45,063 bases of DNA, taken from a virus. Positions within the stretch are counted from its first letter, which is position 1. Each line of letters opens with the position of its first letter. The translations under genes were made by a program, and so were the position numbers. The stretch lies in the IMG/VR virus record IMGVR_UViG_3300025087_002150; one strand, written 5' to 3'. Below are positions 1 to 45,063 of this stretch, one piece after another. The notes beneath the pieces were generated by a model. The model made no database searches. It was not told the DNA's origin and was given only the letters and a program-made list of their open reading frames with translations.

Positions 1-447
1 TCCAACCAAGCCCCAAGCCAAGCCCAAAACCAAGCCCCAAGCCAAGCCCAAAACCAAGCCCCAAGCCAAGCCCAAAACCAATCCAAAAACCAAGCCCGCA
101 ACCAAACCCCCAATCAAGCTCACAACAGAATATCTCCTTAGCTTTTCAAAACCATTCTTTCTCCAAGCGCAGAAAGTAATTGCACTCAAGCCAATCAGAA
201 CATAATTGAAAAGGGCATTTGGGATGACTATGAGCATCTCGAATGTAACTTCCTCTGGCTTCATCCCGAAAATATCAAATAATCCCCATGTCTTGATGGA
301 ATGATATACCCAGAAGGCCGTGAAAGCTAGTGTAAGCAAGAATACAGGAAGAAGATACCATTTCTTGCGTTGAACTTTCCTTTTGGAAAGCTGGCTCTCT
401 AAGTGGGCTATCCTTTCTTCAAGCTGTTTCTGGTTCTGCTTTTTCAT
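1..447 (-). CDS. Membrane protein with GLVLGLAW repeats (partial, runs off window start)
   Basis: Manual translation from ATG at 447 (overlaps stop of 444..638): MKKQNQKQLEERIAHLE...GLVAGLVFGLVLGLAWGLVLGLAWGLVLGLAWGLVG; no stop before base 1; absent from ORF track. Confidence 0.7.
   Translation of the reverse strand, partial: MKKQNQKQLEERIAHLESQLSKRKVQRKKWYLLPVFLLTLAFTAFWVYHSIKTWGLFDIFGMKPEEVTFEMLIVIPNALFNYVLIGLSAITFCAWRKNGFEKLRRYSVVSLIGGLVAGLVFGLVLGLAWGLVLGLAWGLVLGLAWGLVG
6..77. repeat. 3 x 24-bp tandem repeat CCAAGCCCCAAGCCAAGCCCAAAA
   Basis: Read directly; encodes GLVLGLAW on the minus strand. Confidence 0.9.
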
Positions 448-638
448 GTTATCTTCCCTTCATCAAGCTCAAGCGAGAACAATATAAACAAGGGAATTAA
501 AAAAGAGATAAACACCACTTCCCAAACAGGTGTCTTAAGATTAAGATATCTAACACTGATTAAACTAAAGAGTAAGAGGTAAACAAAATAACCCGCACAA
601 AAAAGCAATCCTTTTCGCCAATTAAATTTGACTTTCAT
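444..638 (-). CDS. Small two-TM membrane protein
   Basis: Two hydrophobic segments; stop overlaps next ATG. Confidence 0.7.
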   Translation of the reverse strand: MKVKFNWRKGLLFCAGYFVYLLLFSLISVRYLNLKTPVWEVVFISFLIPLFILFSLELDEGKIT

Positions 639-727
639 TTTTCCTTCCTTGACATTTTACTTTTATTTATACTTTGTTTTGCTCTTATTTTATTTATTGT
701 TTCATGTTATCTCCCTGATAATATAAA

Positions 728-747
728 GGGCGGGATTTCTCCCGCCC
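728..747 (-). terminator. GC-rich hairpin (8-bp stem GGGCGGGA/TCCCGCCC) followed by TTT on minus strand
   Basis: Perfect inverted repeat in the 639-806 intergenic gap. Confidence 0.5.
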
Positions 748-806
748 CTCGACCTCCGCTGTAATGGCCTCACTCCACTCCAGCGACGAGTTTTGTGGGC
801 CTGTAG

Positions 807-1145
807 TTAAACGGCTATAATGCCCCACTCTATATCAGCAGGGGAGTGCGTATCCGCATCAATGGAGGCACTTCTCTCAAATGTGTAGCCGTATGTATTC
901 CCGATGCTTCGTGTCGCCAGATGGCAGGAAGAGAGTGCCTTACCATCCTTTTTGCTCCCTTTAAACTGCTGATTATGTCCCCCTCCCTCATCTCCTTCAA
1001 TACCCATTTCTTTTAACAATCCACTTAATCTTTTAAACGCATCCAACAGATATTCTCTCCTTGTTTCTCCACGTTTAAGATGAGCCTCAAATAATAAGTC
1101 TCTAATGAAATCTATTTTCTTAGTTTCCAAAAATTCACTATCCAT
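807..1145 (-). CDS. Hypothetical protein
   Basis: ORF track 807..1157; start moved to MDSEF, which follows GGAGAGG and overlaps the upstream stop. Confidence 0.5.
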   Translation of the reverse strand: MDSEFLETKKIDFIRDLLFEAHLKRGETRREYLLDAFKRLSGLLKEMGIEGDEGGGHNQQFKGSKKDGKALSSCHLATRSIGNTYGYTFERSASIDADTHSPADIEWGIIAV

Positions 1146-1263
1146 CTTCCTCTCCATCTATGAACTGAATTGCTCTTATCTCTTCCTCGTTCAATATGCA
1201 AAGGGGCTTGAAGCAGAACCATTGCTTAATGAATGGTATTTTTACTATGAGTGTCTTTTTCAT
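1138..1263 (-). CDS. Small hypothetical protein (MKKTLIVK...DGEEDG)
   Basis: ATGA-coupled start inside track ORF 1138..1347. Confidence 0.5.
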   Translation of the reverse strand: MKKTLIVKIPFIKQWFCFKPLCILNEEEIRAIQFIDGEEDG

Positions 1264-1430
1264 ATTGTTTTTAGCTTCTCCCAATCTTCTTTGCTGATTA
1301 TCACTGAAATCATACCTATGGAGTGCACCGAAAAAAGATTTCCACATGTAATTTGTATTACTTCTTTACCAGGCGATATAATTTTCCTGATTTCCACATC
1401 ATAAGCTTTGTTCAATCCTTTGACTTTCAT
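1260..1430 (-). CDS. Small hypothetical protein, 56 aa (MKVKGLNKAYDVEI...)
   Basis: Manual translation; SD AGGAG upstream, coupled at both ends; below the track length cutoff. Confidence 0.6.
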   Translation of the reverse strand: MKVKGLNKAYDVEIRKIISPGKEVIQITCGNLFSVHSIGMISVIISKEDWEKLKTI

Positions 1431-1585
1431 TTTAACTCCTTTGAAAATAATTTTTCAAACCTTTCAACAATTTTAATTCTGCATTTGTCACAGATTCTTG
1501 CATCACCCTCTTTGCTCTCACTACATGAAAACATGGGCATGCCCAGAGCATTTGTTCCTATTTCGAGTTTATGTTTCTTTTTCAT
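1427..1585 (-). CDS. Small Cys-containing protein
   Basis: Track ORF 1427..1636 with start moved to MKKKHK; CxxC near C-terminus. Confidence 0.5.
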   Translation of the reverse strand: MKKKHKLEIGTNALGMPMFSCSESKEGDARICDKCRIKIVERFEKLFSKELK

Positions 1586-1589
1586 CCTT

Positions 1590-1835
1590 TCATCCTCGTT
1601 TATTTTCAAACTCTCCTGCACAAGTAGAACTTGCATTATGCCTATGATATTTACCTTTATTTTTATTTGAAACCTTGTGTTCCCACCCTTCGGCTATAGA
1701 TAAACATCTGTTTGAACACCACCCAGCAAACTCATGCTTATCTTTCTTCTCAGATTTAATGTTATAATATTGCCAAGTTTCAAAAGCCGCAAGCTCATAA
1801 CAATTCAGGCATCTTCCCTTTATTACTTTTTTCAT
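1590..1835 (-). CDS. Zn-finger protein
   Basis: CLNC...CSNRC; ATGA-coupled. Confidence 0.6.
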   Translation of the reverse strand: MKKVIKGRCLNCYELAAFETWQYYNIKSEKKDKHEFAGWCSNRCLSIAEGWEHKVSNKNKGKYHRHNASSTCAGEFENKRG

Positions 1836-2119
1836 CTTCTCCTCTCCTTCTTCCTAAGATAGTATGCCTTCTGGTATGCCTTATACTTGGCTGTCTTCTG
1901 ATATGCCTTCTGATATGCCTTCTGGTATGCCTTATACTTGGCTGTCTTCTGATATGCCTTCTGATATGCCTTCTGGTATGCCTTATACTTGGCTGTCTTC
2001 TGATATGCCTTCTGGTATGCCTTCAGGTATTCTCTTATGCACTTCTGCTTTCCGCAAGTCTTTTGGAATAACCACGGATTCTCTATTTTTCTGTTACAGA
2101 TTATGCAGTTTATTTTCAT
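1832..2119 (-). CDS. Zn-finger protein with expanded KAYQ/KTAKY basic repeat tail
   Basis: CIIC...TCGKQKC then ~3 copies of a 17-aa repeat; paralog at 38392..38574. Confidence 0.75.
   Translation of the reverse strand: MKINCIICNRKIENPWLFQKTCGKQKCIREYLKAYQKAYQKTAKYKAYQKAYQKAYQKTAKYKAYQKAYQKAYQKTAKYKAYQKAYYLRKKERRR
1862..2024. repeat. Intragenic tandem repeat, ~51-bp unit built from 12-bp TCTG(A/G)TATGCCT subunits
   Basis: Read directly; unit lengths are multiples of 3. Confidence 0.9.
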
Positions 2120-2170
2120 CCTTCCTCCTCGCTTCCTCCCACTCTTCCTCTGATTCAGGCCAGTCTGGTT

Positions 2171-2452
2171 TCATCCTTCCTCTCCGAAAAGCTCTGCTTT
2201 TAGCTCTTTCAATTCTAAAACTCTTCCAGAGATTAATGCTCTGTTCCCTTCTGGAAGTTCTGCTTCTGTTAAGACTTCTTGATGAACACTTACCCTTAAA
2301 TCAACCTTCTCCCTCATCTTTATCAGGTGCGCAAGGTGGCGTTGAGTTGCGTTGAGAGTTCCTTTTTCGAAATCGCCTTCTTTCAATCCCATTTTACCTA
2401 TCATCTTATCTAGCTCCTCGCATTCCTTTTCAAGCTCTTTTATGGTTGTCAT
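2171..2452 (-). CDS. Paralog family A member 1 (MTTIKELEKE...QRHLAHL...ELKAELFGEEG)
   Basis: Start moved to MTTIKE (ATGA overlap with upstream stop); shares three blocks with 2790, 3513 and 38571 ORFs. Confidence 0.75.
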   Translation of the reverse strand: MTTIKELEKECEELDKMIGKMGLKEGDFEKGTLNATQRHLAHLIKMREKVDLRVSVHQEVLTEAELPEGNRALISGRVLELKELKAELFGEEG

Positions 2453-2790
2453 CTCAAGTCCCTCGCCCACCTTACCCCGAGCGCAGAATTCGGGACCAGC
2501 GGATACTTGCTGCAATCGAGGTCAACCCTGATGGAGCAGGCGACGAACCCCGCGACCAGTCCTTTTTCTTTATTCAATCTGAACGGCTGCGCGAAAAAGG
2601 AATCATTCCAGCCAGTGAACATCTTCAACTTTTCTGCATATTTGCTATTAGCTAGCCATACTACTTCGTTTATCCTCTGCATACGCCAGTCTTTAGGCTT
2701 GAGGCGCATGCACTCTTGATAAGTCTTACCTTTATGCAGAACTTCTGCGCTTACTTCTATCTTCAGTTCTGGTATTTTTATTGTTTTCAT
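2449..2790 (-). CDS. Small protein with DGR-target-like (CLec/FGE-type) C-terminus
   Basis: Ends VAGFVACSIRVDLDCSKYPLVPNSALGVRWAR, matching the xFxAxSxxxxLxCxxxPxxSxxxLGVRF pattern of DGR variable regions; start MKTIKIPELK via TAATG overlap. Confidence 0.6.
   Translation of the reverse strand: MKTIKIPELKIEVSAEVLHKGKTYQECMRLKPKDWRMQRINEVVWLANSKYAEKLKMFTGWNDSFFAQPFRLNKEKGLVAGFVACSIRVDLDCSKYPLVPNSALGVRWARDLR
2470..2556 (-). other. Putative DGR variable region (VR)
   Basis: Locally GC-rich; variable positions are NNC/NNT codons (GTC, TGC, ATC, GAC, GAT, AGC, TAT, GTC) derivable from AAC/AAT by A-only changes. Confidence 0.55.
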
Positions 2791-3083
2791 TATTTTTTGC
2801 CTCCTTCCTCTCCGAAAAGCTCTGCTTTTAATTGCAACTTTATTTTTGCACAAGCAATTCTTCTCCAGTTCATCTTTCCCTTGTGCTTTCTCTCTTCTGC
2901 TAAGATTCTTTCTTCAATCCAATCAGCATTTTCGACCTTCTCCCGCATCTCCTTCAGGTGTGCAAGGTGACGCTGAATTACCTTGAGAATTGCCATATCG
3001 ACATCGTCTTTTGTCCAGTGCCCGAAATCTATCTTTTTCTCAAGCTCCTTACATTCCTTCTCAAGTTCTTTTATTGTTGTCAT
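2790..3083 (-). CDS. Paralog family A member 2
   Basis: MTTIKELEKE...QRHLAHLKEMREKV...LKAELFGEEG. Confidence 0.75.
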   Translation of the reverse strand: MTTIKELEKECKELEKKIDFGHWTKDDVDMAILKVIQRHLAHLKEMREKVENADWIEERILAEERKHKGKMNWRRIACAKIKLQLKAELFGEEGGKK

Positions 3084-3117
3084 TTTTTAACTCCGAGATT
3101 ATCTCTTTCTCTTATCT

Positions 3118-3516
3118 TCATCCTTCTACTCCAAAAAGCTTTTTGTTTTTACCAAAATTCTTGAAAGTGTATTTATGGCAGTTTTTGCATAAGGTAATGC
3201 AATTTTCTTTATCAAATTCGAGCTCTGGATGGGATTTGACTGGCTTAATGTGATGCACTTCTAAAGCATAATCGTCCTTTGATTTAAATCCACATTTCTG
3301 ACAGGTAAATTTATCCCTTTCCCTGACTTCTCTTCTCACCACATTCCAGTCTTTTATTGTTGGCTTCACAAATTTTTCGAACACTTCATCAGAACATTCA
3401 TCCGAACAATATTTTTTACGATATTTCGGTAGAGATTTTTGGCAATAAGCACACCTTCCCTTTTCTTTTTGTTTAAAGTCACTCATTTTAAAGCCGATTG
3501 AATATTGTTGTCTCAT
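3118..3516 (-). CDS. HNH endonuclease with N-terminal Zn finger
   Basis: VRERDKFTCQKCG...LEVHHIKP...ENCITLCKNCH; N-terminal CAYC...CSDEC. Confidence 0.9.
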   Translation of the reverse strand: MRQQYSIGFKMSDFKQKEKGRCAYCQKSLPKYRKKYCSDECSDEVFEKFVKPTIKDWNVVRREVRERDKFTCQKCGFKSKDDYALEVHHIKPVKSHPELEFDKENCITLCKNCHKYTFKNFGKNKKLFGVEG

Positions 3517-3773
3517 CCTTCCTCTCCGAAAAGCTCTGCTTTGAGCTCATTTCTAATTTCCTTCCTTATATGCGCTTGCAGTTTAGCATATTTGAATTCA
3601 TGGCATGCGAAGAAAAAATCAATTTTCTTCCGTATCTCCTTCAGGTGCTCGAGGTGGCGCTTTGTTGCTTCTATCTTTCCTACAGCAACCCCAAAATCAT
3701 ATCTTCCAAGCAGTTCCCCCTTTGATTCTTCAAGCCTTTCTACTTCCTTTTCTAAAATATCAATTTCAATCAT
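3513..3773 (-). CDS. Paralog family A member 3
   Basis: MIEIDILEKE...KRHLEHLKEIRKK...ELKAELFGEEG; start inferred from ATGATTGA overlap. Confidence 0.7.
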   Translation of the reverse strand: MIEIDILEKEVERLEESKGELLGRYDFGVAVGKIEATKRHLEHLKEIRKKIDFFFACHEFKYAKLQAHIRKEIRNELKAELFGEEG

Positions 3774-3978
3774 CTCCATGCTCCCCCTTAATCCTATGGC
3801 AGAAACTGCATGACCATTCTGTTTTCCCATCTTTCCCATGTTCAGTAGTTCTTTTCATATCCCCGACATTAATATCAAATAATTTTCTACAGAACACACA
3901 TCTTTTAATATTACAATCACAATCGGATTCCTCTCGATGACAATGATTACAAAATAATTTAACAGTCCATCGGTTCAT
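3766..3978 (-). CDS. Cys-rich Zn-binding protein
   Basis: CNHC..CDC..CVFC..CSFC; paralog of 39544..39798. Confidence 0.7.
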   Translation of the reverse strand: MNRWTVKLFCNHCHREESDCDCNIKRCVFCRKLFDINVGDMKRTTEHGKDGKTEWSCSFCHRIKGEHGDD

Positions 3979-3982
3979 TTTT

Positions 3983-4054
3983 TCATCTTTCCTCTCCGAA
4001 AAGCTCTGCTTTGAGCTCTTCCTTCTTCAACCATCTTACTTCGACATGGGTCAT
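3983..4054 (-). CDS. 23-aa mini-ORF made mostly of the family A C-terminal block
   Basis: MTHVEVRWLKKEELKAELFGEER*, ATGA-coupled to the upstream gene. Confidence 0.45.
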   Translation of the reverse strand: MTHVEVRWLKKEELKAELFGEER

Positions 4055-4434
4055 TTCTCTACCCACCCTAGGTTCTTCAGTGCTACCTTCTCATACTTGA
4101 ATATCTTAGGATGTTCACTATTCTTTATAGGTATGAATGTAACATGATACTTGAATTGCCCAAAAGTGCTCTTGTTTACTAGACCAAAGCTTTCCATCTC
4201 CCTTAGAATCTCATAACCCCTTGAGTAGCTAACTCTAAGGAACTCCGACAAGTCCCTAGCTGACACACTTTGCTCTTTCCTAAATCTTCCCGAACAGAAT
4301 AATATAGTCTGGCAGAAACTCCTCCCACCAAGCCTAGAGTATATTGCTTCCTCTGTGTTCCGCTCCTGTATCTTTTCAAGGAACTTCTTCAACTCCTCAT
4401 CTTCTTTTTCCGAATAGGGCTTTTTTGTTTCCAT
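4051..4434 (-). CDS. Winged-helix DNA-binding protein
   Basis: VSARDLSEFLRVSYSRGYEILREMESFGLV HTH plus wing pattern. Confidence 0.7.
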   Translation of the reverse strand: METKKPYSEKEDEELKKFLEKIQERNTEEAIYSRLGGRSFCQTILFCSGRFRKEQSVSARDLSEFLRVSYSRGYEILREMESFGLVNKSTFGQFKYHVTFIPIKNSEHPKIFKYEKVALKNLGWVEK

Positions 4435-4606
4435 ATTTCCTCGCTTCTATAACTCCTTCTTTAATCAAGATATTGACATATCTCCTGGCAGTGACCTGTG
4501 AAATTTGGAATGCTAGGGCTATGTTGGTTATGTAAGTAATCCCGTTATCTTCCAAGTTCCTAGATAGGATATACTCTTTGATTTTCTCTTTTAATAGGTT
4601 TCTCAT
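4397..4606 (-). CDS. Small winged-helix transcription regulator
   Basis: ITNIALAFQISQVTARRYVNILIKEGVIEARKYGNK. Confidence 0.75.
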   Translation of the reverse strand: MRNLLKEKIKEYILSRNLEDNGITYITNIALAFQISQVTARRYVNILIKEGVIEARKYGNKKALFGKRR

Positions 4607-4812
4607 TTCAACTTAGCCTTTGCCTCCGCCATCTTCTTCTCAAGTTCCTTTATTTCGGTTTGTGCACTTTTCTTTTCTCTGTTAGCTACTATGTATCTAT
4701 TGCAGGCACTCTGAACCAGAGACTGATGATACCTTTTCTCAAGGGAAGTTATCCTCTTCATAATCTCCTTTATCATTCTATTTTCCCTTTCCTTGTCAGT
4801 TAATTTTCTCAT
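4603..4812 (-). CDS. Coiled-coil hypothetical protein
   Basis: Coupled ORF, heptad-like C-terminus. Confidence 0.6.
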   Translation of the reverse strand: MRKLTDKERENRMIKEIMKRITSLEKRYHQSLVQSACNRYIVANREKKSAQTEIKELEKKMAEAKAKLK

Positions 4813-5183
4813 CTTTCTTTACCTCCTTGAAGAATATTTTTAAATAAATCAATAACTTTTGTAAATTTTCCTTGTTTATCTAATACTTCATCTCCCGCCT
4901 CTAAATTTTCAATAGATTTAACTCCCTCTTTAGTAAATATTTTTGTTCCTTCAATCAAACATCGGTCTTTGAAGTATGGGGGAATTAAAGTTCCTTTAAG
5001 AAATCCTTTTTCTCCTATCTTAGTTCTGAAGACTATTGCCCTTTTTCCGCTTCTTTCTATCAGGCTTTCTAAGGTTGTGGTCTTCCCGCTTTCGTGGGCA
5101 AGTCCAGTAACGATTAGATGGGCTGGCGCAATATTAACCTCATCCCCAGTCTTCAATTCATATCCTAACTTTATTTGTTTCAT
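4809..5183 (-). pseudogene. HerA-like P-loop ATPase N-terminus fused to an intein N-terminal fragment (truncated or split)
   Basis: HLIVTGLAHESGKTT Walker A, then CLIEGTKIFTKEGVKSIENLEAGDEVLD (intein block A/N2); stops ~50 aa into the intein. Confidence 0.7.
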
Positions 5184-5245
5184 GCGAAATCCAAGATAGC
5201 CACCTTTATAAACTTTCCATACCTTTATATACCTTTAGATAGTAG
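5184..5245 (-). promoter_or_regulatory. Archaeal BRE-TATA promoter, likely leaderless
   Basis: GAAAG-TTTATAAA (5205-5212) 21 nt upstream of ATG 5183; a second TATATAAA lies just upstream. Confidence 0.65.
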
Positions 5246-5272
5246 TTAATCTTATTATTCTTATTCTTATTC

Positions 5273-5695
5273 TTATTCTTCCGACTTGTAAACTATATAA
5301 TCTGGAGAATTTGGTCCTATCTTATACTCTTCTTTCTTGAGTGCTATCTTCATTCCAGGAATCACTTTCCCATCTTTAATAACATCTCGTAACTTGTTTC
5401 CATCTCTCTCTTCCCCAGGAGTAATTCCATTAATCCTTTCCTTCCCATTATGTAGGGAAAGATTTATCTTCCCATCTAAAGCCTTCCATCCATTTCCAAT
5501 CTTTTCCATTTTCACTCCTCCATCCTCAAATACTTGTTTCTGCCTGAACTTATTGTAAAAGACAAATGCAACCCATTGAATATCCTGAACAGGCTTATGG
5601 ATTTGCACGGGGCAGTCCTGCTTCACCTTCTCCATAAACTCATTTACCTTCTTACACAGCTCTTCTGGATTGCTATCTTTGAATGTTTTTATCAT
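5273..5695 (-). CDS. Hypothetical protein; C-terminal half resembles DUF736-type beta proteins
   Basis: KIGNGW...INLSL...NSPDYIVY pattern; family call is a visual impression only. Confidence 0.55.
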   Translation of the reverse strand: MIKTFKDSNPEELCKKVNEFMEKVKQDCPVQIHKPVQDIQWVAFVFYNKFRQKQVFEDGGVKMEKIGNGWKALDGKINLSLHNGKERINGITPGEERDGNKLRDVIKDGKVIPGMKIALKKEEYKIGPNSPDYIVYKSEE

Positions 5696-5816
5696 TTTTC
5701 AAGTCTATTGTCATTAAATGCTCACGGCAGACAAACACTTTCTTTCCAGAAAGCTCTTTAGTCCCGATAACTACACCCCTAAAACCTTCCAAATCACAAT
5801 AGTAGCAATTTATCAT
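5673..5816 (-). CDS. 47-aa Zn-finger mini-protein (MINCYYC...CREH)
   Basis: Manual translation; ATGA-coupled to 5813..6352. Confidence 0.6.
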   Translation of the reverse strand: MINCYYCDLEGFRGVVIGTKELSGKKVFVCREHLMTIDLKNDKNIQR

Positions 5817-6352
5817 CCTATTTCTTCCCCCCGTAATTCCTGCCCTCTTAATTCGATTTCCAGTTCGATATCCCTCTGCAACGAAGGTCCAATATCAGAA
5901 CTTCTGACTTGCCCCCTCAAAGATTCTAAACTCCTCTCACTTCTAGCTCTACCTACCCTTTCCGAGAATGCTTCTGCCAAGGCTCTCCTTTCCTCCCTTG
6001 TCCCGAATTTCTCCTCTCTAACTTCTCTTATAGCTCTCCTTTCTAAATCAGTTTTCGCTCTCTTTTCAAGTTGGGTAAAATCACTTTCTCGGAAGGTTTT
6101 TTCCTTTATCCTATTTCTAAAGATTATTGCTATTCTTTCTTCGCCTATTTGTCTCTCTGTCTCTCTAATAACTTCCGCTCTCCCTAGAACTTTCGCAACA
6201 GCTCTTCCGTGGGTGGGGGTCTTTTCAAAAGCTCTTACAATCCTCTTTTGCTCCTCGACAATATCTCTTATCGAAGTCGCATTTTCTAGAACAGAATCTA
6301 AATTCATCAATCTTGGATTTAATGTCCAACTAACTAATTTGTCCGTTGCCAT
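5813..6352 (-). CDS. Highly charged helical protein
   Basis: R/E-rich ORF directly downstream of the primase. Confidence 0.65.
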   Translation of the reverse strand: MATDKLVSWTLNPRLMNLDSVLENATSIRDIVEEQKRIVRAFEKTPTHGRAVAKVLGRAEVIRETERQIGEERIAIIFRNRIKEKTFRESDFTQLEKRAKTDLERRAIREVREEKFGTREERRALAEAFSERVGRARSERSLESLRGQVRSSDIGPSLQRDIELEIELRGQELRGEEIG

Positions 6353-7704
6353 TTTTCATAGACTAAACTTTCCTCCCCAATAAGATTCTCTCTTTCCCTC
6401 ACCTGAAAACCAAGCTTCCTCAAAAGGTCAGCGTGAGGGCGAGAATAGATATTATTGTCTTCTCCAGATACGAGGTTTTTTGAGAAAAGAGGCTCCCAGA
6501 CCAGAGCCATCCTAACTCCATCTTTGGTTAGCCAGCCTTCTGTGATTGGAATGCACACTAAATTGTTTTTCTTGAAAGAAAACCTATTTGTAGAATTAGA
6601 ATGTGAATATATCTTATGGAGTCTTCCCTCATCGTGTGCTTTAAGGAATACAACTCCGTACCCATGCCTAGAAAGCATCACATAGGCATTTCCCAAATCA
6701 AACATATTTGAAAGACCAGATATTTCTTCTTCAACTCTTCTCCAGTTGGTTTGCTTTGGATAAGTAAGAAATAGGATGAATCTTTTAGTTGCAGTAATCT
6801 TATTCGTTAGATAAGTAGTTATGGCAGGTTCGCCTAGCCCAGGCGATAATCCTGCCTGCTCTAATGTAGGTGGGCTGGTTTGCCGACCATCATCGCCTCT
6901 GGTTTCTCCCGCAGGAAACCTTCCTCGGCTCAATGGGCTCCCATCAAGGTCTTGATGAGTATGAAGGGAAGCGGATGGACGTTCTTGTGTAGAAGAACTT
7001 TTTGAGGTATGATTTTCCGCTTCCCTATTTGGGCATGTATAAGGCAAGGAATGTTCAGTGCTGCATGCCAACTGATTTGCTCCTTTAGCCTTCTTCAATA
7101 TAAAGTCAGCACTTTTATTTAAATCTTTCGCTTCTAAAAATATAGCTCGATTCCCTGAAGTACCATTTATCGTCAGAGGCAATCTTATAACTCTGAACCT
7201 ATCTTCTGTAATCGGCAGGTCAATAAGTTGAGAAATTTTGCAGTATCTTTTTTCCTCCAAGTATCTCTTTGTTTTTATGGAGTGTTCATACACGATTTCA
7301 AATCCTTTATTACCAGAATAGATTATGTAAGTTGGCTCGCCCAAATCTTGCTTTATTGTGTTTAGAACAAATAATGTCCTCCCTCTTGCTTCATCAAGTT
7401 TCTCTGGAGTTATAGTCTCCCCTTTTTCTAGCTTTGCATCAATGTCAAATATTAAATCTCTGAATAATGAAACGTTCCAGCTACCCGTCTGATTTCCTTT
7501 AACTTGTAGTGGATTAAGCCAGCATGTAACTCCGAACCAGACATGCTTTGGAGAATAAGAAAGTAGAATCTCTCTAAAATCTGTTTTGCTCCTAATTCTC
7601 TTTGGAACATTTATAACTCTTCCATCTTGAAGTTGTAACTTAAACTGCCTCCAACCAGAATGTTTTGGAAGCCATAGCCTTCCTTCTTCATACCCAGAGT
7701 TCAT
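6334..7704 (-). CDS. Archaeo-eukaryotic primase (PriS-like) primase-polymerase with linker and C-terminal domain
   Basis: Motif I LIFDIDA, motif II SGNKGF(E), motif III D..RVIRLPLTIN..SG. Confidence 0.85.
   Translation of the reverse strand: MNSGYEEGRLWLPKHSGWRQFKLQLQDGRVINVPKRIRSKTDFREILLSYSPKHVWFGVTCWLNPLQVKGNQTGSWNVSLFRDLIFDIDAKLEKGETITPEKLDEARGRTLFVLNTIKQDLGEPTYIIYSGNKGFEIVYEHSIKTKRYLEEKRYCKISQLIDLPITEDRFRVIRLPLTINGTSGNRAIFLEAKDLNKSADFILKKAKGANQLACSTEHSLPYTCPNREAENHTSKSSSTQERPSASLHTHQDLDGSPLSRGRFPAGETRGDDGRQTSPPTLEQAGLSPGLGEPAITTYLTNKITATKRFILFLTYPKQTNWRRVEEEISGLSNMFDLGNAYVMLSRHGYGVVFLKAHDEGRLHKIYSHSNSTNRFSFKKNNLVCIPITEGWLTKDGVRMALVWEPLFSKNLVSGEDNNIYSRPHADLLRKLGFQVRERENLIGEESLVYEKWQRTN
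6823..7069. other. Cluster of five stem-loops inside the primase linker
   Basis: Inverted repeats 6823-28/6851-56 plus 6830-35/6841-46; 6901-06/6915-20; 6942-48/6951-57; 6965-75/7016-26 enclosing 6981-86/6993-98; 7032-37/7064-69. Confidence 0.7.
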
Positions 7705-7963
7705 GTTCCTCCCCCGCCATTTTCAATTCACCAGCCTTCTCGGTGTAAGTCGCTTCACCATCACTCGGGATAGTCTTAACAATAGTTAATAAGAGTCTTC
7801 TCTTCTTTTTACTATCAACTCCCCATTTACCATATAACTCTCCCGTGAGCTCTTCTTTCTTAAATCCCACATTCATAAGGTGACGGGAATTTAATGAAAC
7901 CATCCTAGTATTTCCAGGAAATCCCATTTTATTCAATTTAACAAACTCCTTTCTTCCTCCCAT
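7688..7963 (-). CDS. Possible AbrB/SpoVT-like regulator, first gene of the early block
   Basis: VKLNKMG...TRMVSLNSRHL..VGF pattern; sits directly under a TATA promoter. Confidence 0.45.
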   Translation of the reverse strand: MGGRKEFVKLNKMGFPGNTRMVSLNSRHLMNVGFKKEELTGELYGKWGVDSKKKRRLLLTIVKTIPSDGEATYTEKAGELKMAGEEHELWV

Positions 7964-8215
7964 TTTCTATTAAAGAGATGCCAGAAGTATATAAACTTTA
8001 GCATCGGAATAAGAATAACAACAAGAATAAGAATAATCGCTTAGTTATATCGCGAAAGGTTTAAAAAGTCATTAAGCCTATTTTCACCCTCGAGAGTGCA
8101 GTCCTCTGTCATATCCTTTAAGTTAACAGAACCCATGACCCATGACCCATGACCCGAAAGACTTATATAGCCCAACAGCGAATCAAAGACATAATTAAAA
8201 AGCAGCATAATTAAA
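7964..8215. promoter_or_regulatory. Divergent control region with archaeal promoters
   Basis: Minus: AAAG-TTTATATA (7988-7995) 24 nt before ATG 7963. Plus: CGAAAG-AC-TTATATA (8155-8169) and GAAAGGTTTAAAAA. ACCCATG x3 and GAATAA repeats present. Confidence 0.75.
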
Positions 8216-8713
8216 ATGTTTAAGAGGCCAGTAGGACAAATTCAGTCACTTTCATCCCTGTATCTTCTCTATCATCTTGGATTTAGGAACATTTCTCTTA
8301 CTATTTCCTTGAATTCAAACCAGAAAATAGAGTTTGAAGAAAGGATTGGTCTTGAGCCCGGCCAATATAAAATAGATTTTGAAAGGCTTGAAAATTTCCT
8401 TGACAGGGGCAAGCCCATCCTAAATTTAGACATCCTGCGAAATGAGCAAAAGGCAATAGAAGAGATAGTTGAAATAAGTTATTCTGATTTAAAAAAACTT
8501 GGATTTATTCTCACTGCATTAAAACCCCTTGGCTGGGAAAAGGGACGGAGGGTAGTCTATGCTTTATCGAGGCTAGGGACTATTCCCCAATCAAGAATAC
8601 TTCCAGGAATTCCTGATGGGCATATTGTAGAATATGACAGGAACAATAGTAGGGTAAGATTGGTCGGAAAAAATGCTGGACTGGGAGGCACTAGCTCATG
8701 GATAGTAATGTGA
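8216..8713 (+). CDS. Hypothetical protein, first gene of the late block
   Basis: ORF under the plus-strand promoter. Confidence 0.65.
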   Translation: MFKRPVGQIQSLSSLYLLYHLGFRNISLTISLNSNQKIEFEERIGLEPGQYKIDFERLENFLDRGKPILNLDILRNEQKAIEEIVEISYSDLKKLGFILTALKPLGWEKGRRVVYALSRLGTIPQSRILPGIPDGHIVEYDRNNSRVRLVGKNAGLGGTSSWIVM

Positions 8714-10035
8714 GTCCTAATATAGAATCGAGAAGGATGATGGCCAAGGTATTTGGAAAAACCCACCTTCTCCAAAAAGATGAAAGGTTCGATAAAATAC
8801 CTATTGAACATATCCCAATTGGAGAAACATCTGATGGTAAATTAGTTTGCCTTCCAAAAGAATTCAGAGATGAACCAGTAATTATCATTTGTGGAGGCAG
8901 AGGCTCTGGGAAGACTTGGCTTCTGCATACAATATTAGATAGGACTAACAAATATACAGATAAGAATTGTCTGATTCTTAACGATTATATGAATGAATCA
9001 ACTTGGTGGAATTGGGGGTGGGATGACGAAACAAGGAAAAGAAGGCTTATCAAATTAAATGAAGAATCTGTACCTCTTCCCATAATGCACTTCTTTCCTA
9101 GTTCAAACTCTCTAAAGAAAGAGGTCTTCCGCAGAAGATACAGGTATGTCCTCTCAATCCCATTCTCAACAATAATAGACCACGCGGAGGAGTATTTCAA
9201 TTGGAAACCAGAAAGAGATAAGATATACTACTATTTCAAAAATGCTGCCGAAAAATTCAAACTGGCAAAATCAGAAGAGGAAGTGAATGAGATAATAGAA
9301 GAAGAGTTTGCAAGTGTCAGCACAAAGGGGAATGAGATGTTTGCTTCTATGAAATTTAAGCTAAAGAACATCATGGCAGAAGTTTTCAGAGCAAACTATA
9401 CGACGCTTACCTGCCATGAATCTGTTGAATCTATAGAGCTTAAAGATAAAACCACTGGCGAGATAATGTATAAAAATGACCCGATTTCTGCCTGCTATAT
9501 GGCTGGGATAGTTCCAGCAATAATGACCTCAGATATATTGACTCACGAGCGATACGCTTCCTTATTCTTTTATTACATCCTCCAGCAAAGATGGGAGAAG
9601 AAAGAACTTCCTGAGTTCAGGAACAAGGCAGAATGGTTCTTCATAGATGAAGTAAATAAGATTACTGGCAAGGGAAATGAAAAGCTTACTGAGTATGTTA
9701 CTAGGGGAAGGCACAAAAGATTCGGCATGGTTGTCTGCACTCAAAATTACTCCACCATGAATAAATTTATGAAACAGAATAAAGATTACACTTTTGTTTT
9801 GAGACAGAATTCAGATGTTGAAATAAAAGCTATATCAAATGACTGGGGACTCAAGAAATTTGAAGAAGACACAATCCAGACCTTGAAAACCCAGGAAGTT
9901 TTAGGATTGACTACACAGAAATTCTTTATTTATGACCGCAATGGTGTGCCTTACCCTCATACAGAGCCTATAAAGATGAAATCATTGTTCCCTCTTAGCT
10001 ATCATGCTCCACCAAACATTATGAAGAAAGAATGA
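8698..10035 (+). CDS. FtsK/HerA-superfamily (A32-like) ATPase, putative genome packaging/assembly ATPase
   Basis: Walker A GGRGSGKT, Walker B FFIDE, Arg finger RGRH, sensor CTQ. Confidence 0.85.
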   Translation: MDSNVSPNIESRRMMAKVFGKTHLLQKDERFDKIPIEHIPIGETSDGKLVCLPKEFRDEPVIIICGGRGSGKTWLLHTILDRTNKYTDKNCLILNDYMNESTWWNWGWDDETRKRRLIKLNEESVPLPIMHFFPSSNSLKKEVFRRRYRYVLSIPFSTIIDHAEEYFNWKPERDKIYYYFKNAAEKFKLAKSEEEVNEIIEEEFASVSTKGNEMFASMKFKLKNIMAEVFRANYTTLTCHESVESIELKDKTTGEIMYKNDPISACYMAGIVPAIMTSDILTHERYASLFFYYILQQRWEKKELPEFRNKAEWFFIDEVNKITGKGNEKLTEYVTRGRHKRFGMVVCTQNYSTMNKFMKQNKDYTFVLRQNSDVEIKAISNDWGLKKFEEDTIQTLKTQEVLGLTTQKFFIYDRNGVPYPHTEPIKMKSLFPLSYHAPPNIMKKE

Positions 10036-10262
10036 TAAAGAAATTAACTTCGGGAAAATTGCAAGATATTGAAATTTGGATAAAGATAGTAAAGGCAGGT
10101 AATCGGAGCAATATAAGGAGAACACTCAATAGGCTTGCCTTTCCAGCAGCTTTCTGGTGGACTGACAAAGAATGGTTAGGAGCTTTAGAATTCGAGAAGA
10201 GACAAGAGATTGAGAGGATAACTTTTTTTGATAAATTAAAAGCTAAAAGGAGGAAAAAATGA
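10032..10262 (+). CDS. Small basic hypothetical protein
   Basis: Coupled ORF. Confidence 0.6.
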   Translation: MIKKLTSGKLQDIEIWIKIVKAGNRSNIRRTLNRLAFPAAFWWTDKEWLGALEFEKRQEIERITFFDKLKAKRRKK

Positions 10263-10906
10263 AATTAATAAGCATAATTTTAATCTTGGCTCTTATGATA
10301 CCCTCAGTTGTTTTAGCGGAGCAATTTACCACTCCATTGTCAATCAGGTTGACTATCAGTAATAACACAGGCTCTTTATTCATAGATGCAGAAGATGAAG
10401 ATAAGACTTATACTTTTATGGTGAATAATGGCTCAGCTGAAGTTGGCGATAACCTGACAATTGACATAACAAGGTCAGTATTCACTAATGTCAGCGTAAG
10501 TTCTGAGTTTATCCAATGGTGCAGTTATTTCGCAAAGACCTACAATGAGAGCTTATCTTTCCAAAAACAATATCTAGGCGAGGATATAGATGGAGATGGA
10601 ATTGCAGATACTGGATGTTATGCAGCAAGTATTAGATGCCATGATACCTTGGAAGGATATAATGAGAAAGGAGTTACTGAAGGTAATCTTTCATCATGCC
10701 GAAATAGTAATGACCAGATGAATAACCAGCTCTCGAATGAAAGAACATTAAAAGCTAATGCAGAAAAAGAAAGAGATGAAGCAAAGAAGAAAGCATCTCA
10801 AGGCTGGGTTTGGTTAGGAGCGGGTATTTTGGGAGTATTGGCGGCTCAGGCATTTCAGAGAAGAAGGCAGGAACCTAAAAGATTGGCAGAACACGGGAGA
10901 GATTAA
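10259..10906 (+). CDS. Secreted, C-terminally anchored membrane protein
   Basis: Signal peptide, DIDGDG Ca-binding-like loop, coiled coil, C-terminal TM. Confidence 0.75.
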   Translation: MKLISIILILALMIPSVVLAEQFTTPLSIRLTISNNTGSLFIDAEDEDKTYTFMVNNGSAEVGDNLTIDITRSVFTNVSVSSEFIQWCSYFAKTYNESLSFQKQYLGEDIDGDGIADTGCYAASIRCHDTLEGYNEKGVTEGNLSSCRNSNDQMNNQLSNERTLKANAEKERDEAKKKASQGWVWLGAGILGVLAAQAFQRRRQEPKRLAEHGRD

Positions 10907-11446
10907 ATGGGAGAAGACCAATATAGGCAGTACGATAAGAAGTTCGAGATAGCGACATTCGGTAATGGGGTGTTCGCTACAGTCTTGCATAGGATACCAT
11001 ATCTTAATGAAGAAGGAATTGAAGGAGAGAGGCTAATCATGCGTCCTGGAAAGAAATTGAAATTGAGATATAAACTACAAGACAAAGACCTCGATAGAGA
11101 TGAAACAATTACAAGATGGTATGCCAAGCCACATTTAATTCAAATAGACTCAGATGAGATTCTTGTGATGTGCGGATTTAACGGTGAAACTCCAACACCA
11201 GTAACTGCTTATTTTGGTGATTTATTAAGGGAGGTGATGGAGCTTAGAAAAGATGCTTTATTTTACAAGTTAAGGTGTACTGCATTAGAAGAGGAGCGAT
11301 ATTATCTATCTCTAGACTTTGATGAAAAAATGAGAAGAATAACAGATACTGTGTCTTATGCCATGAAAGTAAGGGGCAGAATGGACGACCCAGTTGGAAG
11401 GCGGACAGTTGGAGTTCAAACAACGGAGGTTCATCCAGAAGAATAA
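10907..11446 (+). CDS. Hypothetical protein
   Basis: ORF in a tight operon. Confidence 0.7.
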   Translation: MGEDQYRQYDKKFEIATFGNGVFATVLHRIPYLNEEGIEGERLIMRPGKKLKLRYKLQDKDLDRDETITRWYAKPHLIQIDSDEILVMCGFNGETPTPVTAYFGDLLREVMELRKDALFYKLRCTALEEERYYLSLDFDEKMRRITDTVSYAMKVRGRMDDPVGRRTVGVQTTEVHPEE

Positions 11447-12501
11447 TGGGGGATGTCGGATTTTTAGCTAGCTTGGAAGAAAGGAAGAGGCGGAGGGGGA
11501 GACCACCGAAGATACACCAAGAAGAGCCAGAAGAAGAGATAGGGCAGGAAGATGCAGGAGAAGATGTAGAAGTATTAGAGCCACAGGCACAGAGTTGGAG
11601 AAGTGTAGTATTAACTGATGAGCAAATAAAGACAATAAAAACAATAGCTCCGATTCTTTATTCATTTTTCAAGGCTAAGAAAGATAATATAGACAAAGAA
11701 TATTCCAATCTTTCAGAGCAGATTGAGCTTATAGATAGTTTAATCAAAATAGAGGGTAAGAGCATGGAGGAGGAGTATAAATTTTATAAAGACCAACAGG
11801 AGTTATTGTGGAATGTTACATCACCCGTAATGCTGACTACTAGAGGTTTAATATCATCTTTAAACAAGCAGAATGACCTTTTGTATAAGCAGATTGAATT
11901 ATATCACAAATTCTTGGCTGCCTTCACTAAGTTCTTGAAAGATTATTCTATGATACCAGATGAGCTAGATAAGATAACGAATAAGATAGAGAAGACATTA
12001 AGCGAAAAAGAACTCAAAAAAGAGAATCAGGATTATTCTGGTGTAGTCGAGAAATTAAAAGAATTGAAAGATAAGCCTCTTGAAGAAATAGAAAAGGAAT
12101 TAGAAAAAATCCAGCCTAGATGGTGGCTTCCCTTGGAAATCCAAAAGCTTGATTTTTTCCCTTATCGCCCAGCCTTGACTTCTCTAGACGAGTTGAAGAA
12201 ATTATTGGAAGCTCCAAATTTTGACTCTAACCTAGAAGAAGAGAATCAGTTCGTAAATGTTGTCTATAAAGAAATAAAGCAGGAACAGTATGAATCATTC
12301 AGGAAGAGACTTAGCCAGTTAACTGAGAGAGAACCAGATTTCAACCTTTGGATTAAGAGGCTAAAAGCAGAGATGAGCATTTATTTTACAATTGGTGATT
12401 CAGAAAGAAGGGAGATAATAAGGTCAATATTCTCAGAGCTTAGAAAGACTCTTGGAAAGCTTGAAGATAGAGTAAAAATAGTTCGTGAGGTGTTCAAATG
12501 A
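11446..12501 (+). CDS. Coiled-coil protein with N-terminal AT-hook-like RRGRPPK
   Basis: E/K-rich helices; RRRGRPPK at N-terminus. Confidence 0.7.
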   Translation: MGDVGFLASLEERKRRRGRPPKIHQEEPEEEIGQEDAGEDVEVLEPQAQSWRSVVLTDEQIKTIKTIAPILYSFFKAKKDNIDKEYSNLSEQIELIDSLIKIEGKSMEEEYKFYKDQQELLWNVTSPVMLTTRGLISSLNKQNDLLYKQIELYHKFLAAFTKFLKDYSMIPDELDKITNKIEKTLSEKELKKENQDYSGVVEKLKELKDKPLEEIEKELEKIQPRWWLPLEIQKLDFFPYRPALTSLDELKKLLEAPNFDSNLEEENQFVNVVYKEIKQEQYESFRKRLSQLTEREPDFNLWIKRLKAEMSIYFTIGDSERREIIRSIFSELRKTLGKLEDRVKIVREVFK

Positions 12502-12800
12502 GCATAGGGCTTGATAATGATTTGATAGTAATCGGGAATAAGACTATACCAGCAGAAATCCTGCTGATGAAATTGGATAAATTTGATGGGATAACGATTG
12601 AATTTCAGGACAGATTCATCCCGCAGGCGGAGAACTTCATCCGTCTGCTTAAAAGGATTGGATTGAAAGTCATAGATAATGGTAGAAAGAGAAAGAAATT
12701 TGACACTCAAGATGAGAATGGCAGGAAGAGTTCTTATCAAGCAGATGTTAATTATTATAAATTGGAAAAGATTGGCTATCTAAAGAAATGGGAAGTTTAA
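12498..12800 (+). CDS. Hypothetical protein
   Basis: Coupled ORF. Confidence 0.6.
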   Translation: MSIGLDNDLIVIGNKTIPAEILLMKLDKFDGITIEFQDRFIPQAENFIRLLKRIGLKVIDNGRKRKKFDTQDENGRKSSYQADVNYYKLEKIGYLKKWEV

Positions 12801-12801
12801 G

Positions 12802-13353
12802 ATGGCAGACGAACTCGAAAAGAAAGTTGATGAAATTTATAAGAGACAGGAGCACGACTTATTCGCAACCAAAAAGCAAATCGGTTACAAAGATGTTGTC
12901 TTAATCTTAGCAATCGCTTTCCTGATTCTCTGGGTATGGAGCAATAAAATCCTGCCGAAAGAACATGTCTTCCTATATGCGACTGTCGCATGCTTTGTGC
13001 TCTTCCTCCAGTACGCAGGAACTCGCTCAGTAATCAAGATGGATGAAGCGCAGGCTATAGCTTATAGGGAATGTAAAAGATATTACGAGAGAAACTATTC
13101 TTATGTTCCACATATCCAAGTTATGCAGGAGTGCAAATTAAGGACAGAGTATAAAGAATTTGAATCAGGCCCTACTCTATTATTCTGGGAAGTACCTATA
13201 AGAACTACACATCATAATGGCAGGAGATTGGAATTATTCAGAATTGACCCAATGGATGGAAGGATAAAGGGAGTAGAAAGAAGATGGGACGGATATTGGG
13301 GAAGCGAGAACTATGACAGGAAAATCATAAGGGAGCAAGTGCTTGTATCTTAA
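12802..13353 (+). CDS. Two-TM protein with PepSY-like C-terminal domain
   Basis: IKMDEAQAIA...FWEV...RIDPMDGRI pattern. Confidence 0.5.
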   Translation: MADELEKKVDEIYKRQEHDLFATKKQIGYKDVVLILAIAFLILWVWSNKILPKEHVFLYATVACFVLFLQYAGTRSVIKMDEAQAIAYRECKRYYERNYSYVPHIQVMQECKLRTEYKEFESGPTLLFWEVPIRTTHHNGRRLELFRIDPMDGRIKGVERRWDGYWGSENYDRKIIREQVLVS

Positions 13354-13660
13354 TATGGCTTCAGATGAACTAAAAAGATTTGCATTTTTTTATTTTCTAA
13401 TCCTGCCAAGAAAATTTTTCATGTCTTTCTTCTCAGAATTCAGAAGGACAAGTTTCTGGTTCCCAATCCTGTTAATACTATTTGTGCTAACAATCTTTAT
13501 GGAAAAATTTTTCATCTCAATCATTATATTCCTCCTGCTAATCCTAAATTCTATGGTTGGGCAGTGGAGGATGGGTGCATGGAGAAAGTGGTGGAGAAGC
13601 GAAAGATTTATAAATAAATCAAGTCTTGAGAATGACAAGCCAATAGGAGAGAAATCCTGA
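13343..13660 (+). CDS. Small membrane protein
   Basis: Long hydrophobic stretch. Confidence 0.65.
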   Translation: MYLNMASDELKRFAFFYFLILPRKFFMSFFSEFRRTSFWFPILLILFVLTIFMEKFFISIIIFLLLILNSMVGQWRMGAWRKWWRSERFINKSSLENDKPIGEKS

Positions 13661-13722
13661 TTGTGCTCACACCTTAATTAAACCAAGAGTTCTAACTAAA
13701 CCCCAGTGAGAGATTTATAGAT
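13601..13722 (+). promoter_or_regulatory. Tandem TATA promoters upstream of the putative major virion protein
   Basis: GAAAGATTTATAAATA at 13601 and GAGAGATTTATAG at 13708. Confidence 0.55.
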
Positions 13723-13760
13723 GATGGGTTTCTAGAAAACTATTGCGCACTAAGAACCAA

Positions 13761-14834
13761 ATGAAAATTAACCATAAGGGCGCAGCGCAGATGACGACTA
13801 TCCTCGCGATTGCCGCTATCGCTCTTTTGGCTTGGTGGTTTCTAGGACAGAAAGATACTTCTGGAGGCACAGGAGGCACGACTGGCGGAGCAGGCGGAAC
13901 AATCCAAGTTTGCGATGTCACAAAGTCTGTAACAGTTAAGCTCAACTGTGAGGATGCCTTTGCACCAGGAACATCTTGTGGTAGCCAACTTGTATACATA
14001 CAAGATGGGGGAGTATATAAGCAACTAAGGTCGCAGCAATATTCCTCGGGAGATACCTTTTCTGTAGCACCTGGAAGCAAACTAAGAGTATTCTGGGCTG
14101 AAAACAGCACAACTTACTACACAAAGATTGTAGACTACGAAATCCCATGTGCAAGCGACTTTGTAAAGTCAGAGTCAATCGCACCAATGCAGACAGCAGT
14201 TCTAGCATCTACAACTGTTTTCAACAGCAATGGACAGGTTATTACGGGAAGCAATGGAGTAGCCGTTGCAAGCTCTAACAATCAGTCTATAGCAGCTGGA
14301 GAAAATGTGCAGGTAAGAATCAGGTTGAAGCCAACATTCAGAAGATATCTAGGTAATCCCTATGATGTCCCATCTGACGCAAAGGTAGAAGTTGCCGCAG
14401 GGAATACCTTTTCCTGTAGATATAACACTTCTGCCTATGATTCCTTGAACCTTCTAGGAACAGGGGTCAGCGAGACAACCAACCCTGACATCTTGCCAAG
14501 CGGATTGCTAGCGAACAATGTCTGGAAGTCATGGGCAGTTCCTATAGCTGGAACATCTTTGGCAGACAAGAATACAGGAGTACCATCAACTGATGGGCTT
14601 GTGTTTGACTTGGCTATTGACTCAGATGATACAGCAAACCCAGATGGAACTGTAGACTCAGCATGGAATGGCGGAAGAGGAGACATCTTCTGTGTCATTA
14701 ATGACTGGGACTTCGATAGACACGCTGTAACCGACCAGATACTCGCAGGGCCAGAAGATGAAGATAACAACAATCTCGGAGATGGAACCGCACCAGCTGG
14801 AACCTACTGGAACGCAACAGTTCACGTAGAGTAA
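13761..14834 (+). CDS. Candidate major membrane-anchored virion protein
   Basis: MKINHKG|AAQ class III-like leader plus TM, Gly linker, beta-rich body; own promoter; near the ATPase. Confidence 0.55.
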   Translation: MKINHKGAAQMTTILAIAAIALLAWWFLGQKDTSGGTGGTTGGAGGTIQVCDVTKSVTVKLNCEDAFAPGTSCGSQLVYIQDGGVYKQLRSQQYSSGDTFSVAPGSKLRVFWAENSTTYYTKIVDYEIPCASDFVKSESIAPMQTAVLASTTVFNSNGQVITGSNGVAVASSNNQSIAAGENVQVRIRLKPTFRRYLGNPYDVPSDAKVEVAAGNTFSCRYNTSAYDSLNLLGTGVSETTNPDILPSGLLANNVWKSWAVPIAGTSLADKNTGVPSTDGLVFDLAIDSDDTANPDGTVDSAWNGGRGDIFCVINDWDFDRHAVTDQILAGPEDEDNNNLGDGTAPAGTYWNATVHVE

Positions 14835-14852
14835 GCCCGTAACTACAGATGA

Positions 14853-15482
14853 ATGGCAGACGAACGAATAATCCTTGCTTTTTTGATAGCAACGGCATTA
14901 TTCCTTCAGTCGAACTTCAATCCCCTTCTGGGGAGCTTCTATGTAGGGATGGTCTTGGGAGCAGGTCTCCTGTTCTTCACAGACCCCAAGAAGCAGTTCA
15001 GATTCGGAAGGATAAGCGCGGAAACTATCATTGGCGGATTCGTTCTGACAGGGATTTTTCTTCTTTTTTCTTTTATTTTAGGAGCAGTACTTGGGAGTCC
15101 CCAAACCCTTCAGAGCATCCTAGAAGTATTTGCGCAAGCACCAGTCTTGGAGCAAGTGCTTCCGATAAAGATAGCGACATTCGGATTGTTCATTCCAATA
15201 GTGGAAACTTTAGTCATGCTCATATTTTACGAACTGAGCTTAGATTACCTGGGAAGAGAAAAGAAGCTCCTCGCAGGATTCATCATAGCAGCAGGATTCA
15301 TGCTCTTCCATTTGACAGTGAAGGGAGTAGCCGACAACTTTCAGTTGGCGCAAACCTTTGGGTTTGCCGCGCTCTCCGTCTTCGCTTTCGAGAGATGGAA
15401 AGAAGGAAGTCAGGCCGTCATAATGCACATATTTGTGAATTTGCTGGCGATACTGACACTCCTAAATTTATTGAAAATATAA
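14853..15482 (+). CDS. CPBP (Abi/CAAX-like) intramembrane metalloprotease
   Basis: Multi-TM; PIVET (EE-motif variant), FMLFH, HIFVN motifs. Confidence 0.8.
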   Translation: MADERIILAFLIATALFLQSNFNPLLGSFYVGMVLGAGLLFFTDPKKQFRFGRISAETIIGGFVLTGIFLLFSFILGAVLGSPQTLQSILEVFAQAPVLEQVLPIKIATFGLFIPIVETLVMLIFYELSLDYLGREKKLLAGFIIAAGFMLFHLTVKGVADNFQLAQTFGFAALSVFAFERWKEGSQAVIMHIFVNLLAILTLLNLLKI

Positions 15483-15502
15483 AAATATGCGGAGGTTAAA
15501 AA

Positions 15503-15703
15503 ATGGCATACGATTGGAACAAGTCGATAATGCAGGGCGTTATTGGCGGAGCAGCTCTATTGCTTGCACCCTTTGCTATGGGCCTATTCGGCTATAGCTT
15601 GACAATAACCCCACCTGGACTGATACCACTATTCGTGGCAGGATTTCTCCTGAATGTTGTCCTTGAACCATTAGCGACGGCCTTGTTAAGAGGATTCAAA
15701 TAA
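15503..15703 (+). CDS. Small two-TM protein
   Basis: Hydrophobic ORF. Confidence 0.7.
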   Translation: MAYDWNKSIMQGVIGGAALLLAPFAMGLFGYSLTITPPGLIPLFVAGFLLNVVLEPLATALLRGFK

Positions 15704-15716
15704 ACCATTTCACAAA

Positions 15717-17534
15717 ATGGGAGTACCTAAGGCAATACCCTTAATTTTAAGCGTAGCTTTAATTTTGTTAGCTCCAGCAATTATAGAGGGAAAAATGTCA
15801 AGACAAGTAGGAGATTTGATAATTGAAGTCGAAAAGCCTGGCTTCAGCTTCTTCAATACTCAGGCAATCATAGGCCCAACTGAAGCTAAACAAGGTGAAA
15901 GAGTTGCTTATAGGATAACGGGTCATTCAGGTGTTTGGCTTAATGAGCAGGATGTAGTTATCAGAACAGACCAAAATCTTTATACCAGGGCTGTTACGGG
16001 ATTAGAATTAGCAGTAAAGAAGAATGGAAACATAGTTGGTGGATTTAGCATTCCAGTAGGCCAGCTCACCTTGAATGATGGCGGAAGAGGGTTTAGAATT
16101 GATGTGACTATTACTGCACCGAATTCTGTCGGCGATTACAAAATAGATGTGGTTAATGCCTGTTCTGGACAGTTTACCTGCGGACAGAATATTCAGCCCC
16201 TTAAAATAGTCTCTTCACAATGCTCTGACCAGAATAGAGAATCATTCTATAAAGATATTACTGGTGGAGAAGTTTTCAAAGAAGATACATACATAGGAAC
16301 TTCACCTAATTGCAATTATAGGCTTTACATGAGAACCGAATGCGATTCTAATTATCATGTAGAAACATTTGATGATGAATCACAGATTGCAAGAAGATTG
16401 GTTTCTAATGCAGATACTTACTACAAATGTGAGCTTGACTCCCAAGGGGGAGGCGCAGGAGGCTCTGGGGGAGGAGGCTCTTCATCTGGGGGAGGCCAGG
16501 CATGCACAGCAGTAAACAACAATCCACCAGACATTCAAATCACAAATGTTGTTCTTCCAGAAACTGGGAAACTTGGAGAACAATTTAAGGTAGGAGTCAA
16601 TGTAAAAAGAATGAATGAAGATTGGCACTCTTCTGGTGAGGTAAATATGGAAGTCGCAATCTATAGTATTGAAGCTGCACAGAGGCAAGGCTTGATTTCT
16701 GGAGATATGCAATCTATCTTCTTCAAAAATATCAAAACCTCTTGTGCTAATGAGAATTTTGTCCAGGCCAAAAAAGCTTCTTCTGGGATTCTGACAGGTC
16801 CAACAGACCCTACAAGTGCATCGGTAATATTCACCCCTCTCTTTCCATCAAAAGATTCAAAGCTAGCATCGGACGGCTTGAGCAACTATAATGCAGATGG
16901 GAAGTATGTGGTTGTAGCTGGAATATATCAAGAATGCGGGAAAGACTATTTCAATGATGCCTGCTCTAATGAAGAAGGCAAAACATTTATCTTAAAGCGT
17001 ATCACACTCTCGAAAGCGGGGAATGTCCTGATTGAAGGAGAGGGAACTGAAGGAGAAATCGAGACAGAATTATGCAAGAAGGAGAACGAGATATTTTATA
17101 CTAATGGAAATCTTTTTGTAGAAGCGCAGGCCTTTCCACTTTTCAGGGAAGTAGAAAGCGGAGAAATACTTAATCCGAAAGAATTAGATACTAAGATTCC
17201 TGGATTTTCATCCAAATATAAAGAAGGTATCGATGGAGCATGCTGTTCTAGCTTATCTCCTGAATTTCAGGCTTCTAGGACAAATGAGTTTGGTCCAGAT
17301 ATATTCTTCTTAGTAGGAAAAAGATTCACTAGAGTATCATATGACTCATATATCTGTAAGCCAAAATCAGAGGCAGGATTGTGCATTGCATCATTCCACA
17401 AGACACTTAAAGATACGACTAAAGGAAATTGTACAACGAATACAGCAATTGGAGGGATTGGAATACTTTTAGGATTATTCATCTTTCTTAAAATATTTGG
17501 TGGATATTATATAAGAAGGAGGGTTGAAATCTAA
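15717..17534 (+). CDS. Large secreted Cys-rich Ig-like surface/spike protein with C-terminal TM
   Basis: Signal peptide, beta-sandwich-like segments, Gly linker, C-terminal TM plus RRR. Confidence 0.75.
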   Translation: MGVPKAIPLILSVALILLAPAIIEGKMSRQVGDLIIEVEKPGFSFFNTQAIIGPTEAKQGERVAYRITGHSGVWLNEQDVVIRTDQNLYTRAVTGLELAVKKNGNIVGGFSIPVGQLTLNDGGRGFRIDVTITAPNSVGDYKIDVVNACSGQFTCGQNIQPLKIVSSQCSDQNRESFYKDITGGEVFKEDTYIGTSPNCNYRLYMRTECDSNYHVETFDDESQIARRLVSNADTYYKCELDSQGGGAGGSGGGGSSSGGGQACTAVNNNPPDIQITNVVLPETGKLGEQFKVGVNVKRMNEDWHSSGEVNMEVAIYSIEAAQRQGLISGDMQSIFFKNIKTSCANENFVQAKKASSGILTGPTDPTSASVIFTPLFPSKDSKLASDGLSNYNADGKYVVVAGIYQECGKDYFNDACSNEEGKTFILKRITLSKAGNVLIEGEGTEGEIETELCKKENEIFYTNGNLFVEAQAFPLFREVESGEILNPKELDTKIPGFSSKYKEGIDGACCSSLSPEFQASRTNEFGPDIFFLVGKRFTRVSYDSYICKPKSEAGLCIASFHKTLKDTTKGNCTTNTAIGGIGILLGLFIFLKIFGGYYIRRRVEI

Positions 17535-17724
17535 AATGGGAGACTTTTTATCTTCAGTGACAGGAGCAGTTGTCATAGGCGGAGCTGTCTTATATGGAAT
17601 CTATTCTGGTATATTATTTGCTCTGCCGTCACCATTCCCCACCATAATCTTAGCCCTATCCGTATTGGTCTTGTGGGCTTTCTTGACAGACAAAAACCTT
17701 ATCGCTGGAAGAGCATTAAAATAA
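17524..17724 (+). CDS. Small two-TM protein
   Basis: Hydrophobic ORF. Confidence 0.65.
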   Translation: MKSKMGDFLSSVTGAVVIGGAVLYGIYSGILFALPSPFPTIILALSVLVLWAFLTDKNLIAGRALK

Positions 17725-17725
17725 A

Positions 17726-17971
17726 ATGTTTGAAGAATTTTTCAATTGGATAAAGAGAAACAAGGAAGGAATAATCCTCGGAGCTATAGCTGGGACGATT
17801 TATGCTTCAACTCTAAAGGATGTTGGATTCGCTCTCCAAACTCAGAGTGCAATAGACCCATTCATTGAAAGCACCAAGAATTTTGCCATGAACAAAGTCA
17901 GAATAGCAATGGGCTTCCTTGGAGCATTTGTTGGAGGAGAAATACAAGAATTTCTCAGGAGGGTAACATGA
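17726..17971 (+). CDS. Small two-TM protein (GxxxG motifs)
   Basis: GAIAG and GFLGAFVGG. Confidence 0.65.
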   Translation: MFEEFFNWIKRNKEGIILGAIAGTIYASTLKDVGFALQTQSAIDPFIESTKNFAMNKVRIAMGFLGAFVGGEIQEFLRRVT

Positions 17972-18186
17972 ATAAGAAAGGGCAAATTCCTCTCATCATA
18001 GCACCCGCATGGTCTTTATTTTGGCAATATGGGGTAAGATGGATAGTCTTAGGATTAGGAACACTTTTCTTAGGTTTCCCCCTTTTCAAAAGTGCACTTA
18101 CACCAAACCCAGCCCCAGTGATACCTTGGTATGCGTGGTTAATAATTATGTTCATAATCTTACTGATATTTAGGCGGAGAAAATAA
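17968..18186 (+). CDS. Small membrane protein with class III-like signal (MNKKG|Q)
   Basis: NKKGQ motif, two TMs, basic tail. Confidence 0.65.
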   Translation: MNKKGQIPLIIAPAWSLFWQYGVRWIVLGLGTLFLGFPLFKSALTPNPAPVIPWYAWLIIMFIILLIFRRRK

Positions 18187-18528
18187 ATGGCAAAATTATT
18201 TAGTGGAGGAGATAAAGTACAAGGTTTCATAGCTTTCCTAAGCCTGCTTTTAATTTCATTGCAAATTTTTGCCCTGGTAGCACAATCTTTCGGCTGGCTG
18301 GAAAACATAAGACTTGGTGCTGGATTGATGCTAGTCATAATTGTAGGATTAATCCTCCTTGCTTTCGTAGCTGTTAGGGAGAGAGCATATCTTCAGGGAA
18401 GGGATATATTGATACTTATCTTAGCAGGAGCTTTAATGCTATTTTTGCTGTTTAAGTTACCTCAGCTAGTCCCTTCGATATTTTCACAAGCTATCAGTGA
18501 GCTGCAAAGTATGCTAGGAGTATCTTAG
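18187..18528 (+). CDS. Three-TM membrane protein
   Basis: Hydrophobic ORF. Confidence 0.7.
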   Translation: MAKLFSGGDKVQGFIAFLSLLLISLQIFALVAQSFGWLENIRLGAGLMLVIIVGLILLAFVAVRERAYLQGRDILILILAGALMLFLLFKLPQLVPSIFSQAISELQSMLGVS

Positions 18529-18600
18529 ATGAGCCCAAAAATCCCAATACGACAGCACATGAGCCACAGGGCAGGTCGGAGAGCCCCCGTAGCAGGGCAT
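18505..18600 (+). repeat. 96-bp perfect direct repeat, copy 1
   Basis: Identical to 23037..23132 by direct comparison. Confidence 0.9.
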
Positions 18601-18801
18601 ATCAGGAATATGCCCACTCATTCAAGATTAAGTTTTGGAAGAGGAACACTCGCAAGAAAAGCACGAGGGAAAGTTGCAGAAGACCTGAAGAGACTCCCAA
18701 GAAATAAAAGACCAAGAAATGTGCAGGCAACTTCAACTCAAATCGTCAAACAAGCTTCTCCAAAAGCAAGAATAAGACTTGCACGGAGGGGAATAATATA
18801 A
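18529..18801 (+). CDS. Arg/Lys-rich putative genome-condensing (core) protein, copy 1
   Basis: Strongly basic; RQH/GHIR motifs; first 24 aa identical to 23061..23330. Confidence 0.65.
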   Translation: MSPKIPIRQHMSHRAGRRAPVAGHIRNMPTHSRLSFGRGTLARKARGKVAEDLKRLPRNKRPRNVQATSTQIVKQASPKARIRLARRGII

Positions 18802-18813
18802 AAACAAAACAAA

Positions 18814-19035
18814 ATGGCATTTAGAATAGACAACATCATTGACCCAGGAACAAAGGTAAAATTGTTTATCGCAGGAGTAGCATCTCTAGTAGGTGGAGCA
18901 ATCCTTACAGGATTTGGAAGGTTTGTTGGAATAGATGCTACGACAAAGATTTTCAATATGCCTTGGACAGTAGGCAATCTAGCAGGAATATTGCTGTTGG
19001 TTGTATTCGTATGGGTCTTGATGAAAAAATTATAG
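18814..19035 (+). CDS. Small two-TM protein
   Basis: Hydrophobic ORF. Confidence 0.65.
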   Translation: MAFRIDNIIDPGTKVKLFIAGVASLVGGAILTGFGRFVGIDATTKIFNMPWTVGNLAGILLLVVFVWVLMKKL

Positions 19036-19042
19036 GTAGAAA

Positions 19043-19279
19043 ATGGCAGTAGATACAGGAACAGCGATGAATGTAGTCGCGCAGATAGCTAGCTTTATAA
19101 TTAGCACGCTTACTACTGTGAAGAATGCCATATTCGGTCTCTTCCCAGGTAATGAGATTTTCGTAGCCCTGCTACTTTCCCTAGTCTTAGCATGGTTAAT
19201 TGTAAGAAGTAGGATGACAGACCTCCTACTCGGATTGGTAATATTTTTAATCGCCTTCACTATGCTTATGGCATTATAA
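19043..19279 (+). CDS. Small membrane protein
   Basis: Hydrophobic ORF. Confidence 0.65.
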   Translation: MAVDTGTAMNVVAQIASFIISTLTTVKNAIFGLFPGNEIFVALLLSLVLAWLIVRSRMTDLLLGLVIFLIAFTMLMAL

Positions 19280-19289
19280 CGCTCTTCAA

Positions 19290-20156
19290 ATGAAGAAAAT
19301 GGAAACAAAAAATAAAATAGTAGGATTACTTGCTTTAGCAATATTTGCTCTAGTGATAGCGTTAGCTTTTGCGAATGAAGTAGAAGCACTAGCATTAGAA
19401 GGTAACACATCAGCAGTATGTGGAAATGCAGCAGGAACAAGCAGAGTTAGAGTAAACACAACAGGAACTGATTTCCGAACATTTGCTACTGGTGCCTTAA
19501 ATGTAACAGTTTGGGCTTTCGGTGGAAACTTAGGAGAATGGTATAATGTTGGGACAACACAAAACTCTACATATACTGCAAGCCAACCATTCGATTGGAA
19601 TTTGACATGGAACACAAATGCTGTGACACCAGGAAGATATATCCTTAACTGGACATTTACAAACTATTCTGGAGTTGCAGCAGAGCAGACAAGAGCAAAC
19701 TTCACAATGCTGAATGTGGAAGTTGACAACGTAGGCCCAGTGTTTACTTTTAGTTCGCCAGCGGATGGCTCGACGAACAAGGGAGCATTTACTGTAACTA
19801 TTGCCAGCAATGAAAGCCTTGGCTCAGCTACACTAAATATAGTCAGTTCAACAAGGACATTTGTGATGACTACGAGTGGTTCAACGGCTACTTACGCCTT
19901 CACCAAGGGGGAGGTTGCCGATGGAGTTTACAAACTACATGTAACAGGAACTGATAACACAGCTTGTGCAACAACACTATATAGCTCTGAATCGAGGACA
20001 TTTACATTCAGTGCTGAAGGTAGCGGAGTTGCAGGTTCAGCAGCAGCGGCATCCCTGAACCAGCCTGGCATGAAATTGACTGATGAGAGCAAGAAGAACA
20101 TCGGGATTATCGCATTGGCACTTGTAGGACTTTGGCTGCTCTTGAGAAAGAAGTGA
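19290..20156 (+). CDS. Secreted Ig-like domain protein with C-terminal TM
   Basis: DNVGPVFTFSSPADGS...DGVYKLHVTGTD bacterial Ig-like pattern; several sequons. Confidence 0.75.
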   Translation: MKKMETKNKIVGLLALAIFALVIALAFANEVEALALEGNTSAVCGNAAGTSRVRVNTTGTDFRTFATGALNVTVWAFGGNLGEWYNVGTTQNSTYTASQPFDWNLTWNTNAVTPGRYILNWTFTNYSGVAAEQTRANFTMLNVEVDNVGPVFTFSSPADGSTNKGAFTVTIASNESLGSATLNIVSSTRTFVMTTSGSTATYAFTKGEVADGVYKLHVTGTDNTACATTLYSSESRTFTFSAEGSGVAGSAAAASLNQPGMKLTDESKKNIGIIALALVGLWLLLRKK

Positions 20157-20206
20157 GTAATTGACGACAAAAACAGGAGTGATTCCCGTAAAGAGAGATT
20201 TATAAG

Positions 20207-21337
20207 ATGGCGAATAGGAACTGGATTATATTGGTAGTGATTATCCTAGCCTTGCTCTTCCTGATGAAGGGCTGCCTTCAAAAAGAAGTAGAACCAGCTT
20301 CTATAGGAGTCAAGTTCTATGATGAGGACGGCCAATTGATAGGAAGCATGGGAGATGTTGGTGATAAAAAATTCACAATTTACCCACAGGCGACTATTAC
20401 AGTAGGTGGGCTTACCTTTAATAAAGTCAAATGGATAGAGTTTTTCATCACAATCACTAATACAGGAACATCCCAATTAAGCGATGTCAAGGTTCTTAGT
20501 GGAAGCGTTGCTCCAGCCCCTCCGACAGGAGGGCAGAGTTTCAGCACTTTAATCTCTACATTCACAAAGGTAAGAAATCTAGGCACGACCCAATCAGCAA
20601 TCTGGCGTAGCAATAGCGATGCAGGATGCACAGCATTTCCTAATACTGGCTGTGCCTTGGATATAGATAGCTACGTCGTTGCAGGGACACCAGTAGATTA
20701 TACCTTCTCTATAATTGGAGAAGGAAGGACTCAATCAGCACAGGTAATACAGAGTGTTGGAAATCTTCTTGCAAAAATCCAAGAAGACTCTTCAGGTGAT
20801 GGTTTGCAGGTTGACCTAAAGCTTGGATTTAGTGCATTAAGATTCTTTGCACAAGAATCTAATTATGTTGACCAGAGGTTTCCAAACCAGATATTTCCTC
20901 CAAACAACCCATTAGCTATTTTCACATCTGATGCAGTAGGTGTCAAGAAACAGGCTTACTTCAAGTTTGACCTGACAGCAGTTCCGTCTGGATTTAGCAT
21001 AAGTTCAGCAAAACTTAATTATAAGGTTGATGGTGGATTGACAGCCCCCGTTTTAGGAGAGCTTTATTCATCAGCTCCAACTTGGGATGAGGACACTATT
21101 AATTATAACAACAGACCGGCAGAAGAGCCAAAGATAGTAAATCTACCGAATGGAGCACAAGATACATGGTTTGTAGTTGATGTGAAGAACTATGCGATAA
21201 CAGCGTTTTCAACACATAAGACTCCAAGTTTCTTGTATAGGCTTGATGCTGGTGTCTCAGAGACTATACAGTGGACAATCTATACAGAAGAAAGCCTTGG
21301 GAATGAGCCTTACTTAGAGATAACATTTACGCAATAA
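20207..21337 (+). CDS. Membrane-anchored protein with C-terminal DNRLRE/CBM96-like domain
   Basis: SNYVDQRFPN...AYFKFDLTAVPSGFSISSAKLNY...TWDEDTINYNNRP...EPYLEITF. Confidence 0.75.
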   Translation: MANRNWIILVVIILALLFLMKGCLQKEVEPASIGVKFYDEDGQLIGSMGDVGDKKFTIYPQATITVGGLTFNKVKWIEFFITITNTGTSQLSDVKVLSGSVAPAPPTGGQSFSTLISTFTKVRNLGTTQSAIWRSNSDAGCTAFPNTGCALDIDSYVVAGTPVDYTFSIIGEGRTQSAQVIQSVGNLLAKIQEDSSGDGLQVDLKLGFSALRFFAQESNYVDQRFPNQIFPPNNPLAIFTSDAVGVKKQAYFKFDLTAVPSGFSISSAKLNYKVDGGLTAPVLGELYSSAPTWDEDTINYNNRPAEEPKIVNLPNGAQDTWFVVDVKNYAITAFSTHKTPSFLYRLDAGVSETIQWTIYTEESLGNEPYLEITFTQ

Positions 21338-21377
21338 AATGGCAAGAAAACGAAAAAGAAAGTAAGTATAGAACAAA

Positions 21378-21491
21378 ATGGCATTTGAAATCAGCGAAGA
21401 AGATAGACAGAAATGGCTTAGGAGCAATAGGCTCATTCCTGCTGGCTTAGGTAATTATGATGAGGAAGAAGAAGATGAGGATTTTGAATAA
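21378..21491 (+). CDS. 37-aa acidic mini-protein (MAFEISEEDRQKW...DEEEEDEDFE)
   Basis: Manual translation; AAAATGG start context shared with neighbouring genes. Confidence 0.45.
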   Translation: MAFEISEEDRQKWLRSNRLIPAGLGNYDEEEEDEDFE

Positions 21492-22761
21492 AAACGCAAA
21501 GACAGAATTTTCAGCGGTAATCATTATCTTAGTTCTAGCTGGTGCTTACTACTTAATAAGTTCATCAGACTTCATAATTTTTCCTAGAAGCACTACTCTT
21601 TATAGGACTGGGGAAAATTTTGTTGTAGAAGATTATGGTTTATGGTCTTGGCCTGAAGCATCTTCGCCTACTTATGATGTTATCGGATGGAAAACAACAG
21701 TTGCTGCTACTTGGCAAGAATGTTCCTTAGGTAGGAATATCCTTGATGAGATGAGGTATTCTATTCATTATCCAACCCCAAATGGGGATGAGTGGAATAT
21801 AAATACGATACAACAATTAGTCATTTGTCGAGATACTCAGAGATGGAGAGTATGGGACAGGAATGCAGCCATTACTGCAATCCAGACTCAGGATTTTAAT
21901 AGCGGGTATACTGAAGTTACAGACCCCATTTATGAAAATGAACTCTTTAAAGTTGATGGTGAAACCTTATTTATAGACATATTCTATAAAACAAAAGATT
22001 GGGTTAATATAGTAAAGGTCTCTAGCAATATGACATTATCTGTCACATTAGAAAAAGTCAATTTATCTCATTCACCCATAAGCGGAACAGCGTTAGCTTG
22101 GGTTACCAGTGCAGTTGGAAATGAAAAGTATACACTAACCCCTAATAACGATATTATTATAGGTTCAGAACCAGTGGTGTTAGATTTTGATTATCCTAAT
22201 TTATCTACGGGTAATTATTCCTTCCATTTTGTTTTTGGGACAACACAATTACATTCTTTAAGAGGAGCGATACCTCCTCTAACCTTTCCCGTAGGAGAAT
22301 ATGTAACTATTTATCCAGCATATTCGAGAAAAATAAGATTCGATTACTCACTCCCACTAAGTGGGGGTGGTGTAGCTTGTAACTCAAATTCAGAATGTGG
22401 GACTGATACAAAACTATCCTCATTCTGTGGTACAGACGGAAATATCTATGATATATGGAAAGTCTATACTTGTATGAACCCTGGACAAACAACTTCCTTT
22501 TGTTCAGAAGAAAATCAGGATAGATTAAACCAAATTTGCAGTAATGGCTGCTCATTACCAGGGGGAAACGCTACTTGTAACTCTGGAGGCTCTGGGGGAG
22601 GCTCTGGGGGAGGCTCTGGGGGAGGCTCTTCAGGCGGGGGAGGCTCTTCAACAAGCGGTGGCATTGAGTTAGTATCTGAAGCTAGAAAACAACTTCCCGT
22701 AGTAATTATAATTATAATCCTAGGAGCAGTAGGATACTTTTTATGGAGGAAATATAGATGA
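21475..22761 (+). CDS. Membrane-anchored surface protein (class III-like leader, Cys-rich module, Gly linker, C-terminal TM)
   Basis: MRILNKNA|KTEFS leader; CNSNSECG...CSNGC; GGSG repeats; track ORF 21457..22761. Confidence 0.7.
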   Translation: MRILNKNAKTEFSAVIIILVLAGAYYLISSSDFIIFPRSTTLYRTGENFVVEDYGLWSWPEASSPTYDVIGWKTTVAATWQECSLGRNILDEMRYSIHYPTPNGDEWNINTIQQLVICRDTQRWRVWDRNAAITAIQTQDFNSGYTEVTDPIYENELFKVDGETLFIDIFYKTKDWVNIVKVSSNMTLSVTLEKVNLSHSPISGTALAWVTSAVGNEKYTLTPNNDIIIGSEPVVLDFDYPNLSTGNYSFHFVFGTTQLHSLRGAIPPLTFPVGEYVTIYPAYSRKIRFDYSLPLSGGGVACNSNSECGTDTKLSSFCGTDGNIYDIWKVYTCMNPGQTTSFCSEENQDRLNQICSNGCSLPGGNATCNSGGSGGGSGGGSGGGSSGGGGSSTSGGIELVSEARKQLPVVIIIIILGAVGYFLWRKYR

Positions 22762-22964
22762 TGGGAAACTTGTTTAAAAATCCAATAGTGAAAATCCCGA
22801 TTCCAGAAGGGATAAAGATAGCATTGACGACAGCTGGAGCAGGAAGTGTTTTAGCAATAGTGTTTTTCCATGATTGGTTCATGGGATTAACTGGAATTAT
22901 GAAGTTTGCTGTCCTGTACCTACCAGTTTACACAGCTTTATATTCAATAGGATTGATAGATTAA
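22758..22964 (+). CDS. Small two-TM protein
   Basis: Hydrophobic ORF. Confidence 0.65.
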   Translation: MMGNLFKNPIVKIPIPEGIKIALTTAGAGSVLAIVFFHDWFMGLTGIMKFAVLYLPVYTALYSIGLID

Positions 22965-23036
22965 GATGAGAAAGAAAAAGCAGAAACCCAAGAAGCAATT
23001 ATATTAAATTGGAGTTATTTTAGGTCATTACCTCTT

Positions 23037-23132
23037 CAAAGTATGCTAGGAGTATCTTAGATGAGCCCAAAAATCCCAATACGACAGCACATGAGCCACA
23101 GGGCAGGTCGGAGAGCCCCCGTAGCAGGGCAT
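23037..23132 (+). repeat. 96-bp perfect direct repeat, copy 2
   Basis: Identical to 18505..18600. Confidence 0.9.
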
Positions 23133-23330
23133 CTGCGAGCAATTCCATCAAGAGCCTTTTTCGGAGTCATAAAATATGGCAAGAGAAAAGGAACTAAAGT
23201 CAGAGTCAATCCAAGAGAAGAAAAAACATTTCAACTCCAAAGTCCGAAGACAGGCAAAATCATAGCTGGAAGAGTCGGCTCACAATCTCTTAGACAGAGA
23301 ATTAGAATAGTTCGAACTATTAGCCCCTAG
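23061..23330 (+). CDS. Arg/Lys-rich putative core protein, copy 2
   Basis: Same N-terminal 24 aa as 18529..18801, unrelated basic C-terminus. Confidence 0.65.
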   Translation: MSPKIPIRQHMSHRAGRRAPVAGHLRAIPSRAFFGVIKYGKRKGTKVRVNPREEKTFQLQSPKTGKIIAGRVGSQSLRQRIRIVRTISP

Positions 23331-23339
23331 CCTTAGTAT

Positions 23340-23366
23340 GGCGGAGAGTCCCACCCGCTCTCCGCC
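23340..23366 (+). other. 9-bp GC stem-loop GGCGGAGAG/CTCTCCGCC
   Basis: Perfect inverted repeat 10 nt after the stop; no T-tract follows. Confidence 0.6.
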
Positions 23367-23384
23367 TAATCTTCAAAATGAAAA

Positions 23385-23786
23385 ATGGATTTCAACAAAA
23401 TAAGAAAAGTGATTTCCTTTGGATTATTCCTCTTAGCAGTTGCTTTAATTATCCCACCAATAATTCCTGACGGAACTGATTTTCTCCTAAATATCCCTTT
23501 AGCCAATTGGCTAGTTCTGAAATTCAGCAATGCACCAATTTCGATTTCTTTTGCCCTAGCTTTGATTATGACTTATACTCTAATCCCCCTAGTGATTATA
23601 TACGCATCAGCATTTGTCCATCCCAGTGATACAGATGGAATGTTCCATAGGATGATAAAGAAGATAAAGGATAAGCTTGATGCAGGGTGGCAGTTTATAA
23701 AGAGAAATCCTATTATAGGTATAGCTGGAGCAGTAATCTTTTACTATATTGCAACAAAATATCTATCAAACTTGTTCGTAAGATGA
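23385..23786 (+). CDS. Three-TM membrane protein
   Basis: Hydrophobic ORF. Confidence 0.7.
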   Translation: MDFNKIRKVISFGLFLLAVALIIPPIIPDGTDFLLNIPLANWLVLKFSNAPISISFALALIMTYTLIPLVIIYASAFVHPSDTDGMFHRMIKKIKDKLDAGWQFIKRNPIIGIAGAVIFYYIATKYLSNLFVR

Positions 23787-25087
23787 GAGAAATAAAAGGA
23801 ATCTTAATAATCTCCGCTCTCTTTGTAGTAATACTCCTCTTATCGAATACGAAGTTAAACACAATGTCTATCTGTTCTTTTAGTTCTGGAGGAGCACAAA
23901 ACAGGGGGGCATACTTTGGCATAGGTTGGCTAACAAGCTTTGATTCATCTGGATTAGAAAAAATAAAAAGGTATGGGGGAGATTTCGCCATTGCTACTGG
24001 CTCTGCATGCTATATCGGAAATAAAGTAGATTATTCCTGTGTAAGAAATTATCTAGATGAGGCAGACAAAAAGAAGGTTAAAGTAGTGCTGGAATTACCA
24101 CAGACAGAAGTAAGGGAATTTGTTCAGCTTCAGCATCCATCCTTAATTGGATATTACATATCCTATCCAGACAAATCAGGGGTAGATGCACGAAGATTGT
24201 ACAAGGAAGCAAAGGAGATGAACACTTTACCGATATTTACTTCATTAGATTCACAATCCCAGCCACGACAGGATTGTTCATTAGGACGACCAGAGTTGCA
24301 CCAAAAATCCTGTATGAATGGTACAGAATATAATCCTAAACTTTGCGGTGAGAAAGAGTTATGCCTATTAAATGATTATTCAGATAGTGGGGATATTTTG
24401 GCTATGAGCTACTATCCTTTTTACTTCAGAGAAAATAAGGTAATCTCCCCTTGGTGGGATATCGAGAGAACAAAAATCTGGACAAGAATACTACATAAAT
24501 CAGACAATCAGTTCATCGCCATCATTCAAGGGACATATTGGCTTGAAGAGGACAGCAAACCAGCGTTCATCTCAAGTTATCCAAATAAGCAACAGTATAG
24601 GTTTTATTCAATTGGGAATATGATTGCTGGGTCAGCTGGAATCATAAATTTTATAGAATATAGGGTAGATGATTCAATTGCAACGAATATAATCAACCCA
24701 GCCAGCGGGGATATAAGGCATTTCAGGGAGCTTTTTATATCTGGTGAACCGATTGCTTGTTCATCTTGTGAAGGCACTGCAAACCTTTTCGTAAGGGATT
24801 CAACAAATTATAAGCTTGGGGTAGTTAATGGAAATCTGGATGCGAAGACCATCAGCTTTAGTCTCCCATTTGAAATAGAAGATTTTAAAGAATATGACTC
24901 TGGAAAGATTTTTAAGGGTGGAGTGATAATAGATGGTGGTAATATAACCCTCATTATTGATGGGCAGACAGCGAAGCTATTTGAACTATCAAGAAAGCCC
25001 CAGCTAAAATTCCAGAATGAGACTAGCCAGGAGGAGGACAATCCCCCACCGCAGAAGGATTCAGATTCACAATCAATATTTTGTTAA
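23783..25087 (+). CDS. Secreted glycoside-hydrolase-like TIM-barrel protein
   Basis: YLDEA..KKVKVVL, LIGYYISYPD, DILAMSYYPF, IAIIQG, GSAGIINF resemble clan GH-A barrels; start at ATGA overlap. Confidence 0.5.
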   Translation: MREIKGILIISALFVVILLLSNTKLNTMSICSFSSGGAQNRGAYFGIGWLTSFDSSGLEKIKRYGGDFAIATGSACYIGNKVDYSCVRNYLDEADKKKVKVVLELPQTEVREFVQLQHPSLIGYYISYPDKSGVDARRLYKEAKEMNTLPIFTSLDSQSQPRQDCSLGRPELHQKSCMNGTEYNPKLCGEKELCLLNDYSDSGDILAMSYYPFYFRENKVISPWWDIERTKIWTRILHKSDNQFIAIIQGTYWLEEDSKPAFISSYPNKQQYRFYSIGNMIAGSAGIINFIEYRVDDSIATNIINPASGDIRHFRELFISGEPIACSSCEGTANLFVRDSTNYKLGVVNGNLDAKTISFSLPFEIEDFKEYDSGKIFKGGVIIDGGNITLIIDGQTAKLFELSRKPQLKFQNETSQEEDNPPPQKDSDSQSIFC

Positions 25088-25122
25088 AGTATAGGGAAAA
25101 AAGTGATGCTCAAGGAGGAAAG

Positions 25123-25584
25123 ATGAAAAACAAAACATATCTAATGGCATTAACTCTTGGATTGCTAGTGATGACCATGGGTCTCGCATCCGCAGTAGAT
25201 TACAAGTGTGATACAAGCAAGGTAGATTTCAAGACCATTAAGAAGCCAAGTCTGAGCAAGAAATGGTGGGCTTCTTTCTGGCATCCCGAAACAGCCAAGT
25301 ATACCAGACTTGTGAAGTTACAGCAAGAAGTAAAGGCTGATATGGCGAATAATAGGAAGCCTCGTGATGTATCTGTAACGGCTTTAATAAAGGACAAAGC
25401 TATAGAAGTCAGAGGAACACCTTGTGAAGAAGTCTTTAAGGCAAGAAACAACAATTATCAGCCTTCAAGCCAAGAAACACAAGACAATCCTATCCCAGCA
25501 CCAGAGCCTATACCTTGCATCCCAGTAAAGTGCGAGAATGGATATAAGGGGCAAGTATGCTGTGATGACCCCAGAGAAAAATAG
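25123..25584 (+). CDS. Secreted hypothetical protein
   Basis: SD GGAGG, signal peptide, Cys/Pro-rich C-terminus. Confidence 0.7.
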   Translation: MKNKTYLMALTLGLLVMTMGLASAVDYKCDTSKVDFKTIKKPSLSKKWWASFWHPETAKYTRLVKLQQEVKADMANNRKPRDVSVTALIKDKAIEVRGTPCEEVFKARNNNYQPSSQETQDNPIPAPEPIPCIPVKCENGYKGQVCCDDPREK

Positions 25585-25596
25585 TTTTGACCAAAA

Positions 25597-28500
25597 ATGA
25601 AAAAATATGGCAAGCTTAACTTAATTTTATTTCTTTTTCTTATTCTATCATCTTTTATTTTTCTGATATTTTTTGCAGAAACCCCAGATTCACAACAAAC
25701 GGGGGGCGCACAAGGTACTTTCCGCATCATAGATGAGAATACTTACGAATCCTGCATCATCCAGAATCAAGAGAAGCAATGCTCCTTCGTGCAGGGCGAG
25801 AGGCAATGGTTCAGAGATGCGAATGGCGAGTTCAAGGAGTTCACAGAGATAACGAATCTCTCTCTCGAAGGCAATCTATATGTGTATCGCTGGCAGGTGC
25901 AGAATCTTTCCCTTAACATCACCAGAAGATGCGAGGAAGACCCATATACTCCAGAGCTGTTCTGCTGGAATGAAACGAGCTACATCAATAATCCAATCAA
26001 TCAATCAATCACCATAGACCTCGGAGTAGTGCATAGCCTAGCAGGAGAAGTCTATGCTAGCCAATTCAATACCTTCTCTGGAAATAGGTTTGGAAAGGTG
26101 GTGAAGAACAAGAGATGGCAATTCAAGGATAATATCACAATCCCGGCAGGTCAAGCGACAAGAATACAGCAAGTCCTCTATCACATCGTGAACTCCAGCG
26201 TGCCAGCAAGGTATTCAAGCAATGGCGATAAAATGTATTTCGGGAATCTGTACATAGACTTTGGCGACCCAGCATATAATGTCACGATAATCAATTCTAC
26301 CAGAATCTCTATGAGAAACTGGACAGGCACGAACTTCGGAAAGCAGAGAATAGATATAGACCCGACAATAGCTCCCCAAGCCATAGAGGATGTATATACA
26401 TTCGTCTCTCCCGCCATCCCCGGAACAGAGCATGGTCATCAGGCATTTCTCAAGTTCAATATGACTTCTTTGCCTTCAGGAATCAAAATCACAGATGCCG
26501 CGCTCACACTCAATGCCACAGCTACAGGATTAAGCGGAGGAGCAACAATCGCAGTCTATAACTGCACTGCTGAATGGACAGAAGGAAGTGCCTATGCAAC
26601 AGTAGCTGGAATGCCTTGCACCATCAATTCTTGGAACTCTACTGCTGCATTGACGACCGGATTGAAGTACTGGAATGTCACCTCTATTATGGATGGATTA
26701 TACAAAGCTGGAGTAATAGGAAACATCTCTTTCAGGTTGAACGCAACAGCCGACACACAGGGAACAACCCTGAATGATGGCACAACTCTTAAGATAGGGA
26801 ATGGCGATACTGGAGGGTCGCCAAATGCCAATGTATGGACTGAGTTCCATTCCAGAGAAGCCACGCAAGACCAGCCAGCAACGCCATATCTGAATATTAC
26901 TTACCTCACATCGACAAGCATCTCCGCCTGCACAACTCTAGACATTCCCGGAATGGTCTACAACCTCACATCATCCATCACGAACAGCGCAACAAGCTAC
27001 TGCATCAATATAAGCACCAACAACATCACCCTTGATTGTGGAGGCAATACGATAGATGGGAATGATGTTGCTACTTACGGAATCTGGACTACCAATACAA
27101 GCGCAAAGAATTTCGGAAACATAACCATCCAGAACTGCAAGCTCACAGACTGGGCGAGAGCAGGAATCTACCTCGCAGCTATGGACAACAGCACTCTAAG
27201 ATGGCTTAATGTATCTTCTTCGGCAACGAATGGAATAAGGGTAATCAATTCTAACAATACGATAATAGAGCACATAAGAACAGAGTATTCTAATGGTGCA
27301 AGGGGGATAGATATGGCAGTCTCCAGCAACTTCTTACTCAATAATATCACTTCGTATGGGAACGGAGCAGATGGAATCCGTATCACAGGAACATCAGGAG
27401 CAGCAGGCAACTCGCAGGGCAGAGTGATAAATACTACGATATTATACAATGGTGGCAGGGGCTTGAGGTTAGACACTTTGTTTAATGTCTATATAAATAA
27501 TCTAAATTCCTCTCATAACGCCTTGGCTGGGATGGATTTCATTTCAGCAGACGGAAGTGTTCTTATCAATTCTACAATCAACCATAATCTCAGGGAAGGG
27601 ATAGCAGGCTCTTTCGGTGCAGATAAGATGAATATCTCTAATAACAATATAGTGAACAACTCATGGGCAGGAATCTCGCACCAGCCGACTTTCGGGTTCA
27701 GAAATGCTTTCATCTACAACAATTTCTTCAATAACTCAGTGAATGTGAATGTCTCAAATGTTGGTGCAGCAGGAACTGCCACATCATATAACTTCACGAA
27801 AGTGAATGGCACGAGAGTATATGGTGCAGGAGCTTTGCTCGGAGGGAATTACTGGGCGAACTGGACAGGAGGAGGCATAGGCTTCTCCCAATCCTGCGCA
27901 GATGCGAACTTTGATGGCTTCTGCGATGCGAATTATACATTGAATATCAATGGTTCAATAATAACAGCAGATTACCTTCCATATAGTGATGGCTATGATG
28001 ATGGTTTGCCATCCTTCGTAGAAATCCCTGCGACCATGGGGAATGCCTCAAATGTATCCAGCACTACAGCATACTTCAACATAACTGCCTTTGACTTGAC
28101 GACAGACATCAGCACTTGCTTCCTATCCATCTTTCTTCCAGGAACTACAGGACTTTCAAACAAGACCATGACCAAAGACCTTGTAAGCACAAATGTAACC
28201 TGCAACTCCACACAATCATTCAATCCTTTCTTCCAAGGCGCATTCACTTGGAAGTTCCTCGCCAATGATTCCTCCAACAATTGGAATCAGACATCTCTCT
28301 TCTCGGGAGTATTCGATAGCATCGCTCCATTCGTTGGCTACACAACACTCACTCCAGATAATGCCTCTACTTCCACAGGCTCAATCCTCGTGAATGCAAC
28401 ATCGGGAGATGAAACAACAGGCATAGCAAACCTCACCTTCACCCTGACAAATATCACAGGAAGTGACATGACAGAACTCAACAGGACTTTCATCTCTGGC

Positions 28501-29823
28501 TTCTACAACTACTCCCTGAATTTTACCTCCCTTGCGAGCGGCACATACTTGTTCAATGTCACAGCGACAGATTTCGCAGGGAATAAGAATACTACAGAGA
28601 GGAGGACTGTGACGATAAGTGCTGATTCTAATTTGCCTATTATTGAAATAATTTCCCCTACAATAGCTAATGCGACAAATACTTCGTTAACAACTTTTTA
28701 CTTCAACGCAACAATATGGGATGCGACAAGTAGTATAAGCTTCTGCCTTCTAGATTTAGATGCTGTAAATTTCACCATGACAAAGGCAAACAATCCTTCT
28801 GGTGCATCTAATGTTACCTGTAATTACACTGCAAGCGGACTTGCAGAAGGCAGACATCTCTGGAGCATCTCCGCAAACGACACGATTCCAAATGGGAATC
28901 GGACAGGCACGTTCCAATTCACGCAGGATACTATAAAACCTTTCATAGACTATATTGGTTTTACCCCTATAAATAATACAAATCTGACTAATGTAACTTC
29001 TATCTATGTAAATGCAACATCTTCTGATATGACGACAGGTATTGCTAATCTCACCTTTCTTTTAGTGAATATCTCTAACTCCTTTATGACAGAACTCAAC
29101 AGGACTTTCATCTATGGCTTCCACAACTATACACTAAATTTCACAAATTTGCTTAATGGGACTTATCTCTATAATATTACAGCATCTGATAATGCGGGAA
29201 ATAAGAACACTACAGAAAGAAGGACAATTACCATCAATACTACGATAGCCCCTGCGCCTCCGCCCCCTTCAGGAGGCACAGGAGGCTCTCCAGGAGCGAA
29301 TTACTCAGTAAATAAAACCAAAGAACCAGAATTTCTCATAATACTTGATACAAAGCCCTTGTGGTTTACTAGAGAGAAGAAGATGAAGCTTAACGTCATC
29401 TTCAGGTATGATAACTGGAGTTATGTTGATTCAAGTTATATAATAGGGACTTCTCCCCCAGACTTCAAATTCAAGGTTATTGGCGTAGAAAATCTAGGGG
29501 TTGGTAGGACAGATATTCTCTTCAATATCTCATCTGCCAGAGAAGGCAACTATAATGTGACTATCTATGCTAACTTCAAGTCAGAGACTATTAGTTTTGA
29601 AATCCTTGAATTGAAGGTTTTCGTTCTTGATTATATGGAAGGAATTGGCAGGAAGATAATGCCGAAGAATCCTAAGGTAGGATTTATATTGCTTCTAGTC
29701 ATCATACTCATAGCCCTCTATGTCTTGTTTACCAGCAGGCTTATTGAGAGGGGCTACAAGAAGGTCAGGAGAAAGTGGAAGCACCATAAAATTAAGGAGA
29801 GGATGGCAACTACACAGCAGTAA
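25597..29823 (+). CDS. Giant adhesin: CBM96-like module, right-handed beta-helix (NosD-like), Ig-like repeats, C-terminal TM
   Basis: AFLKFNMTSLPSG; ITLDCGGNTIDG; IYNNFFNN...GGNYW; duplicated Ig unit; dozens of NxS/T sequons. Confidence 0.85.
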   Translation: MKKYGKLNLILFLFLILSSFIFLIFFAETPDSQQTGGAQGTFRIIDENTYESCIIQNQEKQCSFVQGERQWFRDANGEFKEFTEITNLSLEGNLYVYRWQVQNLSLNITRRCEEDPYTPELFCWNETSYINNPINQSITIDLGVVHSLAGEVYASQFNTFSGNRFGKVVKNKRWQFKDNITIPAGQATRIQQVLYHIVNSSVPARYSSNGDKMYFGNLYIDFGDPAYNVTIINSTRISMRNWTGTNFGKQRIDIDPTIAPQAIEDVYTFVSPAIPGTEHGHQAFLKFNMTSLPSGIKITDAALTLNATATGLSGGATIAVYNCTAEWTEGSAYATVAGMPCTINSWNSTAALTTGLKYWNVTSIMDGLYKAGVIGNISFRLNATADTQGTTLNDGTTLKIGNGDTGGSPNANVWTEFHSREATQDQPATPYLNITYLTSTSISACTTLDIPGMVYNLTSSITNSATSYCINISTNNITLDCGGNTIDGNDVATYGIWTTNTSAKNFGNITIQNCKLTDWARAGIYLAAMDNSTLRWLNVSSSATNGIRVINSNNTIIEHIRTEYSNGARGIDMAVSSNFLLNNITSYGNGADGIRITGTSGAAGNSQGRVINTTILYNGGRGLRLDTLFNVYINNLNSSHNALAGMDFISADGSVLINSTINHNLREGIAGSFGADKMNISNNNIVNNSWAGISHQPTFGFRNAFIYNNFFNNSVNVNVSNVGAAGTATSYNFTKVNGTRVYGAGALLGGNYWANWTGGGIGFSQSCADANFDGFCDANYTLNINGSIITADYLPYSDGYDDGLPSFVEIPATMGNASNVSSTTAYFNITAFDLTTDISTCFLSIFLPGTTGLSNKTMTKDLVSTNVTCNSTQSFNPFFQGAFTWKFLANDSSNNWNQTSLFSGVFDSIAPFVGYTTLTPDNASTSTGSILVNATSGDETTGIANLTFTLTNITGSDMTELNRTFISGFYNYSLNFTSLASGTYLFNVTATDFAGNKNTTERRTVTISADSNLPIIEIISPTIANATNTSLTTFYFNATIWDATSSISFCLLDLDAVNFTMTKANNPSGASNVTCNYTASGLAEGRHLWSISANDTIPNGNRTGTFQFTQDTIKPFIDYIGFTPINNTNLTNVTSIYVNATSSDMTTGIANLTFLLVNISNSFMTELNRTFIYGFHNYTLNFTNLLNGTYLYNITASDNAGNKNTTERRTITINTTIAPAPPPPSGGTGGSPGANYSVNKTKEPEFLIILDTKPLWFTREKKMKLNVIFRYDNWSYVDSSYIIGTSPPDFKFKVIGVENLGVGRTDILFNISSAREGNYNVTIYANFKSETISFEILELKVFVLDYMEGIGRKIMPKNPKVGFILLLVIILIALYVLFTSRLIERGYKKVRRKWKHHKIKERMATTQQ

Positions 29824-29889
29824 TTACGAACAATATTTAAAGGATAAGGGCTTACCCTTTGCTGTGGGATTTTGGGGAGATAAATAAAA

Positions 29890-30033
29890 ATGGCAGGTAA
29901 AAACAAGGAAATACCTATCTTGAAATGCAGATATTGCGACCAGAAAATAAGCGGAGTATACGAGAAGATAGCCATCCATAATCTTAAAGCTCACGAGGAA
30001 AATTGCAGATGGAACAAAAAAAGAAAGAGATAA
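29890..30033 (+). CDS. 47-aa C2HC Zn-finger protein
   Basis: Manual translation MAGKNKEIPILKCRYC...HEENCRWNKKRKR. Confidence 0.65.
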   Translation: MAGKNKEIPILKCRYCDQKISGVYEKIAIHNLKAHEENCRWNKKRKR

Positions 30034-30038
30034 TAGAA

Positions 30039-32387
30039 ATGAGGGTTATTAATTTAGGGTTGTTTGGGCTGATTTTGATACTTTCCATAGTGGCTATCGT
30101 TAAGATAGTTTCTGCTACAGATATTACTGCGTGTACTTCAATAAATTCTTCTGGAGTCTATACCTTAACTCAAGATATTTTAAATTCCACTACTAGTTAC
30201 TGTATGAATATTTCAGTAAGCGATGTGGTGCTGGATTGCCAGGGTTACTTAATAGATGGCAACGATATTAAAAAGTGGGCAATTTGGGCCAAAGGAGAAA
30301 ATACGCTCACGAACATAACAATCCAGAATTGCGCAATCACAGACTGGAACTCTTCGATGTTTACTGGTAATATAGAAAACCTGACTATACTCTCAATGAA
30401 CTTCTCTTCTAATCTTGCAACAGGGCAATTAGGGCCAGGCTCCACGTCGCTTTTATACATTATAGATATTAAGAATGGAACTCTTAGCAATCTTTCTTTC
30501 GTTCAGAATCTGGATGGTGCGGTCACAAATTATGTCATCACTATTTCAAATTCTACTGGAATTTCATTGAGTAATACTACTATCTTCCAAGATGGCTTGG
30601 GTTGGTATACGGATGGGATTTATATAGAGGGCGTGAATTCAAGTAAATTTAGGAATATATACATGAATGGAACTCTCTTCGGCATGGGGGGCATGGAATT
30701 ATCGTGGTATACGCATCATAATACTTTTTCAGAAATATTAATTAACATACAACCAACATTTATTCTGGGTCATATATTCACTGGAGTGACAACTTATAGC
30801 AATACCTTCATTAATATAACCACAATAAATCCCAGAAACAACCCTGACTCCACAGGCGGGTCGGGGGTATATACTGGGCTTTATTTACAGGGAGATAATA
30901 ATACCGTGATAAATCTAACTTCTAAACAACATCAAGTTGGATTGACTATTCAAGGAAGTGGTAATCTAATAATGAATTCAACAATAGATACGAATAACCT
31001 TTCTTTTAATTATCTTGCAAAAACTCCTCCTACAGGTATTCTAATATTCTCAACCCAAGCCAATTCAACAAGAAATAATATCAGCTTTAACAGAATAGTC
31101 AATAATCCAAATGGCTTGGTTCTTTCGGGCAGAACTAATGAAACATTAATCTACAACAATTTCTTTAATAATACACTTAATTTCAATCTATCCCCTTATG
31201 TCTCATACTCTACTCTCTCCTTCGGACATAACAACTGGAATGTAACAAAGCAGAACGGCACGAGAATCTATACGAGATATAGTGAAATAGGTGGGAATTA
31301 TTATGCACAACCAAATTCAAAGGGATATTCCCAAATCTGTAAGGATGGAGATTTTGATGGCTTCTGTGATATAGCCTATAACATAACTACTGATGGAAAT
31401 AATACAGATTACCTTCCATTAACTCATTATACGGGAGCACCAATAGTTGCAATTTCTCCATGCCCCATATTCTCTAACTGTCGTACAAACCGTCCCATGT
31501 ATCTTGACGCCAACATTTCTAAGAACGCTACCGAAGGAGATAGCCTATCAGCAAACTTTACGCTTGTTCACCCAAATGGAAGCTATTATGTAGATATGTT
31601 TGATAGGCAATTTGTGAGCTTGAATGGAACCTTCATCTCATCGAGTGGCTCAGGTGATGATGTCTATGAGATATGGAGAAGCCCAAACTTTACCTGCTCA
31701 ACAGATGACTGCTTACCTACTTGGATTTCAAATGTTACAGCCTTTGATGGCAAGCAATCAAATACATCTTCAGCGAATTTTAATATAACAGATAGTAGCC
31801 CACCAATATCAACAAACAATTTACCTCAATATCCAGCCTTTAACTCAACGGTGAACGTATCATTTACCTTTATTGATAATGTCAATTTATCTTTCTGCTC
31901 TGTAAGGGTGAATATATCAAATACTATCATTGGTGAGACATCTTCAGCTTGTTTTGGTAAGAGCTTCATCCTCACAATGGATATACTTTTCAACCATTCT
32001 GTAGCCACTCTTTACATCCTTTCTTACGATATGAATGATACAGCAAATAACAGAAATAATAGCTTTGGTAGTGAGTATATCAGTTTAGCGGGCGGAGGCT
32101 CACTACCTGGCGGGGGCAGTTTCGGAGTTGGAAAGAACCAGTATTTTGTAATCAGTTCTGGCTGTGGCAACAATATCTGCGAATATGCCTTAAATGAAAC
32201 TATAACCTGTCCTCAGGATTGCGGGGGTGCAAAGACAGCCCTAGGGCTGTCCTTCAATTTGGAGAAGAATTGGTTTCTGGGAGCTGTTTTATTTGGACTA
32301 TTGATGCTTATAATCTATGAATATGGGGTAAGACCAAGAAAGGTCAAGGTTCGTGATGGAAGCAAAGCAAGAATTATTAGGGGGTAA
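30039..32387 (+). CDS. Beta-helix (NosD/pectin-lyase-like) surface protein with C-terminal TM
   Basis: ITACTSI...VVLDCQGYLIDG; IYNNFFNN...GGNYY; CGNNICE..ETITCPQDC; track ORF 30003..32387. Confidence 0.85.
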   Translation: MRVINLGLFGLILILSIVAIVKIVSATDITACTSINSSGVYTLTQDILNSTTSYCMNISVSDVVLDCQGYLIDGNDIKKWAIWAKGENTLTNITIQNCAITDWNSSMFTGNIENLTILSMNFSSNLATGQLGPGSTSLLYIIDIKNGTLSNLSFVQNLDGAVTNYVITISNSTGISLSNTTIFQDGLGWYTDGIYIEGVNSSKFRNIYMNGTLFGMGGMELSWYTHHNTFSEILINIQPTFILGHIFTGVTTYSNTFINITTINPRNNPDSTGGSGVYTGLYLQGDNNTVINLTSKQHQVGLTIQGSGNLIMNSTIDTNNLSFNYLAKTPPTGILIFSTQANSTRNNISFNRIVNNPNGLVLSGRTNETLIYNNFFNNTLNFNLSPYVSYSTLSFGHNNWNVTKQNGTRIYTRYSEIGGNYYAQPNSKGYSQICKDGDFDGFCDIAYNITTDGNNTDYLPLTHYTGAPIVAISPCPIFSNCRTNRPMYLDANISKNATEGDSLSANFTLVHPNGSYYVDMFDRQFVSLNGTFISSSGSGDDVYEIWRSPNFTCSTDDCLPTWISNVTAFDGKQSNTSSANFNITDSSPPISTNNLPQYPAFNSTVNVSFTFIDNVNLSFCSVRVNISNTIIGETSSACFGKSFILTMDILFNHSVATLYILSYDMNDTANNRNNSFGSEYISLAGGGSLPGGGSFGVGKNQYFVISSGCGNNICEYALNETITCPQDCGGAKTALGLSFNLEKNWFLGAVLFGLLMLIIYEYGVRPRKVKVRDGSKARIIRG

Positions 32388-32694
32388 ATGTCGTTGTGGG
32401 AAGCCTCTAATAGAAAACCGAGGACAAAAAAGAAAATTTTGTTCTCCAAAATGCAGGGCTTTGCACTTTTACTACAAAAGAAGAAATGATGAAGAATACA
32501 AAAGAAAAGCATACGAAAAGTTCACTAATTGGAGAAAAAAGAATAAGAAGAGATTTAATTTACTTGTTAGAAAGTGGCAAAAAGCTCATCCAGAAAAAGT
32601 AAGAAGATGGCAACGCCTATGGAGAGCCAGAAAGAAACAAGAATATGAGAATGAGAACAAGAGTCCTAGTACAAAAAAGAAGGAGAAAGCTTAA
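32353..32694 (+). CDS. Zn-finger basic protein
   Basis: CRCGK...KFCSPKCR plus basic helical tail. Confidence 0.7.
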   Translation: MMEAKQELLGGKCRCGKPLIENRGQKRKFCSPKCRALHFYYKRRNDEEYKRKAYEKFTNWRKKNKKRFNLLVRKWQKAHPEKVRRWQRLWRARKKQEYENENKSPSTKKKEKA

Positions 32695-32712
32695 AAGGAG
32701 AGTCAGGAGAGC

Positions 32713-33150
32713 ATGGAGCACGGGAAAGCTGATAAGATAAATAGTAAAATCTTGGGAGTAACATTACTCTTAATCCTACTGGTTGGGACAATCCTATTTG
32801 TTTATTTTGAAGGGAAAAGAACACAGGCGAAAGAAATTCTTGGTATCATATACAGACTTGAAGCCTTAGATGGCATAGAAAAGATGGAACAGACTTGCCA
32901 GAGCAACTGCCGAAAGCAGGAGTATAATACATCTACTCTTCAAACCTGTTATGATGAATGTCTCGCCCTCGGATGTGGGGTAAGGGGTGTTCTTAACCTG
33001 ACTACTGATAAGGAGCTTGCTGGACTAGGTGAGCAGGATGAAAGGAATATAAATGAACTAAGATTCGGAGGGGTCATAACAGAAGAGGAAAGCAATGAGA
33101 TAGTAAGAAAATGTGGGCTAGACAGGATTTTTGATAGTTACGGAAAATGA
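32713..33150 (+). CDS. Membrane-anchored Cys-containing protein
   Basis: N-terminal TM. Confidence 0.65.
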   Translation: MEHGKADKINSKILGVTLLLILLVGTILFVYFEGKRTQAKEILGIIYRLEALDGIEKMEQTCQSNCRKQEYNTSTLQTCYDECLALGCGVRGVLNLTTDKELAGLGEQDERNINELRFGGVITEEESNEIVRKCGLDRIFDSYGK

Positions 33151-33785
33151 TATTCAAAAAAGACAGGGACAAATGCAAATGTGGGGGGATGAAATGTGGG
33201 GAAAGTAAAATTTGCAGTAAATGCTATAGGGCAAATAAGTATAAAAATGTAGGCAGGCTCTTGAAAAGGAAGAGAGAAATGGGGATTTTAATCCCAATAT
33301 TGCTATCCTTCTTAATCTATGGATGCTCTTTAGGAGAAGATACCCAATATGCAATCATTTTTGATGTTACTGATTCCGATACTATTGTAGTTAATGATGC
33401 AGGGGGAAACGAAGTAATCGTCAGAGTTTTGGGAATCGATGCAATAGATGTTTCAAAAGACCGCATAGGAAAGTGGCAAGAAATGAATCTTTCCGAAGAG
33501 CGAATAAGATTATGCTACAAAGAAGGGATAGAAAAATCTATGGAATGGATTGATAAGGAAATCGTTCTTATTTCTGACCCAAATGAGCCAGATAAAGACA
33601 GATATGATAGATTGCTCCGCTATGTGACAACTATAGATAATGGCAGAGATTTTGGGTCAGAAATGATTTTAGGAGGCTATGCTATTGCCTATGACCCTTC
33701 AAAAAAGCGGTGCCAGAACTGCGGTTTCTATAAGCTAGTGGAAGAGGATACAAGGAAGGCAAAAGCGGGATGTTTATGGAAATGA
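33147..33785 (+). CDS. Thermonuclease (SNase-like), exported, with in-frame N-terminal Cys4 segment
   Basis: VTDSDTIVV, VRVLGIDA, DRYDRLLRYV, GGYA motifs; LLSFLIYGC hydrophobic/lipobox-like leader. Confidence 0.85.
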   Translation: MIFKKDRDKCKCGGMKCGESKICSKCYRANKYKNVGRLLKRKREMGILIPILLSFLIYGCSLGEDTQYAIIFDVTDSDTIVVNDAGGNEVIVRVLGIDAIDVSKDRIGKWQEMNLSEERIRLCYKEGIEKSMEWIDKEIVLISDPNEPDKDRYDRLLRYVTTIDNGRDFGSEMILGGYAIAYDPSKKRCQNCGFYKLVEEDTRKAKAGCLWK

Positions 33786-33937
33786 CACAAAGAGAATTAA
33801 ATTGGCATATGGGATTAGGAACAGGATTTACACTTCTAGGAATATATCTTTTGGTTTATCATTATCCAAGCCATGTTACTGGAGTTATAGGGAGTGCATT
33901 TTTTGGAATTGGAGTTGGTTTTATTTGTAGGAAATAA
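33782..33937 (+). CDS. 51-aa two-TM protein
   Basis: Manual translation; ATGA-coupled. Confidence 0.6.
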   Translation: MTQRELNWHMGLGTGFTLLGIYLLVYHYPSHVTGVIGSAFFGIGVGFICRK

Positions 33938-33964
33938 GGACAAGATATTTTTGGAGGTGAAAAA

Positions 33965-34324
33965 ATGCAATCTTCCCTCAATAAAGAAAGGAAAGAAATA
34001 AGGGTGTCTATGATAGTTCTTGCTATTCTGATAGCTTTAGGTTTCTTAGCATTAAGGTATGATATTCAGCACTTGAGCGTTGATGTAGAAATCCCTGCGG
34101 ACATTTACCCCTATCCAACCTCCCCACCTGTTGTCAGCCTGCCCTTCTCTTCTCTGCCAGAGAACGATACTACTTATAATGAGTTCGCTTATGAAGTCTT
34201 TGGAGCATACCTAAGTGATAACTGCTTTTATGATAACTTGCAGAAGACTACTTTTGAGAATGGGAGCAGGGAATATCTATTTAAGGTGACTTGTAACTAT
34301 CTCTTTCCATCCCCCCCACACTGA
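33965..34324 (+). CDS. Membrane-anchored hypothetical protein, last late gene
   Basis: SD GGAGGTG, N-terminal TM. Confidence 0.7.
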   Translation: MQSSLNKERKEIRVSMIVLAILIALGFLALRYDIQHLSVDVEIPADIYPYPTSPPVVSLPFSSLPENDTTYNEFAYEVFGAYLSDNCFYDNLQKTTFENGSREYLFKVTCNYLFPSPPH

Positions 34325-34396
34325 CTACTTCTCGCTTTTCTTCAAGTCCCGAACTTTGCGAACTTCCGAACTGCTTATCTCTTTCATTTTATGCTC

Positions 34397-35578
34397 TCAT
34401 CTCAACAATTTTCGGTATTTGAAATAAGATGTGCGACCAAGCCCACTCACCTCGACAAAGTTCCTAACCTGCTCCTTGACCGAGCCAGAGCTTCTCATAG
34501 CTTCCCTCACCATAGCCAGAGTTTCATTATCTCTCAACACTTCTTTAGCCAAATCCTTCCAACCATCAGAATGTCTGTATAATGAAAAAAGAGCATAGAG
34601 CTTCGGAAGTGTCCTGAAATTAAGATTGATTGTGGCTTCAGATGTATTCTCCTTAACCCATTTAGCCACCCCAACCCTCTCTTTCAAGGTTAAATCTTCA
34701 TAAGGCAGTTTTGCAAATTCAAATAACAACTTTATCTTCTCCTTGTAGGAGAACTCAAGCTGACGGAGATAGCCTCTGTCTATAACTGCCTTTATATTCT
34801 CATCATTAAGATTAAGAGTATTTGAGAGAAGAAAGACCTTCCCTTTAAATTCAAACCTTTTTGGCATACCTATATCTTTTGAAGTATTGTAATTGATGTA
34901 TCTCTTTTCCCCTATTCCCCACAAGGCACTTTTTAGCATACCAACATTCAGGGGAGAATTGAATATGCCTTCAACATCATCTAATATTATAGACTTATCT
35001 TGATTATCAAAAAAGAATTCGTAAAGAGCAAGAGGTGTGCTGTAAGTATTAAGATAGGCAATATCAACCTTCATCTCTTTAAGAGTTTTGAGCATCAAGA
35101 AGCTCTTGCCAAAACCAGCTTCAGAGATTAAGAATAATGAATGAACATCAGGGCTTTGGAGAACTGCTCTCACCAAGTCTTTAACAACCTTGAAATGTTT
35201 TTCTACATCCACTTCCTTCTGTTCTGTGATAGCTATAAGCTCTTTCTCCCATTCCTCTTTAACTTTTGCTTCGTATTCCTGCATCTGCACTTCCTGTAAG
35301 TGTGCCTCGTGTTCCTTGTGCTTCAGCTTCTCTTTCTTATGCTCTTGAATGAAAGCTCTTAACTTATCGGCTATCTCTTGCTTTGCTTCGTGATAATTAA
35401 GAGAACTATCATAGTGGGCTTCTATATCAAAGCTCTGGCTATCAAGCCCAGCTTTCTGAAATTCCTTCTCCACCAATCTCTTTATAAGAGTTTTCTCGTA
35501 TTCTATCCGTGCCTTCTGGCTTACTCTGAATGTTCCTTTACTTTGCATCATCTCACAACTCCCCGAAAGGAAGGCCAT
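34397..35578 (-). CDS. AAA+ ATPase with probable C-terminal HTH
   Basis: Walker A SEAGFGKS, Walker B IILDDVE, sensor LLSN, DRG finger, GLGRTSYFKY tail. Confidence 0.8.
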   Translation of the reverse strand: MAFLSGSCEMMQSKGTFRVSQKARIEYEKTLIKRLVEKEFQKAGLDSQSFDIEAHYDSSLNYHEAKQEIADKLRAFIQEHKKEKLKHKEHEAHLQEVQMQEYEAKVKEEWEKELIAITEQKEVDVEKHFKVVKDLVRAVLQSPDVHSLFLISEAGFGKSFLMLKTLKEMKVDIAYLNTYSTPLALYEFFFDNQDKSIILDDVEGIFNSPLNVGMLKSALWGIGEKRYINYNTSKDIGMPKRFEFKGKVFLLSNTLNLNDENIKAVIDRGYLRQLEFSYKEKIKLLFEFAKLPYEDLTLKERVGVAKWVKENTSEATINLNFRTLPKLYALFSLYRHSDGWKDLAKEVLRDNETLAMVREAMRSSGSVKEQVRNFVEVSGLGRTSYFKYRKLLR

Positions 35579-35620
35579 CCCCCATTAAGCTTCCTAAGAT
35601 TATTTGCTCTGATATTTTGT

Positions 35621-35905
35621 TCATATCAACCCCCGCCAAGATAGAAAGCGTAGCTTTCCTCTTTTAGTTTCTTGTAGAAATTGCACATTTCCCCTAATTT
35701 TTCCATCTCTATCAATTCTTTTTTTAATATCTTTACTTTGTTCTCCACTAACCGCTACCTTTATACCCTCTTTATTTGTGAGGGTTATGCCCTTCCCGTG
35801 AGGCATAAGCTCATAGTTCTGGAACTCCACTACCTTCTCCTTCCAGAACTTATATTTTAACGAGTTATTACTTCTTACATTCTCATAAATCCCCTCTAAA
35901 TTAAG
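35621..35905 (-). pseudogene. C-terminal motif V and OB-fold of the DNA ligase, behind an in-frame TAA
   Basis: Same frame as 35906..37276; reads LNLEGIYENVRSNNSLKYK...VQFLQETKRGKLRFLSWRGL. Confidence 0.75.
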
Positions 35906-37276
35906 TTAAATTATGCCTTCCCCCCCCTCTCTTTTAAATTCTTCTATCTTACTCAAGTCAACAAAATTCTCCGCAATTTTCACTACTTCATTTTCAAGAA
36001 CGCAAGAATTTAGAATCTTATATCTTTTTTCGTAACTAAATCCTCTTAGATTTCTACTATTGGAATAAATCTCATCAAATAATACTATTTTTGAAGGAAG
36101 CATATTTCTTAATTCCTCAAAACCGCTTTCCGAATGGACACGGCTCTGAATTTTATTAAAATCCCCATCCCTTGAGATTATTTCTCCTATAAAAATTGCA
36201 TCATTCGGGACTATACTTCTAATGATAGATTCAACTATCTCTGGGAATTTCCTTGTTATATCTCTCATTTCTCTATTATATAGTCTAACCTGCCTTCCTG
36301 TAAGCCTTACACAACATAAAATGCCATCATACTTTTGCTGGAATATCCATCTTCCATTTTCTATTAGATTATCTGTTTTATTGCACAGCATAAAGCCTAT
36401 TCTCTGAACATTTAATCTGTGGGAAATCTCGCTATCCTCAATACCAATCTTCTCTTTAAATTCTTTTGAATACGGATGGTCAGCATTTATAATTTCTCTA
36501 TCTATAATGTTCTTACTTTCTATTGTAGTCAGGTATTCTTTAATTCTATCGTCTTTTCTTTTAATAGTTAATATGTTACCGAACAAGAAATACAGCTTTA
36601 AGGCATTTCTATTATAAGTCCTTATAGAAGTAACTCCTTTATTATCATTAGCCTCGTAGAAAACTATTTTAAAATCGGTCAAGATTTTGCGAAGGAGTGA
36701 TAGAACTTTTCTATCTTTATTTGATAAACTAAGACCTAATATGCTCCTATCTCTGTCGTAAGTTACACACCCCTCGCTATCAAACATTCCTCTTAAAAAC
36801 TCAATTCCTTGCATATCATTTGTTAAGTCTAATCCATTAATCTTATCTATAAAAAACTCAACAACCTTCTTTCTACTACACGAATATTTGTATAAATCCT
36901 TCCCCCCAAAAGCGTTTTTGCTCTGGCTTATCCTCCTTATCTTTTCATCTATCTCCACGATACTTTCAAACTCCCTCTTAAATTTCTCTACAAACTCGTA
37001 ATCAGTAGCCATCAAGGCAACTTTATTGATTAATCCATTTTGATGTATAGTTCCATCTCCCATTAAAGTACCAATAACATAAAACAACGATTTTTCATCT
37101 AGTGGATATTTAAAGTGCGTTATCTTCAAATTTTTTAGACCTATTCTTTCCCTCACTTCTTTATTGAATTTACTTATCTTTCCTCTACTCATCAATTCGT
37201 TATACTTCTCAGTAGCGTTTTCTTTCTCTTTCTTACCCTGCATAAATAACCTTCTCTGCATCTGAAATTTTCCCAT
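35906..37276 (-). CDS. LAGLIDADG homing endonuclease fused to an ATP-dependent DNA ligase adenylation domain
   Basis: VIGTLMGDG and FLRGMFDSEG motifs; then QKYDG, LYNRE..DIT.KFPEI, IGEII, VLFDEI, EGII*. Confidence 0.85.
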   Translation of the reverse strand: MGKFQMQRRLFMQGKKEKENATEKYNELMSRGKISKFNKEVRERIGLKNLKITHFKYPLDEKSLFYVIGTLMGDGTIHQNGLINKVALMATDYEFVEKFKREFESIVEIDEKIRRISQSKNAFGGKDLYKYSCSRKKVVEFFIDKINGLDLTNDMQGIEFLRGMFDSEGCVTYDRDRSILGLSLSNKDRKVLSLLRKILTDFKIVFYEANDNKGVTSIRTYNRNALKLYFLFGNILTIKRKDDRIKEYLTTIESKNIIDREIINADHPYSKEFKEKIGIEDSEISHRLNVQRIGFMLCNKTDNLIENGRWIFQQKYDGILCCVRLTGRQVRLYNREMRDITRKFPEIVESIIRSIVPNDAIFIGEIISRDGDFNKIQSRVHSESGFEELRNMLPSKIVLFDEIYSNSRNLRGFSYEKRYKILNSCVLENEVVKIAENFVDLSKIEEFKREGGEGII

Positions 37277-37319
37277 CTTACCCCTATCGCTCCGCTCTTT
37301 TATTCATCACTTTTATTCA

Positions 37320-37442
37320 TCACTTCGCAATAGTTTTAGCACAATTCAAGCAGATAACCCTGCCTCTCCACTTGTATTCCTTGCCTTCCTCTATCGGCTT
37401 CCCGCAGTTCTGGCACATCCTTCCGCATATTGTCCTTTCCAT
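37320..37442 (-). CDS. 40-aa Zn-finger mini-protein (CQNC...CLNC)
   Basis: Manual translation MERTICGRMCQNCGKPIEEG... Confidence 0.6.
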   Translation of the reverse strand: MERTICGRMCQNCGKPIEEGKEYKWRGRVICLNCAKTIAK

Positions 37443-37464
37443 TTTATAGATAGACATACAGATT

Positions 37465-37794
37465 TTACTTTTCTAATAAGCTAACCTTGTTTATCCCATA
37501 TATCTTAATGTTCTTATTCTTCTTCCCCGTATCGTAGATGAATCTTAAATTAAGGAGCAGTCTTTTATATCCATACATAGTAGCAGGAGATACTCCAAAT
37601 TCTTCCGCAATAGCTACTTCAAGTATATTGCTCGGCACTTCATTAACGCATCCCCTATCCTTAACTTTATCTATAACATTAGCAAGTTTTTTGTAGTCCG
37701 CCATCTTATCTCTCTCTATCTTTATCTCTATTTTAGATAGCTTCTCTTTATAAACTCTTCTTCCTTTCATAACCATTTTATCTTTCATCTCCAC
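37465..37794 (-). CDS. Possible winged-helix protein
   Basis: IAEEFGVSPATMYGYKRLL. Confidence 0.55.
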   Translation of the reverse strand: MEMKDKMVMKGRRVYKEKLSKIEIKIERDKMADYKKLANVIDKVKDRGCVNEVPSNILEVAIAEEFGVSPATMYGYKRLLLNLRFIYDTGKKNKNIKIYGINKVSLLEK

Positions 37795-38030
37795 TTAAAA
37801 TCCCTAAAGTCCCAATAAGCATCTCCTCTCAAGAAAATAAACTTGCCTTCTTCAACAACCTCCCATTTACCATTTTCTTCTTTGGTTTCTGTATAACTCG
37901 TAAGGCTCATAGCCCCATTTCTCTCGTAGAAGCCCCTTAGCTCACCCATTACTTTGTGCCCATTCTTGAGAGTTACAACTATTAGCTTACCTATTAACTG
38001 CTTCGTGTTAAGAGATTCCTCTATAACCAT
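37785..38030 (-). CDS. Sm/Lsm-like RNA-binding protein
   Basis: Sm1 IGKLIVVTLKNGHKVMGELRGF...MSL...E; Sm2 GKFIFLRGD. Confidence 0.7.
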   Translation of the reverse strand: MVIEESLNTKQLIGKLIVVTLKNGHKVMGELRGFYERNGAMSLTSYTETKEENGKWEVVEEGKFIFLRGDAYWDFRDFKWR

Positions 38031-38395
38031 TTTTCAATATTCTCCTCAAAATTCTTAGGTTTCTCTATCTGCTTCAAGTCGGAAGCACGAATGACAAATT
38101 GAATATCGCCATCATTATTGTAGGTCTGCCCGAACTTATAGATGTCGGCAAGAGGGATAGTATGATACTCTACCTTATCCTTCTCATTAACATAATGGCA
38201 GACAACACCAACTATATGATATTTTCTTCTTAATTCGGCAAGTAGCTCCTGCGAGATTGCAAAGAAGGAGTGAAAAATCCCGAAGTAATGCTTCTTGTAT
38301 TCCCTTCTTGTGTAATAGACATTCCCCTTTGATGAAGGGAATACCCAACCGACCATCTCTGGTCTGCCATCCAGCTTCCAATAGATTTTATTCAT
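38021..38395 (-). CDS. Hypothetical viral protein
   Basis: Coupled ORF. Confidence 0.65.
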   Translation of the reverse strand: MNKIYWKLDGRPEMVGWVFPSSKGNVYYTRREYKKHYFGIFHSFFAISQELLAELRRKYHIVGVVCHYVNEKDKVEYHTIPLADIYKFGQTYNNDGDIQFVIRASDLKQIEKPKNFEENIEKWL

Positions 38396-38574
38396 CTTTC
38401 CTCCTTCTTCCTAAGATAGTATGTCTTCTGGTATGCCTTATATTTGGCCGTCTTCTGGTATGTCTTCTGGTTTTCCCTATGTCGTTCTCTTTGGCAGTTC
38501 AACTTTCCGCAAGTTTTCTGCCACAGGCTCGGATTCTCTATTTCCTTTTTACAGATTTTGCACTTTTTTTTCAT
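38392..38574 (-). CDS. Zn-finger protein, single-repeat paralog of 1832..2119
   Basis: MKKKCKICKKEIENPSLWQKTCGKLNC...QKTAKYKAYQKTYYLRKK; lies within track ORF 38392..38700. Confidence 0.7.
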   Translation of the reverse strand: MKKKCKICKKEIENPSLWQKTCGKLNCQRERHRENQKTYQKTAKYKAYQKTYYLRKKEER

Positions 38575-38846
38575 CCTTTCTCTCCGAAAAGCTCTTGTTC
38601 TACTATGGCGCAGAATCCAGCGAATCTGCCTTTTTGCTCTGGGTGCGTTTTCATCTGCCTTAGCTTCTCCCGCATCTCCTTCAGGTGGGTGAGGTGGCAC
38701 TGGGTTGCTTTAAGTTCTCCCTGTAACCTGTTAAGCTTACTTTCATAGAGAGTTACATTTATGAAATTTCCCTCTCTTAATCCTATTTTATCTATCTTCT
38801 TTTCAAGCTCCTGTTCTTTCTTCTCAAGTTCTTCAAAGGTAAGCAT
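38571..38846 (-). CDS. Paralog family A member 4
   Basis: EELEKKEQELEKKID...TQCHLTHLKEMREK...ELFGEKG. Confidence 0.75.
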   Translation of the reverse strand: MLTFEELEKKEQELEKKIDKIGLREGNFINVTLYESKLNRLQGELKATQCHLTHLKEMREKLRQMKTHPEQKGRFAGFCAIVEQELFGEKG

Positions 38847-38994
38847 CTTTTATTTCCTCCTCTATTCTTATTCTCCTATATTGATATTCATCCAAATTAT
38901 AAGTTCCAGTTGGATATATACACCGCATTATTCGGCTCATTAACTTTGAGACCTTCTTTTCCTTCTCAAGTTCTTTTATTGTTTTCATTTTCAT
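38833..38994 (-). CDS. 53-aa protein with the family A N-terminal block only
   Basis: MKMKTIKELEKEK then unrelated sequence. Confidence 0.5.
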   Translation of the reverse strand: MKMKTIKELEKEKKVSKLMSRIMRCIYPTGTYNLDEYQYRRIRIEEEIKDAYL

Positions 38995-39086
38995 CTGTTC
39001 TCCCCCTTAACCGCTTTCTCTATACATTCATCGCAGTAAGGAACATCCTTTTCTACTTTTGCTTTCCTGCAAGTTTTACATTTCAT
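38991..39086 (-). CDS. 31-aa Zn-finger mini-protein
   Basis: MKCKTC...YCDEC; coupled at both ends. Confidence 0.55.
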   Translation of the reverse strand: MKCKTCRKAKVEKDVPYCDECIEKAVKGENR

Positions 39087-39190
39087 TCTTCCCCTCCATG
39101 ACACTTACATTTGCAACTTCGCCATCTAGCTTTCAGATTGCCTTTTTTGCAGTCCTTACAATCTCCTCTTCTACATCTGCCTGTTTTCAT
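39083..39190 (-). CDS. 35-aa Cys-rich mini-protein
   Basis: MKTGRCRRGDCKDC...CKCKCHGGEE after the GGAGAGGAAGG motif. Confidence 0.5.
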   Translation of the reverse strand: MKTGRCRRGDCKDCKKGNLKARWRSCKCKCHGGEE

Positions 39191-39437
39191 CCTTCCTCTC
39201 CTCAAGCTCTCGCTTCCTCCCACTCTTCCTCTGATTCTGGCTACCAAGACCAAGAGCAACACCAAAAACAACAGCAACAAGAGCACCAACACCAACGCCA
39301 AAAACAAGAGCAACATCAACGTCAACGCCAATAGCAACACCAACGCCAAAAACAAGAGCACCAGAAATAACAAGAGCACCAAGAGCACCAAGACCAAGAG
39401 CACCACTTTCCGTCTCAAGTTCTTTTATCATTTTCAT
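39171..39437 (-). CDS. Gly/Val/Ala-rich low-complexity membrane protein
   Basis: MKMIKELETE start coupled to the upstream stop; reading frame ambiguous. Confidence 0.45.
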   Translation of the reverse strand: MKMIKELETESGALGLGALGALVISGALVFGVGVAIGVDVDVALVFGVGVGALVAVVFGVALGLGSQNQRKSGRKRELEERKDENRQM

Positions 39438-39543
39438 AATCTTTCTCCCATCCTCTCAAGAGCATCGGCTATCCTCTTAAGCTGTGCGTGTATGTTCAAC
39501 GCTATTGTTTCATCCATATTTTAGTCCGTAACTGCCCTGCGGT

Positions 39544-39798
39544 TCATCCATATTCTCTTCCCTTGTCCAGACAGAAGTCGCAAACGAGTTCATAGTCCTC
39601 GCCATCAACCTTCATCCTGTTCAAGAAGTCAGCTTCAAGATAATCCTCACATAAAGCACACTTATCACAATTACATTCCTTGTCCTCTTTCTTGCAGTAG
39701 CCACATACTATCCTGACCTGCCATCTCTTTCTTACCTCTGCCCTAAATGGCAAGTCATAAAGCTGTTCATATATTTGTTCTTCCATTTTTATCTCCAA
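39544..39798 (-). CDS. Cys-rich Zn-binding protein, paralog of 3766..3978
   Basis: RWQVRIVCGYC..ECNC..CALC..CDFC. Confidence 0.7.
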   Translation of the reverse strand: MEIKMEEQIYEQLYDLPFRAEVRKRWQVRIVCGYCKKEDKECNCDKCALCEDYLEADFLNRMKVDGEDYELVCDFCLDKGREYG

Positions 39799-40125
39799 CT
39801 ACAACAATAACACTTTCCTCACAAACTCCTGCCTTTTCCTCTCTCCCTCTTTTGAAATCTTTAATTTTCTTTTGTTGCCAACACCGACCTGTAAGATATA
39901 CCCCCCCTTAATCAATCCGTTAATAATCCTCGTTGTATACACATATTCTACTTTCAGACAAGAAGATATATACGAAGCAGTTTTATTTTTATCTTCTATC
40001 TGGTGGAGTAATTGAAGTATTCTCCATTCAGTTTTTCTAATTCCTATCTCTTTTTCAAGGTTATCCATTCTACGCTGTTCTTGTAGTAGTAGTTCTATTC
40101 CCTTTATATATTTTTCTCTACCCAT
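39799..40125 (-). CDS. MarR-like winged-helix protein
   Basis: WRILQLL...ASYISS...TRIINGLIKGGYI...KRKLKISKEG. Confidence 0.75.
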   Translation of the reverse strand: MGREKYIKGIELLLQEQRRMDNLEKEIGIRKTEWRILQLLHQIEDKNKTASYISSCLKVEYVYTTRIINGLIKGGYILQVGVGNKRKLKISKEGERKRQEFVRKVLLL

Positions 40126-40512
40126 CTTCCAGCTTATCCAACATTTTCTTCATATCATCTTCTGTATTCTTCAAAACCCACTCTGACTTTTTAATCTGCA
40201 TAGTGAGTATCTTAGCCAGAAATTCCTCGTCTTCTTTGGTCAGTTCTTTCATCTTCTCTCCTTATCTTCAATAATGATACAGATTATAAAGCCAAAAATA
40301 TTGTATGGCTCTCTCTCAAAAAGAAATACGTTATAAGTAATGCGTAGCTAATCAACATATACATTTGACTATTTTTCATCTTCTTCTCCGAACTTCTCTA
40401 AACAAAAATCACAAACCATCTCTGTAGCCCCTTCATCAAATTTAGTCCTCTGCATAAAAGTTAGTTCCATCATTTACCTCACCCATACAAGACTAAGACC
40501 TCTTTATCCTCT

Positions 40513-40734
40513 TTAGTTAGTTCCATCATTCACCTCAAACTCCAGCATCTTTTTTACATCTTCTAATCTAAATCTTAATTGCTCTCTTAAATCAAAAACA
40601 ACAAGTCTTTCCTCTATCTGCTCAAGCAAGGCAAGAATATCGCTTTTCGCCTGTGCTTTATGGTATCTTTCGTATTCTTGTTCCATTTTCAAATTTTCAT
40701 ATAACACTCTGTTCCATAGTTTAATATAATCCAA
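40513..40734 (-). CDS. Hypothetical helical protein
   Basis: Track ORF; start uncertain. Confidence 0.45.
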   Translation of the reverse strand: MDYIKLWNRVLYENLKMEQEYERYHKAQAKSDILALLEQIEERLVVFDLREQLRFRLEDVKKMLEFEVNDGTN

Positions 40735-40808
40735 TCAACAAAAGTATCAATACAACAAAGTGTCCTATCAAAAGGATGGCTTCCCCAGTAGGTAATGTAA
40801 CTCTCATT

Positions 40809-41387
40809 TTATTTTTTCACCATCATCATTTCGGGATTAAATCTCTCTATTTGCTCTTGTGATATTATCATCTTCTCTTGTCTTTTCTCAACAATTAACT
40901 GCTGTGATAAAGTTTCAATACTTCCCCAACCCAATATAAGCATGAGGAAATCACCTTTAGGCACAAGATAGGCTATATAGAATTTATAGCCCCCGTTTGA
41001 AAATAGAAACTCTAATGCTTTGCCTTTTTTAAGTAGGTAATCCTTCAATCTGTTGTTAAGGCACAGGTGATAGCTCTCTGGAATAATATCAAGTGCCTTC
41101 TGCATATCAACTTCTTCATAGCTCTGCACTTCCTTCGTCAGCTTCGCCCTTGCTAGTGGCTTATTATTTACAAGGCGTAGAACCTCGCTGTGTGGCTTCC
41201 CTGCCTCATCTACATAAACATTCCTCAAGCCATCAGAAATAATCGTGCCGTCTTTGAGCATCCTTGCAAACCGCAGGGGCTTACCTTCCTTGCTTACTAT
41301 GGGGTAGCTTTCCCTTAACTTCTCTGGTTGTAATGGCGTATGCAATATCTTATGTTCGCCCACCTGTAATTCTCGCCAGATACTCAT
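40809..41387 (-). CDS. Ku-like (beta-barrel) DNA end-binding protein candidate
   Basis: C-terminal half (EVD...ESYHL...LKDYLLKKGKAL..F.....YIAYLVPKGDFLMLIL) aligns by eye with the prokaryotic Ku core. Confidence 0.45.
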   Translation of the reverse strand: MSIWRELQVGEHKILHTPLQPEKLRESYPIVSKEGKPLRFARMLKDGTIISDGLRNVYVDEAGKPHSEVLRLVNNKPLARAKLTKEVQSYEEVDMQKALDIIPESYHLCLNNRLKDYLLKKGKALEFLFSNGGYKFYIAYLVPKGDFLMLILGWGSIETLSQQLIVEKRQEKMIISQEQIERFNPEMMMVKK

Positions 41388-41767
41388 CTTCCACCACCAT
41401 ATAGATTTTCGTTACATTCTTCCTGATATTTAATACCATCTGGAGTGAGGGTTAATACTCTCTTATTCTTATTCTTAATCTCCCTAACATATCCCTTTAG
41501 CTTTAAGAATGAAATCCTTTTACAAGTAGAGCTGTAATCTCTCTCCATCCTATTTGAGATAAAAATAGCATTTCTATTCTCTTGTCCTACCTGTTTAAGT
41601 ATGGTAAGTATATAGAAGTCCGCCATATTTATCCCTTTCTCTCTTGCTCTTTCCATAAAGTATGGTGGTGGTGGAAGTATATAAATGTTTTGCCTTTTCA
41701 TCTTAATCAAAAGCCACCTCTCCAGCTTCCGCCTGAACGAGCATCCCGTTAAACTCCCTCTCATCAA
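41384..41767 (-). CDS. MarR-like winged-helix protein, paralog of 39799..40125
   Basis: FYILTIL...AIFISNR...KRISFLKLKGYV...KRVLTLTPDG. Confidence 0.75.
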   Translation of the reverse strand: MMRGSLTGCSFRRKLERWLLIKMKRQNIYILPPPPYFMERAREKGINMADFYILTILKQVGQENRNAIFISNRMERDYSSTCKRISFLKLKGYVREIKNKNKRVLTLTPDGIKYQEECNENLYGGGR

Positions 41768-41981
41768 TATAGATAAGACTTTCTCTCAAGCTCTCTATCC
41801 TCTCATTCTTCTCGTTAAGCTCCTCAACCAGCAAGTCAGAAATCAATCTGTGCAGGTCGGTAGGCAACTTAGCATACTGAAATCCCGCAATAAAATCTAA
41901 AATCTCCCTTCTTTCAGCTTCCAAGTCAGCTCTCGCTACTTCTAAAATTTTCTTATTGTCTTGCATTTTCTCATACCTCAA
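41703..41981 (-). CDS. Coiled-coil hypothetical protein
   Basis: Track ORF; SD GAGGT upstream. Confidence 0.55.
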   Translation of the reverse strand: MRYEKMQDNKKILEVARADLEAERREILDFIAGFQYAKLPTDLHRLISDLLVEELNEKNERIESLRESLIYIDEREFNGMLVQAEAGEVAFD

Positions 41982-42108
41982 AAATGTTTTATATTAAAGA
42001 TTATGAACTATTTAAATCTTTTCTTTTCAACAGATTCTATCTCCCCGCCTTTGTCTTACTTCCCATTTCCCATATCCTGCGTGAAATAATTTCGCCTTCG
42101 CCATTTTT

Positions 42109-42264
42109 TCACCTTCTTTTTGTTTTATGTTTCTTTCTATATTCCTTACAAGAAGGATATAAATCCTCCATATCGTGATTCTCTATGAACTTTTCAATAG
42201 CTTCGTCTTTAGTTTCCGCTTCTATAATTTGATTCACATTAACTGAACAAATGTATTTTTTCAT
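42109..42264 (-). CDS. 51-aa hypothetical protein (MKKYICSVNV...EAETKDEAIEK)
   Basis: Manual translation. Confidence 0.55.
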   Translation of the reverse strand: MKKYICSVNVNQIIEAETKDEAIEKFIENHDMEDLYPSCKEYRKKHKTKRR

Positions 42265-42310
42265 TTTTCGCTTTTTCTTATCAATCCATTTCTAATTTTT
42301 TTATTTCTAT

Positions 42311-42547
42311 TTATCTGTTATGGTCATTCTCGAATATCCAATCTCCTGTTCTTTTCTTCCGTGAAGAAGTAGCCAACCCCTTCTTTTCCAGAATAGCCCA
42401 AGTAGTTTTCCCAGTTCTTATATAGTATCTCGCCATCTCGTAGCACTTCCCACATAGCCCTCGTGTCTTCGTCTTCTTTTCCTTGCATTTAGGATTTAAG
42501 CAGACCATTTGATGACTCCTTCCCATATCAACCTTTTGTTCTTTCAT
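42311..42547 (-). CDS. Zn-finger protein
   Basis: CLNPKC...RGLCGKCY. Confidence 0.7.
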   Translation of the reverse strand: MKEQKVDMGRSHQMVCLNPKCKEKKTKTRGLCGKCYEMARYYIRTGKTTWAILEKKGLATSSRKKRTGDWIFENDHNR

Positions 42548-42851
42548 CTTCTACTCCCCTAATAATTATCTTCACAGGCTCTTGTATATCTGAGGCTAAG
42601 TTCGTCATAAGATGCCTCTCTACAAGCCCCAAGATGTTCTCTAGCCTATCCCCATCGGCTGATTTAAAGATAGTGCCGACTTCTATAATCCCGCCTTCAA
42701 TAGCAGTTTCAGTAGTTACGAGAGCTTCCCAGCTCTTCGCTTCATCCTCGTATCTCTTCTTAAGTTCCCTTAGCCTAGCTGTTTCCATTTTGATTTTTGT
42801 CCAATCCTCCACCAGCTCCTTACAGCTATCGGTGACTGCCTCCCATAGCAT
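42528..42851 (-). CDS. Coiled-coil hypothetical protein
   Basis: Track ORF. Confidence 0.6.
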   Translation of the reverse strand: MLWEAVTDSCKELVEDWTKIKMETARLRELKKRYEDEAKSWEALVTTETAIEGGIIEVGTIFKSADGDRLENILGLVERHLMTNLASDIQEPVKIIIRGVEDERTKG

Positions 42852-43034
42852 AATCTCTCATATTCCTTTGCTAACTTTGGATTGATACATTCTAGTGTTC
42901 TTATTATCCCTCGCACTCCTTAAACTTTTTGCAATCACAATGTACTCCACGACAAGGTTCTGTGTTTCTATCGATATATTTATGAGTGAATAGACTATGT
43001 CTACATATACATTTATTTCTTCCCGATTTATCTT

Positions 43035-43328
43035 TCATCCTTCCTCTCCGAAACTTTCTTGGAAAACCCTTTGGTAGTATTCTAAAGTTTCTTCGTTTGG
43101 ATTATAGCTTCTCGTTTCAAACCCTTTAATTCCAGACGTCTGGATATTTGGAAAGGGAAAAGTCAAACAGATTTCTCCCTGTGCTTGTTTCTTAACGACA
43201 TAATCTACAGCTTGTTTATAAGAAAGGCTTCCGTAAGTAAATGTCCTTATTCCGTCTTTAAAACTTACAACACATAACCCTCTGTACTTTATCTCGTTAT
43301 ATTCTAGTAAAGTTAATTTATTTATCAT
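43035..43328 (-). CDS. Hypothetical protein ending in the FGEEG junction motif
   Basis: Body unrelated to family A, same 3' motif. Confidence 0.65.
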   Translation of the reverse strand: MINKLTLLEYNEIKYRGLCVVSFKDGIRTFTYGSLSYKQAVDYVVKKQAQGEICLTFPFPNIQTSGIKGFETRSYNPNEETLEYYQRVFQESFGEEG

Positions 43329-43330
43329 CC

Positions 43331-43624
43331 TTAATTTTTTTCCTGAACTTCGTTTCTATTTATATGTTCTATAAAATCCCATCCTTCTGTATATAGGGCA
43401 TAATAGTCATGTCTTCTTTCAATTCTTCCGAGAATATTTATTTCTTTATCTCCGTTCTCCCAACTTAATTTAACTGACCTTTCTGTAAAGCCATTTAAAA
43501 AATAAGTCTTGGAGAAATCAAGCCGACAATTACCAAGACTTATTTTATTTCTCCCTGTTTTCTCATCTTTCCAACATCTATCTAGTATAGCCTTAACAAG
43601 TTCCTTATTTATTATTTCTGCCAT
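43331..43624 (-). CDS. Hypothetical protein
   Basis: Track ORF. Confidence 0.6.
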   Translation of the reverse strand: MAEIINKELVKAILDRCWKDEKTGRNKISLGNCRLDFSKTYFLNGFTERSVKLSWENGDKEINILGRIERRHDYYALYTEGWDFIEHINRNEVQEKN

Positions 43625-43647
43625 TTTTTCATTTTATTTTCGCCTTT

Positions 43648-43935
43648 CTAAATCATTACTGGGATGATGCGGTCTATTCCCGCAGTCACCAGAACATTAT
43701 CTCTATTGCTAGAGTTCAGGTTATTATCTGGATTTGCTGATTGTGATTTGATGTGGCATTCTTTTTCTCTACAATTCGCTATATGCTTCTGTATTTCTTC
43801 TTCTTTTCTTCTCTCATATCTTTCGTGTGCTTCTCTTGGCGAATAATATCTTCTCCTTCTGGAACAGCCAAGCATCGCATTTATTTCTCTTATTGGGTTT
43901 TCCATTCTTTCCTCTTTCTCTTCAGTCTTGCTCAT
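43648..43935 (-). CDS. Hypothetical protein
   Basis: Coupled ORF. Confidence 0.55.
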   Translation of the reverse strand: MSKTEEKEERMENPIREINAMLGCSRRRRYYSPREAHERYERRKEEEIQKHIANCREKECHIKSQSANPDNNLNSSNRDNVLVTAGIDRIIPVMI

Positions 43936-44237
43936 CTCTTCTCCCTCGCATCTGAAACTTCTTGAGCTTTGGGTTCTCCATCTCTATTAAAATTCTCACC
44001 CTCCCAAAAAGTCCCGAAATCATCTGCGTGTGGGTTAACTTCTTCTCTTAAGCCATCTCTCCTTATCGTATCGTAGTAAGCCCACCTTTCAATCATAGCG
44101 AACATTTCTCTATACCTGCTTTGATTCAATTCTGCTTTTGATATGTTGAACTTTTCTGCCATCATATCAAACATATCTCTCCACGCATTTACTTCATTTC
44201 TTATTTTCACACGTGTTTCATCTTTCATCTTCTTCAT
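43932..44237 (-). CDS. Hypothetical protein
   Basis: Track ORF under a TATA promoter. Confidence 0.6.
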   Translation of the reverse strand: MKKMKDETRVKIRNEVNAWRDMFDMMAEKFNISKAELNQSRYREMFAMIERWAYYDTIRRDGLREEVNPHADDFGTFWEGENFNRDGEPKAQEVSDAREKR

Positions 44238-44298
44238 AATATATAGACACAGGGTAGAATTTTATAAAAATAAAAAAAGAAAAAGAAGAAAAGAAAGA
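44238..44298 (-). promoter_or_regulatory. Oligo-T terminator followed by a leaderless TATA promoter
   Basis: T-rich run after the 44299 stop; TTTATAAA (44261-44268) 23 nt before ATG 44237. Confidence 0.6.
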
Positions 44299-44748
44299 CT
44301 AAAAGTCAATAACCTTCAGCTCTCTTTCCCTTGTTCTGTGGAAGTGTGTTCCGTTGCTCCTGTCAAAAACAAACAAGTCTCTAAACCTAGCCGTAGTAGT
44401 CCCAACGACTTTGCAGTTCTCCTTAATGAACTTGCCTATTTTATGCTGTAACTTGTCGTTGGCTCTGCCCGAAAAGTCTGCCTTAATAAACTGGTTGTCG
44501 TTCTTGTAGTCATCCCTTAGCACTATGTAAAATAAGTGCTCTCTGGTTAAGTCTGCGTGTATGTTGGCTCTGTATTCTCTTAGGAGAGTTAAGAGCCTCT
44601 CGTTCACTTGTGCCTTGCGTTCTCTTGAGCCTCTGCCCCTGCAATCAGTTAAGAGCAAGTTTTTAATGGCTTCTCTTTGTATCTCTGTCCTTCCTCGTTC
44701 CTGTCGTGGCTCACCCCCTTTTATTTGTTGCCTTGTTATTGTTTTCAT
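44299..44748 (-). CDS. Hypothetical protein
   Basis: Coupled ORF. Confidence 0.65.
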   Translation of the reverse strand: MKTITRQQIKGGEPRQERGRTEIQREAIKNLLLTDCRGRGSRERKAQVNERLLTLLREYRANIHADLTREHLFYIVLRDDYKNDNQFIKADFSGRANDKLQHKIGKFIKENCKVVGTTTARFRDLFVFDRSNGTHFHRTRERELKVIDF

Positions 44749-44960
44749 TTTCTTACCTCTAAATGAACTGCAAGAAGTCTATTAAAGAACTCTTGTCTCA
44801 TATCTAAGCCTGTCCACTTCTGAACGATATTCATAGCTTGGTTTAGTTCTGCTTTCTCTTCTTGAGAAAGCTCCTTCACTAATGCTATTGCATCAGCACA
44901 AGTTTTTGCTTCTATATATCGTTGCTTGAAGTCAGCAAATTTATTCTTTTGTGTTTTCAT
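44745..44960 (-). CDS. Hypothetical protein
   Basis: Track ORF 44745..45020 with start moved to MKTQK after the GAGGT leader. Confidence 0.55.
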   Translation of the reverse strand: MKTQKNKFADFKQRYIEAKTCADAIALVKELSQEEKAELNQAMNIVQKWTGLDMRQEFFNRLLAVHLEVRK

Positions 44961-45063
44961 TTTCTCATACCTCAAAAATGTTTTATTTTCTGTTCTGCTT
45001 AACGCATTACTTCTTTTCACGCATTACTCCTTTATATATCTTTCTATACCAACTCTCACATTC

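Follow-up and report, generated by a model that had tools for sequence, protein, structure and literature searches.

A HerA-type ATPase and a conserved membrane-protein module in a probably vesicle- or virion-borne archaeal element without a recognisable capsid

The 45,063-nt sequence IMGVR_UViG_3300025087_002150, called here the window in its full length, raises the question of what is built by an operon that begins with a P-loop ATPase and continues with membrane and exported proteins. The earlier note on this DNA had taken it for a tailless, probably enveloped archaeal virus. In our analysis the element probably spreads in a lipid-bounded particle, either as a virus or as a "plasmid vesicle" of an undescribed family. 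We give a probability of roughly 0.55 to the reading that the late operon builds a capsid-less, lipid-bounded transmissible particle, which could be a virion, enveloped or pleomorphic, or a plasmid vesicle encoded by the element itself.

The ORF map divided the window into a minus-strand arm (1-7963), a plus-strand block (8216-34324) and a second minus-strand arm (34397-45020). The plus-strand block is the late operon, 26 kb long with the ATPase at its start, and the two early arms that flank it face outward and carry the replication genes. The window did not turn out to be a whole genome, as other assemblies run on past both ends, by at least 1.74 kb on the left and 42 nt on the right of the ENA copy of the contig. 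The same terminal base was found in three assemblies, and the left and right genome ends did not overlap. With a total of approximately 47 kb, the genome is nearly complete in the window; it belongs to an autonomous mobile element of an uncultured archaeon from aquifer groundwater. The features of the early arms were as follows.

1-7963, minus strand: early/replication arm 1, approximately 18 ORFs, mostly small and basic (ORF map, Pfam/PHROG)
3118-3516, minus strand: HNH endonuclease (Pfam/PHROG matches)
4051-4434, minus strand: TrmB-like wHTH protein (Pfam/PHROG matches)
4809-5183, minus strand: P-loop and Hint fragment (Pfam/PHROG matches)
6334-7704, minus strand: g17, PriS-type (archaeo-eukaryotic) primase domain protein (NCBIfam PriS models)
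34397-45020, minus strand: early/replication arm 2, with g53, the DNA ligase and approximately 24 small ORFs
34397-35578, minus strand: g53, AAA+-like protein (phrog_1250, 1.2e-23; weak Hda/DnaI-type matches)
35906-37276, minus strand: ATP-dependent DNA ligase with a LAGLIDADG domain (DNA_ligase_A_M, 1.2e-17; LAGLIDADG_3, 1.2e-11)

Besides the PriS-type primase, the AAA+ protein and the ATP-dependent ligase, the arms encode the HNH nuclease and numerous small proteins that bind DNA. Residues 5-138 of g17 matched two PriS models of NCBIfam with E-values of 1.4e-12 and 6.5e-12, under the equivalog cut-off, and the gene was kept in the relatives L022, L020 and L009; g17 is the probable replicase/primase of the element. 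The true N-terminus of the ligase, a protein of 551 aa in other gene calls, probably lies further out.

There were 37 collection blocks in which the ATPase gene was indexed, none with a longest contig above 50 kb, and in the eight samples in which it was read directly the identity to the window was 99.96-100%. No cellular genes were present on the contigs of the element, nor on the relatives L020, L022 and L024, and pattern-limited scans of the GTDB species genomes and of IMG/VR found no relatives. The element is therefore an autonomous replicon. An ordinary chromosomal region, the outcome that the earlier note had named as fatal to its reading, was looked for in the flanks of these contigs, which were free of cellular genes. 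An archaeal origin, also proposed earlier, was upheld: the element looks archaeal because of its PriS-type primase, ATP-dependent ligase, TrmB-like regulators and LSM protein, the Alba gene of the relative L020, and TATA-like boxes located 25-30 nt upstream of several starts. The host may be of the DPANN type that the note inferred, the habitat being suggestive of it.

The late operon opens with two overlapping genes (16 nt in common), which we interpret as a split ATPase.

8216-8713, plus strand: g19, detached N-terminal domain of a HerA-type ATPase (split form; blastp, jackhmmer)
8698-10035, plus strand: g20, ATPase of the HerA/VirB4 type with the hexameric-translocase fold, proposed as the motor for DNA loading (PDB profile matches)

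The product of g19 aligned by blastp (E = 1.7e-10) to residues 40-133 of L019, an ATPase homologue of 600 aa, and also matched the fused ATPases of approximately 600 aa in L024 and L028 (jackhmmer). In g20, Walker A lies around residues 66-72 and Walker B (FFIDE) around 314-318, with an arginine and a TQ sensor motif coming after it; an insert of approximately 240 residues separates the two Walker motifs. Searched against the PDB, the family profile of g20 matched HerA (E = 3.5e-12), STIV B204 (6.4e-7) and FtsK (7e-6) with no terminase among the matches, so the name "FtsK/HerA" given to this protein from the start was right. The qualifier "A32-like" was imprecise, as g20 is of the long HerA/VirB4 form, with the large insert and a separate N-terminal domain. 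The structural matches included VirB4, TrwB, HerA and STIV2 B204; neither of the Pfam models DUF87 and HerA_C reached g20. One profile labelled "terminase large subunit", phrog_2666, matched it with an E-value of 4.9e-15, residues 315-413 aligning to positions 426-519 of 555. A terminase reading was rejected, since this match covers the Walker B/sensor region only and corresponds to a HerA-like family, and the modelled fold of g20 is that of HerA.

Beyond the ATPase the operon continues with the following features.

10259-13660, plus strand: g22-g27, conserved post-ATPase set in the same gene order in relatives, including g25, which carries no assignment
13761-14834, plus strand: g28, conserved, predicted signal-anchored tandem beta-sandwich protein (structure model)
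14853-15482, plus strand: g29, intramembrane protease of the CPBP (Rce1-like) type, five TM segments (Pfam Rce1-like, E = 3.6e-4)
15503-19279, plus strand: g30-g38 (hydropathy, pI)
15717-17534, plus strand: g31, exported Cys-rich protein of 605 aa, anchored at its C-terminus
18529-18801, plus strand: g36, basic protein, pI 12
19290-25584, plus strand: g39-g46, variable surface cassette
23061-23330, plus strand: g43, basic paralogue of g36
25597-32387, plus strand: g47 (1408 aa) and g48 (794 aa), beta-helix proteins resembling adhesins or depolymerases (Pfam, sequon counts)
33147-33785, plus strand: g50, membrane-anchored staphylococcal-nuclease-fold nuclease (Pfam SNase, 1.6e-5; PHROG endonuclease, 4.2e-5)

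The 32 ORFs behind the ATPase included 24 with at least one hydrophobic segment, called with a 19-residue hydropathy window, whereas the 44 early ORFs included 3 (g01 and g02 in arm 1, g62 in arm 2; Fisher p = 5e-10). The earlier observation of about 25 membrane or secreted proteins, accompanied by basic proteins and adhesins, was confirmed. The basic proteins are g36 and g43 (both pI 12) and g21 (pI 10.6). A direct repeat of 99 nt, 99% identical, occupies positions 18502-18600 and 23034-23132.

The post-ATPase set had homologues in identical order in L009, L020, L022, L024 and L028 (alignments A6 and A7) and no PDB or Pfam match. In this set g22 has a signal and a C-terminal TM segment, g23 is soluble with a beta-rich N-terminus and a coiled coil, g24 is acidic and reads as mostly helical, and g26 and g27 have two TM segments apiece. 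The segment g30-g38 holds seven small ORFs, six with hydrophobic segments; g31 gave linker-type matches only against the PDB, and L022 keeps its C-terminus together with g33 and g35. The core conserved between elements whose ATPases are just 25-35% identical comprises g19, g20, g22, g23, g25-g28, g31, g33 and g35, with a CPBP gene beside the g28 homologue in L024 and L025.

The structure of g28 was modelled with modest confidence (pLDDT 59) as a tandem beta-sandwich whose first domain is transthyretin/CnaB-like. An HK97 or jelly-roll capsid protein was considered for this gene and rejected, the model showing a signal-anchored tandem beta-sandwich. Among the candidate virion proteins g28 is the best conserved, and it is a candidate for the major surface protein of a virion or vesicle. 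In BFVD, the top match of g28 and the third-ranked match of g20 are proteins listed as viral in UniProt; the two accessions, A0A5Q2WAX2 and A0A5Q2W8D8, look like a single deposition batch. The adjacent g29 narrowly missed the Pfam cut-off and contains the motifs FxxxH and HxxxN along with five hydrophobic segments. A CPBP gene adjoining a g28 homologue was seen, among the relatives, only in L024 and L025, in the same order of g28 homologue then Rce1-like gene.

The adhesin-like proteins are distributed over the surface cassette and the two large genes that follow it. In the cassette, g39 is Ig-like (Big_13, under the Pfam threshold), g40 contains a CBM96 domain (Pfam E = 3.3e-20), g41 is a Cys/Gly-rich anchored protein and g45 and g46 are exported; g41 and g45 had no match among PDB sequences. 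Both g47 and g48 have an N-terminal signal and a C-terminal anchor. The Pfam matches of g47 were Beta_helix (1.5e-12), NosD, DUF7743 and the Ig-like Big_13, and g48 was NosD-like with 21.4 bits, below the cut-off of 23.6. N-X-S/T sequons numbered 82 in g47 and 44 in g48 (5.8 and 5.5 per 100 aa, respectively), the densities being 2.1 in late and 0.43 in early proteins. Because they are so rich in sequons, g47 and g48 are probably glycosylated.

No HK97, portal, tail or capsid family was found in any ORF with Pfam and PHROGs, nor any terminase family apart from the phrog_2666 label on the ATPase. The double-jelly-roll fold was likewise sought, and g28, the sole late protein folded, was of neither capsid type in its model and among the fold matches listed. 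At this depth of search, Pfam and PHROGs for all ORFs and a fold model for g28, the element looks tailless and devoid of a recognisable capsid, as had been supposed. All late proteins longer than 280 aa possess a hydrophobic anchor except g24. No member of a known family of vesicle-budding, fusion or matrix proteins was recognised.

We propose that the split HerA-type ATPase (g19 and g20) would act as a ring motor at the membrane, driving the DNA of the element into a membrane compartment as it buds. Beside the ATPase, the small conserved membrane proteins g22, g26 and g27 could form its conduit or docking site, and the DNA may be condensed by g36 and g43. The major conserved surface protein would be g28, possibly trimmed by the neighbouring protease g29, and the next host would be bound by the beta-helix, CBM96 and Ig-like proteins g39, g40, g47 and g48.

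The same genes could belong to a plasmid with a contact-dependent, conjugation-like apparatus for DNA transfer or secretion, in which the ATPase pumps DNA through a pore of small membrane proteins and the adhesins join donor and recipient. This reading is doubtful but has a precedent in the pT26-2 family's core module, a conserved 12-gene block of comparable content for which the same role was proposed (PMC6972569, PMC2926602). The transthyretin/CnaB-like first domain predicted for g28 recalls the carboxypeptidase-regulatory domain of the large pT26-2 protein, and the A2 profile recovered t26-14p with Walker A and Walker B at comparable positions. However, this match reached 25.8 bits on the motifs alone, the profiles of g22, g23 and g28 matched nothing in pT26-2, and relaxase, coupling protein, VirB6-like and pilin families were not found with Pfam. 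The highly basic small proteins of the late operon, the virus-like early/late layout and the HNH/homing-endonuclease genes favour a packaged genome, and two UniProt-viral proteins are among the best structural matches (g28 and g20).

Less probable again is an icosahedral virus that lacks a tail and has an internal membrane, its diverged jelly-roll capsid protein hidden in an unmodelled late ORF. In viruses of the PRD1/STIV/sphaerolipovirus style the ATPase stands at the head of the structural operon with small membrane proteins adjoining, and the position of g20 is alike; moreover, fold modelling of late proteins covered g28 alone. Against this, the ATPase is twice the A32-type size and nearer to HerA and VirB4, g28 as the most conserved large late protein is not a jelly-roll in the model, PHROG and Pfam capsid families were unmatched, and anchors in nearly all large late proteins would be unusual for a capsid protein. 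Very improbable is the reading as an island in the chromosome, or as a cell-surface machine, of a small archaeon: contigs of the element were binned into the NCBI MAG GCA_036747635.1, but they never continue into cellular genes and the element brings genes of its own for a primase, a ligase and a AAA+ protein. A divergent tailed virus is a separate, minor possibility which the phrog_2666 label suggests and the restricted span of that match, with the HerA fold, contradicts. The lipid-bounded particle remains our preferred reading.

Among known systems, cellular HerA acts in HerA-NurA end-resection and in defence systems, whereas g20 sits among genes for exported proteins in an operon of a mobile element, and the window contained neither NurA nor Sir2 nor any further known partner of HerA. 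Compared to the A32-like ATPases STIV2 B204 and PRD1 P9, g20 is twice as long, has the insert and the separate N-terminal domain, and scores higher against HerA and VirB4; the jelly-roll capsid protein was not found here. With the Pleolipoviridae (HRPV-1 core VP3, VP4, ORF6, ORF7 and the NTPase VP8) the proposal shares the concept: the virion is a membrane vesicle that lacks a capsid and has an anchored spike, an NTPase and small membrane proteins. No late protein matched a pleolipovirus family in PHROG or Pfam, the genome is larger by a factor of three to six, and the ATPase is of HerA type whereas the pleolipovirus NTPase was described as AAA+ (10.1101/2025.02.15.638363).

The closest analogues are the pT26-2 plasmid family and the pR1SE-like plasmid-vesicle elements, the latter compared by their published description. 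The pT26-2 block has TM helices in 9 of its 12 proteins, an ATPase of approximately 433 aa resembling HerA, VirB4 and B204, a carbohydrate-binding protein and a large protein whose ends are hydrophobic and which has a carboxypeptidase-regulatory (transthyretin-like) domain (PMC6972569, PMC2926602). Its authors suggested DNA transfer or secretion and drew the comparison with pR1SE (PMC2926602, PMC6972569). The element shares with these plasmids of Thermococcales and Methanococcales a syntenic block of TM proteins around such an ATPase (~433-445 aa), the large transthyretin-like-domain protein, the carbohydrate-binding protein and the lack of a capsid, although alignment is limited to the ATPase motifs. 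The pT26-2 elements measure 17-38 kb and have SSV-type integrases, mostly MCM-type replication proteins and hyperthermophile hosts (PMC2926602, PMC6972569), whereas the present element has a PriS-type primase and a ligase and no integrase. The pR1SE-like plasmids (apHPVs) of haloarchaea spread in vesicles built from their own core proteins (PMC10818511). They differ in host and in protease, an S8 subtilase where the window has the CPBP protein and no S8 domain by Pfam/PHROGs. Like the present element, they are autonomous archaeal replicons of tens of kilobases without a capsid protein, with an unannotatable exported/membrane core, a dedicated protease and beta-sandwich, PKD or lectin-like surface proteins. 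The analogy with pR1SE, drawn from the outset, is fitting also for the motor: the model of their core ATPase, ORF25, matches VirB4, TrwB, HerA and STIV2 B204 (PMC10818511), the same set as g20.

The 45,063 bases of the window carried approximately 78 ORFs arranged in three blocks, and the GC skew changed sign at the borders between them:

1-7963, minus strand, first early arm
8216-34324, plus strand, late block
34397-45020, minus strand, second early arm

The late block starts with the ATPase genes g19 (8216-8713) and g20 (8698-10035). A hydrophobic segment was present in 24 of the 32 ORFs following the ATPase versus 3 of the 44 early-arm ORFs (p = 5e-10), which bears out the run of about 25 membrane or secreted proteins described in the earlier note. 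N-glycosylation sequons were five times denser in the late than in the early proteins (82 in g47 and 44 in g48). Domain assignments among the late proteins were as follows:

g29, 14853-15482 (corrected frame), plus strand: CPBP/Rce1-like protease with five TM segments and the FxxxH and HxxxN motifs
g39: Ig-like domain, sub-threshold
g40: CBM96
g47: beta-helix, NosD and Ig-like domains
g48: NosD, sub-threshold
g50: SNase

A core consisting of g17, g19, g20, g22, g23, g25, g26, g27, g28, the C-terminus of g31, g33 and g35 was common to the window and to six related contigs, L020 (28.9 kb), L022 (52.5 kb), L024 (23 kb), L025, L028 and L009, with ATPases only about 30% identical. The Rce1-like gene also directly followed the homologue of g28, the candidate major surface protein (13761-14834), in L024 and L025. 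The sharing of this core across such distant ATPases argues that the late module is an ancient unit kept by selection, rather than membrane genes that happen to lie together. The two pI 12 proteins g36 and g43 were paralogues, each starting inside a 99-nt direct repeat (18502-18600 and 23034-23132, 99% identical) that spans the last part of one gene and about 24 initial codons of g36 or g43. The repeat pair flanks 4.5 kb of surface genes (Ig-like, CBM96 and Cys/Gly-rich), a cassette that recombination between the two copies would cleanly excise. In L024, a sugar-nucleotide/heptose-type set (CTP_transf_like, Cupin+PfkB, Glyco_transf_9 and PAP2, positions 1009-4081) was located beside the structural module and may provide auxiliary glycosylation.

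Against Pfam, g20 gave P-loop matches below threshold only, and against PHROGs it matched phrog_2666, "terminase large subunit", with an E-value of 4.9e-15. The alignment joined g20 residues 315-413, containing Walker B and the sensor, to positions 426-519 of the 555-position profile. A terminase was rejected, as this match covers only Walker B and the sensor and not a terminase layout, and no terminase appeared among the PDB profile matches; the PHROG label is thus misleading. No terminase large subunit combining an ATPase with an RNase H-like nuclease was found in the window. An exhaustive search recovered 317 full-length ATPase cluster representatives (at 50% identity), 25-35% identical, many of approximately 600 aa. 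Relative to g20, these long forms have an extra 170 or so N-terminal residues, and the upstream ORF g19 is their counterpart, so g19 and g20 are a split form of a single protein. The family profile matched HerA (3.5e-12), B204 (6.4e-7), FtsK (7e-6) and TrwB (3e-3) in the PDB, where the single g20 sequence had no match. Searches by tblastn found no match in phage records with g20 and two homologues, and one chance-level match in plasmids with g20. The AlphaFold model of g20 was very confident (pLDDT 94) and had these structural matches:

Structural matches of the g20 model, with scores
S. solfataricus HerA (4d2i): 28.1, the best match, 323 residues aligned, rmsd 3.8
HerA-NurA (7f6d): 25.4
VirB4 (4ag5): 25.1, 317 residues aligned
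DndH C-domain: 24.1
TrwB: 19.0
STIV2 B204: 17.6, 196 of 204 residues aligned

Atlas clusters carrying DUF87 and HerA_C also matched g20, with a TM-score of about 0.7. The earlier call of an FtsK/HerA ATPase was therefore correct; its qualification as "A32-like" applies at the superfamily level only, the enzyme being of a split HerA/VirB4 type.

By conservation and position, g28 is the best capsid candidate. In its family of eight aligned sequences, a short N-terminus of basic character leads into a single TM helix, which a Gly-rich linker joins to some 300 beta-rich, conserved residues, and one more relative, L028, was found in the metagenome contigs. The g28 model (pLDDT 59, pTM 0.59) was an all-beta sandwich matching pilin, Ig and transthyretin-like folds. 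In the PDB, Foldseek retrieved Gram-positive shaft pilins and other tandem Ig-like proteins with E-values of about 1e-6 and TM-scores of only 0.2-0.3; no jelly-roll or HK97 fold was retrieved with this model of pLDDT 59. The Atlas model was unusably poor (pLDDT 0.46), tblastn against phages gave no match, and the g28 profile had chance-level matches only in the PDB. A type IV pilin reading was rejected, since the conserved K-x-G of the supposed class III signal stands about seven polar residues away from the hydrophobic helix, and neither a prepilin peptidase nor a PilB/FlaI-type ATPase is present. The top BFVD match of g28 was A0A5Q2WAX2 (E-value 1.5e-13, TM-scores 0.50/0.57), and the third of g20 was A0A5Q2W8D8 (6e-12, 0.60/0.62). 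As these accessions resemble a single UniProt batch, one deposited "virus" probably carries both a g28-like and a g20-like gene, judging from these model matches. At a guess, the two might be proteins of Nanoarchaeotal virus 1. For g23, g24, g31, g41 and g45, sequence and profile searches of the PDB returned nothing but linker or coiled-coil noise; the Atlas model of g23 was poor (pLDDT 0.52), with structural neighbours at chance level.

The element behaved as an autonomous unit. Its ATPase was placed in 37 blocks of the collection index, of which none had a longest contig above 50 kb and 15 fell in the 20-50 kb class. At the eight sites inspected, from eight samples, identity to the window was 99.96-100%. 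No contig of the element extended into cellular genes. An ordinary chromosomal region, named in the earlier note as the finding that would overturn its reading, was thus not what the flanks revealed, and an autonomous archaeal element is well founded. Both pieces of the element are present in the NCBI MAG GCA_036747635.1, as contigs 5 and 39, which is a binning effect and no evidence for integration. None of the 78 ORFs, with g29 taken in the corrected frame, matched an integrase or recombinase family of Pfam. No relatives of the ATPase or g28 came up in pattern-limited scans covering IMG/VR and one genome for each GTDB species, and no RNA dataset was listed among the 15 runs with the element.

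The window is an entire JGI contig of 45,063 bases and has the same sequence as the 45,086 bp ENA scaffold ANAN16-1...scaffold_381 from aquifer groundwater. On the right, three independent assemblies from different samples (L010, L011 and L013) stop at the identical base, 42 nt past the end of the ENA scaffold; either the genome may physically end there, or assembly may meet a hard break. A pattern scan for the right end gave no match, and Logan contigs covered 42500-44748 in one run, without loose ends or joints. On the left, the window breaks within a (CCAAGC)n/24-nt tandem repeat (4-119) at the 3' end of g01, encoding the Gly/Leu/Trp-rich tail of that minus-strand gene. Two other assemblies read through it for 1.74 kb more, with four small unannotated ORFs. 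No overlap was found between the two outer ends, so the whole genome measures about 47 kb, and the window falls short of it by approximately 1.8 kb. Several other repeats were observed:

41950-41995 and 44944-44989: 46-nt promoter-like repeat, 85% identical, with a TATA-like box followed by GAGGT
1829-2127 and 38386-38582: diverged repeats shared by the early arms, in gene 5' regions
1863-2038: 51-nt tandem array inside these shared 5' regions
2168-2209, 2796-2837, 3510-3551, 3980-4021, 38568-38609 and 43032-43073: listed copies of a recurring stop/RBS/start junction motif of about 42 nt, seven copies in the early arms

The 46-nt repeat accounts for the circular permutation of right-end genes in a 3-kb contig (L014), which is probably an assembly loop. 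The early-arm repeats suggest paralogous families of small genes and cassette shuffling between the arms.

Several genes had an archaeal character. The g17 product contained a PriS-type primase domain (1.4e-12), and TrmB-type, MarR-type and LSM domains were present among the small ORFs, as were Alba and TrmB in relatives of the element. A TTTATA-type box preceded the start of several genes by 25-30 nt. No tRNA gene was found in the window. The g55 gene (35906-37276) encodes an ATP-dependent DNA ligase whose adenylation domain is preceded by a LAGLIDADG homing-endonuclease domain, which would be either an intein or a fusion. As called, it has 456 aa versus 551 aa in other gene calls, so the gene probably begins further upstream, possibly as far as about 37560. 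The 124-aa ORF at 4809-5183 joins a P-loop N-terminus (weak FtsK_SpoIIIE match) to the first 40 or so residues of a Hint/intein domain before a stop, and could be a gene in decay or else a split intein. The Alba-family chromatin protein of L020 (13184-13459) supports an archaeal host and suggests an element supplying its own DNA-coating protein. The host may be a DPANN archaeon, toward which the aquifer habitat points.

We favour, with a probability of about 0.55, a lipid-bounded transmissible particle, either a virus or a plasmid vesicle. The earlier interpretation stands as far as the element is archaeal and autonomous and its late module membrane-rich and capsid-less; that it is a virus, and an enveloped one, is what we infer rather than observe. 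The ATPase qualifies both as a HerA-fold enzyme and as a VirB4-like one of the type IV secretion/conjugation kind, and its modelled fold, taken by itself, fits a packaging motor and a conjugation-type one alike. A contact-dependent transfer apparatus, which we consider rather unlikely, could employ such a motor; Pfam and NCBIfam revealed no relaxase, coupling protein or VirB6/VirB8/pilin, weak evidence since the archaeal equivalents are poorly modelled. Nor did the window contain a Pfam family of the HerA partners NurA, Sir2 or DUF4297, the neighbours of the ATPase being exported or membrane proteins.

An icosahedral virus with a hidden jelly-roll would fit the presence of an FtsK-HerA superfamily packaging ATPase of the Varidnaviria/Singelaviria type. 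It appears improbable: no capsid, portal or tail family was found in Pfam or PHROG for any ORF, and the lack of HK97 and jelly-roll folds claimed earlier has held so far, on profiles for all ORFs and the structure of one late protein, g28. Nothing supports a tailed virus, and the remaining readings together deserve very little weight. Returning to the membrane particle, sequence profiles found no VP4-like spike, VP3-like membrane protein, ORF6/ORF7 or VP8-type NTPase of Pleolipoviridae; g22-g31, g39-g41 and g45-g48 had no PHROG, and the small late ORFs had no pleolipovirus family among the 25 matches listed.

More tentatively, the 317 ATPase cluster representatives and the shared ATPase/g28/CPBP core could represent a large lineage, as yet undescribed, of archaeal viruses that lack a capsid and have a lipid envelope, and we found no paper describing this family. 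In such viruses, a split HerA-type ring motor would package about 47 kb of dsDNA, and the main virion protein would be a signal-anchored, CPBP-processed tandem beta-sandwich. This hypothesis implies a virion architecture and a morphogenesis route outside all current virus realms. Particles, if confirmed, would mean that the poorly known groundwater archaea have a new type of virion or a new route of DNA transfer, and would provide a gene set for searching metagenomes (g19/g20, g22, g23, g26-g28 and the CPBP protease).

Haloarchaeal plasmids of the pR1SE type travel in vesicles that consist of proteins from their own core. The ten genes of this core (ORF6-9, 17, 21, 23-25) include an S8 subtilisin-like protease (ORF7), S-layer/Big/PKD/lectin-like proteins and the ATPase ORF25, whose model matches VirB4, TrwB, HerA and STIV2 B204 (PMC10818511). 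Compared by published description only, the window has the same pattern of a protease, surface proteins and a HerA/VirB4-like ATPase. However, no ORF contained Peptidase_S8, and the sole protease found was CPBP/Rce1-like. The pT26-2 family has a conserved 12-gene block, nine of whose proteins have TM helices, with a 433-aa HerA/VirB4/B204-like ATPase, a carbohydrate-binding protein and a large protein, hydrophobic at its ends, that contains a carboxypeptidase-regulatory domain; DNA transfer or secretion was proposed for the block (PMC2926602, PMC6972569). No homologue of its seven core proteins (t26-5p, 6p, 7p, 11p, 13p, 14p and 15p) was established in the window. With hmmsearch and phmmer against all pT26-2 proteins, only t26-14p matched (25.8 bits, over Walker A and Walker B/sensor), and neither the g22, g23 and g28 profiles nor all window proteins gave a significant match. 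The family also carries an SSV-type integrase, whereas the window has none by Pfam. As only ATPase motifs align to pT26-2, and pR1SE is compared by description, the element is an analogue of both groups and a demonstrable member of neither. Plasmids and viruses become hard to tell apart where archaeal elements move DNA in membrane particles of their own making. Such elements have so far been known in haloarchaea (pR1SE) and suspected in Thermococcales (pT26-2). The present element would extend to cold aquifer archaea, through a gene family populated in metagenomes and without detectable homology to the pT26-2 core, the same capsid-less design of a HerA/VirB4-type motor, a protease, anchored beta-sandwich proteins and adhesins.

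Follow-up and report, generated by a model that had tools for sequence, protein, structure and literature searches.

A repeated stop/start junction motif embedded in coding sequence in the two arms of an uncultivated virus-like element

A short motif recurs on the minus strand at gene borders in the two arms of the window (the whole 45,063-nt stretch of DNA analysed), and its copies are identical at the DNA level far beyond what amino-acid conservation gives. The element is an uncultivated, probably archaeal-virus-like one from aquifer groundwater. For the most part, the motif joins a ribosome-binding site to the tail that members of one duplicated gene family have in common. Our best explanation, to which we give about an even chance, is a coding-embedded translational-coupling cassette, kept alike by selection together with short-tract recombination among neighbouring paralogs and sometimes used as a crossover point. 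There are hints, short of proof, that genes have been exchanged at the motif.

How small accessory genes are acquired and reshuffled in viruses is debated, random illegitimate recombination followed by selection being set against exchange at short conserved sequences. Should crossovers take place at the motif, modular shuffling driven by repeated regulatory cassettes would extend beyond T4-like phages, and such a cassette could sit within coding sequence, each exchange automatically keeping translational coupling. Should they not, the motif would be a clear example of a ribosome-binding site that dictates upstream C-termini and gives unrelated genes look-alike tails.

Motif copies and the genes they join

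A 24-mer occurs in four exact copies on the minus strand (2177-2200, 2805-2828, 3519-3542 and 3989-4012), with 0 matches expected from 100 shuffles, which bears out the near-identical recurrence at four minus-strand sites reported in a first-pass annotation of the letters. When extended to 36 nt, the copies at 2171-2206, 3513-3548 and 3983-4018 show 0-1 mismatches, the copy at 2799-2834 shows 6 and that at 38571-38606 shows 9. Every copy lies on the minus strand at a stop/start overlap (Table 1), and the encoded peptide ends in KAELFGEEG, or close variants, before the stop. A 15-mer of the motif, allowing ≤2 mismatches, was found 10 times against 0.21 expected, always at starts of minus-strand genes in the arms. 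A census of 14-mers placed 74% of the arm positions under repeated 14-mers ≤30 nt from a start codon, versus 18% expected; both this census and the alignment reveal conserved short DNA at gene borders with unrelated DNA on one or both sides. The degenerate copies proposed at 3118, 38571 and 43035 were recovered. The one proposed at 40376 (34-aa ORF, 40369-40473, minus strand) is weak and was rejected as spurious, its tail aligning with the C-termini of its own zinc-finger family. The copy at 39187-39213 is newly found.

Table 1. Motif copies, associated blocks and genes in the window (positions counted from its first letter).
Feature	Position	Strand	Remarks
Family-A gene A1	2171-2452	-	93 aa
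Family-A gene A2	2790-3083	-	97 aa
Family-A gene A3	3513-3839	-	86-108 aa depending on start
Family-A gene A4	38571-38846	-	91 aa
HNH endonuclease gene	3118-3516	-	Between A3 and A2
Motif copy 1	2171-2206	-	Last 11 codons of A1, then SD and ATGA starting a 26-aa ORF
Motif copy 2 (A2)	2799-2834	-	24-nt core exact; no ATGA, but 3 additional codons and TAATG, which overlaps the 113-aa gene
Motif copy 3 (A3)	3513-3548	-	Reference 36-mer; HNH gene starts in ATGA
Motif copy 4	3983-4018	-	End of the 23-codon relic ORF (3983-4054)
Diverged copy, end of A4	38571-38606	-	ATGA starts a 60-aa zinc-finger gene, paralog of 1832-2119
Degenerate copy, HNH gene tail	3118-3140	-	20/23 bases; ATGA starts a 13-codon ORF overlapping the A2 start
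21-nt tract identical to copy 1	43035-43055	-	Ends an unrelated 97-aa ORF; ATGA starts a 44-aa Cys-rich gene
Further copy with small indel	39187-39213	-	Tail of an 88-aa membrane-protein gene, different reading frame; its ATG opens a 35-aa Cys-rich gene
Purine-rich block with second SD/ATGA	2116-2160	-	Upstream of zinc-finger gene 1832-2119
5' block	3054-3083	-	Start codon and 9 codons of A2

Three of the perfect copies end full genes of one family, called family A here, and the fourth closes a 23-codon ORF, a relic of that family with little beyond the two boundary blocks. The genes A1 to A4 are paralogs and are 40-47% identical. Because the four perfect copies belong to a single family, the recurrence of the motif reflects mostly paralogy and a shared ribosome-binding site. 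Family A is a small helical ORFan family, tandemly amplified in an accessory arm: no Pfam or PHROG family matched it, protein searches of 1.8 and 5.8 billion proteins returned one outside homolog, and its neighbours in the ESM Atlas are helical proteins that were uninformative. From 2094 to 4066, family-A genes alternate with single unrelated genes, all in one orientation, and the products of this stretch belong to no known family except for the HNH. Small ORFan genes are thereby flanked by motif copies in a plastic region, as is the case for the PeSLs of T4-type phages.

The first-pass annotation had the motif capping unrelated bodies. This does not apply to the four perfect copies, borne by three paralogs and a relic of their family, and it does apply to three bodies outside family A that carry motif-type sequence, namely the HNH gene, the unrelated 97-aa ORF and, in another frame, the membrane-protein gene. 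The HNH tail looks non-native when compared with homologs, a motif-type ending being found in 0 of 12. The window's HNH lacks the His that follows CH in 11 of the 12 homologs and, with this conserved residue missing from its last motif, may be inactive. An 88-aa HNH variant turned out to be a contig-end artefact. Elsewhere in the window, a Ku-like reading of 40809-41387 found no Pfam or PHROG hit.

The 3' third of the motif, GGAGAGGAAGGATGA, consists of a Shine-Dalgarno (SD) sequence and a stop/start overlap. At seven copies the stop overlaps the next ATG as ATGA, the exception being the copy of A2, and a purine-rich, SD-like run lies 5-10 nt upstream, within the upstream ORF. The motif had been said to supply, in most copies, both the SD and the ATGA of the following gene, and this is indeed seen at all copies but that of A2. 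The SD-plus-ATGA consensus is confined to the two minus-strand arms. Six of the seven genes downstream of the motif are small and Cys-rich; the ATGA of copy 4 leads to a 3-codon mini-ORF that overlaps the start of a 70-aa zinc-finger gene. Judged from this arrangement of signals, ribosomes that finish the upstream gene would be passed on by the motif to its successor, in most cases a small zinc-ribbon gene. Nothing resembling a promoter or a terminator was found on the gene strand at the motif copies.

Two further blocks accompany the motif. The purine-rich block is also present at 39210-39241, where its frame differs, and in an outside relative (contig L017). Copy 1 and the block at 2116-2160 share, in their ribosome-binding part, 14-nt direct repeats which bracket a 55-nt segment missing from the paralogous junction. 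As the first-pass annotation had observed for 2452, 3083, 38994 and 39437, the 5' block of A2 has near-identical counterparts at the starts of A1 (2423-2452), of a 53-aa ORF (38959-38994) and of the membrane-protein gene (39405-39437); it also starts the 113-aa gene (2762-2790, with a 6-nt insert) and the L017 homolog. An identical 25-nt tract is common to 3054-3078 and 38959-38992.

Synonymous-site identity and homology breakpoints

Where family-A genes agree in amino acid, they also agree in codon about 58% of the time in the bodies, versus 9/10 in the tail. The five non-SD codons recur unchanged in three further copies (P about 2e-7), and the ELFG codons match in A4 and L017 (P about 2e-4). 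Amino-acid conservation with freely varying synonymous sites, which the first-pass annotation had itself raised against its proposal, does not account for these figures. The kinship of bodies and tails is incongruent: the A1 body is closest to that of A4 (43% amino-acid identity) and A1 shares an identical tail with its neighbours A2 and A3. Such identical tracts, in paralogs whose synonymous divergence is saturated elsewhere, are of the kind that gene conversion would leave. Identity in the stretch of 12-21 bases upstream of the motif core is limited to neighbouring copies and is not seen in A4 or L017. At 39.2 kb, the motif and the adjoining purine block are read in different frames.

L017, a 2.4-kb contig, is the single outside relative. 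Its 5' end best matches A2, its stretch 1563-1690 aligns with A4 (82%) and its stretch 1666-1751 with sequence downstream of A1 (89.5%), the last two matches overlapping only in the motif. In this single case, the closest partner thus switches exactly at the motif. The contig may itself come from elsewhere in this incomplete genome; searches with further L017 proteins led to the same two contigs only.

In more than 60 independent contigs, obtained from many samples and assemblers, gene order was the same and no structural variant was found at the motif copies, the sole variation being the tandem-repeat copy number in gene 1832-2119. The first-pass annotation had proposed that microhomology recombination at translation junctions swaps genes, which would show as gene content changing at the motif in related contigs. 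The excess DNA identity, the partner switch in L017, the repeat-flanked 55-nt segment and the bodies outside family A speak for this proposal; the lack of any rearrangement in these contigs speaks against it. Logan contigs of four runs, aligned to 1-8000, gave three joints, all of them short-sided (21-30 nt), and none was retained as junction evidence: two are explained by cross-mapping of 39-kb and family-A paralogs at 80% likeness, and the third (1912 to 3978) is not at a motif copy. Stretches that these contigs leave uncovered carry no weight. Exact and degenerate motif scans gave no hits in IMG/VR, 15 single chance hits in JGI metagenome contigs, all of them lacking both the upstream GAG and a family-A body, and 26 single chance hits in GTDB genomes, all in unrelated bacteria. 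For the packaging-type ATPase, one relative was recovered (55% identity, on a 4.7-kb contig too short to reach the arm), and none in IMG/VR or GenBank phages.

Proposed mechanism and competing explanations

In the explanation we prefer, the 5' two-thirds of the motif is the conserved C-terminal coding end of family A, and the SD and stop/start overlap in its 3' third would couple the upstream gene to the next. Short-tract recombination or gene conversion, possibly joined by mRNA-level selection, would keep neighbouring copies identical to the letter, and occasional crossovers or deletions at the motif and the 5' block would have joined different gene bodies while leaving the coupling unbroken. 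Because the cassette is repeated, it would act like other repeated viral regulatory cassettes. What is seen is consistent with short-homology recombination of the ordinary kind, or with gene conversion, at a repeated regulatory sequence; as a counterpoint to the crossover role, random recombination followed by selection would also leave breakpoints at gene borders. A bolder version appears unlikely to us, in which the stop/SD/start cassette and the N-terminal block are recombination handles by which single genes would be captured, deleted or reordered in frame with their coupling kept; an archaeal virus would then have a recombinase-free, homology- or microhomology-driven analogue of an integron, to which its own ligase and primase-polymerase might contribute.

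Selection might suffice by itself if the 36-mer, the purine block and the 5' block formed a cis-acting translation-initiation element under purifying selection at the mRNA level, with no role in recombination, either as an SD-masking hairpin opened by the upstream ribosome or as the operator of a translational repressor similar to T4 RegA. We regard this strong rival as possible, if somewhat doubtful. It is in line with the stop/start overlaps at all copies, a 3' half that follows the arm-wide SD consensus, bases kept even where the reading frame differs, the small Cys-rich genes downstream and the structurally invariant population. In addition, the minimum-energy structure predicted around the A2 and A4 copies is a CUUUUC/GGAAGG hairpin; however, the two hairpins are absent from some copies, no hairpin is common to all of them, and the folds are no better than those of shuffled sequences (z -2.0 to +1.8). 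Selection alone also sits poorly with upstream identity restricted to neighbouring copies, and it leaves the L017 mosaic and the non-native-looking HNH tail unexplained. In its strong version, the proposal of the first-pass annotation amounts to a dedicated capture system, in which whole genes are actively exchanged in an integrase-free array of the integron type. The alternation of family-A genes with unrelated single genes, the relic made of two boundary blocks and the partner change in L017 would agree with it, but Pfam and PHROG scans of about 50 window proteins, from a genome that is incomplete, detected no integrase or other recombinase, no attC-like palindrome was seen (a 5-6-bp stem is present in three copies only), cassettes do not vary across samples, and the motif is in no other element of the viral, metagenome or genome collections. 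Nothing supports such a machine, and we consider it improbable.

Free-standing homing endonucleases are known to cause local gene conversion, and copy 3 supplies, in its ATGA, the start of the HNH gene, whose own end is a degenerate copy. The motif might then be the recognition or cleavage site of this adjacent enzyme, break repair homogenising the copies by co-conversion; the possible inactivity of the window's HNH and the fact that copies 36-40 kb away keep the core too make this very improbable. If several proteins carried LFGEEG as a functional C-terminal peptide, for instance to dock on a common partner, the DNA identity would follow as a by-product. Family A shows no variation in this peptide, and the HNH and 97-aa ORF tails resemble it, yet synonymous codon identity is far above the codon-usage expectation, the 39187 copy reads the same bases in another frame and HNH homologs elsewhere lack the peptide, so that the docking reading is already disfavoured and we give it hardly any credence.

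Comparison with known systems

The arrangement of ATGA translational coupling is present at every copy but one, with the SD constraining the C-terminal residues of the upstream protein; we know of no ordinary coupling sites that are identical over 21-36 nt across genes, synonymous sites being variable there. Concerted evolution of tandem paralogs by gene conversion likewise produces identical tracts in otherwise saturated paralogs, most strongly between neighbours, but the tract is very short here (30-36 nt) and coincides with a regulatory site. With integron cassettes (IntI and attC), the array shares its single direction, its small, mostly promoterless genes and a recurring separator; unlike them, it is devoid of an integrase, of attC-type imperfect palindromes and of attI/Pc, and its repeat is coding.

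The PeSLs of T4-type phages are intergenic promoter-plus-terminator units for which recombination products, including mini-circles, have been demonstrated (Arbiol et al. 2010, PMC2839356; Comeau et al. 2014, PMC4122927). Both they and the motif are near-identical short regulatory repeats between small ORFan genes in plastic viral regions, for which single-gene shuffling by recombination between copies is proposed. In contrast to PeSLs, the motif lies inside coding sequence (C-terminal codons, SD and stop/start overlap) with neither promoter nor terminator, and no recombination products were observed. In the account of lambdoid boundary sequences on which we drew (the Susskind-Botstein linker idea, as relayed in PMC3029335), short conserved border DNA flanks non-homologous segments and homology changes there, as at the motif; that account rests on many compared genomes, whereas ours has one small relative, and the conserved DNA doubles here as a ribosome-binding site. 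By analogy, the motif would resemble T4 PeSLs or lambdoid boundary sequences rather than an integron-like system.

Copies of the motif and the genes that end in them

The recurring minus-strand motif, which links the C-terminal codons of one gene (...ELFGEEG*) to an SD and an ATGA stop/start overlap, contains a 24-mer with four exact copies (2177, 2805, 3519 and 3989) compared with 0 in 100 shuffles, which confirms the recurrence described in the first-pass annotation. A 36-nt version differs by 0-1 base among the copies at 2171, 3513 and 3983, the 2799 copy retains the core with a substituted ATGA, and the 38571 copy carries 9 changes. Read on the minus strand, every copy corresponds to an ORF end, ...ELFGEEG* or a near variant, and, at each copy but 2799, the TGA shares bases with the ATG that opens the following ORF. 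In the copy at 39187-39213, a small indel shifts the same bases into a different frame. A copy previously listed at 40376 was discarded as spurious, this tail being native to its zinc-finger family, since two other members have C-termini that align with it.

Four full paralogs (A1 to A4, 86-108 aa, 40-47% identical) constitute family A, which has no Pfam or PHROG match and a single outside homolog (P0005) among 5.8 and 1.8 billion proteins searched, which comes from the same aquifer and sits on two contigs of 2.4 kb. The 23-codon ORF is read as a putative relic of this family because its length does not exceed that of an A-type N-terminal block fused directly to the tail. The motif had been claimed to cap unrelated bodies. 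This does not apply to the perfect copies, because the A paralogs and the relic belong to one family, but it holds for the HNH gene, the 97-aa ORF and the 88-aa membrane-protein gene. Within the family-A genes, a central 24-nt tract forms a second patch of DNA-level conservation; it is identical in A2 and A4, shows one change in L017 (a 2.4-kb contig bearing the outside relative), and takes in six-fold-degenerate Leu and Arg codons.

Motif-bearing genes and other features of the window
Feature	Position	Strand	Remark
A1	2171-2452	minus	ends in copy 2171
A2	2790-3083	minus	ends in copy 2799
A3	3513-3839	minus	ends in copy 3513
A4	38571-38846	minus	ends in copy 38571
23-codon ORF	3983-4054	minus	ends in copy 3983
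HNH gene	3118-3516		tail copy, 20/23 bases match
97-aa ORF	43035-43328		tail copy, 21 bases identical to copy 1 (2171)
Additional copy, newly found	39187-39213		within tail of 88-aa membrane-protein gene
Central family-A tract	2937-2960, 38664-38687; also 3634-3647		
Zinc-finger gene	1832-2119		51-bp in-frame tandem repeat
113-aa gene	2449-2790		possible DGR target on first reading
GC-rich 85-nt stretch	2473-2557		3' end of 113-aa gene
99-nt direct repeat	18502-18600, 23034-23132	plus	99% identical
46-nt repeat	41950-41995, 44944-44989		85% identical, 29-35 nt exact
Gly/Leu/Trp repetitive membrane-protein gene	1-447		window starts inside it
P-loop ATPase N-terminus	4809-5183		leads into truncated Hint (intein) start
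ATP-dependent DNA ligase	35906-37276		contains LAGLIDADG domain
L001, contig of another assembly	12450-14506 (in L001)		runs 2 kb further

Start-site consensus and codon identity

With up to 2 mismatches allowed, the 3' 15 bases of the motif occurred 10 times compared with 0.21 expected, every time at a minus-strand gene start within one of the two arms (about 1-8 kb and 34-45 kb); the plus-strand block has none. These 15 bases form an arm-specific SD-plus-start consensus that dictates the G/E-rich C-termini of the upstream genes. Shared amino acids use the same codon in about 58% of cases in the family-A bodies, close to the codon-usage expectation (0.2-0.6 per residue), and in 9/10 in the tail. 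Five non-SD codons match in three further copies (chance about 2e-7), and the ELFG codons match in A4 and the outside homolog (chance about 2e-4). Amino-acid conservation with freely varying synonymous sites therefore does not explain the identity between copies. The letter-perfect neighbouring copies need something past protein-level selection, the candidates being gene conversion or recombination over short tracts and selection at the RNA level on the initiation region, acting singly or jointly.

Other repeats and extent of the element

The 85-nt stretch is the sole match of short, deeper contigs (about 9-58x compared with 2-5x for the element, in all four Logan runs), which carry about 10 differences within 2504-2525 before continuing into dissimilar sequence; this segment is common to something more abundant in the community. 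The 99-nt repeat, also junction-spanning, covers one gene's end together with the 24 initial codons of two paralogous basic proteins, its copies flanking 4.5 kb of surface-protein genes. Two unrelated genes each have the 46-nt repeat immediately before their start and running into it; a reused promoter/leader cassette is the probable reading. The length of the zinc-finger product varies with the sample (95 aa, 78 aa or fewer), and the population showed no other structural polymorphism. The element exceeds 47 kb and the window is an incomplete genome, since the other assembly goes on for another 2 kb without closing on the right end.

Possible exchange at the motif

The A1 body is closest to A4 (43% amino-acid identity, versus 28-29% to A2 and A3), yet A1 has exactly the tail of the neighbouring A2, A3 and relic, not that of A4. 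In L017, positions 1563-1690 match A4 (82%) and 1666-1751 match DNA downstream of A1 (89.5%), the motif being their sole overlap, and the 5' end of the gene best matches A2. A 55-nt segment downstream of A1, comprising most of a 26-aa ORF between 14-nt SD/ATGA direct repeats, is missing from the paralogous A4/zinc-finger junction; its purine-rich block recurs in a different frame at 39210-39241, with 31/32 bases matching L017. None of 12 HNH homologs has the tail of the window's HNH, and 11 retain the His which the latter has lost just before that tail. Of the arm positions that repeated 14-mers cover, 74% fall no more than 30 nt from a start codon, versus 18% expected. From one mosaic comparison and several footprints, it would seem that crossovers happened at the motif.

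Ongoing shuffling is another matter. Across more than 60 contigs that include A1, A2 or A4, drawn from many samples and built by several assemblers, the order is the same and the sequence near-identical, the sole difference being copy number of the 51-bp repeat; the anticipated change of gene content at the motif is absent among them, and the breakpoint expected in relatives appears in one comparison, L017, which switches partner there. L017 may itself belong to the unassembled remainder of this genome; a contig reaching 2 kb past the window's left end carries a homolog of its 195-aa gene. Logan contigs from four runs gave no credible joint, and searches of IMG/VR, JGI metagenome contigs, GTDB genomes and GenBank phages turned up no other motif-bearing element. 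A dedicated cassette system is improbable in view of this invariance, with no integrase or recombinase recognised in the window and neither promoter, terminator nor attC-like fold in the motif. That selection alone accounts for the motif is somewhat less doubtful, though still unlikely. Recombination acting together with regulation stands at about an even chance. The motif is probably a translational-coupling cassette that lies within coding sequence, and it is attached to the end of an ORFan family amplified in tandem. It fails the defining tests of an integron, and the integron-like array initially proposed is not supported; crossovers at the motif are suggested in like manner to those of T4 PeSL cassettes (PMC2839356, PMC4122927) and lambdoid boundary sequences (PMC3029335).

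Follow-up and report, generated by a model that had tools for sequence, protein, structure and literature searches.

A virus-like element of DPANN archaea carries an orphan DGR variable gene, and the variable region (VR) of that gene is built on the same backbone as VRs that lie in unrelated cellular genes of Nanoarchaeota UBA10106. We lean toward reading this gene as the frozen product of cross-replicon retrohoming, for which the template was either the same as that of the putative host or a sibling of it. To our knowledge, prokaryotes have no natural system of targeted protein hypermutation besides DGRs, which tend to be regarded as self-contained cassettes.

The window, i.e., the whole stretch of 45,063 nt analyzed here (IMG/VR record IMGVR_UViG_3300025087_002150), bears the target gene on its minus strand, with an ATG at 2790 and a TGA at 2451-2449 (Table 1). 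The encoded protein ends in ...VAGFVACSIRVDLDCSKYPLVPNSALGVRWARDLR. The TGA of the target and the ATG of the gene that follows overlap as ATGA, and through this overlap the downstream gene is translationally coupled to the target stop. The downstream gene itself is one of the small paralogs located at 2171-2452, 2790-3083, 3513-3839, and ~38570-38850 (-), which have common N-terminal, middle and C-terminal blocks and end in AELFGEEG; the junction motif repeated among them consists of a stop, an RBS and the next start. Further along, the gene at 1832-2119 (-) contains tandem 51-nt repeats (1829-2127) encoding AYQKAYQKTAKYK units. Their copy number is sample-dependent, with a product of 95 aa in contig L001 and 78 aa in contig L002, while the gene was not called in L006.

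An earlier note on this DNA, made from its letters and open reading frames, had placed the target among early genes and not among tail fibres, and this early, non-structural setting holds. It had also pointed out that the last ~30 codons become abruptly GC-rich. Measurement agreed, as the GC content over the final ~110 nt of the gene is 0.60-0.67, up from 0.27-0.50. What did not stand is the jump as a peculiarity of this gene, because VR backbones avoid adenine and the same rise is met in other family members (VRs of 0.54-0.56 within genes of 0.24-0.30). The GC jump was consequently rejected as a sign of foreign origin; it is a family trait. Concerning the variable residues, the codons listed at the time (GTC, TGC, ATC, GAC, GAT, AGC, TAT, CTG, and GTC) are present in the gene. 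The respective template codons, as implied by five sibling VRs described below, are GAC, AAC, AAC, AAC, AAT, AAC, AAT, CAG, and AAC; therefore the proposal that the variable codons can be reached by A-only substitutions was confirmed.

Table 1. Features of the window related to the orphan target and to its link with UBA10106
Feature	Position	Strand	Remarks
DGR variable-protein gene	2449..2790	-	ORF; 113 aa; single predicted C-type-lectin-fold domain
VR, 85 nt, codons 79-106	2473..2557	-	aligns at 82-84% to three UBA10106 VRs
Template-copied VR core	2478-2556	-	within VR 2473-2557
3' VR junction, IMH-like G-rich motif, CTCGGGGTA then AGGTGGGCGAGGG	2460..2481	-	
Downstream gene, 93 aa, small paralog family member	2171..2452	-	repeat families D5-D8
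Second link to UBA10106, in 1408-aa beta-helix/NosD/Ig surface-protein gene (25597-29823)	26959..28617	+	

Sequence searches of Pfam and PDB gave no match for the target protein. A profile search led to a family of more than 553 proteins of ~110-160 aa, represented by 72 cluster representatives in an exhaustive HMMER search, and those members that bear names come from Pacearchaeota or Paceibacterota bins. In the family alignment the C-terminal part has a fixed backbone (G-Y-V-A-x-F-x-A-x-S-x-x-A-x-L-x-C...P-x-x-S-x-S-x-L-G-V-R-F-x-R), and the variable positions between the backbone residues are filled by N, D, S, Y, G, C, and F. The residue after V-A is mainly R, G or W, which fits an AGG template codon. 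Adenine-wise variation was expected of the homologs, and the alignment displays it as adenine-type hypervariable sites on an unchanging backbone. An AlphaFold (AF2) model of the target, built on the same alignment, reached a pLDDT of 94 and a pTM of 0.85. Foldseek matches were weak (E-values of 0.1 or more), the leading ones being C-type-lectin-like. Folds were also ranked by the exhaustive structure aligner VIA-align, and all of the 50 best matches listed have the CLec fold that had been anticipated for this gene. They include the C-terminal domain of Bd2740 from Bdellovibrio (8oks, Z 10.1), the C-terminal domain of Legionella Lcl (DUF1566, 8q4e, Z 9.2), Mtd of the Bordetella phage (1yu0, Z 9.1 with 111 residues aligned) and TvpA of Treponema denticola (2y3c, Z 8.8), while FGE-like enzymes rank below these four. 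According to this confident model, the target is a C-type-lectin-fold variable protein.

Three relatives on long contigs (L014, L015, and L016) possess complete DGRs. Their contigs resemble those of viruses in bearing MCM, D5 primase and integrase genes together with numerous tiny ORFs. A reverse transcriptase (RT) of ~350 aa with the RVT_1 domain lies 20-600 nt from the target in 3/3 of them, and the template (TR) is found just upstream of the RT. In every case TR and VR differ only at TR adenines. Since the relatives carry RT and TR side by side, this is a genuine DGR target family, and the original description of 2449-2790 as a DGR-type variable gene gains support from them. Additionally, two of the three relatives have a second target of the small family (L015:9423-9881 and L016:9089-9571), each with its own VR that matches the same template as the first target.

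The relatives also define where a VR begins and ends. Their TR-VR match starts at the Val codon of V-A-[RGW]-F and stops at CTCG, after which the VR continues with GGGTA and the template with AAATA or GAATA. Every VR of both families (the second one is presented below) is closed by CTCGGGGTA, which in the window occupies 2473-2481, and the TRs of the relatives read CTCGAAATA or CTCGGAATA at the place where the VRs read CTCGGGGTA. An IMH-type 3' junction of the kind that tells VR from TR thus appears in the window, to judge by its letters. Past GGGGTA, the window reads AGGT as in the small family and not CGTG as in the host pattern. A hairpin downstream of the VR is present in the host locus L064 (-8.5, z -2.2) and in the relative L014 (-9.1, z -2.7); none was found downstream of the window VR (-2.3 kcal/mol, z +0.56). 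It is also absent in L015, a relative with an intact DGR, and therefore the hairpin is not universal in this lineage.

Neither an RT ORF nor a second copy of the variable segment had been noticed in the window initially, and dedicated searches agreed on both counts. An adenine-tolerant sliding scan of both strands found no TR or second copy in the window other than the VR itself, and the VR was likewise the only return from IUPAC patterns with up to 3 mismatches and from 40-nt pieces of the inferred template. No RT was detected by Pfam on 20 of the 26 listed ORFs of at least 150 aa (most of the other 6 overlap scanned genes in another strand or frame), nor by tblastn with three DGR RTs as queries against the six frames of the 45-kb window. 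The UBA10106 MAG gave no RVT_1 match, no DGR RT match and no template-like sequence. The backbone pattern had no match in IMG/VR, and its 8 matches in JGI contigs were all VRs, with no TR among them. A codon-relaxed template pattern derived from the window matched nothing in IMG/VR or the JGI contigs; this pattern would miss the host template because the window has three non-adenine changes. All these TR and RT searches cover assembled contigs. The check proposed in the earlier note, a TR homolog in the same metagenomes, was successful in part: VRs of the same backbone were recovered there from a Nanoarchaeote, and a cognate TR beside an RT was not found. As no TR or RT for this backbone was retrieved, a sibling template is indistinguishable from the host's own.

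The window contains other repeats and mobile features. A 99-nt direct repeat with 99% identity between its copies (18502-18600 and 23034-23132) was considered as a TR/VR pair and rejected, being the shared N-terminus of paralogs. Within the repeat lie the end of one gene and, in two paralogs that code for small basic proteins (18529-18801 and 23061-23330), the first ~24 codons; the two copies bracket a 4.5-kb block of surface-protein genes. Two intein-type elements are located on the minus strand; the one at 4809-5183 consists of a P-loop fragment and then a Hint_2 start (E = 5.8e-6), and the one at 35906-37276 is an ATP-dependent DNA ligase with a LAGLIDADG domain. Finally, positions 1-131 hold tandem 12-nt CCAAGCCC-type repeats inside the left-end gene. 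Some assemblies continue through these repeats for 565 nt or more; the element therefore exceeds the window in length, and the two window ends do not close it.

The backbone of the viral VR was found again in cells. Contigs of four groundwater runs were aligned to 2200-3100 at a likeness threshold of 80%, and in each run two or three other contigs align to exactly 2473-2557, with 14-15 differences from the window and with flanks unlike it. Such host-type VR contigs are present in all four examined runs that hold the virus, at depths uncoupled from that of the element (15-28x vs. 4x; 18-21x vs. 207x). A short query from the loose contig ends led to a second protein family of 214-301 aa, ending in ...L-Y-Y-W-x-P-K-D-G-R-V-A-G-F-V-A..., and a scan of species genomes located 45 loci of this large family in Nano-, Woese-, and Pacearchaeota MAGs. 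At many of them, an RT with 50-60% identity to those of L014-L016 lies at a distance of 0.4-1 kb from the target. The best genome was that of Nanoarchaeota UBA10106, with three copies on separate contigs; no RT lies within 10 kb of its at least three targets. The backbone pattern added eight VR matches in JGI contigs that reach 262 kb in length; one of these matches comes from a JGI sample that also contains a copy of the window, and another is in a third protein architecture (L076). The latter (L076:120-947, minus strand, contig ORJL010214895.1) is a 275-aa protein that combines the same VR backbone with an unrelated N-terminal part, and it also has the C-terminal tail and the GCGCC-GAA-GGCGC hairpin of the C7-type target of UBA10106. 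Given this shared cassette on an unrelated N-terminus, VR cassettes appear to have moved between genes.

Comparison of the window VR with five distinct VRs of the UBA10106 lineage showed a backbone identical at 63/66 positions, the host VRs being identical among themselves at 66/66. Across the six same-backbone VRs 19 sites vary, each of them a first or second codon position, and at most of these an A occurs in at least one of the copies. At these adenine-templated sites the window agrees with any host VR in only 5-8 of the 19. Outside the block, identity between the window and the host VRs falls to random level (16/58 upstream, 10-12/40 downstream), and the boundaries of the shared block are those of the TR-VR match in the relatives. 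The inferred template reads V-A-G-F-D-A-N-S-N-R-A-N-L-N-C-N-[KR]-N-P-Q-N-S-N-S-A-L. Among ~800 sampled DPANN genomes of the same class and order the best backbone identity was 77-86%, and no closer backbone was found in the samples of the UBA10106 family, order and class. The low agreement with the known host VRs at the variable sites marks the window VR as an independent mutagenised product, and we conclude from the compared sequences that the template of the cellular VRs, or a sibling of it, gave rise to this VR through independent copying with mutagenesis of the adenines.

A second link with UBA10106 lies in a surface-protein gene of the element (Table 1). The linked stretch has 82% nucleotide identity over 1.67 kb with G001:C42:1600-3270 of UBA10106, and its product is 78% identical to that of the C42 gene over 659 aa. 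The C42 counterpart is partial (at least 1180 aa) and has a second tandem copy there with 69% identity, while the rest of the 20.8-kb contig C42 presents no further match with the window. When the whole 45 kb was compared with the UBA10106 MAG, this stretch was the only shared segment besides the VR. It suggests that virus and host exchanged an adhesin-like module, and UBA10106-type cells are likely the host of the virus.

For the origin of the viral VR we propose mutagenic retrohoming. An RT would have copied a TR into cDNA with the template adenines randomised, and this cDNA would have taken the place of the target sequence that runs from the Val codon of VAGF to the GGGGTA motif, so that the last 26 codons of the target would be the VR thus installed. 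The template used would not be one of the virus's own within the window; it is probably identical with the template behind the five or more VRs that reside in unrelated cellular genes of UBA10106, or else a close sibling of that template. We infer the direction and the mode of this transfer: a template of cellular type would have served to rewrite a viral gene, in trans while an infection was under way or following the transient capture of a cassette. Since then the viral VR would have been frozen as an orphan relic. A further step, possible in our opinion and well short of probable, is that a Nanoarchaeote DGR writes into a gene of its virus, or that the virus exploits the retroelement of its host in order to diversify its own binding protein. 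Targets on two replicons whose interests are opposed would in that case depend on a single template.

The viral VR could still be an active target in trans, which a DGR of the host or of a co-resident element continues to rewrite while one allele dominates the sampled population; we regard this as rather doubtful. The backbone that the viral VR shares with the host VRs and the conserved GGGGTA junction would agree with it, and so would a host DGR that seems recently active, as most of the differences between host protein P0204 and 12 other proteins of its cluster fall in the VR, and 3 VR residues are all that distinguishes P0197 from P0212. In published experiments, moreover, avd, TR and RT supplied on a plasmid were shown to act in trans (Wu et al., 2018, PMC5758913). 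However, at least 23 contigs, which stem from several studies, encode one and the same target protein sequence, this sequence is alone in its 90% cluster, family searches returned no variant, and a single VR allele was seen in all assemblies, the four runs included (these are consensus contigs, in which minority variants would be invisible). Three transitions at non-adenine positions separate the host backbone from the window (codon 89 GCT->GTT, codon 95 AGG->AAG, and codon 100 TCG->CCG), and a fresh copy of the host template, whose VRs agree at 66/66, would erase them. The lack of a hairpin downstream of the viral VR also speaks against ongoing rewriting. Host VRs are themselves mostly identical between assemblies, and hence the single viral allele is weak evidence of inactivity. 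Taken together, the viral VR leans to being static, a relic whose present inactivity we infer. Of the alternatives offered at the outset for this orphan target, either a fossil or a target that the DGR of a host or co-infecting element diversifies in trans, the evidence leans to the former.

Could the virus instead own an RT and a TR outside the window, so that the target is non-adjacent in cis? The window is incomplete, with contig L001 extending 565 nt past its left end without meeting the right end, and non-adjacent targets are known within prophages (PMC5758913). Sequencing depth makes such a cassette improbable. In run X3 the element has a depth of 207x, the extra depth over the VR is 39-43x, and host-type contigs (21.1 + 18.3 + 3.9x) account for all of it; therefore no template-like contig exists at the 207x of the element, which speaks against a template on the virus. 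With an expected identity of ~84-87%, a viral TR should moreover have passed the 80% threshold, the 45 kb are devoid of an RT, and in all three relatives RT and TR lie no further than 1.7 kb from the target. Even less probable is plain DNA recombination or gene conversion, by which a host VR would have entered the viral gene with no reverse transcription. DNA exchange between virus and host did occur, as the 82% identical segment of 1.67 kb attests, and short identities flank the VR; yet no sampled host VR fits the variable sites of the viral one (5-8/19), and the boundaries of the block coincide with those of the TR. Lastly, a chance or compositional artefact, with no DGR involved, would explain why the window has no TR or RT, but it is hardly credible and is refuted by the family, the fold, the RT and TR of the relatives, and the backbone identity.

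A viral VR with the backbone of a cellular VR set implies that templates were used or exchanged across replicons, between a DPANN archaeon and its putative virus. A limited literature search returned no earlier description of a viral VR with a cellular template backbone. Remote targets across phage and host have been argued to be unexpected, on the grounds that such targets are not inherited together (Wu et al., 2018, PMC5758913), and large DGR surveys were unable to detect remote targets (Roux et al., 2021, PMC8144416). If confirmed, our case would mean that retrohoming, with a specificity set by the IMH plus short 5' homology, leaves room for cross-talk under natural conditions, and that viral binding proteins have an added evolutionary route. 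For DPANN viruses, CRISPR-spacer links to hosts are often unavailable, and shared VR backbones would be a possible new sequence signal for pairing uncultured viruses of this kind with their hosts. Apart from the origin of the viral VR, two unannotated CLec target families are defined here, one of more than 550 small proteins and one of cellular proteins of 214-301 aa.

Among known systems, Mtd and TvpA have the same fold as the target over the whole of its 113 aa, and they also share the C-terminal VR, the variable residues set on a fixed backbone, and a G-V-R-x-x-R type motif at the end. Unlike them, the target is much smaller, a bare 113-aa domain with no Pfam family match, and it has no cognate TR or RT in cis. 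It also differs from DGR targets that are tail fibres or lipoproteins, as it sits among early, non-structural viral genes. The C-terminal domains of Lcl and Bd2740 are compact CLec variants of similar size, although the likeness is structural, without a match to the target at the sequence level. In Treponema denticola, seven DGR targets are known that exemplify remote or non-adjacent targets (Wu et al., 2018, PMC5758913). There, as in UBA10106 with its at least three targets, one template corresponds to several VRs in distant unrelated genes, whereas the set of VRs described here spans a cell and a separate replicon. The DGRs of DPANN archaea and archaeal viruses (Paul et al., 2015, PMC4372165) come from the same host group and type of habitat, and the relatives L014-L016 resemble them in that each is a typical cassette, with target, TR and RT together on a contig of viral type. 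In contrast to those, the viral target presented here either lost its own cassette or never had one, and it carries the backbone of the VRs of a cellular genome.

Follow-up and report, generated by a model that had tools for sequence, protein, structure and literature searches.

The stretch of DNA analyzed here (hereafter the window; 45,063 nt) has the appearance of a virus or mobile element of archaea. It encodes TrmB-like and HNH proteins, CBM96 and NosD-like surface proteins, a Hint fragment and a LAGLIDADG-ligase fusion. The element was found unchanged in groundwater and soil metagenomes. Near-identical copies were without variation, and contigs from four groundwater/soil runs were identical, showing neither indels nor joints.

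A 456-aa ORF on the minus strand (P0001, 6334-7704) contains in frame the hairpin-rich stretch 6823-7069 with which this analysis is concerned. A preliminary description of the sequence had called the gene a primase, and profile and Foldseek comparisons bore this out, identifying a PriS-like archaeo-eukaryotic primase (AEP). The profile of a family of 42 homologues matched archaeal PriS chains (E 1e-20), and the top Foldseek matches of the P0001 model were PriS structures from Sulfolobus and Pyrococcus (1zt2, 5of3 and 1g71; E 4e-9). Both aspartates of the FDIDA motif, D87 and D89, are invariant among the 42 homologues, as are S421 and H424 in the C-terminal domain of the P0001 homologues. Against Pfam PF01896 (DNA_primase_S), P0001 scored 12.8 bits, below the gathering cut-off of 26.8, which is passed by its relatives P0008 and the L082 protein. 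A separate PF01896 match was present in all four searched genomes with this primase family and was the stronger match in three of the four. As we take that separate match to be the canonical PriS of these genomes, the P0001 family is read as a paralogue.

PHROGs returned nothing for the primase itself, and Pfam returned nothing for the small ORFs flanking its gene. The small ORFs upstream of the gene were not homologous among the window, the locus L082 and the locus L001, which encodes a relative of the primase (P0004, 45% amino-acid identity). No conserved partner is therefore seen there.

AlphaFold2 modelled two domains of P0001 with confidence, aa 1-211 and aa 291-456 (mean pLDDT of the whole model, 82). 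As the intervening aa 213-290 (6835-7068) have pLDDT below 50, the stretch 6823-7069 encodes a disordered linker. The preliminary description was thus correct in reading the peptide as low-complexity linker flanked on either side by a folded domain, with the frame open throughout. A linker is present in all homologues, and its length and sequence vary across the 42-56 homologues compared; it spans 30-69 aa (median 47, 56 homologues), and about 90 aa in P0001. Part of the extra length is common to P0004. Pro, Gly, Ser, Thr, Ala and Arg make up a fraction of 0.58 of the P0001 linker versus 0.33 elsewhere in the protein, and the codons for these residues account for the GC richness of the linker. 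The hairpin-rich stretch is 51-52% GC in a window of 39% GC, the remainder of the gene having 37%, and the linker exceeded the rest of the gene in GC in 41 of 56 homologues. An antisense Shine-Dalgarno-plus-ATG look-alike at 6999-7012, opening a 39-codon frame, was judged to be due to chance. Coordinates of all features are collected in the table.

Table. Features of the primase gene and its linker in the window, and post-stop copies of the family motif at two related loci
Feature	Position	Strand	Basis or remark
PriS-like archaeo-eukaryotic primase (AEP) paralogue gene, P0001	6334-7704	-	ORF, profile, Foldseek, invariant D87/D89
N-terminal catalytic AEP domain, aa 1-211	7072-7704	-	AlphaFold2 pLDDT mostly >90; PriS match lies here
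Disordered interdomain linker coding sequence, aa 212-290	6835-7071	-	AlphaFold2 pLDDT <50 for aa 213-290
C-terminal mixed alpha/beta domain, aa 291-456	6337-6834	-	Confident AlphaFold2 model; domain kept by all homologues
Hairpin A, interrupted stem	7031-7069		Predicted fold; no counterpart in L001; lineage-specific
Hairpin B, 11-bp perfect inverted repeat (6965-6975 / 7016-7026)	6965-7026		Lineage-specific
P1, 7+2+7 palindrome CATCAAG-GT-CTTGATG (6942-6948 / 6951-6957)	6942-6957	-	Adjoins the pseudoknot strand, on its mRNA 5' side
Proposed pseudoknot 5' strand, AGCCCA on mRNA, Ser-Pro codons	6934-6939	-	6/6 complementary to 6836-6841
P2 hairpin, GGUUUC / GAAACC on mRNA (6901-6906 / 6915-6920)	6901-6920	-	Predicted fold
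GAUGAU block (6889-6894), then weak 3-bp P3 (GGU / ACC, 6877-6888)	6877-6894	-	Common to L001
P4, 6-bp stem GGCAGG / CCUGCC with 22-nt loop	6823-6856	-	Two-tier hairpin; predicted fold
Alternative long-range helix (6841-6850 / 6889-6898)	6841-6898	-	10 bp on mRNA, including one G-U
Post-stop motif copy	L079:1709-1838		Covariance model, 26 bits
Post-stop motif copy	L056:3220-3346		Covariance model, 20 bits

All of the stems named in the preliminary description were found in the sequence, and almost all of their pairs are Watson-Crick. Hairpin B encloses a 6-bp hairpin (6981-6986 / 6993-6998), and its positions align with a gap in P0004/L001. The loop of P4 contains the proposed pseudoknot 3' strand, UGGGCU (6836-6841), and an inner hairpin (6830-6835 / 6841-6846) is the alternative pairing. 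The alternative long-range pairing that had been pointed out earlier is also present, with 90% complementarity on the + strand. By inspection, its strands have no complementary partner in L001, and the helix was therefore not counted as conserved.

Predicted folding of the region was compared with several controls. Against dinucleotide shuffles, 6823-7069 gave z = -2.98 on the mRNA strand and z = -2.29 on the + strand, and the whole linker (6817-7089) gave z = -3.61. The mRNA strand also folded better than synonymous-codon and whole-codon permutations of itself (z = -3.35), with 1 of 250 permutations as good. The native sequence thus outperformed its shuffles, a control that the preliminary description had named, but its standing within the genome is not exceptional: z values of -2.98 or below were reached by 9 of the 182 windows (5%) on an unselected grid of this genome. 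The residual of fold z after regression on GC was -1.4 sd for the mRNA strand and -2.1 sd for the + strand. Perfect inverted repeats of at least 11 bp, with arms no more than 80 nt apart, occur four times in the window. The clustering of hairpins in 6823-7069 therefore exceeds chance only moderately. The mRNA-5' half of the linker alone (6958-7072) stands out more strongly (z = -5.24), and the near-identical segment 6961-7075 (z = -4.53) came third when 605 segments of 115 nt were scanned across the genome. The whole linker of L001 gave z = -1.35. As the family RNA described below, which is demonstrably conserved, itself scores just -2.16 and -0.65, fold z-scores discriminate poorly.

Much of this could come from an ordinary disordered linker in which hairpins arise from Pro, Gly, Ser, Ala and Arg codons (CCN pairing with GGN, GCN with NGC), the most hairpin-rich spot of 45 kb having been chosen for study. 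The predicted disorder, the GC content explained by amino-acid composition, the frequency of equally well-folded windows in this genome, the modest GC residual on the mRNA strand and the number of long inverted repeats in the window all fit this explanation. The rarity of synonymous permutations that fold as well as the native mRNA argues against it. For the window the outcome is sober, with most of the signal expected from a disordered linker by itself.

Relatives of the gene gave a clearer result. Among 33 Bathyarchaeia-type genes, the linker DNA contains blocks that are near-invariant at all three codon positions, and synonymous-codon entropy in the linker was 0.46-0.50, compared to about 1.0-1.4 elsewhere. 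The catalytic motifs have far lower amino-acid entropy, yet their synonymous-codon entropy stays at about 1.3-1.4. The linker sequences form three covarying hairpins, P2, P3 and P4, with loops of 3-17 nt, UUC and GAUUGGGAGUAA, respectively. In an unmodified MAFFT alignment, these hairpins are paired in 85.6% of cells, versus 25-50% in slid controls, and the covariation score was 0.286 versus 0.115 in shuffles, a value matched by none of 500 shuffles. A covariance model found 57 loci, including members of the Methanobacteriota, Micrarchaeota and Bilamarchaeaceae; one copy of the family motif is L010:2598-2744. Across 51 distinct model matches, pairing held in 87.2% of cells, and both partners had changed in 20 of the 24 pairs.

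The hairpins are joined by a pseudoknot between a 5' CUCCCA strand and UGGGAG in the P4 loop. Although this pairing was left out of the covariance model, 98.8% of its cells pair, and double changes were seen in all six pairs. One of the six includes 18 G-U cells, which points to folding of the mRNA (sense) strand. These results show that the linker-coding DNA of the relatives doubles as a structured RNA of the mRNA strand, with a pseudoknot and three hairpins, under selection at the nucleotide level. The preliminary description had suggested looking for covariation across homologues, and the linkers of distant relatives do carry covarying stems.

The same RNA is read in different frames in different genes. 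The AUGA block lies in codon phase 3 in 30 sequences and in phase 1 in 11, and the block that follows it lies in phase 1 in 24 sequences and in phase 3 in 16. The peptide reads REMT, GDD or EDD depending on the phase. At two loci the motif lies outside the ORF altogether: the gene is full-length, its stop codon precedes the motif by 16-17 nt, and the motif is in no open frame (Table). The family motif is a separable RNA module, which most members carry in frame within the linker. It is sporadic, occurring in 1 of the 101 genomes of the class that were searched. No Rfam family was matched by the linker RNA motif, including at nine related loci, and a literature search found no paper on a primase-linked pseudoknotted RNA of archaea. 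The in-frame cis-acting RNA that had been put forward for the window thus holds for the protein family and possibly for the window itself.

To place the window relative to this RNA, its linker was compared with that of L001, the only close relative of which the DNA was compared. Scans of viral contigs found no other relatives with DNA, a comparison with GenBank phages gave no match, and scans of metagenomes and genomes yielded further relatives only at 34% amino-acid identity or less. The subclade of the window further includes the proteins P0005-P0007 and P0027-P0029. Covariance models R1-R3 did not match the linker of the window or of L001, even with filters off and E values up to 5-10. The conserved P4 loop, which is the most conserved part of the motif, is absent from the window, as is the UUC loop of the family P3. 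The GAUGAU block of the window resembles the family GAUGA block, by inspection only.

The two linkers nevertheless share a layout that points the other way. On the mRNA, both have P1, the Ser-Pro strand, a 13-nt spacer and P2, followed by the GAUGAU block (UAUGAU in L001), P3, about 20 nt and P4. RNAalifold, applied unaided to the pair, placed hairpins at the same positions, and in 10 of 26 pairs both partners differed between the two sequences. When P1, the pseudoknot and P4 were scored in a sequence-only alignment, all 19 pairs held in both sequences, with six double changes, although these counts lean towards the structure, which was partly drawn by eye from the same two sequences. Slid controls for the same three elements paired at 21-42% and had no double changes.

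In the alignment columns of P1, L001 also forms a hairpin of 7 bp, with five compensatory changes, yet the peptides encoded there are unrelated in the two proteins; synonymous recoding yields the L001 P1 with a probability of 0.0009. For the pseudoknot, all six pairs form in the window between the Ser-Pro strand and the P4 loop, and L001 has AGUCCA / UGGACU, with one compensatory change at two synonymous sites. The probability that synonymous recoding produces six of six pairs is 0.047 in the window and 0.063 in L001, and conserved Ser-Pro and Gly-Leu codons alone dictate four of the six. P2 reads CUCUU / AAGAG at the same codons of L001, with three pairs changed on both sides when read from the codon alignment. 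The stem of P4 is identical in L001, and its loop length and the offset of the pseudoknot strand are equal. Within the 3' half of the linker, the codon is the same at 11 of 18 conserved residues, compared to 0.47-0.49 in the domains, a difference that was not significant. L001 lacks a counterpart of both hairpin A and the 11-bp stem of hairpin B, the stems given most weight in the preliminary description.

The window therefore possibly belongs to the family RNA class, with the models speaking against membership and the shared layout, as read from the aligned sequences, speaking for it. We put the chance that its linker is a diverged member of the pseudoknotted family RNA at just short of even. 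That it is instead no more than a disordered linker, its likeness to L001 reflecting homology plus chance and the family RNA, if ancestral, having been lost in this lineage, is a strong competitor to which we give somewhat under an even chance. The failure of the three covariance models in the window, the lack of a significant excess of synonymous conservation between the window and L001, and the restriction of hairpins A and B to the window agree with a plain linker. It is harder to reconcile with the presence of P1, the pseudoknot and P4 in both sequences with their compensatory changes, with a 7-bp P1 kept over unrelated peptides, and with relatives that demonstrably use the same linker as RNA.

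The stretch 6823-7069 encodes the expanded, intrinsically disordered linker of a PriS-like primase paralogue. If the window does carry a diverged family RNA, two parts may be distinguished in it. The mRNA-3' half (about 6823-6957) would be the family RNA, keeping P1, P2, P3 and the pseudoknot between the Ser-Pro codons and the P4 loop. The mRNA-5' half (6958-7069), with the 11-bp stem and hairpin A, would be a lineage-specific expansion of the linker that probably gave rise to its perfect inverted repeats as by-products. The encoded peptide would need only to stay open and flexible. In the weakest step of this proposal, the fold would act in cis on the primase mRNA, where it may be bound by the encoded enzyme or by a partner, and would control expression or form an RNA-protein complex. 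A binding site, a primer or template, or an expression switch are examples of what such a cis-acting role would be. The whole chain, in which an archaeal primase-like family carries a pseudoknotted RNA in frame in its linker, the cluster in the window is a diverged and enlarged version, and the RNA acts in cis with its enzyme, is plausible but appreciably short of an even chance.

Comparison with known systems gives some idea of how such an RNA could be used. Autogenous operators such as those of the T4 gene 43 and gene 32 mRNAs are, to our knowledge, located at the ribosome-binding site and never in mid-gene or after the stop codon. By analogy with them, a replication protein could bind its own structured mRNA; the motif here differs in lying mid-gene or post-stop, away from the ribosome-binding site. 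The cre elements of RNA viruses are found in RNA genomes and template VPg uridylylation. They are similar in that conserved hairpins lie within an ORF and are recognized by suppressed synonymous variation and covariation, but the present motif belongs to a primase gene, of an archaeal DNA element, and also occurs outside the ORF. Structured RNAs in coding regions are, as far as we know, well documented in RNA viruses and rare in the genes of cells or DNA elements.

The family motif appears to be one RNA module that is either translated as a linker, with its blocks read in different frames, or placed after the stop codon, and it demonstrates that a disordered linker can carry a nucleic-acid element. 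It is a candidate RNA tied to an AEP primase paralogue and suggests that enzymes of this class have an RNA partner. If the proposal is true, housing an RNA would be the main reason for a protein linker to exist. For annotation, GC-rich, low-complexity linkers in AT-rich genomes merit a check for synonymous constraint.

A signal for replication at the DNA level, either an origin within the gene, as in phage lambda, or a single-stranded initiation hairpin for the element's own primase, is unlikely. The Watson-Crick stems of the window would form equally well in DNA, and the primase gene is carried by a mobile element. The family motif can lie inside or just past the gene, as origins do, and the gene family is sporadic, to judge from the 1 of 101 genomes with the motif. 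The linker, however, has no iterons or direct-repeat arrays. Its direct repeats are 8-14 nt long, occur in two copies and are attributed to chance, and the GC content of the gene peaks in this region, which is no AT-rich unwinding element. The cumulative GC-skew minimum is at about 8.0-8.2 kb, where transcription diverges, and gene orientation accounts for the skew; an origin would be expected near there rather than at 6.9 kb. Tandem repeats, (GAATAA)x5 and (ACCCATG)x3.6, likewise lie elsewhere, in the divergent intergenic region 7964-8215. The internal origin suggested in the preliminary description, for which GC skew had been named as a check, therefore finds no support in the linker, and the G-U pairs and pseudoknot of the relatives favor a sense-strand RNA.

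Two replication systems illustrate the difference. The phage lambda origin is double-stranded DNA with iterons and an AT-rich region, located in the linker-coding part of gene O. As in lambda, a cis element would lie in frame in a flexible linker, with the peptide tolerated rather than selected, but the linker in the window is GC-rich and without iterons, and the constraint in its relatives is a pseudoknotted, covarying sense-strand fold with G-U pairs. The ssiA and ssiB sites of RSF1010, used with RepB', are single-stranded DNA hairpins outside the gene and are not known to contain a pseudoknot, in both respects differing from the present motif. They offer a possible parallel in that a hairpin signal is specific to a dedicated two-domain primase with a long linker.

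An in-frame insert, whether intron-like, a decayed intein or a miniature palindromic mobile element, is very improbable. The linker is about 45 aa over the family median, its extra part contains perfect inverted repeats, and the Hint fragment and LAGLIDADG domain are remnants of other selfish elements in the window. Against this, the extra length is partly common to P0004, the contigs from the four runs show no form without the region, and neither Pfam (no intein or Hint match in P0001) nor Rfam gave a match; a search of 6000-8200 with Rfam returned nothing relevant at E up to 1. The Rfam scan proposed earlier thus had no match at the linker. The intron-like insert proposed alongside it, taken as a group I, group II or archaeal bulge-helix-bulge intron, was rejected because the frame is open, the peptide aligns with its homologues and the DNA contigs have no joints. 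A mobile palindromic element was rejected as well, as multiple copies would be expected and none were seen in the window, where blastn-short of 6780-7100 turned up nothing beyond chance words of at most 14 nt. The palindromic elements of Rickettsia are multi-copy mobile repeats lying in frame in genes. The window resembles them in that palindromic DNA is tolerated in frame in a protein, and differs in that its sequence is single-copy and occupies a homologous site across the gene family.

Conserved pseudoknotted RNA, approximately 130-150 nt in length, was found in frame within the interdomain linker of PriS-like primase paralogues from Bathyarchaeia and other archaea (loci L003-L054, L082-L092 and others). 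The motif comprises a pseudoknot (PK) and the hairpins P2, P3 with a UUC loop, and P4 with the loop GAUUGGGAGUAA. Strong covariation was observed in the relatives' loci, synonymous variation was suppressed across the motif, and the reading frame of its conserved blocks differed between members. No Rfam family was matched by the linker RNA.

The motif also occurred outside an open frame. At loci L079 and L056 a full-length primase-like gene is followed by the motif, which begins 16-17 nt past its stop codon and lies in no open frame; the module can therefore exist apart from the linker. Two other motif-bearing genes (L053 and L052) had no long open frame spanning the motif: L053 had none at all, and L052 had one of 996 nt with a phase shift; these genes may be pseudogenes or sequencing errors. 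In two AT-rich members on contigs of 34-46 kb, L044 and L039, the linker was GC-rich and its hairpins were very strong (z = -5.0 in L044), and the pseudoknot strands were altered to G[AG]CCUG / CAGGUC.

The preliminary description had considered a replication origin inside the primase linker. Cumulative GC skew along the window reaches its minimum within the divergent intergenic region adjoining the primase operon, and this region, which holds two tandem repeats, is a better candidate place for promoters and/or an origin.

Locations of RNA motifs, repeats and strong folds in relatives' loci and in the window
Feature	Location	Strand	Detail
RNA motif, example	L010:2598-2744
RNA motif, example	L041:996-1133
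RNA motif, example	L023:2598-2728
RNA motif, example	L088:2855-2982
RNA motif past stop	L079:1709-1838
RNA motif past stop	L056:3220-3346
RNA motif, no long frame	L053:2520-2665
RNA motif, no long frame	L052:2598-2745
GC-rich linker	L044:2688-2839
GC-rich linker	L039:2670-2816
Divergent intergenic region	window 7964-8215
Tandem repeat	window 8007-8036		(GAATAA)x5
Tandem repeat	window 8131-8155		(ACCCATG)x3.6
Tandem repeat	window 1863-2038	minus (ORF)	51-nt unit x3.4, 96% matches
Tandem repeat	window 4-119	minus (ORF)	24-nt unit x4.5
Tandem repeats	window 39243-39405	minus (ORF)	24- and 48-nt units
Strong fold	window 13833-14079	plus	z = -4.65
Strong fold	window 14327-14441	plus	z = -5.8
14-mer	window 41971-41984	minus	CTTTTTGAGGTATG
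14-mer	window 44965-44978	minus	CTTTTTGAGGTATG
14-mer, within linker	window 6999-7012	plus	CTTTTTGAGGTATG, antisense to primase gene

The 14-mer CTTTTTGAGGTATG, which combines a Shine-Dalgarno-like GAGGT with ATG, is present in three copies in the window; the linker copy opens a frame of 39 codons only and is probably due to chance. Among the coding stretches of the window, the most structured is 13750-15810 on the plus strand, where several neighbouring segments fold far better than their shuffled counterparts. Tandem repeats are contained in minus-strand ORFs at three places. Among the other minus-strand ORFs, that at 35906-37276 encodes LAGLIDADG_3 (E 1e-11) and ATP-dependent DNA ligase adenylation (E 1e-17) domains, and the 124-aa product of 4809-5183 matches, at its C-terminal end (aa 75-113), the beginning of a Hint/intein domain (Hint_2, E 6e-6).

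What the first reader, a model, noticed from the sequence alone, without database searches (positions are those of the whole stretch)
35621..41387. Possible virus-encoded end-joining kit: Ku-like protein, ligase and AEP
Seen: a Ku-like candidate (40809), an ATP-dependent ligase (35621-37276) and an AEP (6334) in one early block. Known: prokaryotic NHEJ uses Ku plus ligase and AEP polymerase activities (separate genes in Methanocella), and mycobacteriophages Omega and Corndog use their own Ku for genome circularisation. Inference: genome circularisation or end protection, and a plausible driver of the microhomology mosaicism seen here. This depends on the unverified Ku call, and the ligase looks damaged.
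Basis: inference. Interest (0 to 1): 0.7.

Follow-up and report, generated by a model that had tools for sequence, protein, structure and literature searches.

The report
Viral mini-Ku plus small DNA ligase

Summary
The Ku call holds. ORF 40809-41387(-), 192 aa, matches no Pfam, PHROG, NCBIfam or PDB sequence. Its AlphaFold model (pLDDT 89.7) matches prokaryotic Ku best in two searches (B. subtilis and M. tuberculosis Ku, Z 10.7-10.8). A homodimer through the arm hairpins is predicted (ipSAE 0.52, best control 0.00).

The ligase is real. It is a minimal ATP-dependent ligase of about 257 aa with an N-terminal LAGLIDADG endonuclease domain fused in frame. Its "damage" is one in-frame TAA inside motif IV. 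Contigs from four public studies read TTC AAA there, which gives an intact EGIIFK. The break is specific to this record.

Ku-ligase co-occurrence is strong. Seven loci from about three other lineages have mini-Ku, a small acidic ORF, then a minimal ligase. An AAA+ ATPase follows in the two long enough to show it, as it does in the window.

The AEP is a PriS-type replicative primase and was not found in the three related records searched, all incomplete. So this is a two-component Ku-ligase module, not a three-enzyme kit.

Function (circularisation or repair of linear viral DNA) is inferred, not shown. Earlier notes of this scan report Ku plus mini-ligase pairs on other archaeal elements, but not this Ku family.

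The parts
40809..41387 (-). Mini-Ku: 192-aa basic protein (pI 9.1) with a Ku beta-barrel, arm hairpins (about aa 30-72), a C-terminal helix (157-177) and a conserved C-terminal ERxNPE-like tail.
   Evidence: AF2 pLDDT 89.7. Foldseek top hit 9vnq_A, E 5.1e-5. VIA Z 10.8, rmsd 2.2 over 92 aa. Foldseek-independent search Z 10.7. Homodimer ipSAE 0.52 against controls 0.00. pI.
40513..40734 (-). Small acidic ORF (73 aa from TTG, pI 5.0) directly downstream of the mini-Ku. Acidic ORFs of 73-92 aa (pI 4.1-4.4) hold the same position in relatives, and several share a C-terminal xEV..ND ending.
   Evidence: Rests on position, size, charge and a C-terminal motif only. No significant sequence score was obtained.
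41384..41767 (-). Winged-helix protein (127 aa) whose stop overlaps the mini-Ku start (41384-41387).
   Evidence: phrog_11046 transcriptional regulator, E 4.1e-4. Weak HTH_45 match. Coordinates.
36395..37276 (-). N-terminal add-on of the ligase ORF (about aa 1-294): a two-motif LAGLIDADG homing-endonuclease domain fused in frame. Not an intein.
   Evidence: PF14528, E 1.2e-11, aa 159-225. Both LAGLIDADG motifs with their acidic residues can be read. Stand-alone ligase relatives start at the junction. No intein-splicing Pfam hit.
35621..36394 (-). Minimal ATP-dependent DNA ligase core (about 257 aa: nucleotidyltransferase plus OB, no DNA-binding domain). It has motif I KYDG, motif V LKYK and a motif VI-like C-terminus.
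   Evidence: PF01068, E 1.2e-17. The NCBIfam alignment runs across the stop. Full-length alignment to 265-306-aa relatives. The family profile hits archaeal Lig1 2hiv at 4.3e-32 and Mtb LigD 1vs0 at 8.9e-20.
35903..35908 (-). In-frame TAA (35906-35908) plus Leu inside motif IV (reads EGII-stop-L). Five letters, 35903-35907, differ from all public contigs, which read TTC AAA (EGIIFK).
   Evidence: All relatives have EG[IV][IV]xK at this position.
37320..37472 (-). 50-aa CxxC...CxxC zinc-ribbon ORF just upstream of the ligase ORF. In L010 and L004 a similar zinc ribbon is part of the small ORF between Ku and ligase.
   Evidence: by eye only.
34397..35578 (-). AAA+-like P-loop ATPase (393 aa) directly downstream of the ligase. 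The same order, ligase then ATPase, is found in L010 and L011.
   Evidence: phrog_1250, E 1.2e-23. BLASTP to the L010 ORF 1.3e-46 and to the L011 ORF 8.7e-34. Atlas neighbours are phage AAA+ ATPases.
6334..7704 (-). PriS-type archaeo-eukaryotic primase (456 aa) with a conserved C-terminal domain of unknown fold. Read as the replicative primase, not as part of the conserved Ku-ligase module.
   Evidence: NCBIfam PriS, E 1.4e-12. Profile to 1zt2_A 2.5e-14. Foldseek top hits are PriS, LigD PolDom at rank 42. Not found in G001-G003.

Best explanation
The window encodes a self-contained two-component DNA end-joining module. One part is a very divergent, minimal Ku-type homodimeric ring (192 aa) that would thread onto free double-strand ends. 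The other is a minimal ATP-dependent DNA ligase with no DNA-binding domain of its own, which the ring would recruit or position. A small acidic protein and an AAA+ ATPase are conserved accessories. The most likely use is to circularise or repair the linear viral genome in hosts that have a replicative ligase but no Ku, probably DPANN or Nanoarchaeota-like archaea. Shown here: the fold, the predicted dimer, the ligase motifs, the conserved synteny, and that the ligase frame is intact in public data. Inferred: DNA-end binding, Ku-ligase cooperation, and the biological role. The AEP at 6334-7704 is the virus's PriS-like replicative primase and is not needed for this reading.
For: Ku fold: the model has pLDDT 89.7. 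The Foldseek top hits are all Ku, led by 9vnq_A at E 5.1e-5. VIA-align gives Z 10.8 with rmsd 2.2 over 92 aa to B. subtilis Ku and Z 10.7 to M. tuberculosis Ku, above SPOC domains at Z about 8. The same order comes out of a Foldseek-independent search of 48,161 chains, where unrelated folds fall to Z about 3. In the viral structure library the only hits are phage Ku homologues. Homodimer: ipSAE 0.52 against a best control of 0.00. That mark was reached by 20 of 30 solved homodimers and 1 of 23 solved single chains. Runs agree in at least 80% of contacts and the partner's pLDDT is at least 75. The interface includes reciprocal hairpin contacts (residues 40-44 with 54-56) plus barrel and helix contacts. 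Because Ku dimers have been solved, this pass may come from likeness to those structures. Synteny: Ku-like then ligase on one strand in L002 and L004-L006, in L003 and L007 as cut ligase starts, in L010 and in L011, which was found reciprocally through the ligase. These Ku proteins are only 22-50% identical between lineages. Ligase then AAA+ ATPase is conserved in the window, L010 and L011. The ligase frame is intact in four public studies. The Nanoarchaeota MAG that holds L010 has a 571-aa cellular ligase and this mini-ligase, and no PF02735 Ku was found in it. Precedent: Corndog appears to use its own Ku to recircularise a genome with 4-base overhangs (PMC4351075).
Against: No sequence method links the protein to Ku. 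No Pfam Ku hit was found in any of 42 family members, and hhalign against Corndog Ku gives probability 0.1. The ligase core is closer to archaeal replicative Lig1 than to LigD, and it scores far below the NHEJ-ligase cut-off (80.3 against 227.75 bits). One relative record, L008/G001, which is 60% complete, has the Ku-like gene but no PF01068 ligase. In the window the two genes are 3.5 kb apart, not adjacent. The genome ends are unknown, since the contig breaks in a repeat and no terminal repeats were found. No biochemical data exist.
Confidence: 0.55

Rival explanations
1. Replication-module reading: the Ku-like ring acts as a DNA-encircling tether or clamp for a ligase that has no DNA-binding domain. 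It would help seal nicks and Okazaki fragments together with the AAA+ ATPase and the PriS-like primase, rather than join ends.
For: The ligase core is closest to archaeal and eukaryotic replicative Lig1. An AAA+ ATPase is a conserved neighbour. No DNA polymerase or clamp was recognised among the large ORFs scanned. Weak Atlas feature neighbours with beta-clamp Pfam families score 0.86-0.88, which is lead level only.
Against: The fold is Ku/SPOC, not a PCNA or beta clamp. No Ku is known to me to act as a replicative clamp (own knowledge). The host MAG already has a full-length replicative ligase.
Confidence: 0.15
2. Gam-like end protection only: the ring caps viral DNA ends against host exonucleases, as Mu Gam does, and the ligase has a separate replication or repair role.
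For: Its small size (192 aa) is close to that of Mu Gam, a Ku-related end binder (own knowledge). L008 carries the Ku-like gene without any ligase in the record.
Against: Adjacency to the ligase is conserved in about four lineages at 22-50% Ku identity. No Pfam family, Gam included, was hit in 42 members at E<=0.1.
Confidence: 0.15
3. One reading: Ku, ligase and the AEP act together as a three-enzyme NHEJ system of the Methanocella type, with the AEP filling or extending ends.
For: All three genes exist in the window. The closest relative probably has both the Ku-like gene (P0004) and the AEP (P0055). This is inferred only from the same 52,508-nt JGI contig length. AEPs as a superfamily include NHEJ polymerases, and PolDom does appear among the fold hits.
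Against: The AEP is closest to replicative PriS by sequence and by fold. It lies more than 10 kb from the module. It was not found in the three related records searched, all incomplete.
Confidence: 0.1

Closest known systems
Prokaryotic Ku homodimer with LigD (B. subtilis YkoV/YkoU; M. tuberculosis Ku/LigD; PDB 9vnq, 9i91, 8v53)
   Same: Beta-barrel core with arm hairpins, a predicted homodimer, and genomic pairing with an ATP-dependent ligase.
   Different: About 190 aa against roughly 230 aa for the solved bacterial Ku cores. No detectable sequence similarity to PF02735. The partner ligase is a bare NTase-OB core with no polymerase or phosphoesterase domain, and it is closer to archaeal Lig1 than to LigD.
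Mycobacteriophage Corndog gp87 and Omega Ku (clusters O and J)
   Same: A virus-encoded Ku, proposed to circularise a linear genome on entry (PMC4351075).
   Different: Corndog Ku is a canonical PF02735 protein of 284 aa. By my own knowledge of Pitcher et al. 2006 (reference 10 of PMC4351075) it works with the host's LigD. Here the element carries its own ligase. The 11 viral Ku listed in a 2025 survey are all from actinophages (PMC11936186).
Archaeal NHEJ of Methanocella paludicola (separate Ku, Lig, AEP Pol, PE)
   Same: Separate small genes rather than a fused LigD, in an archaeal setting.
   Different: No phosphoesterase was identified, though it was not systematically searched. The AEP here is of the PriS type and is not linked to the module.
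Phage Mu Gam
   Same: A small Ku-related end-binding dimer encoded by a virus (own knowledge).
   Different: Gam has no ligase partner. No Pfam family, Gam included, was hit here at E<=0.1.
SPOC domains and the INTS13/14 Ku-like barrels
   Same: The same barrel superfamily, at Z 7.4-8.6.
   Different: They score lower than Ku. As far as I know SPOC domains have no DNA-encircling arms (own knowledge). They are not linked to ligases.

Membership tests
Ku (Pfam PF02735; prokaryotic Ku) | Significant sequence match to the Ku profile | tested here: not met
   No Pfam hit for P0001 at E<=0.1. None of the 42 family members hits PF02735. NCBIfam gives nothing. hhalign of the family against Corndog Ku gives probability 0.1. 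Positive control: Corndog gp87 hits PF02735 at 1.4e-28.
Ku (Pfam PF02735; prokaryotic Ku) | Ku-type beta-barrel fold, with Ku as the nearest neighbour | tested here: met
   Z 10.7-10.8, rmsd 2.2-2.3 over 92-94 aa to 9vnq_A and 9i91_A. These rank first in both the Foldseek-led and the exhaustive search.
Ku (Pfam PF02735; prokaryotic Ku) | Homodimer joined through arm hairpins and barrel base, forming a ring | tested here: inconclusive
   A dimer is predicted: ipSAE 0.52 against a best control of 0.00, a mark reached by 20 of 30 solved homodimers and 1 of 23 single chains. Runs agree in at least 80% of contacts and partner pLDDT is at least 75. Contacts fall at residues 30-72 and 102-167. This is a prediction only and may rest on likeness to solved Ku dimers. 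The channel could not be inspected.
Ku (Pfam PF02735; prokaryotic Ku) | Binds double-strand DNA ends | not testable with these tools
   Needs biochemistry. Only the basic pI of 9.1 is known.
Ku (Pfam PF02735; prokaryotic Ku) | Genomic linkage to an ATP-dependent DNA ligase | tested here: met
   Adjacent in L002-L007, L010 and L011, and in the same block in the window. The exception is L008.
ATP-dependent DNA ligase (PF01068) | Nucleotidyltransferase motifs I, III, IV and V plus an OB domain with motif VI | tested here: met
   PF01068, E 1.2e-17. KYDG, GE, LKYK and an RF-containing C-terminus align with relatives. Motif IV is broken in the window (EGII-stop-L) but reads EGIIFK in public contigs.
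LigD-type NHEJ ligase domain (NCBIfam TIGR02779) | Score over the family cut-off, and closest to the LigD ligase | tested here: not met
   80.3 bits against a cut-off of 227.75. The family profile is nearer archaeal Lig1 (2hiv, 4.3e-32) than Mtb LigD (1vs0, 8.9e-20).
NHEJ polymerase AEP (LigD PolDom / PrimPolC clade) | Closest relatives are PolDom-type AEPs | tested here: not met
   NCBIfam PriS models only. The PDB profile hits are all PriS. In Foldseek PriS ranks 1-41 and PolDom starts at rank 42, on a model with pLDDT 58.6.
Intein (for the LAGLIDADG segment) | Splicing blocks flanking the endonuclease, with ligase extein sequence on both sides | tested here: not met
   No intein-splicing Pfam hit in the ORF. 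The first LAGLIDADG motif lies about 65 aa from the N-terminus. Stand-alone relatives begin at the junction (FMLC), so there is no N-extein.

The most novel reading that the evidence does not exclude
A previously unrecognised mini-Ku family of about 185 aa, invisible to sequence profiles, forms a portable end-joining machine together with a small acidic partner, a DNA ligase that lacks a DNA-binding domain, and an AAA+ ATPase. Viruses and mobile elements of DPANN-type archaea carry it because their reduced hosts have no Ku. This would be the smallest Ku known and an archaeal-virus NHEJ system that does not depend on host ligase.
Probability: 0.4. Interest if true: 0.75.

Novelty: new variant of a known kind. 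Interest (0 to 1): 0.62.

Why it matters
In the 2025 survey read here, viral Ku proteins are all canonical actinophage proteins (PMC11936186). By my own knowledge these borrow the host's LigD. This family shows three things. First, Ku-like rings exist well below the reach of sequence profiles. Second, they occur on elements tied to archaea, where Ku is rare (19 archaeal sequences in that survey). Third, they travel with their own minimal ligase. That offers a very small, testable two- to four-protein end-joining system. It also gives a handle on how viruses of genome-reduced hosts circularise or repair their DNA. A 190-aa Ku with a 260-aa ligase could also be useful as a compact end-joining reagent.

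Tried and rejected
Sequence searches for the Ku candidate found nothing. These were Pfam, PHROGs, NCBIfam, PDB phmmer and a PDB profile search, plus hhalign against Corndog Ku.

The phage collection gave no DNA or protein match. IMG/VR scans with the Ku-like protein, the AEP and the ATPase found no relative. The first genome-contig scan was empty.

So the long contigs of P0004 (52.5 kb), P0005 (38.7 kb) and the other family members could not be read, and co-occurrence rests on nine loci.

No whole genome is held for the window. No tRNAs were found. No RNA holder was listed among the sequencing runs, so nothing can be said about expression.

The Atlas gave only unnamed neighbours and weak beta-clamp leads for the Ku candidate. 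The PDB sequence search of the AAA+ ATPase gave nothing meaningful.

I considered stop-codon recoding for the TAA and rejected it. The long ORFs are open under table 11, and public contigs have a sense codon there. I considered an intein reading of the LAGLIDADG segment and rejected it (see the membership test).

The AEP profile was not found in G001-G003, and PF02735 was not found there either. All are incomplete records, so these are not proofs of absence. A phosphoesterase (LigD PE) was not systematically searched for in the window.
Full report
Setting. The window is a virus-like contig of about 45 kb and no host genome is held for it. Plus-strand genes run from 8.2 to 34.3 kb. They include a P-loop ATPase with a terminase-large-subunit C-terminal match (phrog_2666, E 4.9e-15), beta-helix/NosD proteins and a CBM96 protein. 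Minus-strand genes fill 1-8 kb and 34.4-45 kb. The same DNA occurs in groundwater and soil metagenomes from six studies.

The Ku candidate (40809-41387, minus strand). This is an intact 192-aa ORF. No sequence method recognises it: Pfam, PHROGs, NCBIfam and PDB searches all failed, with the single sequence and with a family profile. None of 42 family members hits any Ku model. The gene is nonetheless real. An exhaustive HMMER scan of 1.84 billion representatives found 41 relatives of about 185 aa.

With that alignment AlphaFold2 gives a confident model: pLDDT 89.7 and pTM 0.71. The Foldseek hits against the PDB are exclusively Ku. They are led by B. subtilis Ku at E 5.1e-5, followed by M. tuberculosis Ku and Ku70/80. 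VIA-align gives Z 10.8 (rmsd 2.2 over 92 aa) and Z 10.7 for the two bacterial Ku structures. Ku80 scores about 10, and the related SPOC and INTS13/14 barrels score about 8. A Foldseek-independent comparison with 48,161 chains gives the same order, and unrelated folds drop to Z about 3. In the viral structure library the only significant hits are phage Ku homologues.

A two-copy prediction passes its controls, with ipSAE 0.52 against a best control of 0.00. That mark was reached by 20 of 30 solved homodimers and 1 of 23 solved single chains. The runs agree in at least 80% of contacts and the partner's pLDDT is at least 75. The contacts include reciprocal hairpin pairing (residues 40-44 with 54-56) and barrel-helix contacts (102-108 with 144-167). 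This is the architecture expected of a Ku ring. It remains a prediction and may lean on solved Ku dimers. An hhalign of the family against Corndog gp87, a bona fide PF02735 protein, finds nothing. I therefore call this a Ku-fold protein of a new, very divergent family. I do not file it as a member of PF02735.

The ligase (35621-37276, minus strand). The frame is continuous apart from one TAA at 35906-35908. Residues from about 295 to 551 align end to end with stand-alone ligases of 265-306 aa. Motif I is KYDG and motif V is LKYK, and there is a motif VI-like C-terminus. Motif IV reads EGII-stop-L where every relative has EG[IV][IV]xK.

I laid Logan contigs of four runs from four studies on the region. 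Exactly five adjacent letters (35903-35907) differ, in all four runs, including the run that may be the source of this DNA. On the coding strand the public contigs read TTC AAA, which gives EGIIFK. The "damage" therefore belongs to this record. It is either an assembly or consensus artefact or a rare variant. Contigs drop rare variants, so raw reads would be needed to decide.

The N-terminal 294 residues or so are a two-motif LAGLIDADG endonuclease (PF14528, E 1.2e-11). This segment is fused in frame and is identical in the public contigs. Relatives start exactly at the junction and no splicing blocks are detected, so it is not an intein. The best NCBIfam model for the ligase is the NHEJ ligase domain, but it scores far below the cut-off. 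The family profile is closer to archaeal replicative ligases (2hiv, 4.3e-32) than to Mtb LigD (1vs0, 8.9e-20). The protein is best described as a minimal, archaeal-type ligase core without a DNA-binding domain.

Co-occurrence. Seven short metagenome loci hold Ku-like relatives.
- In L002, L004, L005 and L006 a PF01068 ligase (E 1e-30 to 1e-40) follows on the same strand within a few hundred bases.
- L003 and L007 end inside the start of such a ligase.
- L001 is cut 70 nt after the Ku-like gene.
- L010, a contig of a Nanoarchaeota MAG, has Ku-like, a 76-aa ORF, a ligase, and then an ATPase homologous to window 34397-35578 at E 1.3e-46.
- A reciprocal search of IMG/VR with the ligase alignment found one contig, L011. 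It has Ku-like (HMM E 5e-49), small ORFs, a ligase, an AAA+ ATPase, and also a tyrosine integrase.
- The exception is L008 (IMG/VR, 60% complete). It has the Ku-like gene but no PF01068 ligase.

The Ku proteins of these lineages are 22-50% identical (window, L002, L010, and the L003-L007/L011 group, which share 69-100%). The linkage is therefore old. A small acidic ORF (pI 4.1-5.0) follows the basic Ku-like gene (pI 9.1) in the window and in most relatives.

In the window the module is split by about 3.2 kb of small, repeat-rich paralogous genes. Public contigs show alternative joints in that stretch.

The MAG that holds L010 has a 571-aa cellular ligase as well as this mini-ligase, and no canonical Ku was found in it.

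The AEP (6334-7704, minus strand). This is a genuine AEP, with FDIDA, a KGF-containing motif II and the RLPxTxN motif. NCBIfam PriS models match at 1.4e-12. The family profile hits only archaeal PriS structures (1zt2 at 2.5e-14). A low-confidence model (pLDDT 58.6) matches PriS first and LigD PolDom only from rank 42. The AEP profile finds nothing in the records of L008, L010 or L011, all of which are incomplete. Its closest relative, P0055, probably shares a 52.5-kb contig with the Ku-like P0004. That is inferred only from equal contig lengths. I read this gene as the replicative primase.

Interpretation. The best-supported reading is a two-component end-joining module made of the mini-Ku and the minimal ligase, with an acidic protein and an AAA+ ATPase as conserved companions. 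It would circularise or repair linear viral DNA in hosts that lack Ku. The fold, the motifs and the synteny are shown. DNA-end binding, cooperation with the ligase and the biological role are inferred.

Two rivals remain open: a replication-tether role and Gam-like end protection.

The closest precedent is Corndog's Ku-dependent recircularisation (PMC4351075). A 2025 survey lists only 11 viral Ku, all from actinophages, and 19 archaeal Ku (PMC11936186). A full-text search found no paper that pairs "Ku-like" with archaeal viruses.

Earlier unchecked notes of this scan report Ku plus mini-ligase pairs on other putative archaeal elements.

Noticed in passing
window 35903-35907: A block of five adjacent letters differs from the contigs of four public runs from four studies, including the probable source sample. 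It creates the only stop in the ligase frame and removes the motif IV lysine. It looks like a record-specific artefact or a rare variant.
   Followed up: yes
window 36395-37276 (-): A LAGLIDADG homing endonuclease with both acidic motif residues is fused in frame to the N-terminus of the ligase, with no stop and no obvious ribosome-binding site before the ligase's ancestral start. It is unclear whether the fusion protein is functional or the ligase is made separately.
   Followed up: partly
window 8698-10035 (+): The C-terminal part (aa 315-413) of this P-loop ATPase matches the PHROG terminase large subunit (phrog_2666, E 4.9e-15).
   Followed up: partly
window 38565-39241: Public contigs show alternative joints between paralogous small-gene cassettes (38595 to 38664/38665, 38687 to 38959, 38595 to 41461) and a 10-nt deletion at 39199. 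This stretch, which separates the Ku-like gene from the ligase, varies within the population.
   Followed up: no
window 37320-37472 (-); L010:3027-3257; L004:587-928: A CxxC...CxxC zinc-ribbon mini-ORF sits just upstream of the ligase in the window. In L010 and L004 a similar zinc ribbon is part of the small ORF between Ku-like and ligase. This suggests the window's module was once contiguous and was later split by an insertion.
   Followed up: partly
window 40809-40850 (C-terminus of the mini-Ku): After a low-confidence linker the family keeps a short C-terminal motif (ERFNPE in the window, and similar V/I-E/N-R-A-x-x-E-x-L endings in relatives). It is a candidate docking peptide for the ligase or the acidic protein.
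   Followed up: no
L008:5410-6801 (-) and L008:12622-14617 (+): A related viral contig encodes a group II chaperonin (Cpn60/TCP1, E 1.5e-95). It also has a RuvB-like AAA+ ATPase split into a P-loop plus intein N-part, an HNH endonuclease ORF, and an intein C-part plus the remainder.
   Followed up: no
L001:3-686 (+): A zincin-like MPTase-PolyVal metallopeptidase domain (E 7e-29) lies upstream of the Ku-like gene in one relative. This domain is typical of large polyvalent proteins of mobile elements.
   Followed up: no
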